Counted from the stretch's first letter, positions 1 through 36,449 are shown. The stretch is DNA of 36,449 nucleotides from Bacteroidota bacterium (GCA_032249525.1 JAVVHK010000001.1:1-36449), one strand, 5' to 3'. Translations and numbers: made by a program. The notes: generated by a model not told the origin, from the sequence alone.

Positions 1-110
1 CGTGGCAAATTCCGGTGCCCTTGGGGGGGGGCCCCCCGGGGGGGGGGCCCCCCCCAACCCCACGGCCCCCCCCCCCCCCTTGGGGGGGGGGCGGGCCCAT
101 AAAACACCAC
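1..110. other. Low-complexity block of alternating G and C homopolymer runs at the contig terminus. Probably a sequencing or assembly artefact.
   Basis: Runs of 9-15 G or C alternate from about 21 to 98. There is no coding signal. The 60-aa ORF at 15..197 is only poly-Gly/Pro. Confidence 0.7.
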
Positions 111-145
111 CCACCCGTATTCAGAAACTCTTTACATCGAATCAG
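90..145. repeat. Left arm of an imperfect terminal inverted repeat. Its partner is at 36391..36441.
   Basis: The reverse complement of 90..133 reads aaagagtttctgAatacgGGTGGGTGGTgttttatgGgcccgcc. Positions 36401..36441 read aaagagtttctgGatacgAGGGGGAgttttatgTggccgcc. They share an identical 12-mer and 8-mer in the same order. Confidence 0.6.
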
Positions 146-159
146 TATTAGACCCAGAT

Positions 160-720
160 TCAGCTGGCAGAGAGAGAGTTCTGCGAGAAGTCCGTAGGTT
201 TGGGTAGGTCATTCAGCGAGCGCAGCCCCAGAAGCTCCAAAAACTTAGCTGTGGTGCGATAAGCCAAAGGCTTGCCGGGAAGGTCCAAGCGCCCCGCTGG
301 CTCAATCAGTTCCAGCTCTAAGAGCCTATCCACCGCGTAGTCGCTTTGGGTACCTCGGATTTGAGACACGAAGGCTTTAGTCGTAGGCTGATGGTAGGCA
401 ATCAAGGCTAAAGTCTCCAAGAGGGGTTTGGAGAGGCGGATAGGGGTTTGGAGGCCCAGCGCTTGAGCAAGGAGGGCTCCATATTCGGGACGCGTGCGCA
501 AGGCATACCCTCCCGCCACTTCCATAAGCTCTATACTGGTGGAGGCATAACGGGCCCGCAGCCTCTCTATAGCTTCACTAAGCTCCTCCGACGAAATGCT
601 GCGCCTCAGGAGGTGGCTCAGAGTCTTTTGAAGTAGCTCAGCAGATAAAGGACTCGGATTGACAAAGAGGAGAGCCTCTATGAGATTTTCCAAGGGAGGC
701 GAGAGAGTTTCCTCCGTCAT
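160..720 (-). CDS. scpB: Segregation and condensation protein B (ScpB)
   Basis: 186 aa with the N-terminal 'LIEALLFVNPSPLS' winged-helix signature typical of ScpB. It starts 3 nt downstream of the gcdH stop, so they share an operon. Confidence 0.85.
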   Translation of the reverse strand: MTEETLSPPLENLIEALLFVNPSPLSAELLQKTLSHLLRRSISSEELSEAIERLRARYASTSIELMEVAGGYALRTRPEYGALLAQALGLQTPIRLSKPLLETLALIAYHQPTTKAFVSQIRGTQSDYAVDRLLELELIEPAGRLDLPGKPLAYRTTAKFLELLGLRSLNDLPKPTDFSQNSLSAS

Positions 721-723
721 GAA

Positions 724-1911
724 TCAGACGAAGGCTGAAATCTTGGTGATGTCTTGACCAGTGATGAGGAGATGGATTTCGTGGGTGCCTTCGTAGGTGA
801 TGACGGATTCTAAGTTCATCATGTGGCGCATGATGGGGTAATCGCCGACGATTCCCATGCCGCCGAGGATTTGGCGGGCGGTGCGAGCAACTTCTAAGGC
901 CATAGCGACATTGTTGCGTTTGGCCATGGAGATTTGGGCGGGGGTGGCTCGGCCTTCATTCATGAGCTGGCCCAGCCGCAGGGCCAAAAGCTGTGCCTTC
1001 GTGATTTCTGTCAGCATCTCGGCGAGTTTCTTCTGGGTAAGCTGAAAGGCCGCAATAGGCTTGCCAAACTGCTTGCGCTCTAAACTATATTGTAAGGCAG
1101 TGCGATAACAGTCTATAGCTGCTCCAATGGCACCCCACGCAATGCCGTAACGTGCGCTATTGAGACAGGAGAGGGGGCCTTTAAGGCCTTGCACACCCGG
1201 TAGGAGGTTCTCTTTCGGCACCCGCACCCGATCCAGCACAATCTCCCCCGTAGCACTGGCCCGTAAAGACCACTTGCGGCGGATCTCCGGCGTAGAAAAA
1301 CCCTCCATCCCCCGCTCCACAATCAGCCCCCGAATCACTCCCTCCGGGTCCTTAGCCCATACAATCGCTATATCCGCAAAAGGCGCATTGGAAATCCACA
1401 TCTTGGAGCCGGTTACCACATAATAATCCCCCTCCTCATAAAAGTGGGTTTCCATGCCGGCGGGATTAGAACCGTGATTAGGCTCCGTCAGGCCAAAGCA
1501 TCCGATGATTTCACCCCGAGCTAAACGCGGAAGGTACTTGCGCCGCTGCTCCTCCGAACCAAACTTCCAAATAGGATACATCACAAGGGAGCCCTGCACA
1601 GAAGCTATAGAACGAATACCAGAGTCACCTGCCTCCAGCTCCTGCATCATCAGACCATACGAAATATAATCCAGCCCCGCCCCCCCATACTCCTCCGGAA
1701 TAAATGGCCCAAAAAGCCCTAACTGAGCCATCTCCGGAATCAGATGCGTAGGACATTCCGCCCGCTGAGCATAATCATCAATAATTGGGACCAGCCGGGT
1801 GCGCACCCATTGCCGAACCGCATCCCGAATAGCCCGCTGCTCCTCGGTCAAAAAGCTCTCTATATCAAAGTAATCCACCTTATCTACCTCCACAGGCGTA
1901 GTGACGCTCAT
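724..1911 (-). CDS. gcdH: Glutaryl-CoA dehydrogenase (acyl-CoA dehydrogenase family)
   Basis: 395 aa. The stretch 'ARYGIAWGAIGAA...FGKPIAAFQLTQKKLAEMLTEITKAQ' follows the GCDH pattern I recall from the human and bacterial enzymes. An ATG lies 4 nt after a -7 box. Confidence 0.85.
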   Translation of the reverse strand: MSVTTPVEVDKVDYFDIESFLTEEQRAIRDAVRQWVRTRLVPIIDDYAQRAECPTHLIPEMAQLGLFGPFIPEEYGGAGLDYISYGLMMQELEAGDSGIRSIASVQGSLVMYPIWKFGSEEQRRKYLPRLARGEIIGCFGLTEPNHGSNPAGMETHFYEEGDYYVVTGSKMWISNAPFADIAIVWAKDPEGVIRGLIVERGMEGFSTPEIRRKWSLRASATGEIVLDRVRVPKENLLPGVQGLKGPLSCLNSARYGIAWGAIGAAIDCYRTALQYSLERKQFGKPIAAFQLTQKKLAEMLTEITKAQLLALRLGQLMNEGRATPAQISMAKRNNVAMALEVARTARQILGGMGIVGDYPIMRHMMNLESVITYEGTHEIHLLITGQDITKISAFV

Positions 1912-1915
1912 AACT

Positions 1916-1923
1916 CAAAGGTA
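1916..1923 (-). promoter_or_regulatory. -7 promoter box TACCTTTG, 4 nt upstream of the gcdH ATG
   Basis: Minus strand reads ttgTACCTTTGagttATG. Confidence 0.65.
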
Positions 1924-1952
1924 CAACAAAATTCGGCATGGGGGATAGTCCC

Positions 1953-3092
1953 TTAGGGGCTGACGGAGGAGGCGAAGGCCTCCTGAGCTTTCTTGATGAG
2001 CAGGTATTCGGCGATATTTTCAGCATCAATGATTCCGAGGAGGATGGGGGTGGAGCCGGTTTTCTCTTCTACTAAGACGAAGGGCACATCCTCGGCCTGT
2101 AAAATGCGCATGACTTCGCTGAGGGGGGTATTTGCATCTACCGCAATGAGATGTTCGTTCATGACTTGCGCGATGGGTGCAGTGAGGGGGATGCCTTCGT
2201 GGAGGGCACTAATCAGCTGCTCCCGGGAAAGGGAGCCCACGGGCCTCCCCTGCGGGTCCGTAATCAGAAAAGAACGTGCCTGCGAACTCAGAAGGGCCTC
2301 TACCGCCGCTTGCAGGGACGCTGTCGCAGGTAGAACTGGATAATGAACCATCACGGCATTCCGGGCAACAATACCCTTGAGCAGGGTTTGTCCCTCTACA
2401 GCTTTCTTCTCGTTTTCTGCGGCTACAAAGACAAAGAAGCCTATCAGGATTAGCACAGGATTGCCAAAAAGACCCAAGAGCGCAAAGAAAACCGCAAAGA
2501 CCTGTCCTACCGTAGCAGCAATAGAGGTAGCCCGCGCATACGGGAAGCGCATCGCTAAAAAAGCTCTGAGTACTCGCCCACCATCCATTGGGAAAGCAGG
2601 TAGGAGGTTGAAGAGAGCTAAATAGGTATTGAGCACGGCAAGCTGGATGAAGTATTCTAAGAGGGTGAGCTCATACTGACTAAAATAGCTTAGGTTCATT
2701 TCCCATGGGGCTCCTCCTAAAAAAAGGCCGGCGGCAATCACCCCGGTGATGAGGAAGTTGACGAGCGGGCCAGCCAGCGCAATAACCAGCTCTTGCGAAG
2801 GACTTTCGGGAAGCTTCTCAATGGATGCTACCCCCCCGAAAGGATACATCGTAATATCCCGAGTCGGTATCCGGAAGGCCGCCGCCGCAAAGGCATGTCC
2901 CAGCTCATGCAGGATGACACTTACCACCAGCCCCCCTATCAAAAGTAACCGCCACCCCACAAAAGTCCAGTTTCCTCCGCTGTACCAAAGGGCTGATAGG
3001 ATAATCCACGCAATAAGAAGCCCAAAACTCCAGTGAATATAAATGGGAATACCCCCTACTACCGCAACGCGGATGGCTCCTTCCTTGCGCAT
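1953..3092 (-). CDS. Site-2 protease family (M50) membrane metalloprotease with a C-terminal CBS pair
   Basis: 'HELGHAF' (HExxH) lies in a TM helix, and 'NLLPAFPMDGGRVL' is the second M50 motif. The protein is polytopic with a C-terminal CBS-like region. Confidence 0.88.
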   Translation of the reverse strand: MRKEGAIRVAVVGGIPIYIHWSFGLLIAWIILSALWYSGGNWTFVGWRLLLIGGLVVSVILHELGHAFAAAAFRIPTRDITMYPFGGVASIEKLPESPSQELVIALAGPLVNFLITGVIAAGLFLGGAPWEMNLSYFSQYELTLLEYFIQLAVLNTYLALFNLLPAFPMDGGRVLRAFLAMRFPYARATSIAATVGQVFAVFFALLGLFGNPVLILIGFFVFVAAENEKKAVEGQTLLKGIVARNAVMVHYPVLPATASLQAAVEALLSSQARSFLITDPQGRPVGSLSREQLISALHEGIPLTAPIAQVMNEHLIAVDANTPLSEVMRILQAEDVPFVLVEEKTGSTPILLGIIDAENIAEYLLIKKAQEAFASSVSP

Positions 3093-3096
3093 CTGA

Positions 3097-3104
3097 CAAA
3101 GGTA
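3097..3104 (-). promoter_or_regulatory. -7 promoter box TACCTTTG, 4 nt upstream of the site-2 protease ATG
   Basis: Minus strand reads aggtTACCTTTGtcagATG. Confidence 0.65.
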
Positions 3105-3120
3105 ACCTAAACCAGCGATA

Positions 3121-5022
3121 TTATCGGGTTTGGCTTTCCAGGGCGGCTTGGCCTGCGGACTTTCGGATGCCGACTACCTCCATCTCAATGCGGCGATTGA
3201 GGCTGCGGCCCTCCTCGGTAGCATTAGAGGCAATAGGGCGGGTTTTCCCGTAACCAATGTATTCCATCTGAATAGGATGAACCCCCTTTTGCCTAAGCCA
3301 CTCATAAACGGCTCGCGCCCGCCGCTCCGAAAGCTGTTGATTATACTTATTGCTACCGATATTATCCGTGTGTCCTGAAAAGCGGATACGAATGTTCGGA
3401 TTCTGCTGAAGGAGTCGCAAAAGCCGCTCTAGCTCAGGTATGGACTCAGGCCGTAGCCGATCGCTATTGAAGTCAAAGTAAATATTCCTCAGCTGAAAGG
3501 TGGCTTCCATCTCAATGGGAAAGAGCGGAATGGAAAGCTGAATGGGCTCCTCTGGCGGCATTTCTGGTAAGTGGATCACTTGCACATAAGTCATATACCC
3601 CGTCGCCTGTACATAAAGGTAGAAGCGACCTGAGCGCGGAGGATAAAGCCGATAGCTTCCATCGGGGTTAGCGTAAGCGGCGATGAGTTCCTTTTGGGTG
3701 GCGGAGTCCACGAGAACAATCTGGGCGGAGATGCCCTGCTGAGTGCGGGCATCGTAGATACGGCCAGTCATGACTAGCAGGCGGGGGGATGGCGGAGCTT
3801 CTGGTAAAGTCTCCCGCTGCACGATAGGAGGAGGTAAAGGCTCGGGCTTCAACCGCCGCACCTTATACACCTGCATCAGGCCATCCCGAGCGGAGGAAAG
3901 ATACGTCGCCTCCGGCGAAAAAGGATAGTAGTAAATATCATCAGCGCTACTATTGATAGGCACTGGCATGGGAATAGGAGGCCCCCAGTCGCGGGTGCCC
4001 TGCCGAAGCGCATAAAAAATGTCATAACCTCCCATGCTTTCCGGCCGACGAGAGGCAAAGTAGAACGTATCTTCTACGATGAAGGGGGCATCTTCATCGT
4101 AAGGCGTATTGATGGGCATGGGGAGCCTTTCGGGAGGGGCATACCGACCTCCTCCTAAGGACCGCAACCGATAAATATCCCGTCCCGTAGCGCTTTTCTG
4201 ACCGTGGTCGCTCACAAAGTACAAGTCGCCTGTCTTAGGGTCCTCGCAAACGCTGTATTGTCCTCGGGGACGCTTAGGAAGAAGGGGCCAGCGCCGAGGA
4301 CGCGTCCAACCCTCCGCACTCGCCGTACGAACCATGTAATAAATCCCTCCTTTACCCCGAGAAAGGTACAGGAGAATCGTATCAGGCGAACGATACCCCA
4401 CCACGCCCTGATGATACCGGTAACGAGTCGGCAAAGGCACCTCCCCCACCTGCTCATACGGATAGCCATCCGTCGGATAAATCTTACACCCGGGCCGCTC
4501 ACAACGATGAATATAGTACAGCGTCCCCTCCACTAAGTAAGCCGCATACGTAGGCCCCTCATTGCACCCCAGCGCAAGACGTTCTAAGCGGTAGGTGGTA
4601 TCTACTCTGGCTTGGGTAGCGTTTTGAAGGTAGCTCAGATAAAGTTGTATCTCCTGAGCAGGTGCGCCTTTCTCCAGGGCTATCTGATACTGCTGGCGGG
4701 CTTTGACCCAATCCCCCTTCTCGTGCAAGAGACGGGCATACTCCAAGTGGAATACGGCTTCTGCCTCGGGCATCCCACCAAAAGCTTGCCGGTAAGTATG
4801 AAGGGCGGCCTCCCGCTGACCTACCCTGTAGTAAGCACTGGCTAAATAAAAGAGCCTTTTCCCCTGAAAAGCTATTCCATTACGTTGAGAGGCATGGATG
4901 ATTTTTTCATAGTAACCGAGCTCATACCAGCGCTCTATACGTCGCAAGGAAGGCCCCTCACCTTGCCCAAAGCAGAGAGCCACCCATCCCAAGATAGTTC
5001 CTCCTAAGAACAGAGGCCGCAT
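3121..5022 (-). CDS. OmpA-family envelope protein with TPR, PD40/TolB-like repeats, a CarboxypepD_reg-like domain and an OmpA C-terminal domain
   Basis: The C-terminal 'NIYFDFNSDRL...FSGHTDNIGSNKYNQQLSERRARAV' is an OmpA/MotB peptidoglycan-binding domain. PD40-like 'GGYDIFYA' and 'GRDIYRL' repeats are present. I moved the start from 5073 to the ATG at 5022, because the box TAACTTTG lies 6 nt upstream inside the ORF-track extension and the new N-terminus MRPLFLGGTILGWVALCFGQ is a signal peptide. Confidence 0.85.
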   Translation of the reverse strand: MRPLFLGGTILGWVALCFGQGEGPSLRRIERWYELGYYEKIIHASQRNGIAFQGKRLFYLASAYYRVGQREAALHTYRQAFGGMPEAEAVFHLEYARLLHEKGDWVKARQQYQIALEKGAPAQEIQLYLSYLQNATQARVDTTYRLERLALGCNEGPTYAAYLVEGTLYYIHRCERPGCKIYPTDGYPYEQVGEVPLPTRYRYHQGVVGYRSPDTILLYLSRGKGGIYYMVRTASAEGWTRPRRWPLLPKRPRGQYSVCEDPKTGDLYFVSDHGQKSATGRDIYRLRSLGGGRYAPPERLPMPINTPYDEDAPFIVEDTFYFASRRPESMGGYDIFYALRQGTRDWGPPIPMPVPINSSADDIYYYPFSPEATYLSSARDGLMQVYKVRRLKPEPLPPPIVQRETLPEAPPSPRLLVMTGRIYDARTQQGISAQIVLVDSATQKELIAAYANPDGSYRLYPPRSGRFYLYVQATGYMTYVQVIHLPEMPPEEPIQLSIPLFPIEMEATFQLRNIYFDFNSDRLRPESIPELERLLRLLQQNPNIRIRFSGHTDNIGSNKYNQQLSERRARAVYEWLRQKGVHPIQMEYIGYGKTRPIASNATEEGRSLNRRIEMEVVGIRKSAGQAALESQTR

Positions 5023-5028
5023 GTGCGC

Positions 5029-5036
5029 CAAAGTTA
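5029..5036 (-). promoter_or_regulatory. -7 promoter box TAACTTTG, 6 nt upstream of the ATG at 5022
   Basis: Minus strand reads tttaccTAACTTTGgcgcacATG. Confidence 0.6.
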
Positions 5037-5126
5037 GGTAAATCCATGGATACTTGTTTGAGCGATTTTCCACACCTTGTGGGAGGCTGGGGGCCTGCTT
5101 CGGGAAGAGGTGGTAGGCTTTTTAGC

Positions 5127-6197
5127 TTAGGAGAATAAGCTTTCGGGAAGGTCAAAGGCATATCGGAGGAAAGTATTGTCTGCGCCGACTTGGGGGATTT
5201 GTCCCTGGTAGCTGACGCTCTCGGAGAAGGTCAAGAAGTTTTGGTGCCAGGCTTGGGAGCCCCAAGGTTTTTGGATGGCTTCGGCGAAGGTATAAACAGG
5301 GGAGACGCAAAAGGCGGTATTTTGGAGGAGAGCTTCCCACTCGGCGAAGGTTTTAGAGCGGAAGAGGGCTTCTATGGTGGTGTGAGCGGAGGGGTCGTTG
5401 AGGGCGTAGCCAAGGGGGATGAGGTCTGGCCGGCCCACATGCCGGCAGAAACCTTCCCAGAAGTGGCTTTCTAAGGCAGCCACGGCCACAAATCGGCCGT
5501 CTTGTGTAGGATAGACGCGATAAGCCGGCAGTCCCCCCGAGAAAAGCTCCTGCGTAGGCGGCGGCACCTGCCCCCCTCCCGACAGATATAAGAAGGCCGT
5601 AGCATAGCTCCAACGGAGCATCTCCGTAGTAATGGCGATAGTAAGAAAAGCGCCTTGCCCTGTCTTTTCCCGGTGATAGAGGGCTGCTAAGAGTCGGATG
5701 AGGGCGCTGGCCGTCCCTCCCAAAAGGTCCCCAAATAAAAACCCCGGCACTATGGGCGGTGCATCCGGTGCAGGCCGCAGACGGTCTAATACCCCACTTT
5801 CCGCTAAGAAGTTGAGATCGTGGCCGGGGCGCCCATCCTGGTGACCTAACAGATTGACAACAATAAGGCGCGGGTAGAGAGAAGTAATGTTTTCTGGGGA
5901 AAGGTGGAGGGCATCCAGGGCACTGGGGCGATGATTGAGAATGAGGATATCCATATGTGGGAGGAGATAGGGCCAGGCCGCGGGCCAATTTTGCGGTGGG
6001 AGAGCCAGGAAGCGCTTCCCTCGTGCCAGCAAAGAAAAAAGCGCCGTCCCTCGGGTCTTATCCCCTCGGGGCCAAGGCTCCAACTTGATAACTTCAGCCC
6101 CCAAATCGCATAAAAAGGTTCCTACCAGCGGCGCCGGTAAAAGGCGTCCTACCTCCAGCACCCGCAATCCCCTAAGCACACCAAAAGACGCCGACAT
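5127..6197 (-). CDS. Family III CoA-transferase (CaiB/BaiF type)
   Basis: The N-terminal 'LRGLRVLEVGRLLPAPLVGTFLCDLGAEVIKLEP' is the family III signature and 'FGDLLGG' matches the catalytic Asp region. It starts 3 nt after the symporter stop. Confidence 0.85.
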   Translation of the reverse strand: MSASFGVLRGLRVLEVGRLLPAPLVGTFLCDLGAEVIKLEPWPRGDKTRGTALFSLLARGKRFLALPPQNWPAAWPYLLPHMDILILNHRPSALDALHLSPENITSLYPRLIVVNLLGHQDGRPGHDLNFLAESGVLDRLRPAPDAPPIVPGFLFGDLLGGTASALIRLLAALYHREKTGQGAFLTIAITTEMLRWSYATAFLYLSGGGQVPPPTQELFSGGLPAYRVYPTQDGRFVAVAALESHFWEGFCRHVGRPDLIPLGYALNDPSAHTTIEALFRSKTFAEWEALLQNTAFCVSPVYTFAEAIQKPWGSQAWHQNFLTFSESVSYQGQIPQVGADNTFLRYAFDLPESLFS

Positions 6198-6200
6198 GTT

Positions 6201-7586
6201 CTAAACGCTGGAGGTGGATTGGGGCTCCCGCTGACGAAGGCTATACCTCAGGTAAATCAAATGCCCCACCCCATACCCTACGAAACTCATCGCAAAGCCG
6301 TACCAGAGGGGATGGATTTCGGTTTGGGAAATCTTAGCGAGGTAGTAGGCCCCTACGCCCGCGATCATGCTCAGGATGGCCCCTGCTGCCGATCGCCAGC
6401 GCGGCAGGTGCAAACCCACCACCATCGGCACGAAAAGCGTTACTAAGCTAAAAATGGACGACTCTGCCACAAGCTCGTAGATATTGGGGTTATGTCGGGC
6501 AAAGAGCCAGCAAATGATACCCACGGCGAGGGTGGAGAGGCGAGCGCGCCAGAGGCCGGAGAACTTTTCCCAGCGGGCGAGTATGTTTTCGGATAAGAGG
6601 GAGGCCGGCGCTAAAATCCCTCCGCTGGCCGAGCTCATAATAGCCGAAATCAGCGAACCCCAGAAGAAAAACTGCGCCCATGGAGGCAAGTAGGTTGCCG
6701 CCAACCGAATAATGGGAGCTGCTTCTGCCCCTTCCAGCCACTCCGGATGATAGAGACGAATGTACAATCCCGCCGCCAGCGGAATCAGGCCTATCGTCAA
6801 ATACAAGACCGCCGCACTAATAGCCGCAGTTTGGGCAATCCGCGCACTCTTAGAAGCGACTACCCGCTGGTACATATCCTGCTGCGGAAGGGAGCCCAGA
6901 CCAATGACCATCCACGCGGCTAAGTAGTTGAGCCAGGCCGTGGGCGTAGGCGGCGGCGTAAATGCCAAAAAGTCCGGCGAAAGCCCCTCCGTACGAAACC
7001 ACCCCCGGGGTAAATATAAAAGCAGCACCACCAGCCCCCCCACCAAAATCACATTCTGAGCTAAGTCAATAGCCGCTACACTCCACATCCCCCCTGCCAG
7101 CGTATAAGACAATATTACCACCGTGGAAAGAACGAGGGCCGTCTCCCGAGAAACCCCGCTAAAATGACTAAGCACTTCTGCTAAGGCAACCAGCTGCGCC
7201 GCTATCCAACCGACATACGAAAATGCCATCAGCGGGGTCGCTATCCTTTCAGCCCAACGTCCAAAATGCAGCGCATAAAAGTCCCCAAAAGTATTGATAG
7301 GTAGACGATAAAACGGCTTAGCAAGCCAAACTCCCGCCAAAAACAAGCATAGGGCACTTCCAAAGGGGTCCTCAATCACAGCTAACAGCCCTTTCTCTGA
7401 AAAGGTTTGGGAGGCCCCTAAGATAGTCTCCGACCCAAACCATGTAGAGAAAAGCAGCGACATGGAAAGAAGCCAAGGCAAACGCCGACCAGCAACCAGA
7501 AAGTCCTGCTTATTTTTCACTTGACGAGCGGCCCACAGCCCAATCCCCACTGAAATCAGCACATAAAGACTTACGGCCAGGGCCAT
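6201..7586 (-). CDS. Sodium:solute symporter (SSS) family transporter
   Basis: 461 aa and polytopic. 'GRRLPWLLSMSLLFSTWFGSETILGAS' is typical of SSS TM2. It starts 1 nt after the aminotransferase stop. Confidence 0.85.
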   Translation of the reverse strand: MALAVSLYVLISVGIGLWAARQVKNKQDFLVAGRRLPWLLSMSLLFSTWFGSETILGASQTFSEKGLLAVIEDPFGSALCLFLAGVWLAKPFYRLPINTFGDFYALHFGRWAERIATPLMAFSYVGWIAAQLVALAEVLSHFSGVSRETALVLSTVVILSYTLAGGMWSVAAIDLAQNVILVGGLVVLLLYLPRGWFRTEGLSPDFLAFTPPPTPTAWLNYLAAWMVIGLGSLPQQDMYQRVVASKSARIAQTAAISAAVLYLTIGLIPLAAGLYIRLYHPEWLEGAEAAPIIRLAATYLPPWAQFFFWGSLISAIMSSASGGILAPASLLSENILARWEKFSGLWRARLSTLAVGIICWLFARHNPNIYELVAESSIFSLVTLFVPMVVGLHLPRWRSAAGAILSMIAGVGAYYLAKISQTEIHPLWYGFAMSFVGYGVGHLIYLRYSLRQREPQSTSSV

Positions 7587-7587
7587 C

Positions 7588-8724
7588 TCAGCTAAAGAAG
7601 CGCTCTACGGCAGTAACGATATAGTCCAACTGGTCTTCTTGCAGGAAGGGATGCATAGGCAAAGAGAGAACTTCGGTGGCGAGGCGCTCGGCATTGGGGA
7701 AACTGCCAGGGGGGTACTCTGGACTCTGATAAGCAGGCTGGAGGTGCAGGGGCTTAGGATAATAAATCATGGAGGGAACCTGAGCCTTTTGGAGGTGCGC
7801 CCGCAAAGCATCTCGGCGCCCATGCAGCACCCGAAGCGTATACTGGTGAAAAATATGGTCCCCCCAGCTGACCCGCTCGGGAATGATAAGCTCAGGAATA
7901 TGCCGTAGACGAGCATCATAGTAGTTGGCAGCGGCCCGGCGCCGAGCATTGAGTTCATCCAAATAGGGCAGCTTAGCCAAGAGAATGGCCGCCTGAAGGG
8001 AATCTAAACGAGAGTTGACGCCAATATCTACGAACTCGTAGAGGGCGCTTTGGCCGTGATTGGCGATGCGAGCAATTTTTTCAGCCAGTTTAGCATCTCG
8101 AGTGAAAACGGCTCCTCCATCGCCATAGCAGCCAAGGTTTTTAGAAGGAAAGAAGGAGGTGCATCCGATGTCCCCAAGGGTGCCGAGCTTGCGCGGCCCC
8201 TGGGGGGTATAGTAAGAGGCGCCTAAGGCCTGCGCTACATCTTCAATTACATAGAGACCTTTCTGGCGGGCAAACTCCAAAATAGGCTCCATAGGCGCCG
8301 CCTGCCCAAAAAGATGCACAGGGATAATTCCTTTCACCCGCGGGGTGTAAGCCGCCTCTAAGGCCTCAGGCAGGAGATTGAAGTGGGAAAGGCTCACATC
8401 CACCCACCGCACCCCCACCCCTAAAAGGCGGGCTACTTCCGCCGTCGATACATAAGTGAAGGCCGGTACTATCACCTCATCGCCGGGCCCGATCCCCAAC
8501 GCCATGAGCGCCAGCTGAAGCGCATCCGTCCCATTCGCACAGGGAATCACGTGCACCTTCTCGCCGGGAAAACTCAGATAAGCACTAAGCGCCTCCGCAA
8601 ACTGCATAACTTCGGGCCCCCGAATAAACTGCGTATGACGCAGCACCTCCCCAATCCCCTTCTCAATAGCTGGCCCAAAAAATCTCTGCTCCAGCTCTAA
8701 ATCCACCATCTTGAGGGGCTTCAT
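7588..8724 (-). CDS. DegT/DnrJ/EryC1/StrS-family PLP-dependent sugar aminotransferase
   Basis: 'CANGTDALQLAL' and 'SFFPSKNLGCYGDGGAV' (PLP lysine) are present. I prefer the ATG at 8724, which forms an ATGA overlap with the dehydrogenase stop and gives [13 protein letters not shown]..., matching usual DegT N-termini, over the ORF-track start at 8760. Confidence 0.85.
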   Translation of the reverse strand: MKPLKMVDLELEQRFFGPAIEKGIGEVLRHTQFIRGPEVMQFAEALSAYLSFPGEKVHVIPCANGTDALQLALMALGIGPGDEVIVPAFTYVSTAEVARLLGVGVRWVDVSLSHFNLLPEALEAAYTPRVKGIIPVHLFGQAAPMEPILEFARQKGLYVIEDVAQALGASYYTPQGPRKLGTLGDIGCTSFFPSKNLGCYGDGGAVFTRDAKLAEKIARIANHGQSALYEFVDIGVNSRLDSLQAAILLAKLPYLDELNARRRAAANYYDARLRHIPELIIPERVSWGDHIFHQYTLRVLHGRRDALRAHLQKAQVPSMIYYPKPLHLQPAYQSPEYPPGSFPNAERLATEVLSLPMHPFLQEDQLDYIVTAVERFFS

Positions 8725-9995
8725 AAGGTCCAATATTGCAGGGGCTCGTGAATCCGACACCGAAACTTACCCTTGATATCTACGAAGAGGGCGTGGGGTT
8801 TAGCCCAGGCCTCAAAGTCTTTCTGGGAGAGGGCAAGGTACGGCTTATGAGGCACAGCTAAGACGAGGGCGTGATAGGCGTGCGGACGAGGCTCCGTCAG
8901 GGTAATGCCATACTCCTCAGCTACTTCCTCGGGATGGGCTAAAGGATCGTGCACTTCTACTTGGGCGCCATGATTGCGGAGGGTCAGGTAAAGGTCATAG
9001 ACCTTCGTGTTTCGGATATCGGGGACATCTTCCTTGAAGGTGAAGCCTAAGATGAGGATATGCCAGGGAGTGGGATGCTGGGATTGGGCGAGGTTTTGAA
9101 GGAGTATTTCGGCGATGCGGCGGGGCATCTCGTCATTGACTCGGCGACCAGCTAAGATGAGCTGAGGATGAAAGCCGATTCCTGCCGCTTTATAGGTAAG
9201 GTAATAGGGGTCCACGCCAATGCAGTGCCCCCCTACCAGCCCCGGCGTATAACGATGGAAGTTCCACTTTGTACTGGCCGCTTCTAAAACATCATACACA
9301 CTAAGGCCCATTTCGTGGAAAAGGAGGGCCAGTTCGTTGATGAGGGCAATATTGAGGTCGCGCTGGGTGTTTTCAATAACCTTAGCGGCTTCAGCGACCT
9401 TAATAGAAGGAGCTTTATGTACAGGCGCCTCCAAAACCCGTTGATAGACCTCAGCAATGTAATCTAAGGCTTCTGGATGAATCCCAGAGACGACCTTAGG
9501 GATTTTCTCAAAGGGATGTTCCGGATCCCCGGGATTGATACGCTCAGGTGAGTAGCCCACCCAGAAGTCCTCCCCCGCCTTAAGGCCGCTCTGCTCCAAT
9601 ATGGGGATACACACCTCCTCTGTGCAGCCCGGATAGACGGTACTTTCATACACCACCGTATCTCCCTTCTTGAGAATTTGGGCGAGGGCTTCGCTGGCCT
9701 TTCGGAGGGGAGTCAGGTCAGGAACTTTGTAGATATCAATGGGGGTTGGCACCGTAACAATAAAGAAGTTGGCTTCTCGGAGTTTCTCAAGGTCTGCGGT
9801 AAAGGTGAGGTTAGGATTTTGGAGGGCATCGGCAGGGACTTCATGATTTCGGTCATACCCTTTTAGAAGCTCTTCTATGCGTTTGGAGTTGATATCGTAG
9901 CCAATGACGGGGTAATGCTTAGCAAAGGCGGCAGCCACCGGCAGCCCGACATAACCTAAACCTACGACACCTACTTTAGGAGACACCTTTGGCAC
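8721..9995 (-). CDS. Nucleotide-sugar 6-dehydrogenase (TviB/WbpO/WbpA-like UDP-N-acetyl-hexosamine dehydrogenase)
   Basis: '[17 protein letters not shown]' is a Rossmann motif at the N-terminus and '[12 protein letters not shown]' carries the catalytic Cys. I moved the start from 10235 to the GTG at 9995, which lies 4 nt after TACCTTTG. The ORF-track extension has no homology-like content and would overlap icmF. Confidence 0.85.
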
Positions 9996-9999
9996 GGCG

Positions 10000-10007
10000 C
10001 AAAGGTA
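10000..10007 (-). promoter_or_regulatory. -7 promoter box TACCTTTG, 4 nt upstream of the GTG at 9995
   Basis: Minus strand reads ctccTACCTTTGcgccGTGccaaag. Confidence 0.65.
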
Positions 10008-10057
10008 GGAGATAGAAGAAGAAGGTGCGGGATAAATGAGGTTTTTAGCTTTTGTAT

Positions 10058-10065
10058 TACTTTTG
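10058..10065 (+). promoter_or_regulatory. -7 promoter box TACTTTTG, 5 nt upstream of the icmF ATG
   Basis: Plus strand reads ttttgtatTACTTTTGttagcATG. It is divergent from the box at 10000..10007. Confidence 0.65.
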
Positions 10066-10070
10066 TTAGC

Positions 10071-13000
10071 ATGAGCGTAGCGACGCAGCGGTTTGCAGGC
10101 AAGGCGGAGGAGGCTCCGTATCGCTCCACCTATCCCATTCGTATTGTTACAGCCGCGTCCCTCTTTGATGGGCATGATGCGGCGATCAATCTCATGCGTC
10201 GGCTCATGCAAGCCACAGGAGCGGAGGTTATTCACTTAGGTCACAATCGCAGCGCCGCAGAAATTGTAACGGCCGCCATTCAGGAGGATACGCAGGCTGT
10301 AGCTCTCACTTCTTATCAGGGCGGCCACATGGAGTTTTTTCAGTACATCCGAGACCTTCTGAATGAGGCAGGCTATTCTCACATGCGGATTTTCGGTGGG
10401 GGTGGAGGGACGATCCTACCTCATGAGGCGGAGGCCCTTCACCGCTACGGGATTACCCGTATCTACCTCCCCGACGATGGGCGCGCCATGGGACTCCAAG
10501 GCATGATCAACGACCTTATGCGAAAGTCCGACTTTGCCCCTTGGCTGGAAGTAAATACGGATACCCTTCACCGCCTCCCAGAAACCACAGGCCCTTACTA
10601 TAAAGAGCTAGCTCGCGTCCTTAGCCGCTTAGAGAACGACCCCGACTTCATCCGAGCTGAGCTGCAAAAACTCTCTATTGAGAAAAAAGCCCCGGTCATA
10701 GGCGTTACGGGCACGGGCGGCGCCGGAAAAAGCTCCCTCACGGATGAGTTTGTACAGCGGTTTCTGCGCTACTTCCCCGATAAACGGCTGGCTATTCTCT
10801 CTATTGACCCTTCGCACCGCAAAAGTGGGGGCGCGCTCTTGGGTGACCGCCTCCGCATGAATAGCATTTACCACCCGAATGTTTTTATGCGCTCCTTTGC
10901 TACGCGCACACCGCACCGCTCCGTACCGCCCTTCCTAAGAGAGGCCATTCAACTCCTCCAACTGGCAGGCTTTGACCTCATTTGGATAGAAACGGCCGGC
11001 ATTGGTCAGGCAGATACGGAAATTACGGATTATGCCGACCTCACCGTCTATGTGATGACGCCTGAGTTTGGCGCTCCCTCCCAGCTGGAAAAAATAGACA
11101 TGCTGGAGTATGCGGACTTTGTAGTGCTGAATAAGTTTGATCGCAAGGGGGCCCAGGATGCTCTCTATGCCGTGCGTAAGCAGTATCAGCGAAACTTCAA
11201 GCGCTTTTCGGAGCCGCTGGAAGCCATGCCGGTATATCCCACCTTAGCGTCCAACTTCAACGACCCCGGGGTAAATCGCTTTTTCAAGGCGCTGATGGAA
11301 AAGGTACGGAGTTTGAGGCCAGAGGGTTGGGCCGCTGTTGAGGCTATTCCTACGGATGATCGGCCCCTCTCCGCCTCGCAGATTATTCCACCAGCCCGCC
11401 AGCGCTACCTCTCCGAAATCGCCGACACTATCCGCCGCTACAACGCCTGGGTAGAAGAACAAGCCCGAATCGCCGATAAACTCCAAGCCATTGAGCAGCT
11501 GTCGGAGCTACCCCCCGCTCAGCGCGAAGAGCTAAGGCAAGCTTACCGCCAAGCCCTCGCCCCCGAAGTCCAAACCATCTTAGAAAAGTGGGAAGAAACC
11601 CTGGCCCGTTATCAAGCGCCCTACTATGAGTACACCGTACGCGACCGGGTGGTGCGAGTAGCGACCCATACGGAGAGCCTCTCCCACAATCAAATCCCCA
11701 AGATAGCAGTGCCTCGTTTTCGCAGTTGGGGAGACCGGGTGCGCTGGGCCCTTCAGGAAAACTTTCCGGGACACTTCCCCTATACGGCCGGGGTATTCCC
11801 CTTCAAGCGCACAGAAGAGGAAGCCACCCGCATGTTTGCCGGCGAAGGTACCCCCGAACGTACCAACCGCCGTTTCCACTACTTAGCCTCCGGACTCTCC
11901 GCTAATCGCCTCAGTACCGCCTTTGATTCCGTTACCCTATATGGCGAAGACCCCGATTACCGGCCCGACATCTACGGCAAAATCGGAAACTCGGGCGTCT
12001 CCATCGCTACCCTGGATGACATGAAGAAGCTTTACTCCGGCTTTGACCTATGCGACCCCAAAACCTCCGTCTCCATGACCATCAATGGCCCCGCCCCTGC
12101 CATCCTGGCTATGTTCTTCAACACCGCCATTGACCAGCTGTGTGAAAAGTACATTCGGGAAAATGGCCTTACAGAGGAGGTAGAGCAGTATATTCAGGCC
12201 AAATACGAACGTTTAGGTCAGCCGCGTCCCCGTTATGAAGGCCGCTTACCCGACCGCCACAATGGCTTAGGCCTCCTCCTGCTTGGCGTTACCGGCGATG
12301 AAGTCCTCCCCAAAGAAATTTATGAGCAGCTCAAAGCCAAGGCTCTCTCCCAAGTGCGCGGCACCGTCCAAGCCGACATCCTCAAAGAAGACCAGGCCCA
12401 AAATACCTGCATCTTTGCCATTGACTTTGCCTTGCGCCTCATGGCCGACATCCAAGCTTACTTCATTCAGCACAAAATCCGAAACTTCTACTCGGTCTCT
12501 ATCTCAGGCTATCACATTGCGGAGGCCGGCGCCAATCCCGTCACCCAGCTCGCCTTCACCTTAGCTAACGGCTTTACCTACTTAGAATATTACCGCGCTC
12601 AGGGCATGAACATAGACGACTTTGTGCCAAACTTCTCGTTCTTTTTCTCCAATGGCATGGACCCAGAGTATGTGGTGATTGGACGGGTGGCGCGACGCAT
12701 CTGGGCCAAAGCCCTCAAATACCTTTACAACGCCTCCCCCCGCAGCCAAATGCTCAAGTACCATGTGCAAACCTCAGGACGATCCCTCCACGCCCAGGAG
12801 ATTGCGTTTAATGACATTCGTACTACCTTGCAGGCTCTTTATGCTTTGGCAGACAACTGCAACTCCCTCCATACCAATGCCTACGATGAAGCCATTACGA
12901 CGCCCACCGAAGAGTCTGTGCGCCGGGCCGTCGCTATTCAGCTCATCATCCAGAAGGAGCTCGGCCTCCTCAAAAACGAAAACCCCTGGCAAGGGAGCTT

Positions 13001-13457
13001 CTTCATAGAATGGCTAACGGACTTAGTGGAGGAGCGAGTGCTAGAAGAATTTGACCGGCTGAATGAACGTGGCGGCGTCTTAGGCGCAATGGAACTAGGC
13101 TACCAGCGCGCCAAAATCCAAGAAGAATCCCTCTATTACGAAACTCTTAAACACACAGGCCAGCTCCCCATCATCGGCGTCAATACCTTCTTAGGACCAG
13201 ATGGCTCCCCCACCGACATCCCCAATGAAGTCGTGCGCTCCACCCCCGAAGAGAAAGAACAGCAAATCCTCTCTCTAAAAGCCTTTCAGGCGCGCAACGC
13301 CGATAAGGCCCCCACAGCCTTAGCCGAACTCCAAAAAGCCGCCCTCTCCGGAGCCAATACCTTCGCCGCCCTCATGGAGGCCGTCAAGGTCGCCTCCCTC
13401 GGCCAAATAACCCACGCCCTCTACGAAGTAGGCGGACGTTACCGCCGAAATATGTAA
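10071..13457 (+). CDS. icmF: Fused isobutyryl-CoA mutase (IcmF): B12-binding domain, MeaB-like G-protein and mutase catalytic domain
   Basis: 1128 aa. The N-terminal '[12 protein letters not shown]' is a B12-binding His motif, the central P-loop is '[13 protein letters not shown]' with 'NKFD', and the C-terminus is a methylmalonyl-CoA mutase-like barrel. This domain order is diagnostic of IcmF. Confidence 0.9.
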
Positions 13458-13464
13458 CACCCCC

Positions 13465-15351
13465 CTACAACCCAATCCCCCACGTCGCTAACACCCGCTT
13501 GAGCGTATAAAGGTTCCATAAAAGTTTGCGGTTATTCTGGCGGCGGGAAAGGTGATTCTCCCAAAGGGCCTTCACATAGGAGGCATTAAAAATCTGATCC
13601 GGCGATAACAAAAGCGTCTCCATCTCTTGGCGCAGGTCATGGCGTATCCATTGGGGCAGGGGAATGCCAAAGCCCTTTTTGGGGCGTTGTAATACTTCCT
13701 CAGGTAAGCGGCCTTTCATGAGCTTTTTGAGAATGTATTTGGTCTCGTGGCCGCGCTGCTTATAGGAGCGGGGCAATCTCGTGAGGAATTCTACCACTTC
13801 CCGGTCTAAAAATGGGGCCCGCACTTCCAAGCTGTTGTACATGCTGGCCCGATCCACCTTGAAGAGAATATCTTCTTGCAGGTAGGTCTTGTAATAAATC
13901 AGCAGCACCTTGGAGAAAAGAGGCGGATGGGGTGGCAGCGCTTTCAAAAAAGGGCGGAGGAAGAAGAGGGGTTCTTGCTGGAAGAGCGGGGCGATGGCAT
14001 GCCAGAGGTCTTTTTGCAGGAGGTGGGGAAGGTCTGTGGGTAAGAAGCTAGCCAGCCAGCGGGTGTGGCGCTCCACAGCAGAGCCGGTAAAGCCTTTGAG
14101 GAACTGCCGCACCTTGAAGTCAAAAGCGATATTGGCATCGCTGGTGGGCAAAAGCTTTTCGGCGGTGCGCATGAGCAGATGCACTAAGGGGCGGGGTGCC
14201 CAGGCTAAAAGCCCTTGATAGAGGTCGGCAATAAAAGTGGGATATCCCGCTAAAAGTTCATCCCCGCCGTCCCCTCCCAGCGCTACAATAACTTTTTTAC
14301 GGGTGATTTGCGAGAGAAAGTAAGTAGGCAGGATGGAGGCATCGGCAAAGGGTTCGTCTAACCGGGCAAAGACTTCGTCTAAGAGCTCTCGGGTGCGTTG
14401 GGGGGTGAGGGTTTCCTCGTAGTGGTCGGTGCCGAGGAAGGAGGCGACTTTTCGGGCGTAGGAGCTTTCGTCGTAGGATTTTTCGGTGAAGGCGATGGAG
14501 AAGGTCTGGATAGGGGTGGAGCTATGCTTTTGGGCATAATAGGCGATGGTGGAGCTGTCTATTCCGCCACTTAGGAAGACGCCGACGGGCACATCGGCTA
14601 CTAAGCGGATTTTAGTGGCTTCGGACAGGAGGCTATCCAACTGCTCCCGAGCCTCCTCAAAGGGTATCGTGAGCGGCTTATCAAAAGGTGGCTGCCAATA
14701 CGGCGTAGGGCCTTCTACGATAGCTTTATCTCGGACGACGAGGTAATGGCCGCCTTCTAACTTATGGAGGCCCTCTGTAAGCGCATACGGTGTAGGGATA
14801 TAATCCAGAATCAGGTAAGCGGCCAAGGCTGGGAGGGAGAGGGTTTTAGGCACGGCGGGGTGGAGCCAGAGGGCCTTAGGCTCCGAAGCAAACGCAAAAA
14901 AACCGGGCTGGCTAATATAGTATAGGGGCTTTTTGCCCATGCGGTCCCGAGCTAAGAGAAGCTCCTTTTTCTCCGCATCGTAAAAGGCAAAGGCAAACAT
15001 TCCCCGCAAGCGGGGTAGGGCTGCCCGCCCCCAGGCTATGCAGGCATAGAGTAAGACTTCGGTATCGGAGGTCGTGCGAAAGGTGTAGCCCTGGGCTTGG
15101 AGCTGGGCTTTGAGGTCTGGGAAGTTATAGATTTCGCCGTTGAAGACGAGGGCATATCTCTCATCTGGGCTTCGAAAAGGTTGATGACTGCGCGGGTCTA
15201 AGTCCAGGATGCTCAGCCGAGCAAAAGAGAGATGCAAATCGTGATGTTGCCAGGTACCTTGGTGGTCAGGGCCCCGATGATGCAGCACGGCGGCCATCTT
15301 TTGAGCGAGGGCATGGTCCCCGCTTCCCCAGAAGCCAGCAATCCCACACAT
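13465..15351 (-). CDS. asnB: Asparagine synthase (glutamine-hydrolysing) family amidotransferase
   Basis: 'MCGIAG' is the N-terminal Cys nucleophile and 'FLSGGIDSS' is the PP-loop. 628 aa. It starts 3 nt after the methyltransferase stop. Confidence 0.88.
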   Translation of the reverse strand: MCGIAGFWGSGDHALAQKMAAVLHHRGPDHQGTWQHHDLHLSFARLSILDLDPRSHQPFRSPDERYALVFNGEIYNFPDLKAQLQAQGYTFRTTSDTEVLLYACIAWGRAALPRLRGMFAFAFYDAEKKELLLARDRMGKKPLYYISQPGFFAFASEPKALWLHPAVPKTLSLPALAAYLILDYIPTPYALTEGLHKLEGGHYLVVRDKAIVEGPTPYWQPPFDKPLTIPFEEAREQLDSLLSEATKIRLVADVPVGVFLSGGIDSSTIAYYAQKHSSTPIQTFSIAFTEKSYDESSYARKVASFLGTDHYEETLTPQRTRELLDEVFARLDEPFADASILPTYFLSQITRKKVIVALGGDGGDELLAGYPTFIADLYQGLLAWAPRPLVHLLMRTAEKLLPTSDANIAFDFKVRQFLKGFTGSAVERHTRWLASFLPTDLPHLLQKDLWHAIAPLFQQEPLFFLRPFLKALPPHPPLFSKVLLIYYKTYLQEDILFKVDRASMYNSLEVRAPFLDREVVEFLTRLPRSYKQRGHETKYILKKLMKGRLPEEVLQRPKKGFGIPLPQWIRHDLRQEMETLLLSPDQIFNASYVKALWENHLSRRQNNRKLLWNLYTLKRVLATWGIGL

Positions 15352-15354
15352 AAC

Positions 15355-16086
15355 TTAGGCAGGCTTAGCGATACAGAGCAGAGATGAGCCCGGAATAATC
15401 CCCGGAAGAAGGTAGCTTTCCGCCACAAAATAGTACGCAACCAGCTTATGGAAGAGCGCGTTTATACCCGAGGGGGGTTTGTATTCGGTGTTTCTTCCCT
15501 TGGGAGAGAGTTGGCGTACCAGCCATATGGGGACATACAAGGCATGGAAAAAGTATCGCATAAATAGCACCTTGTAGCCGCTGGCTTCTATCTCTTGGCG
15601 CAAGGTAGAGAAATCATAGCGCAGGTAGTGGCCGTAGTAAGTGTCGTAGTTAGTCCAAAGGCTCATGCAGGCAGGCACGGTGATGTAGAGGTATTGGAGC
15701 TTAGGGAAAGCGGTGCGACACTGGGCGAGAAAGGCCACTCGGTCTGGCAGATGCTCTATGACATCAAATAGACCGATACTTCGTATTTGATTTCGGAGAT
15801 TTTCTGGCAGACTAAAAGCATCTTGGCCGTACTGGATGGGAAGGTTAGGCAGGAAAGGCGTCATTTCATTGGATAGTTCTACGCCGTAGCTCTGCCACCC
15901 CCTCTCTTGGAAGGCATGAAGCATATATCCTCGCCCCGCTCCGATTTCTAAGAGCGGTTCGGCTCGGTAAGGTTTGCAGAGGCGAGTAACGATGCGTCCT
16001 CGGGCCTGATGCCAGAAGTTGCGCTCTATGCCATCCGGATAGGAAGCCAAGGCTTGTGCCCTGTCAAAAGCCGTGCGCTCAGACAT
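15355..16086 (-). CDS. Class I SAM-dependent methyltransferase
   Basis: 'LLEIGAGRGYML' is motif I. 243 aa. It overlaps the GT2 stop by 8 nt. Confidence 0.8.
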   Translation of the reverse strand: MSERTAFDRAQALASYPDGIERNFWHQARGRIVTRLCKPYRAEPLLEIGAGRGYMLHAFQERGWQSYGVELSNEMTPFLPNLPIQYGQDAFSLPENLRNQIRSIGLFDVIEHLPDRVAFLAQCRTAFPKLQYLYITVPACMSLWTNYDTYYGHYLRYDFSTLRQEIEASGYKVLFMRYFFHALYVPIWLVRQLSPKGRNTEYKPPSGINALFHKLVAYYFVAESYLLPGIIPGSSLLCIAKPA

Positions 16087-17035
16087 AGGTGGGTGAAGTA
16101 ATCTTTTCCCGAATGCGGGCCGGCATACGGTGAGTAGCTTCGTAATAAATGCGAATCAACAATTCCGCCATGACACCCATGAGAATCATGAGGACGCCGA
16201 TGCTGATAAAGAGCACGGTAAAAATGGGAAGGGGGGTTTGGACGAAGTCCTTGATGCCGGCAAGTTTGTAATAGAGAGCCCAAAGAAAGGTGCCTAAGCC
16301 CAAGATGATGGAAATAAGGCCTGCGCCCCCGAAGAACTGCATGGGTCTTTGCAGATACTTGTCTAAAAAGAGTATCACGATAAGGTCCAGTAGCACGGAG
16401 ACGATACGCATCATGCCGTAGTGGCTTTTGCCGAAGCGGCGAGGCTGGTAGCGAACGGGAATTTCCGTGATGCGGCCGCCCTCCCACTTAGCATAAATGG
16501 GAATGAATCGGTGCATACGTCCGTAAAGGCGAACCGAAGCAATAACCTCTCGTCTATAGGCCTTGAGGGTGCATCCATAATCATGAAGGTGGACCCCTGA
16601 AAGCCAGCTGATGAGCTTATTAGCAAAGAGGGAGGGGAGACGACGGGTAAGCCACTGGCCTTTCCAGCGGTCTTTGCGCCAGCCGCTCACTACATCGTAC
16701 CCTTCTTCTATCTTTTCTAAGAGACGCGGGATATCGGCGGGGTCGTTTTCCAAATCGGCATCCATGAGTACAATCACTTCCCCCTGCGCTTCTTGGATAC
16801 CCATCCAGATGGCCATCGTTTGGCCGTAGTTACGCGCTAAGCGAATAGCTTTGAGATAAGGATACCGCTGAACTAACTCGCGCAGGACAGTGGGGGTATC
16901 ATCGCGCGAGCCATCATCCACGAAAATCACCTCGGAGGGACCCGGTAAAGCAGCAAGCACCGGGTGAAGAGCCTCCATGAGGTAAGGTAAAGAACGGCTT
17001 TCATTATAGCCCGGAATGACCACAGATAGCCGCAT
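16079..17035 (-). CDS. Family 2 glycosyltransferase, polyprenyl-phosphate sugar transferase type (GtrB/ArnC/DPM1-like)
   Basis: 'VVIPGYNE', 'DDGSRDDT' and 'MDADLENDP' (DxD) are present, followed by two C-terminal TM helices. Confidence 0.85.
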   Translation of the reverse strand: MRLSVVIPGYNESRSLPYLMEALHPVLAALPGPSEVIFVDDGSRDDTPTVLRELVQRYPYLKAIRLARNYGQTMAIWMGIQEAQGEVIVLMDADLENDPADIPRLLEKIEEGYDVVSGWRKDRWKGQWLTRRLPSLFANKLISWLSGVHLHDYGCTLKAYRREVIASVRLYGRMHRFIPIYAKWEGGRITEIPVRYQPRRFGKSHYGMMRIVSVLLDLIVILFLDKYLQRPMQFFGGAGLISIILGLGTFLWALYYKLAGIKDFVQTPLPIFTVLFISIGVLMILMGVMAELLIRIYYEATHRMPARIREKITSPTYV

Positions 17036-17040
17036 CGGCG

Positions 17041-17048
17041 CAAAAGTA
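17041..17048 (-). promoter_or_regulatory. -7 promoter box TACTTTTG, 5 nt upstream of the GT2 ATG
   Basis: Minus strand reads gaataTACTTTTGcgccgATG. Confidence 0.65.
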
Positions 17049-17106
17049 TATTCATTATGGGACTGATGGGGGGAAGGGTGTGGAGTCCGGGAATCTAAAA
17101 GAAGGC

Positions 17107-18651
17107 TTAGATTTCGGCGATGAGGTGGCCGTCTAAGGTGTAGAGTTTAGCGGTGAAGGGGGTTTGAGAGGGGTCTTCGTCTAAGAGGAGCCACCGATGA
17201 GGAAGGAGTCCCCATATCCAGGCGTCCCGAGCTGGATAGCGGCTGCGCCAGTAAGCGGCATGAAGGGGATGGATTTGCAGGCGGAGGGGCTTCCGAGTAT
17301 GGGTAGCGGCATAATAATGAAGGGTCTCCTCTAAGCGGTGCAGTGGGGCTTCGGGATAAGGGAGAGAACCTTGGCCTTTGCAGAGGGGGCAGGAAAGGGT
17401 AGAAGACGAAGTAAGAGGGCTACGACGGCGCTGCCGGGTAATCTGAACCAGCCCAAACTCGCTCATGGGCAAAACCTGATGTTTAGCCCGATCACTTTTC
17501 ATGGCTTCCACGAGCTGCTCCCAGACCCGCTGCCGATTTTCAGGGTCGCGCAGGTCTATAAAGTCCACTACAATGATCCCCCCCAGGTCCCGAAGCCGAA
17601 TCTGCCGAGCAATCTCCCGCGCCGCTAAGAGGTTCGTCTGCAGAAGCGCCTCCTCTGGGGATCTCCCCTGCGTAGGAATCGAGCCGGTATTCACATCAAT
17701 CACATGGAGGGCTTCCGTGTGTTCAATCACAATATAACTCCCATTAGGTAATGTTACAGTGCGGCTGAAAAGAGTGGGTACAATCCGATCCAGCTCAAAG
17801 TATTCTAAGAGGCTTTCTCGGCGGCGATGTAGGCGCAGATGCGGAATCGCCTCGGTGCGAGCGTGATTGAAGTAGGCTTTGAGCTCTTCGTACAGGACGG
17901 GACTTTCCACATAGATAGCGTCCACAGAGGGGCTGAGCATTTCTCGGAGGAGGGTTTGGAGGGGGGAGCTATTAGAGGTAAGCCGAAAGGGAGGGGTTTG
18001 GCGGGTCAGCTGCCGAGTAAGACCCTCCCACTCTTGAATGAGTCGCTCGTACTCCGCCGCAATATCTTCAGCAGAAGCATTTTCAGCGCTGCTACGAACA
18101 ATCAGACCGTAAGGAGGACGATATAGGCTTTGTATGATTTCTCGGAGCCTCTGGCGAGCTAAAGGATTCGTTATGCGCGTAGAAACCCCCAGCTCCCGCG
18201 AAAGCGGCACCAAAATCACTAAATGCCCTATCAGCGACAGATGCGAGCTCAACCGAGGCCCCTTGGTGGCCACCATGTCTTTCTCTAACTGCACCAGAAC
18301 CCAGTCCCCCACCTTCAGAAGTTCCTTTATAGGGCGATCGCGAGAGGGTTGTGCCGGAAGCTCTTCCCAGTTTGGCAAGGGCTTTCCGTATCGGATATGC
18401 TCCAAAAAGGCCTTCTTCCATAAAAAAGTTGAGCCCAAGTCGGTGTAATGCAAAAAACCCTCCTTAGAAAGCCCGATATCAACAAAGGCAGAGTTTAGTC
18501 CCTCCGCGATCCGAGAAACAACCCCGACAAAGATATCTCCCAGCACATAAGCGGCCTGCCTCGGCACCGGATAATACTCCACCAGGTGCCGATTCTCTAA
18601 TAAAAATCCGTCTAATCGCCCCCCTTCCTCAACAATGACGAGCTCCCGCAA
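17107..18651 (-). CDS. rng: Ribonuclease E/G family protein (RNase G-like)
   Basis: It has an S1 domain ('GDIFVGVVSRIAEGLNSAFVDIG'), 'HVIDVNTG' and 'GGIIVVDFIDL' catalytic-core motifs, and a 'CPLCKGQG' Zn-link. 514 aa with a TTG start 6 nt after the bS22-type gene. Confidence 0.88.
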   Translation of the reverse strand: MRELVIVEEGGRLDGFLLENRHLVEYYPVPRQAAYVLGDIFVGVVSRIAEGLNSAFVDIGLSKEGFLHYTDLGSTFLWKKAFLEHIRYGKPLPNWEELPAQPSRDRPIKELLKVGDWVLVQLEKDMVATKGPRLSSHLSLIGHLVILVPLSRELGVSTRITNPLARQRLREIIQSLYRPPYGLIVRSSAENASAEDIAAEYERLIQEWEGLTRQLTRQTPPFRLTSNSSPLQTLLREMLSPSVDAIYVESPVLYEELKAYFNHARTEAIPHLRLHRRRESLLEYFELDRIVPTLFSRTVTLPNGSYIVIEHTEALHVIDVNTGSIPTQGRSPEEALLQTNLLAAREIARQIRLRDLGGIIVVDFIDLRDPENRQRVWEQLVEAMKSDRAKHQVLPMSEFGLVQITRQRRRSPLTSSSTLSCPLCKGQGSLPYPEAPLHRLEETLHYYAATHTRKPLRLQIHPLHAAYWRSRYPARDAWIWGLLPHRWLLLDEDPSQTPFTAKLYTLDGHLIAEI

Positions 18652-18657
18652 GGGACC

Positions 18658-18753
18658 TTAGCGAATCTTCTTCTTGTGGCGATTTAGACGGCGACGTTTC
18701 TTAAGTTTGTGGCGCTTGATTTTTTTGAGCTTGCGCTTCCTTCCGCATGGCAT
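18658..18753 (-). CDS. 31-aa highly basic mini-protein, bS22-type (AURKAIP1/COX24-like) ribosomal protein. Absent from the ORF track.
   Basis: Hand translation gives MPCGRKRKLKKIKRHKLKKRRRLNRHKKKIR*. This matches the pattern MPxGKKRK..H K..KRR.R.NRHKKK that I recall for Bacteroidetes and mycobacterial bS22. It has an ATG 7 nt after TACCTTTG and a TAA stop. Confidence 0.7.
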   Translation of the reverse strand: MPCGRKRKLKKIKRHKLKKRRRLNRHKKKIR

Positions 18754-18760
18754 AGCAGGG

Positions 18761-18768
18761 CAAAGGTA
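18761..18768 (-). promoter_or_regulatory. -7 promoter box TACCTTTG, 7 nt upstream of the bS22-type ATG
   Basis: Minus strand reads actcctTACCTTTGccctgctATG. Confidence 0.6.
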
Positions 18769-18782
18769 AGGAGTTTAAGTCA

Positions 18783-18790
18783 TATCTTTG
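18783..18790 (+). promoter_or_regulatory. -7 promoter box TATCTTTG, 6 nt upstream of the rpsT ATG
   Basis: Plus strand reads agtcaTATCTTTGcgccccATG. It lies only 14 nt from the divergent box at 18761..18768. Confidence 0.6.
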
Positions 18791-18796
18791 CGCCCC

Positions 18797-19105
18797 ATGG
18801 CAGCACCCCAAACCCAAAAGAAGAAGAAGTCTGCTCGCTCCAGAACAGCCCTTAGGCGACAGCGGAAAAATGAGCGTCGACGAGCCCGTAACTTACTCTG
18901 GAAAGGCCGGTATAAAGCCGCCCTGCGGGCCCTGCGCAAAGAAACCGACCTCACTAAACTCCCCGAGCGCCTGCGAGAGGTGCATTCCCTGCTGGATAAG
19001 ATGGGGCGCCGGCGGATCTTTCACCCCAATAAGTCCGCCCGCCTCAAGTCTAAGTTAGCCCGCTGGGTCGCCCAGCGCCTGCAAAATGCTCAGCCCGCCT
19101 CCTAA
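18797..19105 (+). CDS. rpsT: 30S ribosomal protein S20
   Basis: 'KSARSRTALRRQRKNERRRARN' and 'LLDKMGRRRIFHPNKSARLKSKLA' match the S20 pattern. I prefer the ATG at 18797, downstream of the box, over the TTG at 18788, which lies inside the box. Confidence 0.88.
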   Translation: MAAPQTQKKKKSARSRTALRRQRKNERRRARNLLWKGRYKAALRALRKETDLTKLPERLREVHSLLDKMGRRRIFHPNKSARLKSKLARWVAQRLQNAQPAS

Positions 19106-19108
19106 AAG

Positions 19109-20551
19109 GTGCCTACCCTCTCCCCTCAAAAAGTACACTTGTGGGCTCACCCCCGTGGACTCTATGTGCTCTTCTTCTCCGAAATGTGGGAGCGCTTCAG
19201 CTATTATGGCATGCGAGCGCTCCTGGTCTTGTACCTTACTCAGCACCTCCTCTACCAGCGCCAGGCCGCCCTGGAAATCTATGGCCTCTATACAGGCTTA
19301 GTGTATCTTACCCCCATCATAGGGGGGTTTATAGCCGATCGGTGGCTCGGCTACCGAGGAACCGTCCTCTCTGGCGCTATCCTCATGATGTTGGGGCACT
19401 TTGCCATGGCCTTCCCCCAGTTTCTCTTCCCCGCCCTCGCCCTGCTTATTCTGGGTAACGGCCTCTTCAAGCCCAACATTTCTACTATTGTGGGGAGCCT
19501 CTACCTATCCGACGACCCCCGCCGCGATGCGGCCTTCACCATCTTTTACATGGGGATTAACTTAGGAGCGTTTTTATCCCCCTTAGTGTGCGGCGCCTTA
19601 GCTGATGCCTATTCGCCCCATTGGGGCTTTGCTGCGGCTGGCGTCGGCATGCTGATTAGCCTAATCATTTTTTTAGGAGGGATTTCCACCCTCCGCCCTG
19701 CCCAAGGCCCCTACAAACCTCTAAGCAAAGCGGAAATCCTCCGCATCCTGCTCACCACAATCGCCGGCTTTGTGATTAGCGTAGGCGGCGTGCATGCAGC
19801 CCGCCTGCTGCTGGGCCGAACCCTCGTATCCACCCTCTTTGGATGGACTCTGATGGGCCTCCTCCTGGCAGTCTTCATCTACCTCATCTTTCGCCTCAAA
19901 AATACCAGTGAGCGCCTACGTACCCTCTCCATATTCATTTTAGGCATTTTCACAGCTCTTTTCTGGATGGGCTTTGAGCAGGCGGGAGGCACGCTCAACC
20001 TCTTTGCCCAGCACCACACAGACCGCACCCTCGCCTTAGGCTCTTGGAGCTTTACGATACCTGCCCCGTGGTTTCAGTCGCTCAATCCGCTTCTCATCTT
20101 CATTTTAGCCCCTCTCTTCTCGCTATTTTGGGTGTGGCTGGCTGCCCGCGGCCGGGAGCCTCACACCCCCGTCAAAATGAGCTGGGGGCTACTCCTATTA
20201 GGCTTGGGGTTCGTCCTTATGAGTTTGGCCGACCAAAAGGCCAAAACCGGTCTCCTCGTCTCCCCCCTCTGGCTAATCAGCGTGTATCTCCTCCACACGC
20301 TGGGCGAACTCTGCCTTTCCCCCGTCGGCCTCTCTATGGTAACCCGAACAGCCCCAGCCTCCGTCACCGCCCTCCTTATGGGCGTGTGGTTCCTCTCCTC
20401 CTCCGCCGGAAACTACGCCGCCGGCATCTCCGAAGCCCTTTTAGAAAAGTACCACCTCCCCCTATACCCTACCCTCGCTACCCTCAGCCTCGCCGCCGGC
20501 CTCCTCCTCTGGCTCTTAGCTAAACCCATCCACCGCCTCATGACCGCCTAA
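19109..20551 (+). CDS. Proton-dependent oligopeptide transporter (POT/PTR2 family, DtpT-like)
   Basis: 'HPRGLYVLFFSEMWERFSYYGMRALLVLYL' is the PTR2 signature. The protein is polytopic. The GTG start lies 3 nt after the rpsT stop, and this exact start is uncertain. Confidence 0.88.
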   Translation: MPTLSPQKVHLWAHPRGLYVLFFSEMWERFSYYGMRALLVLYLTQHLLYQRQAALEIYGLYTGLVYLTPIIGGFIADRWLGYRGTVLSGAILMMLGHFAMAFPQFLFPALALLILGNGLFKPNISTIVGSLYLSDDPRRDAAFTIFYMGINLGAFLSPLVCGALADAYSPHWGFAAAGVGMLISLIIFLGGISTLRPAQGPYKPLSKAEILRILLTTIAGFVISVGGVHAARLLLGRTLVSTLFGWTLMGLLLAVFIYLIFRLKNTSERLRTLSIFILGIFTALFWMGFEQAGGTLNLFAQHHTDRTLALGSWSFTIPAPWFQSLNPLLIFILAPLFSLFWVWLAARGREPHTPVKMSWGLLLLGLGFVLMSLADQKAKTGLLVSPLWLISVYLLHTLGELCLSPVGLSMVTRTAPASVTALLMGVWFLSSSAGNYAAGISEALLEKYHLPLYPTLATLSLAAGLLLWLLAKPIHRLMTA

Positions 20552-20572
20552 GCCAAACCCCTTCCCCCTCCG

Positions 20573-20580
20573 TATATTTG
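20573..20580 (+). promoter_or_regulatory. -7 promoter box TATATTTG, 4 nt upstream of the ATG at 20585
   Basis: Plus strand reads ctccgTATATTTGccccATG. Confidence 0.65.
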
Positions 20581-20584
20581 CCCC

Positions 20585-21697
20585 ATGCGAAAACTCATTT
20601 ACCTCTGCATAAGTGCCCTCCTCTGGGCCCAACCCGACCCCCAAGCTAAAGAAGAACTCAACAAAAACATTCGCTTCTACCGCAGTATTGCTCGCCGGAC
20701 CGGCGCCTTCCGTACTAAGGCCCTCCCCAAACTCAACGGCATCCGCTGGCAGGTCAAAATCCAAAATGGCGTCTCCGAAACCGCCGCCCCCGTCGCCGGC
20801 GGCCTACGCGTCTATGTCGGCGGCAAAGACAAAAATATGTACGCCATCAACCTCACCGACGGAAAAATCTTCTGGAAATACACCACCGGCGATTATGTAG
20901 CTTGTCCAGCCGCCTACTATGAAGGCAAAATCTACTTTGGCTCCGACGATGGCTTCCTCTACGCCTTAGAAGAAAGCAAAAAAGAACTCTGGCGCTTCCA
21001 AGCCAACGCCTCCATCCAAAGCCCCCCTGCCATCACCGGCGATATTATCGTCTTTGGATGCCACGACTACAATGTCTATGCTTTGGAGCGTAACACCGGC
21101 GAAAAACTCTGGGAATTCACTACGGGCCGGGTCGTCCAATCAGGCCCCGCTATTGCCGAAGGCGTCGTCTATATTGGCTCCGATGATTACAACCTGTACG
21201 CCCTCTCCCTCAAAGAAGGCAAAGAACTCTGGCGCTTCAGAGCAGAAAACGAAATCAATACCACTCCGGTCGTCTCCAAGGGCATAGTGTACTTCGGTTC
21301 CGATGATGGAAACCTCTATGCGGTGGATGCCAAATCAGGCAAAGAACTCTGGCGTTATGCCACAGGCGGAAAGGTTACCGCTTCGCCTGCGCTCTCCGAA
21401 GACATTGATGTCATTTTCGTGGCCAGCGAATCCGGCCTCCTTGCCGCCCTCAACTCCAAAACCGGCGAAGAAAAGTGGACCTACCGAGGCAAAGCTCCTT
21501 TCAAAGCATCGCCTTCCCTCGCCGAAGGGTATATTTACATCGGCGCCATGGATGGCACTTTTTACGCCTTTGAAATTCCCACCGGGAAAATCGCCTGGAA
21601 AACGAAGTTAGATGCGCCAATTCAGGCTGCGGCGCATATCTTGGATGGCTCCGTTTATGTGCTGACCAGTAGCGGAACCCTTTATGCCCTGCATTGA
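20585..21697 (+). CDS. Exported PQQ-like (BamB-type) beta-propeller repeat protein
   Basis: It has a signal peptide and at least 7 repeats of the form 'G.vYfGS.DgnLYAld..tGkelW.f'. Confidence 0.85.
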   Translation: MRKLIYLCISALLWAQPDPQAKEELNKNIRFYRSIARRTGAFRTKALPKLNGIRWQVKIQNGVSETAAPVAGGLRVYVGGKDKNMYAINLTDGKIFWKYTTGDYVACPAAYYEGKIYFGSDDGFLYALEESKKELWRFQANASIQSPPAITGDIIVFGCHDYNVYALERNTGEKLWEFTTGRVVQSGPAIAEGVVYIGSDDYNLYALSLKEGKELWRFRAENEINTTPVVSKGIVYFGSDDGNLYAVDAKSGKELWRYATGGKVTASPALSEDIDVIFVASESGLLAALNSKTGEEKWTYRGKAPFKASPSLAEGYIYIGAMDGTFYAFEIPTGKIAWKTKLDAPIQAAAHILDGSVYVLTSSGTLYALH

Positions 21698-21700
21698 GGG

Positions 21701-22624
21701 ATGGGGCGCTTCCCCCTCCTTTTCTTCCTGAATTTCACCTTTACGCTCATGGCGCAGAGTCCTATTGCGATTGCCATTCATGGGGGTGCTGGGAATATTC
21801 GCCCCGATAACCTCCCTCCGGAGAAAGCCCAAATTGTGGCTACTTTTCTCAGTAACCTCGTCGATGAAGCCTATCGGCAGCTCCAAGAGGGCCGCACTGC
21901 CCTGGATGTGGTGGAATTCGCTGTCCGAAAGTTAGAGGATGCGGGCTACTTCAATGCGGGCCGAGGGGCAGTTCCTAATGCCCGGGGCGAAATAGAGCTG
22001 GATGCGGCCATTATGGACGGCAAGACGCTGCGGGCAGGCGCAGTAGCGGCCGCTAAGCTCACAGGGGCGCCTATTACCTTAGCTCGCCTGATCATGGAGC
22101 GCACACCCCATGTGCTGATTGTAGGGGCGGGGGCAGATTCTCTGGCTAAGGCATGGAACCTCCCCTTGCGCAACGAGACTTATGCCCCTACCTCAGAAGT
22201 CCCATGGAGCTACGGCACCGTGGGGGCCGTGGCGTTAGATAAATATGGAAACTTGGCGGCGGCCACCTCTACGGGCGGCATCATGAACAAACTTCCCGGC
22301 CGTGTGGGCGATACACCCCTCATCGGCGCCAGCACCTACGCCGAAAATAATCTCATCGCGATCTCTACCACGGGTAAAGGCGAATACTTCATTCGCACCG
22401 TCCTTGCTTACGATGTGGCAGCCCGCATCAAATACCAGAAGCTTTCCCCGGCCGAAGCTATCCGAAAGGCCTTCCAAGAACGTCTGGAAGCTATTGGCGG
22501 CGAAGGTGGCCTGATCGCCGTAACCCCCACCGGCGAAACCCTCCTCTACTTCAACACCCCAGGCATGTACCGAGCCGCCATCAACAGCCAGGGACAAAAA
22601 GTCGTCGGCCTCTTCCGAGAATAA
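21701..22624 (+). CDS. Isoaspartyl peptidase / plant-type L-asparaginase (Ntn hydrolase)
   Basis: It has a signal peptide, then 'IAIHGGAG', then 'GTVGAVALD', which is the autocleavage and nucleophile Thr site. It starts 3 nt after the upstream stop. Confidence 0.88.
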   Translation: MGRFPLLFFLNFTFTLMAQSPIAIAIHGGAGNIRPDNLPPEKAQIVATFLSNLVDEAYRQLQEGRTALDVVEFAVRKLEDAGYFNAGRGAVPNARGEIELDAAIMDGKTLRAGAVAAAKLTGAPITLARLIMERTPHVLIVGAGADSLAKAWNLPLRNETYAPTSEVPWSYGTVGAVALDKYGNLAAATSTGGIMNKLPGRVGDTPLIGASTYAENNLIAISTTGKGEYFIRTVLAYDVAARIKYQKLSPAEAIRKAFQERLEAIGGEGGLIAVTPTGETLLYFNTPGMYRAAINSQGQKVVGLFRE

Positions 22625-22697
22625 GCGCCCGCCCAAACTTCCGTCGGCTTTCCTGGGCCTTTGGAGCCCGCCCAGCAAGATGGTGCCTAAAAACGCC

Positions 22698-22705
22698 TAC
22701 CTTTA
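22698..22705 (+). promoter_or_regulatory. Variant -7 box TACCTTTA, 4 nt upstream of the smpB ATG at 22710
   Basis: Plus strand reads cgccTACCTTTAcctcATG. It has one mismatch to TAnnTTTG and the same spacing as the other boxes. Confidence 0.5.
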
Positions 22706-22709
22706 CCTC

Positions 22710-23168
22710 ATGACCCCTACCATCGTCAATCGGAAAGCCCTGCATGAGTACAATATTTTAGAGCGCTACACAGCTGGCATGGTGCTCACAGGCCCCGAAG
22801 TCAAGTCGCTCCGCATGGGCGCCGCCAACCTGCAAGATGCCTTTTGCGCCTTCAAGGGCCCAGAACTTTACCTGTACAACATGCACATTGCGCCCTACGA
22901 AAAGCGGGGTTACACTCCCTTTGACCCCCGCCGCCCCCGAAAGCTCCTCCTCCATAAAGAAGAACTTAAGCGCCTTCAAGGCCGCCTCTCCCAAAAAGGC
23001 CTCACCCTCATCCCCCTCAAACTTTTCTTCTCGGAACGCGGCTACGCTAAAGTAGAAATCGCTCTCGCCCAAGGCAAAAAACTCTACGATCGCCGCCACG
23101 CCATCCAGGAGCGCGAAAGCCGCCGAGAAGCCGAACGCCTCCTGAAACGCCATCGCTTTGCAGACTAA
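22710..23168 (+). CDS. smpB: SsrA-binding protein SmpB
   Basis: 'NRKALHEYNILERYTAGMVLTGPEVKSLR' and 'KLLLHKEEL' are typical of SmpB. I moved the start from 22680 to the ATG at 22710, downstream of the box. Confidence 0.9.
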   Translation: MTPTIVNRKALHEYNILERYTAGMVLTGPEVKSLRMGAANLQDAFCAFKGPELYLYNMHIAPYEKRGYTPFDPRRPRKLLLHKEELKRLQGRLSQKGLTLIPLKLFFSERGYAKVEIALAQGKKLYDRRHAIQERESRREAERLLKRHRFAD

Positions 23169-23173
23169 CTTTG
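23166..23173 (+). promoter_or_regulatory. -7 promoter box TAACTTTG, 4 nt upstream of the phhB ATG. It overlaps the smpB stop codon.
   Basis: Plus strand reads gcagacTAACTTTGcctcATG. Confidence 0.6.
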
Positions 23174-23177
23174 CCTC

Positions 23178-23477
23178 ATGCCTACCTACTCACCAGAGGA
23201 AGTACGAGCCCGCCTCGTTTTTTATCCGGAATGGCGCTTAGAAAATAATGCCCTTACCCGCTCCTTTGAGTTTGGCGACTTTTTGGAAGCTTGGGGATTC
23301 CTCACGCAGGTGGCCCTCTTAGCCGAGCGGCACAACCACCATCCCGAAATCTGGAATACCTACAACAAAGTCCGTATCGCCTGGACCACGCACGAAGCCG
23401 GCGGTATCACTGAAAAAGACTTCACCCTGCTGGAAGAAACCGACCGAGCGTATGCGACTTACCGTACGCGTCTATAA
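23178..23477 (+). CDS. phhB: 4a-hydroxytetrahydrobiopterin dehydratase (pterin-4-alpha-carbinolamine dehydratase)
   Basis: 99 aa. '[23 protein letters not shown]' is the PCD signature. Confidence 0.88.
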
Positions 23478-23889
23478 TGCTTCTCCTTATCCGCTTCCTG
23501 CTTATCAGACGGCTGGTGCCTCTGGAGTTGACCTATATGCTAACCTTTCTGCTCCCTATACACTCTGGCCTGGCCAAAGGCTGCTCGTCCCTACTGGACT
23601 CTATATAGAAGTCCCGCCTGGCTGGGAGGCCCAAATCCGCCCCCGCAGTGGCCTCGCCCTGCACCACGGCCTCACTGTCCTCAACTCCCCAGGCACCATT
23701 GACGCCGACTACCGCGGCGAAATCCAAGTCCTCGTCATCAACCTTGGGGATAAACCCTTCACGATAGAACCCGGCATGCGTATCGCCCAAATGGTCTTTT
23801 GCCCCGTCGCTCAAGTCCAATGGGAGCTCGTCTCCCAACTCTCCCCTTCCGACCGCAATGAAGGCGGTTTCGGCCACACCGGCACATGA
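23452..23889 (+). CDS. dut: dUTP diphosphatase
   Basis: 'GASGVDLYA', '[10 protein letters not shown]' and '[15 protein letters not shown]' are dUTPase motifs. It overlaps phhB by 26 nt. Confidence 0.9.
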
Positions 23890-26084
23890 AACAACTCCGG
23901 ATCCTCCTCACCCTCTTCCTCCACCTACTGCGAGGAATCACCCGCTTCTACCCGCTCCAACTTCCTTTTTTCCAGCTGCGTCGGCACCCCTTTCTAATGG
24001 CGATTTGGGGTATTTTCTGGGCTATGGGTTTAGGCTTTATTGGCCGGGGCGTCGGCGTAGAAATGATCTTCCTAAGCCCCGGCGAAGGCTTACCCAATCC
24101 TGCCTGGGGTGCCTTCGCTTGGGGCATCGCCTACGGTATCTTCACCACGGCCTATCACCTCTCCACCTTCCTGCTGGATGCCCACCACGCAGGCTTCCTC
24201 CTGCATAGCCGACGAAACTTTATCTTCCTCTACGCCCTCAATAACAGCCTCCTGCCTCTGGCCTTCCTCCTCTTCTACATTGCCCGTTACAACAAACTCC
24301 ATTTAGACAGCCCCACCCTCCAAACCGAAATCCTCGCCCTGCTTGCAGGCACAGCCCTTGTATGGAGCCTGAGCCTCCTCTACTTTAGCCGGTGGAAACT
24401 CTCTCTGCGCGCCCTCAAATCCCTCATAGGGGCCACTCTCCCCTCTCACAAAACTCAAGAGCCGCCTCTCACTTCGGGCCTATGGCTTCTAAGTGGCGGA
24501 GAAAGGGTCGGATATTACCTAACTATTCCCGAAGGAATCGTCCCCGTGGTTCGTCGCATCCCCCACCAAGCTATCCTCCGCTTTATGGAGGGCATCCTCA
24601 CCCGAGGCCACTTAGCGGCTCTCATCTTAGAGGTCATCTTCATTGGGTTGGTCTTTGTGTGGGGATATATCCAAGCTAAGACGGACCTATATCTGCCAGC
24701 CTCTGTCGTGGTGCTTATTATGGGCGCCATCACCCTGATGATGATGGGCGCCTTGGACTACTGGCTCAAACGAGTCGGCATGGGCTTTCTCGTTTTTCTC
24801 GCCCTGCTCATCCTCCTTGTCTGGAAAATCTTCCACGAAGCCTCACAGGCCAGTCCCGCCTTTGGCCTCTCTTATGAGCAAATCTGGGCTTACCAACCCC
24901 CTACTTGGACCTCCGCCGTTCAGGCCCAGATTGCTTCTGATAGTGCCTCCTTTGCTCAGGTGCTCCAGAAGCGGCTCGCCCGCCAGAATACCCCCAAACC
25001 CGTCTTTATCTGGGTTACGGTGTCGGGTGGCGGTTGGCGCTCTGCTTACTGGACCTTCCTCAACCTTCATCTCTTAGATAGTCTCTCGGGAGGCCGCTTT
25101 TACCAGAGCTTAGCTGGGATTACGGGCGCTTCGGGCGGCCTGATTGGGGCTACCTTCTGGCGAGAACTGCATCTTTTCCACCCCCATCGGGCGCCGAGCC
25201 TATTAGAAGCCGAGCGCCTTACCCAAGACCTGCTCAACCCCCTCTTCTCCACCGGACTCTTAGGCCTATTAAGCCCCAATACCTACTGGGAAGATACCCT
25301 CACCCACATCACTTACCCCAAAGGCCGGGACTACGCCTTTGAGACCCGCCTCCTCCGAAATACCCAGGCCTTCCACCACCACCGCCTCAAAGATTACGCC
25401 CCCTACGAAGAAAGCGGCCAAACCCCTCTTATCATCTTTACGCCGGCCTGCCTCACAAATAGCCTTCAGCTCCTCATTTCCCCCCTCCCGCTCTCTTTTC
25501 TTTGCTGGGCCGACCAAAAACCCATCGCCATAGAACTACGCCAGATCGTTCCTGCCGATAATCTCTGGATTACCTCTGCCCTCCGCATGAATGCCGCCTT
25601 CCCCTTCGTCCTGCCTGCCGTCCGACTCCCTACTAATCCCCCTCTGGATGTTATTGACGCTGGTGCTATTGACAACCTCGGCCAAAGCCTTACCCTCCGA
25701 CTCCTGTGGAAACAACGTTCCCTCTTAGCCTCCACCGCCTCCAAAATCATCTGGATTGAAATTCGCGACCTCCCTCCCCCTCCTACCTCTCCCCATCCCG
25801 CCTCTAAGCTTGTACTAGACAAGATCGGTGGCCTATACGCCGCCTTTGCCGAATCCCGCTACCACTCCATGTCCCTCACCTTGGAAGTCCTGCGAACCCT
25901 CTACCCTATTCCCATAGAGAAATACACCCTCCACTATACCCCCGGGCCAGAAGGGTACACCCCGCCTCTCGGCTTTACCCTCCTACCCCGAGATCGCCAG
26001 AGCCTCCAAAAGGCCGCCTACCAACCATCGCACCTTACCCACCTGCTACACATCCTCCACAATGCCCACCTTACCCAATATTAG
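23886..26084 (+). CDS. Membrane-anchored patatin-like phospholipase: an N-terminal polytopic domain of unknown family plus a C-terminal patatin domain
   Basis: 'VSGGGWRS' (Gly-rich oxyanion loop), 'GASGG' (GxSxG) and 'IDAGAIDN' (catalytic Asp) occur in the canonical order. There are about 6-8 hydrophobic helices in the first ~330 aa. The start forms an ATGA overlap with the dut stop. Confidence 0.8.
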
Positions 26085-26095
26085 GCCCAAAAACC

Positions 26096-26103
26096 TACCT
26101 TTG
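26096..26103 (+). promoter_or_regulatory. -7 promoter box TACCTTTG, 5 nt upstream of the ATG at 26109
   Basis: Plus strand reads aaaccTACCTTTGcgctaATG. Confidence 0.65.
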
Positions 26104-26108
26104 CGCTA

Positions 26109-26414
26109 ATGAAATCCCGATCACACCTCACCCTCGGGGGAATAGCCTTCACTCTATGCGGGATGATCATAAGCTGTACCCATCATTCCCACTCCTCTCC
26201 GCCCCAACAAACCCCCTCCACCATGAGCACCGCCGGAGAAGGTCTCTCCATCCCCCCTTCCTCGCTGGCAGTCCCCTACTGCCCAGAATGCGAAATGAAG
26301 TTTCCCCCGCACAAAATCATGGACACCTTGACTTATGATGGAAAACTATATGGTTTTTGTAGCCCAGAGTGCAAAGCTTCTTTTGCGAAACGTATGGGTT
26401 TGGATAATCAGTAG
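26109..26414 (+). CDS. Small lipoprotein with a C-terminal YHS/TRASH-like Cys motif
   Basis: It has a lipobox-type signal ('GMIISC'). 'CPECEMKF...YDGKLYGFCSPECKASF' resembles the YHS/TRASH metal-binding fold. Confidence 0.7.
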   Translation: MKSRSHLTLGGIAFTLCGMIISCTHHSHSSPPQQTPSTMSTAGEGLSIPPSSLAVPYCPECEMKFPPHKIMDTLTYDGKLYGFCSPECKASFAKRMGLDNQ

Positions 26415-27267
26415 TGGGGGCTTGATCCTGAGCGCCTGCAGCTCAGAACCTCAGTCCCAAACGAAGGGCTATGAGCCAGATACCACCTATGTGGTGCCGT
26501 GGGAGGAGATTGAGAAATATATGCGCGCGGCACCTTCGCCTGCGCAGGTGTCATTATGGCTGCGGCAAGAAAAGGTACCCTTTTATCGGGAAATCTTGCA
26601 TGACCCGACTTTGGCCTCTCGGTACCGCAGCCTGAAAGGCGCCGCCAACTTAGGCATCTACCTTACGGATATGGCGTATGCCCACGCCACCAATAACTAC
26701 CAGGTCGCTTACGAGTACCTCACCAGCGCCAATCGCTTAGCCCAGCTTTATGGCCTGAGTGATCTTCTTTCTGTGGAGCGTATTCGGGAACTGGACCGCC
26801 TCCAAGATAAACCCGATAGCCTCCAAAGGCTCTTCTCTACCTACTACGCCGAAATCCAAGAACGCTTGGAATCCACCGGCCAACAAGCCCTCCTCCGACA
26901 CATGATCTTAGGCGGCTGGGTAGAAAGCGTCCACCTGAGCCTCCACCTCCAAGAAAAATCCCCCTCCAAACAAGGCCTCACCGACCTCATTCGCCTCCAA
27001 AAAAGCCTCGTCCCCCTCATGAAAAAAATGTACGCCATCGACACCGCCAGAAACTCGGAATCCCAGATTATCTTCGCCCATCTCACCAACATTGAAACAG
27101 TCTTGCGCAAAATACCCGAATCCCCTAACAGGGGGGCAGCCTCTACAGACCCCGAAAAAGGCCTCATCCGATTAGAATTCCAAAAAGACTTGCCTCTCCC
27201 CCCCGATCTGATCAGAGAGCTCCGCGAAAAAGTCTCTCCACTTCGGCAATACCTCATCAGCATATGA
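26383..27267 (+). CDS. Lipoprotein of unknown function, predicted mostly helical
   Basis: The long ORF has a lipobox 'GLILSAC'. The start is ambiguous: TTG at 26383 gives MRNVWVWIISSGGLILSAC, but the ATGs at 26350 and 26335 are also possible. Every option overlaps the upstream gene by 32-80 nt. I recognise no family. Confidence 0.65.
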   Translation: MRNVWVWIISSGGLILSACSSEPQSQTKGYEPDTTYVVPWEEIEKYMRAAPSPAQVSLWLRQEKVPFYREILHDPTLASRYRSLKGAANLGIYLTDMAYAHATNNYQVAYEYLTSANRLAQLYGLSDLLSVERIRELDRLQDKPDSLQRLFSTYYAEIQERLESTGQQALLRHMILGGWVESVHLSLHLQEKSPSKQGLTDLIRLQKSLVPLMKKMYAIDTARNSESQIIFAHLTNIETVLRKIPESPNRGAASTDPEKGLIRLEFQKDLPLPPDLIRELREKVSPLRQYLISI

Positions 27268-27698
27268 TTCGCTTACTGATTATTCTCTTTCTCCTGATCG
27301 GCTTCCGCATCTCTTATGCGCAAGCCTCTTGCGCCAAGCTCGTTCCCCTTTGCAAAAACAGCTTCCTGGAAGACTACAACTGGGACGGACGCTATTGGCG
27401 GGCAGAACTCTACGGCAACGAAACCACCGAAGTGTACTACACATTCTTCAAGGGTTTGCGCTATCGCCTCATCCCCTGCGGCAGCTCCGACGAAAAAAGC
27501 CCCCTCCGTATGCGCCTCTACAACGCCAATCGCGCCCTACTCTTAGATACAGGTACTCAAAATGCCCGCCCTTATTGGGACTTAGAACTCAGTAGCACCC
27601 AGCTCCTCATTATTGAACTTTACTACCCTTCGGGCAGTGGCTGTGCCGCCCTCATCATCGGCCATAAAGCTAGCGAAGCCTTAGCATCCCAAGAGTAA
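27264..27698 (+). CDS. Secreted 144-aa protein of unknown function with four Cys
   Basis: It has the signal peptide MIRLLIILFLLIGFRISYAQA and an ATGA overlap with the upstream stop. I recognise no family. Confidence 0.65.
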   Translation: MIRLLIILFLLIGFRISYAQASCAKLVPLCKNSFLEDYNWDGRYWRAELYGNETTEVYYTFFKGLRYRLIPCGSSDEKSPLRMRLYNANRALLLDTGTQNARPYWDLELSSTQLLIIELYYPSGSGCAALIIGHKASEALASQE

Positions 27699-27700
27699 AC

Positions 27701-27708
27701 TACCTTTG
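27701..27708 (+). promoter_or_regulatory. -7 promoter box TACCTTTG, 4 nt upstream of the GTG at 27713
   Basis: Plus strand reads taaacTACCTTTGccagGTG. Confidence 0.65.
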
Positions 27709-27712
27709 CCAG

Positions 27713-29260
27713 GTGATTGTCTGGTGGATACTCGTACCCCTCCTCGGGGCGATCCTCATCGGAATCTCTGGGGGCTTTCGGCAAAGGTCCCTTCTAACAT
27801 GGGGATGGAGAATCACCGCCCTCATCCAACTGGCTGTAGCTATCTGGCTCGGGTCTCTTTACCTACAAAAGGCCCCCTTAGAGGTAACCTACCATCTCTT
27901 CACCCTTTCTTGGAAGCTGCCCTGGTGGGGTTACCCTTCCCCAGAAGGGTGGGTCGCCCGCTATGACGTAAGCCTCTTCTTTGCTACCGATGGCTTTGCC
28001 TTCCTCTTGGGTCTTATCCTAACGCTCGTCGGAGTTGTCCTTAGCTGGTGGCCCCAATGGAATTTCTCTCAGCCAGCCCTCCAAATCCCTGCCCTCCTCC
28101 TCGTGCAAGCCTTTGCCCTCTGGGCCCTCTTCTCGTATGACCTGATTAGCTTCTACATCGGGTTTGAGGCTACCCTCATCCCCATGGCCTATCTCCTCTT
28201 CTCCCTCATACCCGACCGAGAAAAAGCCCGAAATACGGGCCTTTCGTTTTTGCTATACACCTTAGCTGGGTCTATCCCGTTTTTGACCAGCATCTTGTAT
28301 GGCGCTGCCCAGATTAGTGCTACTTATGGCGTCCCCTACTCCACCAGCTATATGACCTGGCTCAAATATCCCCTGCCCCCAGAAACACAGGTCTGGGTCT
28401 ATCTGGGTTTTGTGCTGGCATTTTATTTCAAGTTGGGGCTATTTCCTGCGCACGGCTGGGTGCTGGCTATATACCGGAATGCCCCTCTACCCTTAGTAGT
28501 AGTCTCGTCAGCTATCTTGACGAAGCTGGGAGCGGTGGGGTGGCTGCGGTGGAGTCCTGCTTTTCCTCATGGGCACCTTGTGCTGGCTCCTTACTTTGGA
28601 GGGCTAGCGGCGATTAGCCTTCTTTTGGCTGGACTAGCCGCCTACTTCCAGAAGCACCTGCGGCTCTGGCTGGCGTATGGGACGATTTCGCACTTAGGAT
28701 TTATTCCTATTGGCATAGCGGCGGTGTCGGGGGCTGGGTTTAGTGGGGCGGCCTGGTATGCGGTGGGCCATGCCGCCGTCGCCACTGCCCACATTCTGAT
28801 TGTGAGCTACCTCATAGAGACGATCGGTACGGATGATCTCAGCACCTTCGGAGGGATTGCCCGAGACAATCCCCGTCTGGCATTTTTCTGGGCTTTGACG
28901 GCCTTAGCCAGCATTGGCCTTCCCGGTCTTAGTCAGTTCCCTGCGGAGTTTCTGGTGCTTTTAGGGAGCTACCAGAGCCCCATGGTACAGCGGGGGGTTT
29001 TCCTAACGGCCCTGCTCGGCATAGCCGTAGGAGCCATCTACACCCTGCGCGTGTTACGACAGGGACTCTTTGGCGAGCCTAAAAACCTCCCACCCAGAGA
29101 CCTGAGCCTCCCCGAAAGTATCGCTATAGCCCTGATGGGTATCTGGATCATCCTTACCGGATTCTGGGCCTCCCCTTTCCTCAAGGAAATAGAACGTACC
29201 CTCATCCCCCTTGCCCAAGCTATCCTTTACCAGGCGCTGGGCCCCGCCAGTACCCTCTAA
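27713..29260 (+). CDS. Orphan NuoM/NuoL/MrpD-like proton-conducting antiporter subunit (Proton_antipo_M family)
   Basis: 515 aa and polytopic. 'YIGFEATLIPMAY', 'AFYFKLGLFPAHGW', 'AILTKLG', 'ISHLGFI' and 'GLPGLSQFPAEFLVLLG' align with the conserved NuoM TM5, TM7, TM8 and TM12 motifs as I recall them. No other complex I or Mrp gene is present in the window. Confidence 0.8.
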   Translation: MIVWWILVPLLGAILIGISGGFRQRSLLTWGWRITALIQLAVAIWLGSLYLQKAPLEVTYHLFTLSWKLPWWGYPSPEGWVARYDVSLFFATDGFAFLLGLILTLVGVVLSWWPQWNFSQPALQIPALLLVQAFALWALFSYDLISFYIGFEATLIPMAYLLFSLIPDREKARNTGLSFLLYTLAGSIPFLTSILYGAAQISATYGVPYSTSYMTWLKYPLPPETQVWVYLGFVLAFYFKLGLFPAHGWVLAIYRNAPLPLVVVSSAILTKLGAVGWLRWSPAFPHGHLVLAPYFGGLAAISLLLAGLAAYFQKHLRLWLAYGTISHLGFIPIGIAAVSGAGFSGAAWYAVGHAAVATAHILIVSYLIETIGTDDLSTFGGIARDNPRLAFFWALTALASIGLPGLSQFPAEFLVLLGSYQSPMVQRGVFLTALLGIAVGAIYTLRVLRQGLFGEPKNLPPRDLSLPESIAIALMGIWIILTGFWASPFLKEIERTLIPLAQAILYQALGPASTL

Positions 29261-29299
29261 GAAAACCCCCCTCTCCGCCTCAAAGCCGGGGAACGAACA

Positions 29300-29364
29300 G
29301 GGTCTCCATAAGGAGCCGTGAAGGGGAAATTTATGAAGGTGGCTCAATGCCTGAGCGTAAAGAG
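29300..29364. repeat. Copy A of a tandem ~65-nt intergenic repeat
   Basis: gggtctccataaggagccgtgaaggggaaatttatgaaggtggctcaatgcctgagcgtaaagag. It aligns with copy B at roughly three-quarters identity by eye. Confidence 0.7.
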
Positions 29365-29396
29365 CCCCTCCTCCACCTTGAAACCGGGGGATAAGA

Positions 29397-29464
29397 GGGA
29401 GTCCATATCAAGGGCCGTAAAGGGAAGTTTTATGGAGGGCGGCTCCATGCCTAATCATAAAGAG
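29397..29464. repeat. Copy B of a tandem ~65-nt intergenic repeat
   Basis: gggagtccatatcaagggccgtaaagggaagttttatggagggcggctccatgcctaatcataaagag. It begins 97 nt after copy A. Confidence 0.7.
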
Positions 29465-29515
29465 AGGGGGCCTGGAGGAAGGTTTGGCGGGAGGACGAAA
29501 CGAAGGAGCCGGCTT

Positions 29516-30976
29516 TTAGCTGAGAGGTACGCGGAAGGTTTTTTCTTGGAGGGTGAGGCGCCCTAAGGTTTCGGCTAAGCGGCTGAAGGTCGGCTCCAAG
29601 GTATGAACGGCTTCGGCTTCGGAAAGGGTGGTCAGGCGGCGAAGCTCTTCTAAGAGGCCCGGGGCGCTGGTGTCTAAGGCCCAGAGGGTAGGCAGGACTT
29701 CGGTCAAATGGGCTTTACGCAGGATTTCCCAGCCATCCAGCAGGTGTCGGTGTCGCGTCCCCTCCCAGATATTGGTAATGAGCAGTTCGCGCAAAAAGCG
29801 CTCTATGGGAAACTCCGCCAGGATGCCGAGGCCACCCCAGATCTCAATGGCCCAGTGGGCGGCTTTGAGCGCTACCTCGGCTGTCCAGTACTTAGCTAAG
29901 TGAGAGAGCAGCCGAAAGATGGCATACCGTTGCGAATAGGGCGGCTTTTCCAGCCAAGTGGTTTCTAACCACTGCTCGGCCAGCCATGCCAAAGCCCCCG
30001 CCACCCGAAGCTGCTCATAGTGGTGCGCTAACTCCTTTTGAAAGAGGGGCTGCTCCGCTAAAGGTCGCCCAAAGAGATACCGATTCTGAGCAAACTCATA
30101 CGCTTTTCGGAGGGCGTGTAGTCCATGAGCCACCACCCCTACTGCATTCGCAATGCGAGAGAAGTTGAGCACCTCCAAGATGTAGTAGATGCCTTGGGCA
30201 GCATCGCCAATGAGGTAGGCTTCGGCATCGTGCAGTTCTACTTCGCCGGTGGGGACGCTACGGGTGCCGATTTTATCTTTGAGGCGGCGAATGAGGTAGT
30301 TTCGGGTGCCATTTTCTCGTTCGCGCGGCACTAAAAAGAGGGCCAAGCCCTTGGGACCCATGGGGGCTTTTTCGGGACGAGCAGCGACGACCGCTAACTC
30401 CGCTCCGACATTGCTGCTGAAGTACTTTTCTCCCGTGAGGTACCAGCGGCCTTCTCTAAGGTAAGCTCGGGTATGCACGTGGCTGCCCAGGTCGGAGCCG
30501 CTCCCTATTTCAGTCATCCAGGTGGCCCCTTGCCAAAAAGGCGGCTCCCTCCGCCCCAGCTGCTCTAAAAAATATTCCCGCATGGGCCCCTCAAAATACT
30601 TATACAGCGGCACCCAGGTAGAAAGCGTTACAGTGTAAGGACAATACAGCCCAGGGTCATAATAGCTTGCTACAAAACCCAACTGATAGCTTAGCCTCAG
30701 GTCATGCCGATGAGCCACCTCGTAAATCACCCCCGCCGCATACCCCGCCGAAAGCAAATACGAATACGCCGGGGGATACAAAATCTCATCCACGCGCTCG
30801 CCTCGCTCATTAAACTGCCTAAGATGCGGAGTCCCCCCCCGGTCTATTTCCAGAGATATGGGCCATCCTTCGCTTTCCCACCAGTTTTGATAGGCTAATA
30901 GGCGCTCGGAAATAGGAAAGCCCATCTCTTCCCGAAGGAAAGCCACGGGCCCTCCACAGAGAATATCTATGCGCAT
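29516..30976 (-). CDS. Acyl-CoA dehydrogenase family protein (AidB-like long form)
   Basis: 486 aa. It has the ACAD middle and C-terminal pattern ('TEIGSGSDLG', 'KYFSSN', 'IWEGT'). The N-terminal 'ERVDEILYPPAYSYLL' resembles the AidB-type N-domain. Confidence 0.8.
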   Translation of the reverse strand: MRIDILCGGPVAFLREEMGFPISERLLAYQNWWESEGWPISLEIDRGGTPHLRQFNERGERVDEILYPPAYSYLLSAGYAAGVIYEVAHRHDLRLSYQLGFVASYYDPGLYCPYTVTLSTWVPLYKYFEGPMREYFLEQLGRREPPFWQGATWMTEIGSGSDLGSHVHTRAYLREGRWYLTGEKYFSSNVGAELAVVAARPEKAPMGPKGLALFLVPRERENGTRNYLIRRLKDKIGTRSVPTGEVELHDAEAYLIGDAAQGIYYILEVLNFSRIANAVGVVAHGLHALRKAYEFAQNRYLFGRPLAEQPLFQKELAHHYEQLRVAGALAWLAEQWLETTWLEKPPYSQRYAIFRLLSHLAKYWTAEVALKAAHWAIEIWGGLGILAEFPIERFLRELLITNIWEGTRHRHLLDGWEILRKAHLTEVLPTLWALDTSAPGLLEELRRLTTLSEAEAVHTLEPTFSRLAETLGRLTLQEKTFRVPLS

Positions 30977-30980
30977 AGCT

Positions 30981-30988
30981 CAAATTTA
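30981..30988 (-). promoter_or_regulatory. -7 promoter box TAAATTTG, 4 nt upstream of the ATG at 30976
   Basis: Minus strand reads tttttgccTAAATTTGagctATG. Confidence 0.6.
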
Positions 30989-31026
30989 GGCAAAAACTCC
31001 CAACCGACTCTACATAGTCTTGAGTT

Positions 31027-34000
31027 TTACCGGAGCTTTTCGGCCACCCCGCAGAGAAGCCGGTACACCGAAGTCCGTTTAGCCTGACCATCCGTAAGCT
31101 CTACATACACCACATAAACCCCGGTCGGAAGCCGATAGCCATTGGCATCCGTGCCATCCCAGCGAAAGCGATTTTCCCCCACCTCTAATAACGTACCCTC
31201 CGTCAGGTACCGTATCAGATGCCCGTTGGGAAAGTAGACAGCAATCCGGGCTTTTTGGTCTGGTTTGTCGTTGAGAATGTAGATGGTTGTCCAGTCCTCG
31301 TACCCGTCGTTATCGGGAGAAAAAGTCTGGGGCTCCAGCCAAATACCTTTTCGCTCGCTGGGAGGATATTCTCGCTGGGAGTTAGCGTAGCCGGGGGTCC
31401 CATACCCTACGGTGCTGGCCGCTGAATACCAGTTGAGGGGGTCCGCCGAAGGCCCCTCCACCCGCAGCCGCTCCAACGCCACCCCGCGCCGCGTGCGTAA
31501 GTCTGGAAAGTGATAGCTCTTATCATACGGAACTCGGTCTATAATCACGCTATCCCGCAGCCGCACTAGCCACACCACATCCCGATCATAGTCATACGCT
31601 GGCATGGTAGAAATCTGATGAAAGCGGGCACCAGCGGGCGGAGCATAACGACGTTGGACATCCGCTGTATCCGACGAGAGGCAGACATAACTTCGGGGTG
31701 GGAAAAGTACAGGCTCCTTAGCTAGGATGGTAAGACGTTGCAAGGTATCCCCCCGAGCTAGCCCTAAATGCGATAGGTCAAATAACTTATCTGTGCGATT
31801 ATACAGCTCTACATAGCGGGCCCCACCCGTCTGCGGATACGGTAAAATCTCATTCACCACGATATCGCCTACCTCTGGCACCGACGGCACCCAGAAACTC
31901 CCCACAAGCGGCTCCACAGGCATCCCCTGGCAATCGTGAAGGCCTGTCAGCTGAATCCTATAAAAGCGACTTTCCTCCAGAGGCTGCATGAGAAAGATTT
32001 CCACACTTCGGCCTCCGTCTAAGGGGGTATAAGCTAAGGGCACTACCTCTGGCTCAAAAGCATAGACGCTGGGACGGCTCAAAAGCGTCTCAGGAAGGGC
32101 CTCGCTAAACCGAATGAGAATAGAAAAGGGGGCCTGATAAGTGATGCCCAGGATGCGGGGTCTCAAGTCAGCTTGGGGATCATACACGCTATTGGGGCGG
32201 CCGGGGGTACCCCCAGTGGGGTCCTCCGAAGCCCGCCATCCCAAACTGTCCGCACATACGGCGTCGGGATTGATTCTCTCCAAGCTCCAGCCGCCATCGT
32301 CTTTGCGGGTGTCGCGATACCAGCTTCTCTTATAGGCTACGGAGTCTATGCGCTGCCCCTGCTCATCATAAAGCCCAATTTCCCCACTGGTATTTGGAAT
32401 AGCGGGAAAGCCCTGAAGTCCCACCGCCGAGGCCCGATCATAGTAGGCAATAGCCCCCTCCACACTGGTTAGCACCAGAAACTCCCCGGGCCATAGGCCT
32501 ACGCGAGGTAGAGTCGCTCGGCTGGAACCCACCCGCAAGGTCCACCCCGACAGGTCTATGTATCGGGGAGAACGGTTATAAATCTCCACATACTCAAAAG
32601 AGGGAAGTCCCACGGGCGGGTCGGGATCGGGAAAGATTTCATTGATGACGATATCGTGGGCTTGGGGGGGAGCTGGCACAGCGAAACTCCGCGTAAAAGT
32701 CTGGGTATTGCCCTGGCAGTCGGCAGCGGTTACGGTGAGGGTATAAACTTCGGTGTTTTGGAGGGGGCTACTGAGGGTCAGGGCGATTTCGGAGGGGCTG
32801 GGGAAGTCCACGGCGGTTATGCTAAGGCCGCCCGAAAGCTGATACTGGCTGGGGCTTCGCATAAAAAGGGTATCTACGGGCTCGGAAAAGTACAGATAGA
32901 GGGTTTGGGGCGGGCTGGGCGAAACGAAAAGAAGCCGGGGAGCACTGGTATCTACCCATCGGCCTAAGACACTATTCGGACGGCCGGGCGTACCGCCCAT
33001 AGGGTCTTCCGAAGCCGTCCAATTAGAGTCCGCCGCACACAGGTCGTCTAAGTTCATCCGCTCTAAGCTCCAGCCGCCGTTCTTCTTAGTAGAGGAGCGG
33101 TACCACGTGTCGCTATAAGCGACTTTATCTAAGATAAGGTCAGTTGAGCTGAGGAGGGTGAGGCTATCGCCACTGTTATTGAGGCTGGGCCAAGAGGAAA
33201 GGCCAACCAACTCCGGATAGCTACTCAGGGCGGCCGCCGGCCCTAAAAGAAGATAACTCTGGGGGGGCAGAAGTCGATCAGGCAACGTTACGCACTGCGT
33301 CGCATCACAAAAGCGCCACCCCCCCACCGAAAACCACTTAGAGGAGCGGTTGTAGATTTCCACATACTCGTAGGGGGGAAGGGCCACGGGTGGATCGGGA
33401 TCGGCCATGATTTCGCTAAACACCACCTCTCCAGCCACCGGCTCTTCGGGCCATACAAAAAGCAAACTATCCAAGGCGACATTCCCTGCAAGGTCTGCTA
33501 TCCCCTCCACCCGAAGCTGGTACAGCATAGAGCGCTGCAAACCGCTCCCCAGCTGAAGAAGCACCTGATTAGGAGCCGACAGCGTAACACCGGTAATAGG
33601 CACAGGCCCCGGTGTGATCCCATAATGAAGCGGATTTTGGGCTGAGGTAGCTTCTATCGGCTCGTTGAAACTAACTGCTATCTGCTGGTCGGTTATTACT
33701 TCTACCTCGGTGAGCCGAGGGGGAACTGTATCTACGATAGGCGGCCCAATGTAAAAGTCGTCAAAGTAGAGATTTTGGCGATTGGTGGAGGTGTGCTGGA
33801 AGTACACGCCAAAGTAGGCGGTGGTGGAGAAGGTGAGGTCGGTAGCGGTGAATTCGGGTTCCCAGGTGCCATTTCCGAGGGTGTCGGAAAAGACTTCCCA
33901 GAGGCCGGTGGCGCTGCGCAGGACTTTGATGCGGAGGATGTTGTTGGATCCACCGAAGCGGCCGCTTCTCCCGCCGGCCAGACGAATGTGGGTAGAGCCG

Positions 34001-34383
34001 TTTTGGAGCCAGAGTTCTAAGCTGTCGGCGCTTCCGGTGATGCCGCCCAGCTTGAGGTAATAGCCTTGGAGGTTGGGGTCTGTGAGGTCGGCCCGATCCG
34101 CTACGAGGTACACCCGAGCAAAGTTTTGGGTGGAAGGGTTGAAGGCCACGCGCACCCAAAAGCGCCATTCCGTGTCATCTATGAGGGTATTGGAGGTAGA
34201 AAGGTACAGAGTAGCAGTGGAGCTGGGGCCATTAGCGCGTAAGCGCTTATCGGACGTAATCACCCAGTAAAGGTCAGTCCCGCTCCAAGGGGGATTATTC
34301 GTAAAGTCCCCATCCGAAAAGTCGTCTTGGAGTTGAGCCCAGCTGAGCATAACGAGGAGCCCTAAGTACCGCCCCCCACGCAT
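31027..34383 (-). CDS. Large secreted surface protein: an N-terminal jelly-roll-like domain, three units of Ig-like plus lamin-tail domain, and a T9SS type-B-like C-terminal domain
   Basis: Three LTD cores are present: 'VVFSEIMADPDPPVALPPYEYVEIYNRS', 'IVINEIFPDPDPPVGLPSFEYVEIYNRS' and 'IVVNEILPYPQTGGARYVELYNRT'. LTD1 and LTD2 each end in a 'SEDP.GGTPGRPNSV' motif, while LTD3 ends in a more divergent 'GYGTPGYANS'. The C-terminal 'FSPDNDGYEDW...RFRWDGTDANGYRLPTGVYVVYVEL' resembles the gliding-motility C-terminal sorting domain. Confidence 0.8.
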   Translation of the reverse strand: MRGGRYLGLLVMLSWAQLQDDFSDGDFTNNPPWSGTDLYWVITSDKRLRANGPSSTATLYLSTSNTLIDDTEWRFWVRVAFNPSTQNFARVYLVADRADLTDPNLQGYYLKLGGITGSADSLELWLQNGSTHIRLAGGRSGRFGGSNNILRIKVLRSATGLWEVFSDTLGNGTWEPEFTATDLTFSTTAYFGVYFQHTSTNRQNLYFDDFYIGPPIVDTVPPRLTEVEVITDQQIAVSFNEPIEATSAQNPLHYGITPGPVPITGVTLSAPNQVLLQLGSGLQRSMLYQLRVEGIADLAGNVALDSLLFVWPEEPVAGEVVFSEIMADPDPPVALPPYEYVEIYNRSSKWFSVGGWRFCDATQCVTLPDRLLPPQSYLLLGPAAALSSYPELVGLSSWPSLNNSGDSLTLLSSTDLILDKVAYSDTWYRSSTKKNGGWSLERMNLDDLCAADSNWTASEDPMGGTPGRPNSVLGRWVDTSAPRLLFVSPSPPQTLYLYFSEPVDTLFMRSPSQYQLSGGLSITAVDFPSPSEIALTLSSPLQNTEVYTLTVTAADCQGNTQTFTRSFAVPAPPQAHDIVINEIFPDPDPPVGLPSFEYVEIYNRSPRYIDLSGWTLRVGSSRATLPRVGLWPGEFLVLTSVEGAIAYYDRASAVGLQGFPAIPNTSGEIGLYDEQGQRIDSVAYKRSWYRDTRKDDGGWSLERINPDAVCADSLGWRASEDPTGGTPGRPNSVYDPQADLRPRILGITYQAPFSILIRFSEALPETLLSRPSVYAFEPEVVPLAYTPLDGGRSVEIFLMQPLEESRFYRIQLTGLHDCQGMPVEPLVGSFWVPSVPEVGDIVVNEILPYPQTGGARYVELYNRTDKLFDLSHLGLARGDTLQRLTILAKEPVLFPPRSYVCLSSDTADVQRRYAPPAGARFHQISTMPAYDYDRDVVWLVRLRDSVIIDRVPYDKSYHFPDLRTRRGVALERLRVEGPSADPLNWYSAASTVGYGTPGYANSQREYPPSERKGIWLEPQTFSPDNDGYEDWTTIYILNDKPDQKARIAVYFPNGHLIRYLTEGTLLEVGENRFRWDGTDANGYRLPTGVYVVYVELTDGQAKRTSVYRLLCGVAEKLR

Positions 34384-34387
34384 AAAG

Positions 34388-34395
34388 CAAGGTTA
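34388..34395 (-). promoter_or_regulatory. Variant -7 box TAACCTTG, 4 nt upstream of the ATG at 34383
   Basis: Minus strand reads ttttcgTAACCTTGctttATG. It has one mismatch and canonical spacing. Confidence 0.45.
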
Positions 34396-34438
34396 CGAAA
34401 AATTTCAGGGTGGCGCATTTTCGTTGGAGGTGGGGTCG

Positions 34439-34446
34439 TACCTTTG
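34439..34446 (+). promoter_or_regulatory. -7 promoter box TACCTTTG, 4 nt upstream of the panD GTG at 34451
   Basis: Plus strand reads gggtcgTACCTTTGtaatGTG. Confidence 0.65.
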
Positions 34447-34450
34447 TAAT

Positions 34451-34795
34451 GTGCTGATAGCGGTGCTAAAGTCCAAGATTCACCGGGTGCGGATTACGCA
34501 AGTGGATTTAGACTATGTTGGGAGTCTAACGCTGGACAGGGACCTGATGGATGCGGCGGGGCTTTTGCCATATGAGCAGGTACATGTGCTGAATGTCAAT
34601 ACGGGTGCGCGCATAGAGACCTATTTGATTGAGGGGCCTCGGGGGAGTGGCATTGTTGGGCTCAATGGTCCTGCGGCTCGCACGGGCATGGTGGGGGATT
34701 GGGTGATTATTTTATCGTATGCTTGGCTTACGCCTGAAGAAGCGCGTACACATCAGCCAGTGGTGATTTTTCCCCGAGAGGGGAATCGGTTGTGA
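34451..34795 (+). CDS. panD: Aspartate 1-decarboxylase (pyruvoyl-dependent)
   Basis: '(M)LIAVLKSKIHRVRITQVDLDYVGSLTLD' contains the Gly-Ser self-processing site. I moved the start from 34424 to the GTG at 34451 because the box lies inside the ORF-track extension, and the new N-terminus matches the usual Bacteroidetes PanD start. Confidence 0.9.
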   Translation: MLIAVLKSKIHRVRITQVDLDYVGSLTLDRDLMDAAGLLPYEQVHVLNVNTGARIETYLIEGPRGSGIVGLNGPAARTGMVGDWVIILSYAWLTPEEARTHQPVVIFPREGNRL

Positions 34796-35754
34796 GGCTT
34801 CGGCGCTGGATTGAATTGGGGGTAGGGTTAGGTTTAGGGGGTGGGCTGCTGTATTGGGTGCTGCGGGACTATCCTTGGCGGGCTCTGGCGGAGCTGAGCT
34901 GGCAGTGGGAAGCTGTCGGAGGCGCCGCCATCGTCATGGGGTTAGCTCATGTATGGCGGGCCTGGCGCTGGAAGCTTTTTCTTAGAGCGAGCGGGCATGA
35001 AAATATTTCTATTTGGGAGGCCTTTATGGCCCTGATGGTCGGCTACTTAGTGAACTTGGGTCTGCCCCGAGCCGGTGAGATAGTGCGGTGTAGCCTCTTA
35101 TATCGGGTTCGCCAGCTACCCGTAGAACTGAGCTTAGGCACGGTCATTGGAGAACGGATGTTGGATTTGCTCCTTTTGGGGGTGTGGGGTGCGGTGGTAG
35201 TGGGGGTTGAGGGTTCGGAATGGCTGCGGAGACTGGGTCTGTGGAGCTGGGCTCCTTTCTTGGTGGGGGGGGCCTTTGTAGGCATGAGTCTTTTATGGGG
35301 CCTGTACCGGTATCGGCAGCGCCTCCCCTGGCCATGGGCTCAACGGATAGTAAGGGGCGTAGCCTCGGCCTTCCAGGTACGCCCTCGCACCGCTAATCTC
35401 CTTCTCTCCATTGGCATCTGGCTTAGCTACTGGATAGCGACCTGGCTGGCCGGCCTTGCCGTCCAAGAGAATTTTTCCCTCTGGGCAGCCTGGGTGCTTC
35501 TCGTAGGTTCCGGCTTAGCTATGGCCATCCCAGTCCCCGGCGGCTTAGGAACCTTTCACGCCATCGGCCTCGTCTTGCTAAACTACTTAGGCTATGCCGA
35601 CACACCCGCTAAAACCCTCGTACTGCTCATCCATGCCTTCCAGACTTTACATACCCTCTTACTGGGAGTGGGGGGAATAAGCTATTTTCTTCTACGGATG
35701 CGCCAAATACCTATGGCCCCTCCCCATTTAGCAAAGCCTCAAACCCGAGTTTAG
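34792..35754 (+). CDS. UPF0104 / lysylphosphatidylglycerol-synthase-TM-region family membrane protein (flippase-like)
   Basis: 320 aa with about 8 TM helices. The 'WRAWRWKLFL' motif follows TM2 as in the LPG_synthase_TM family. It has a GTGA overlap with the panD stop. Confidence 0.75.
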   Translation: MRLRRWIELGVGLGLGGGLLYWVLRDYPWRALAELSWQWEAVGGAAIVMGLAHVWRAWRWKLFLRASGHENISIWEAFMALMVGYLVNLGLPRAGEIVRCSLLYRVRQLPVELSLGTVIGERMLDLLLLGVWGAVVVGVEGSEWLRRLGLWSWAPFLVGGAFVGMSLLWGLYRYRQRLPWPWAQRIVRGVASAFQVRPRTANLLLSIGIWLSYWIATWLAGLAVQENFSLWAAWVLLVGSGLAMAIPVPGGLGTFHAIGLVLLNYLGYADTPAKTLVLLIHAFQTLHTLLLGVGGISYFLLRMRQIPMAPPHLAKPQTRV

Positions 35755-35788
35755 CATAAAAACAAAACCTCTTCGCCCGGGCAATCAC

Positions 35789-36160
35789 CTAATCGGTTCG
35801 CTTTTTGCGCTGCCACTCCCGTAGCCACTTCTCAAAGGCCCGCTGACCACTTTCCGTCGTGAAAAGCTCCTTGAGCTCCTCAGCTAAAACATGCGAATTA
35901 TACACCCGATCCGCCCCCTTCCGAATCACCTCTAAACGAGTACTCTCATGGTCTAAGAGCCATAGCAAGTCCTTCAGCTGAGCCGCGGAAAGGCAGTTCT
36001 GCGCAACGATCTCATTGATTCTTTCCAGGCGGCTGGCTTCCATACTGAGGGAGGCTACCTCCAATCGGAGGTAGTTAAACTGCACATCTGAGAGGGTAGC
36101 TACCCGACAATTCTGTGCCCAGAGAGCCCCCAGGAGGGCCAAGCTACTTAGCCAGCGCAC
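35789..36160 (-). CDS. Exported DUF4476-like protein
   Basis: It has the signal peptide (M)RWLSSLALLGALWAQ. Two helical half-repeats ('SRLERINEIVAQNCLSAAQLKDLL', 'TRLEVIRKGADRVYNSHVLAEEL') resemble DUF4476 as I recall it. The family label is tentative. Confidence 0.6.
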   Translation of the reverse strand: MRWLSSLALLGALWAQNCRVATLSDVQFNYLRLEVASLSMEASRLERINEIVAQNCLSAAQLKDLLWLLDHESTRLEVIRKGADRVYNSHVLAEELKELFTTESGQRAFEKWLREWQRKKRTD

Positions 36161-36166
36161 CTTCTA

Positions 36167-36174
36167 CAAAGAAA
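36167..36174 (-). promoter_or_regulatory. Possible variant -7 box TTTCTTTG, 6 nt upstream of the GTG at 36160
   Basis: Minus strand reads ttttgTTTCTTTGtagaagGTG. It has one mismatch, at the A of TA. Confidence 0.35.
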
Positions 36175-36390
36175 CAAAATGCACACCATTCCGCGGGTGG
36201 ATTTAGAGATCAATGCGGGAGTTTAGGATTTTGGAAGGGGCTTCCAGAGGAAATAACCCAGAAAGGCTTTCCCGCCAATCCCTCCTCCTTTTGGGTAGGT
36301 AGCCGGAGAGGAGCCTGCCGCTGTAATACCATTCTTTTTGGGCGGCGGCTAGCGCCCTACGGAGGCTGGCGCCGCCTCCAATGTCCCTCT

Positions 36391-36449
36391 GCTTTGAGGC
36401 AAAGAGTTTCTGGATACGAGGGGGAGTTTTATGTGGCCGCCGGCCCCCC
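36391..36449. repeat. Right arm of the imperfect terminal inverted repeat (partner at 90..145), followed by a short G/C-rich tail
   Basis: See the left-arm entry. The tail reads ggccgccggcccccc. Confidence 0.6.

Follow-up and report, generated by a model that had tools for sequence, protein, structure and literature searches.

Start-adjacent −7 boxes point to leaderless mRNAs in an uncultured clade of Bacteroidia

In the DNA analyzed here, a 36,449-nt stretch from a single organism (the window), boxes resembling the −7 element of Bacteroidota promoters lie so close to the start codons that the question arises whether the mRNAs carry a leader at all. Homologues of its RNase G named as Bacteroidia, type IX secretion C-terminal domains and a bS22 protein like that of Flavobacterium johnsoniae led us to infer that the host belongs to the Bacteroidota. 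The window contains no sigma factor gene.

Boxes next to the start codons of the window

The earlier note had claimed that every start lacking tight coupling to an upstream gene is led by a TAnnTTTG box, and this was reproduced: the box lies 4–7 nt upstream of 17 of 17 such starts, in 14 cases exactly and in 3 with one mismatch. The gap, counted from the final G of the box to the first base of the ATG or GTG, is 4 nt in ten cases (8 exact, 2 with one mismatch), 5 nt in three, 6 nt in three (2 exact, 1 with one mismatch) and 7 nt in one, precisely as tallied before. The remark that most exact boxes share one sequence was too generous, as TACCTTTG accounts for 7 of the 14, or half. The boxes and the genes that they lead are listed below.

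1916..1923, minus strand: TACCTTTG box, gap 4, before ATG 1911 of an acyl-CoA dehydrogenase gene, with ScpB coupled 3 nt downstream
3097..3104, minus strand: TACCTTTG box, gap 4, before ATG 3092 of an M50 peptidase with a CBS domain
5029..5036, minus strand: TAACTTTG box, gap 6, before ATG 5022 of an OmpA-family protein
10000..10007, minus strand: TACCTTTG box, gap 4, before GTG 9995 of a UDP-glucose/GDP-mannose dehydrogenase, leading a four-gene coupled operon to 5127
10058..10065, plus strand: TACTTTTG box, gap 5, before ATG 10071 of a fused B12-binding/MeaB/methylmalonyl-CoA mutase-type protein, divergent from the gene at 9995
17041..17048, minus strand: TACTTTTG box, gap 5, before ATG 17035 of a family 2 glycosyltransferase, leading a coupled glycosyltransferase-methyltransferase-AsnB operon
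18761..18768, minus strand: TACCTTTG box, gap 7, before ATG 18753 of the gene for the 31-aa ribosomal protein bS22 (18753-18660)
18651, minus strand: TTG start of RNase G, 8 nt after the bS22 gene
18783..18790, plus strand: TATCTTTG box, gap 6, before ATG 18797 of rpsT (ribosomal protein S20), back to back with the bS22 box, 14 bp between them
20573..20580, plus strand: TATATTTG box, gap 4, before ATG 20585 of a PQQ/BamB-like beta-propeller protein
21736..21743, plus strand: CACCTTTA, two mismatches, 5 nt before ATG 21749 of an asparaginase gene
22698..22705, plus strand: TACCTTTA, one mismatch, gap 4, before ATG 22710 of smpB
23166..23173, plus strand: TAACTTTG box, gap 4, before ATG 23178 of pterin-4a-carbinolamine dehydratase, in an operon with dUTPase and a 732-aa protein
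26096..26103, plus strand: TACCTTTG box, gap 5, before ATG 26109 of a YHS-domain protein
27701..27708, plus strand: TACCTTTG box, gap 4, before GTG 27713 of a Proton_antipo_M family membrane protein
30981..30988, minus strand: TAAATTTG box, gap 4, before ATG 30976 of an AidB-like acyl-CoA dehydrogenase
34388..34395, minus strand: TAACCTTG, one mismatch, gap 4, before ATG 34383 of an 1118-aa LTD/Big_5 protein with a type IX secretion C-terminal domain
34439..34446, plus strand: TACCTTTG box, gap 4, before GTG 34451 of panD, whose end is overlapped by 4 nt by an LPG-synthase-like gene
36167..36174, minus strand: TTTCTTTG, one mismatch, gap 6, before GTG 36160 of a DUF4476 protein

Thirteen of the box-led genes start with ATG and four with GTG, and the 4–7 nt between box and start are mostly C-rich. 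The box at 23166..23173 overlaps smpB, whose TAA stop codon supplies its first three bases. The asparaginase gene (start 21701 or 21749) may be an eighteenth unit; close relatives have an exact TACCTTTG where the window has CACCTTTA, which may be a decayed promoter.

Exact TAnnTTTG occurs 24 times on both strands of the window, against 13.9 expected from shuffles. Fourteen of these sites adjoin a start and the remaining 10 are at or below chance level. At the background rate of the window, multiplied by the 68 positions examined, 0.009 exact start-adjacent boxes would be expected (Poisson P ~4e-40). Within 36 nt of the start, one mismatch allowed, a box precedes none of the 14 coupled genes of the window, whose spacers range between −80 and +8 nt. 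In the three divergent pairs the start codons are 75 bp (9995/10071), 43 bp (18753/18797) and 67 bp (34383/34451) apart, and these intergenic regions hold no further box besides the start-adjacent ones, which leaves no evident space for any additional promoter with its leader. Promoters of the sigma-70 type were not enriched (6 found, 8.8 expected).

Start codons and the comparison with relatives

Since the box was part of the reason for choosing five of the 17 starts over those of longer ORFs, the pattern might reflect a circular choice of start codons, if not chance or base composition. In 12 of the 17 genes, however, no possible start codon of the ORF precedes the box-adjacent one, so that the pattern is independent of box-guided start choice. 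The earlier note had also held that the boxes select better N-termini for five genes. Pfam profile starts bear this out for three of them: residue 1 of PanD aligns with profile position 1, residue 5 of SmpB with position 2 and residue 7 of the UDP-glucose dehydrogenase with position 2, the N-terminus of the last reading as a GxGxxG motif. A fourth, the OmpA-like protein, has an N-terminus that by eye looks like a signal peptide, as does the LTD protein. For rpsT, which has an alternative start 3 codons upstream, the evidence does not discriminate. Judged in this way, translation would have to begin at the box-adjacent codon.

Box positions were compared, as the earlier note had proposed, between 234 kb from relatives and 1.43 Mb of ordinary Bacteroidota as a control. 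The relatives range in RNase G identity from 98% down to 42% and may come from hot springs, to judge by their sample identifiers; the total sample, about 270 kb, lies around a few loci. In the relatives, 63 of 136 TAHHTTTG boxes (46%) lie 3–8 nt from a start, chiefly at gaps of 4 (n = 30), 5 (n = 16) and 6 nt (n = 12), whereas in ordinary Bacteroidota only 58 of 1164 (5%) do so, the short-gap peak is absent and the gaps are spread over 9–60 nt (Fisher P ~1e-35). This spread matches published 5' UTR lengths, which provides the method with a positive control: the mean 5' UTR is 33 nt in F. johnsoniae (PMC6847099), the medians are 32 and 24 nt in two other Bacteroidota with mapped transcription start sites (TSS), and leaders shorter than 10 nt belong to only 3.7–13% of mRNAs in three TSS-mapped cultured Bacteroidota.

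About 74% of the box-to-start pairs in the clade are short-gap (63 short, 22 long), and the box-led start codons are ATG in 36 cases, GTG in 10 and TTG in 1, ATG and GTG both being purine-initial. By hand count, a short-gap box precedes only about two thirds of the non-coupled genes of the relatives, and a few such genes have the box 14–31 nt upstream, implying leaders. Chance, base composition or circular start choice was rejected, being contradicted by the expectation count, by the ORFs that begin at their first start and by a peak that recurs in independent relatives and is missing from the control; the probability that we would leave to it is negligible. The predicted leaderless type of organization is, on these comparisons, a trait of a clade of uncultured Bacteroidia that extends beyond this window.

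Promoter-like features of the boxes

Mapped promoters of F. johnsoniae have the revised consensus TAHHTTTG, with no G at the free positions, A/T motifs at −18 and −28 and a spacing of 4–5 nt between box and TSS (PMC6847099). The start-adjacent boxes reproduce this avoidance of G. A G occupies one of the two free positions in 1 of 47 start-adjacent boxes, compared with 36 of 86 boxes elsewhere in DNA of the same clade. Tracts rich in A/T lie upstream of the start-adjacent boxes only, at −28..−26 (65–74% A+T) and −20..−15 (51–68%), whereas boxes away from starts have about 40–58% A+T at the same positions; the tracts, which resemble the A/T motifs of F. johnsoniae, are also visible in the window alone. 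The peak of the gaps at 4–5 nt equals the published box-to-TSS spacing (PMC6847099). No clear −33 TTTG was found upstream of the start-adjacent boxes, and the same holds for F. johnsoniae.

Three tRNA genes of the relatives, whose products are not translated, likewise have a box ahead of them, the distances to the predicted 5' end being 7, 8 and 29 nt; in two relatives even tRNA genes thus carry the box at 7–8 nt. The box and its distance to the start are conserved as well. The rpsT box keeps its 6-nt gap in 9 of 9 aligned lineages while its flanks diverge, and the box of the BamB-like gene has a gap of 4 in every orthologue examined. Retention of box and spacing over such deep divergence suggests that the precise spacing to the start codon is under selection.

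A signal placed this near to the start could instead act in the RNA. In that case UACCUUUG would be a non-Shine-Dalgarno element for ribosome recruitment or reinitiation on leadered or polycistronic transcripts, and the promoters would lie elsewhere. Bacteroidota do use non-SD signals near the start (PMC6028130), and 7 of the 11 co-directional box-led genes follow the upstream gene by only 9–41 nt with no terminator between, which probably places them on read-through transcripts. We consider this reading very unlikely. Coupled genes should also carry a ribosome-binding signal, and the motif is missing from all 14 of them; tRNA genes have it; and the divergent pairs, with starts 43–75 bp apart, offer no other promoter candidate. 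The motif equals a DNA-level sigma-A box down to its avoidance of G and its A/T tracts, which would have no role in an RNA signal, and inspection showed no complementarity to the anti-SD sequence. The earlier reading of the boxes as promoters, and hence of the mRNAs as leaderless or near-leaderless, is thus supported by G avoidance, A/T tracts, absence from coupled genes and the tRNA boxes, and further by the conserved gaps in orthologues, the cramped divergent pairs and the match in spacing.

Predicted mode of expression and known systems

We consider it probable that sigma-A promoters in this DNA fire on the start codon, or 1–3 nt before it, to give leaderless mRNAs, with the downstream genes expressed by stop-start coupling. 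The boxes would be −7 elements, spanning positions −12 to −5, of the housekeeping sigma-A promoter of Bacteroidota. Both the position of the transcription start and translation from the 5' end are inferred from the position of the box and the spacing rules of other Bacteroidota, by which RNA polymerase would start 4–5 nt past the final G of the box. With a gap of 4–5 nt, transcription would start on the initial A or G of the coding sequence; with 6–7 nt it would start 1–3 nt before that codon, and gaps of 6–8 nt imply a leader of 1–4 nt rather than zero. To translate each unit's first gene, ribosomes would then initiate at the 5'-terminal AUG or GUG of a leaderless or near-leaderless mRNA, and most mRNAs of the host and its relatives would probably have no leader.

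For the downstream genes, termination-reinitiation coupling is the most likely route, because they have neither box nor Shine-Dalgarno sequence and their starts overlap the upstream stop or follow it by 1–8 nt. Inspected by eye, the sequences ahead of the internal genes of the window show no consistent SD-like motif, and a single GAGGGG stands at an SD-like distance. The short spacers without terminators described above suggest that read-through transcripts probably exist too, with box-led genes internal on them. Taken further, this would make the boxes real but mostly weak or conditional internal promoters, with protein derived mainly from read-through polycistronic mRNAs and leaderless translation only minor. 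The tiny co-directional spacers would fit such a mixed arrangement, as would the numbers of intrinsic terminators, which were not enriched (19 found, 22.1 expected), and the convergent genes at 13457 and 13465, separated by just 7 nt. We nevertheless regard it as unlikely: the six box-led genes of the divergent pairs have no upstream co-directional gene and still show the same box and spacing, and it does not sit well with the conservation of both over deep divergence.

Leaderless expression from sigma-A promoters, our preferred reading, can be set against several known systems. The closest in promoter type are the sigma-A(Bfr) promoters (−33 TTTG / −7 TAnnTTTG) of Bacteroides fragilis, B. thetaiotaomicron, F. 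johnsoniae and F. psychrophilum, which share the −7 consensus, the lack of G at the free positions and A/T tracts about one and two helical turns upstream. In those species, however, the box is tens of nt from the start, compared with 4–7 nt in 17 of 17 units of the window.

A further bacterial parallel is found in Deinococcus-Thermus and the leaderless-dominant Actinobacteria (Mycobacterium, Streptomyces), 'group C' of GeneMarkS-2. Shell and colleagues reportedly found in 2015 that leaderless transcripts there also begin with AUG or GUG. In group C, too, the downstream element of the promoter stands at a fixed, short interval before operon-first genes and not before internal ones (PMC6028130), but it is a Pribnow-type −10 (TANNNT) 6–8 nt from the start instead of the Bacteroidota −7 element, and internal genes are modelled as likely RBS-using, whereas here they have no SD and their starts overlap or abut the upstream stop. 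Between 25 and 50% of group C transcripts are predicted to be leaderless (PMC6028130), a smaller share than in the window. Of the Bacteroidetes/Chlorobi species, 90% were assigned by GeneMarkS-2 to group B, the one with non-SD RBS (PMC6028130).

The earlier note knew of no pervasive leaderless organization for this promoter type, and we found no prior description of it in the literature searched. It is likely that in this deep-branching uncultured clade of Bacteroidia (RNase G identity to ~42%) leaderless mRNA is the default, the sigma-A box starting transcription on the start codon and internal genes being expressed only by stop-start coupling. If true, the Bacteroidota, a phylum whose initiation is SD-independent, would thereby gain a first leaderless-dominant lineage.

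Archaea such as Haloferax and Sulfolobus/Saccharolobus (GeneMarkS-2 'group D') resemble the clade in that leaderless first genes are in the majority, and in many archaea they head 60–80% of operons (PMC6028130). They differ in their TATA/BRE promoter, about 26 nt upstream, in their archaeal RNA polymerase and in their initiation factors.

Box position at start codons in the window

Exact matches to TAnnTTTG, the -7 promoter element of Bacteroidota sigma-A (the box), numbered 24 on both strands of the window against 13.9 from shuffles, and 14 of these 24 were located 4-7 nt before the ATG or GTG of a real gene. Boxes with one mismatch added three genes, smpB (TACCTTTA), the gene for an 1118-aa secreted LTD protein (TAACCTTG) and a DUF4476 gene (TTTCTTTG). 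The 17 box-led genes are those whose starts are not tightly coupled to an upstream gene, and the gap from the final G of the box to the start codon was 4 nt in ten, 5 nt in three, 6 nt in three and 7 nt in one, reproducing exactly the box and gap counts of an earlier note made from the sequence alone. Based on the box rate away from starts, 0.009 exact boxes would be expected in the 68 positions that contained 14 (P ~4e-40). No box, even with one mismatch allowed, was present within 36 nt of the start of any of the 14 coupled or internal genes (0/14). The earlier statement that every operon-leading gene carries a box therefore holds in the window (17/17) but should read "most" for the clade formed by this organism and its uncultured Bacteroidia relatives.

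Box-based choice played no part for 12 of the 17 box-led genes, whose ORFs have no possible start earlier than the codon next to the box. This, together with the 14 boxes observed where 0.009 were expected and the short-gap peak seen in the clade relative to control genomes, excludes chance or circular start choice. The earlier note had also claimed better N-termini from box-adjacent starts for five genes. Pfam profile starts agree with the box-adjacent start of UDP-glucose dehydrogenase, SmpB and PanD; to the eye, the dehydrogenase N-terminus resembles a GxGxxG motif and that of the OmpA-like protein a signal peptide. For rpsT, the alternative start is merely 3 codons upstream of the box-adjacent one.

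Some gene junctions are densely packed. At 18761-18790 the boxes of the bS22/RNase G unit and of rpsT stand back to back with 14 bp between them and start codons 43 bp apart, and the upstream region of each promoter extends across its neighbor's box and into the neighboring gene. Simultaneous occupancy by two polymerases is probably impossible, and mutually exclusive occupancy would link expression of two ribosomal protein genes. At 23166-23173 the TAA stop codon of smpB serves as bases 1-3 of the TAACTTTG box, and the following gene begins 9 nt past the smpB end, an extreme case of promoter packing. The convergent mutase and asnB genes (13457-13465) end 7 nt apart.

Promoter-like features of the box

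In published promoters the -7 element occupies -12 to -5, leaving 4-5 nt to the transcription start; mapped Flavobacterium johnsoniae promoters lack G at both free positions and carry A/T-rich tracts near -18 and -28 with no clear -33 element (PMC6847099). To compare flanks, the boxes next to starts in the window and its relatives (n=47) were set against 86 boxes located elsewhere in the same DNA; neither the free-position G nor the A/T tracts played a part in finding boxes. G occurred at the free positions in 1/47 start-adjacent boxes vs 36/86 of the others. A+T content next to starts was 65-74% at -28 to -26 and 51-68% at -20 to -15, against ~40-58% at the other boxes, and the same pattern was visible in the window's 17 sites alone. 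Promoters of the sigma-70 type were not enriched (6 found vs 8.8 expected). In the relatives, boxes also precede three tRNA genes, at 7 nt (tRNA-Gly), 8 nt (tRNA-Leu) and 29 nt (tRNA-Lys) from the predicted 5' end, and with such spacing some tRNAs would carry just 2-4 nt of 5' leader.

Sites in contigs of relatives where a box precedes a tRNA gene
L097, 1428-1443, minus strand
L110, 1930-1967, plus strand
L110, 2073-2089, plus strand

Since tRNAs are untranslated, these boxes argue against a translation signal. A motif acting in RNA only is disfavored on this ground, and also because internal genes lack it, because it shows promoter features at the DNA level, and because three divergent gene pairs, with start codons 43, 75 and 67 bp apart, contain no further box and no other promoter candidate. 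Pairing of UACCUUUG with the 3' tail of 16S rRNA was rejected by inspection, as the motif resembles the sense strand of the rRNA and not its complement.

Read-through transcripts must nevertheless exist, because the upstream gene is just 9-41 nt away for 7/11 co-directional box-led genes and terminator-like hairpins were not enriched in 17000-36449 (19 found vs 22.1 expected). These short spacers and unenriched terminators leave a lesser probability that the boxes are secondary internal promoters in a mixed arrangement, and the same transcripts leave a small chance that the motif additionally acts in RNA.

Under the preferred reading, in which the box is the promoter of a transcript starting at the gene itself, a gap of 4 nt would put +1 at the start codon's first base, a gap of 5 nt would permit the same, and gaps of 6-7 nt would give a leader of 1-3 nt. 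Start codons behind the pooled clade boxes were ATG in 36 cases, GTG in 10 and TTG in one, and the two common ones both open with a purine, presumably the preferred initiating nucleotide. Internal genes of the window showed, by eye, no consistent Shine-Dalgarno-like sequence. Four of them begin with a 4-nt overlap of the upstream stop and three with overlaps of 8, 26 and 80 nt (the last being doubtful), and the remaining starts follow the upstream stop by 1-3 nt (six genes) or 8 nt (one gene), a spacing that would be expected of termination-reinitiation. Our conclusion is that each transcription unit probably starts at its start codon, where 5'-end-dependent initiation would take place, and that coupling probably accounts for translation of the cistrons downstream.

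Extent of the short-gap arrangement and comparison with known systems

RNase G homologues place the organism among uncultured 'Bacteroidia bacterium' genomes, with identities in the group of 98, about 80, 71, 62, about 50 and 42%, against ~38% for ordinary Bacteroidota. Clade DNA came from relatives of decreasing identity and covered the surroundings of RNase G or of the BamB-like gene (a PQQ beta-propeller gene at 20585); close relatives were collected singly by exact-protein look-up, and one metagenome scan contributed the 13/80 loci that fell in the clade, the rest (<=42% identity) being left out. Distant Bacteroidota loci among the RNase G matches listed, at <=40% identity, served as the control set. 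Boxes were counted as TAHHTTTG, the form without G at the free positions.

Position of TAHHTTTG boxes relative to start codons
DNA; length; boxes; at 3-8 nt; at 9-60 nt
Clade; 234 kb; 136; 63 (46%); 22
Ordinary Bacteroidota, 81 loci; 1.43 Mb; 1164; 58 (5%); 384

The earlier note had proposed comparing box position with starts in relatives, and the comparison bore out its expectation, with 46% of clade boxes at 3-8 nt against 5% in ordinary Bacteroidota (Fisher P ~1e-35). The short gaps in the clade were mostly 4 nt (n=30), 5 nt (n=16) and 6 nt (n=12). The spread in the control set fits published 5' UTRs (medians 24 and 32 nt; mean 33 nt), which indicates that the method recovers known behavior. 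The trait was present in relatives at 54, 52, 49, 47 and 42% RNase G identity (L180, L095, L181, L182 and L098); a second 49% relative (L097) had too few boxes to judge, and an ordinary relative at 39% (L099) had gaps of 18-47 nt. By hand count, roughly two thirds of the called, not tightly coupled genes of the relatives had a short-gap box, and in a few genes the box was 14-31 nt upstream. Individual promoters were conserved as well: the rpsT box and its 6-nt gap were kept in 9/9 aligned lineages while the flanks diverged, the gap before the BamB-like gene was always 4, and the bS22 gene always had a box at a gap of 4-8, with one mismatch in L095. Judged from these sequences, most transcription units of the clade appear to be leaderless, apparently by default.

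Translation in Bacteroidota proceeds without Shine-Dalgarno pairing. Short or absent leaders make up 3.7-13% of mRNAs across the phylum's three published transcription-start maps: 13% of predicted F. johnsoniae transcripts have a leader of <=10 nt (PMC6847099), 3.7% of Bacteroides thetaiotaomicron transcripts have a 5' UTR of <10 nt, and the leaderless share in F. psychrophilum is 5.5%. Given so few short leaders, comparative surveys treat Bacteroidota as users of A-rich leader signals; GeneMarkS-2 assigned 90% of the Bacteroidetes/Chlorobi group to its non-SD RBS class (PMC6028130), and StartLink treats the FCB group as users of A/T-rich ribosome-binding sites. A 2011 survey, able to detect Pribnow-type boxes only, reported leaderless genes in 1/37 Bacteroidetes/Chlorobi genomes, at 2.4% (PMC3160421). 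Leaderless-dominant genomes are well known from Actinobacteria, Deinococcus-Thermus and archaea, in which the distance from a Pribnow or TATA box to the start is fixed (PMC6028130; PMC3160421), whereas the clade would achieve leaderless expression via a Bacteroidota-specific promoter. In agreement with the novelty claimed earlier, "leaderless" and this box occurred together, in the literature searched, only in the three transcription-start studies above. What is new thus appears to be a known leaderless strategy run with the Bacteroidota promoter, as the apparent default of one clade. The phylum's unusual promoter can, on this reading, couple directly to the start codon, and the clade offers a natural contrast for the study of initiation by Bacteroidota ribosomes.

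Window content, assembly ends and start annotation

The window (55% G+C) has a high gene density, and its genes are of ordinary housekeeping and metabolic kinds, including acyl-CoA dehydrogenases, an M50 peptidase, an OmpA-family protein, a UDP-glucose dehydrogenase operon, a fused B12-dependent mutase, a glycosyltransferase-methyltransferase-AsnB operon, RNase G, rpsT, smpB, dUTPase and panD; one large secreted protein carries a type IX secretion C-terminal domain. The window contains no tRNA genes or Rfam families and thus no riboswitch-type leader as an internal control.

Positions 1-82 are runs of G/C homopolymer, probably assembly-end junk. Diverged copies of a GC-rich repeat adjoin both ends (83-145 and 36389-36449; ~78-81% identity over 52-64 nt), and in other assemblies the repeat has a perfect hairpin core at these junctions, GGCCGCCGCCCGCC-(TGCG/TTCG)-GGCGGGCGGCGGCC. 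Every assembly breaks or forks there, which makes the repeat the assembly limit of the window ends. The JGI contig Ga0209778_100319 (L001, 38795 bp) connects window positions 83 and 36446 through 2.3 kb with three genes (L001 11208-13512), and its ends overlap by ~126 bp (by arithmetic), giving an apparent 38.7-kb circle. Because another assembly (L007) leads beyond 36446 to other genes, the circle more likely reflects an assembly artefact caused by the repeat, or a strain rearrangement, than a replicon carrying rpsT and smpB. The largest non-coding stretch (29261-29515, 255 bp) is flanked by convergent genes and contains two loosely alike units of ~70 nt each (TCCATA..GCCGT(G/A)AAGGG..TTTATG.AGG..GGCTC..ATGCCT..), without a promoter box, Rfam match or tandem repeat (TRF). 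It matched DNA of near-identical strains only (>=97% identity to the window), plus, weakly and in part, L101 (~82% over 87 nt), a contig carrying a BamB-like gene with 98% identity to that of the window. An 82-aa ORF overlapping this stretch (29318-29566) is probably not a gene.

Pipeline calls on the identical contigs L001 and L007 differed from the box starts for the OmpA-like protein (5022; 608 aa vs 633), the LTD protein (34383; 1107 aa vs 1118) and panD (34451; 121 aa vs 114). In clade genomes the box is a better start predictor than generic gene callers or choice of the longest ORF, and could serve to correct start annotation. A further gene was missed by the gene callers of the fetched contigs:

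18660-18753, minus strand, bS22 gene, 31-aa ORF MPCGRKRKLKKIKRHKLKKRRRLNRHKKKIR, PDB sequence match

This ORF had no Pfam or NCBIfam match, but a PDB sequence search matched it to bS22 of solved ribosomes (8fmw_V, E 1.6e-7; F. johnsoniae 7jil_5, E 3.5e-4), and all clade relatives examined retain it, with changes that are synonymous. On sequence similarity, ribosomal protein bS22 is the product of this ORF upstream of RNase G. The RNase G start follows it by 8-17 nt and is TTG in 6/7 lineages and ATG in L098.

In five relatives (L103, L108, L110, L093 and L094), the conserved start MAQSPIAIAIHGG of the asparaginase gene is preceded at 5 nt by an exact box, TACCTTTG or TACTTTTG. At the window's site (21697-21751) this exact box is gone, and the sequence reads CACCTTTA, with two mismatches. 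An in-frame ATG 3 nt past the upstream stop would add 16 hydrophobic residues to the window's protein, and the matching N-terminal extension in two relatives contains LLAC, which is lipobox-like. The window's asparaginase may have either a decayed promoter or alternative N-termini.
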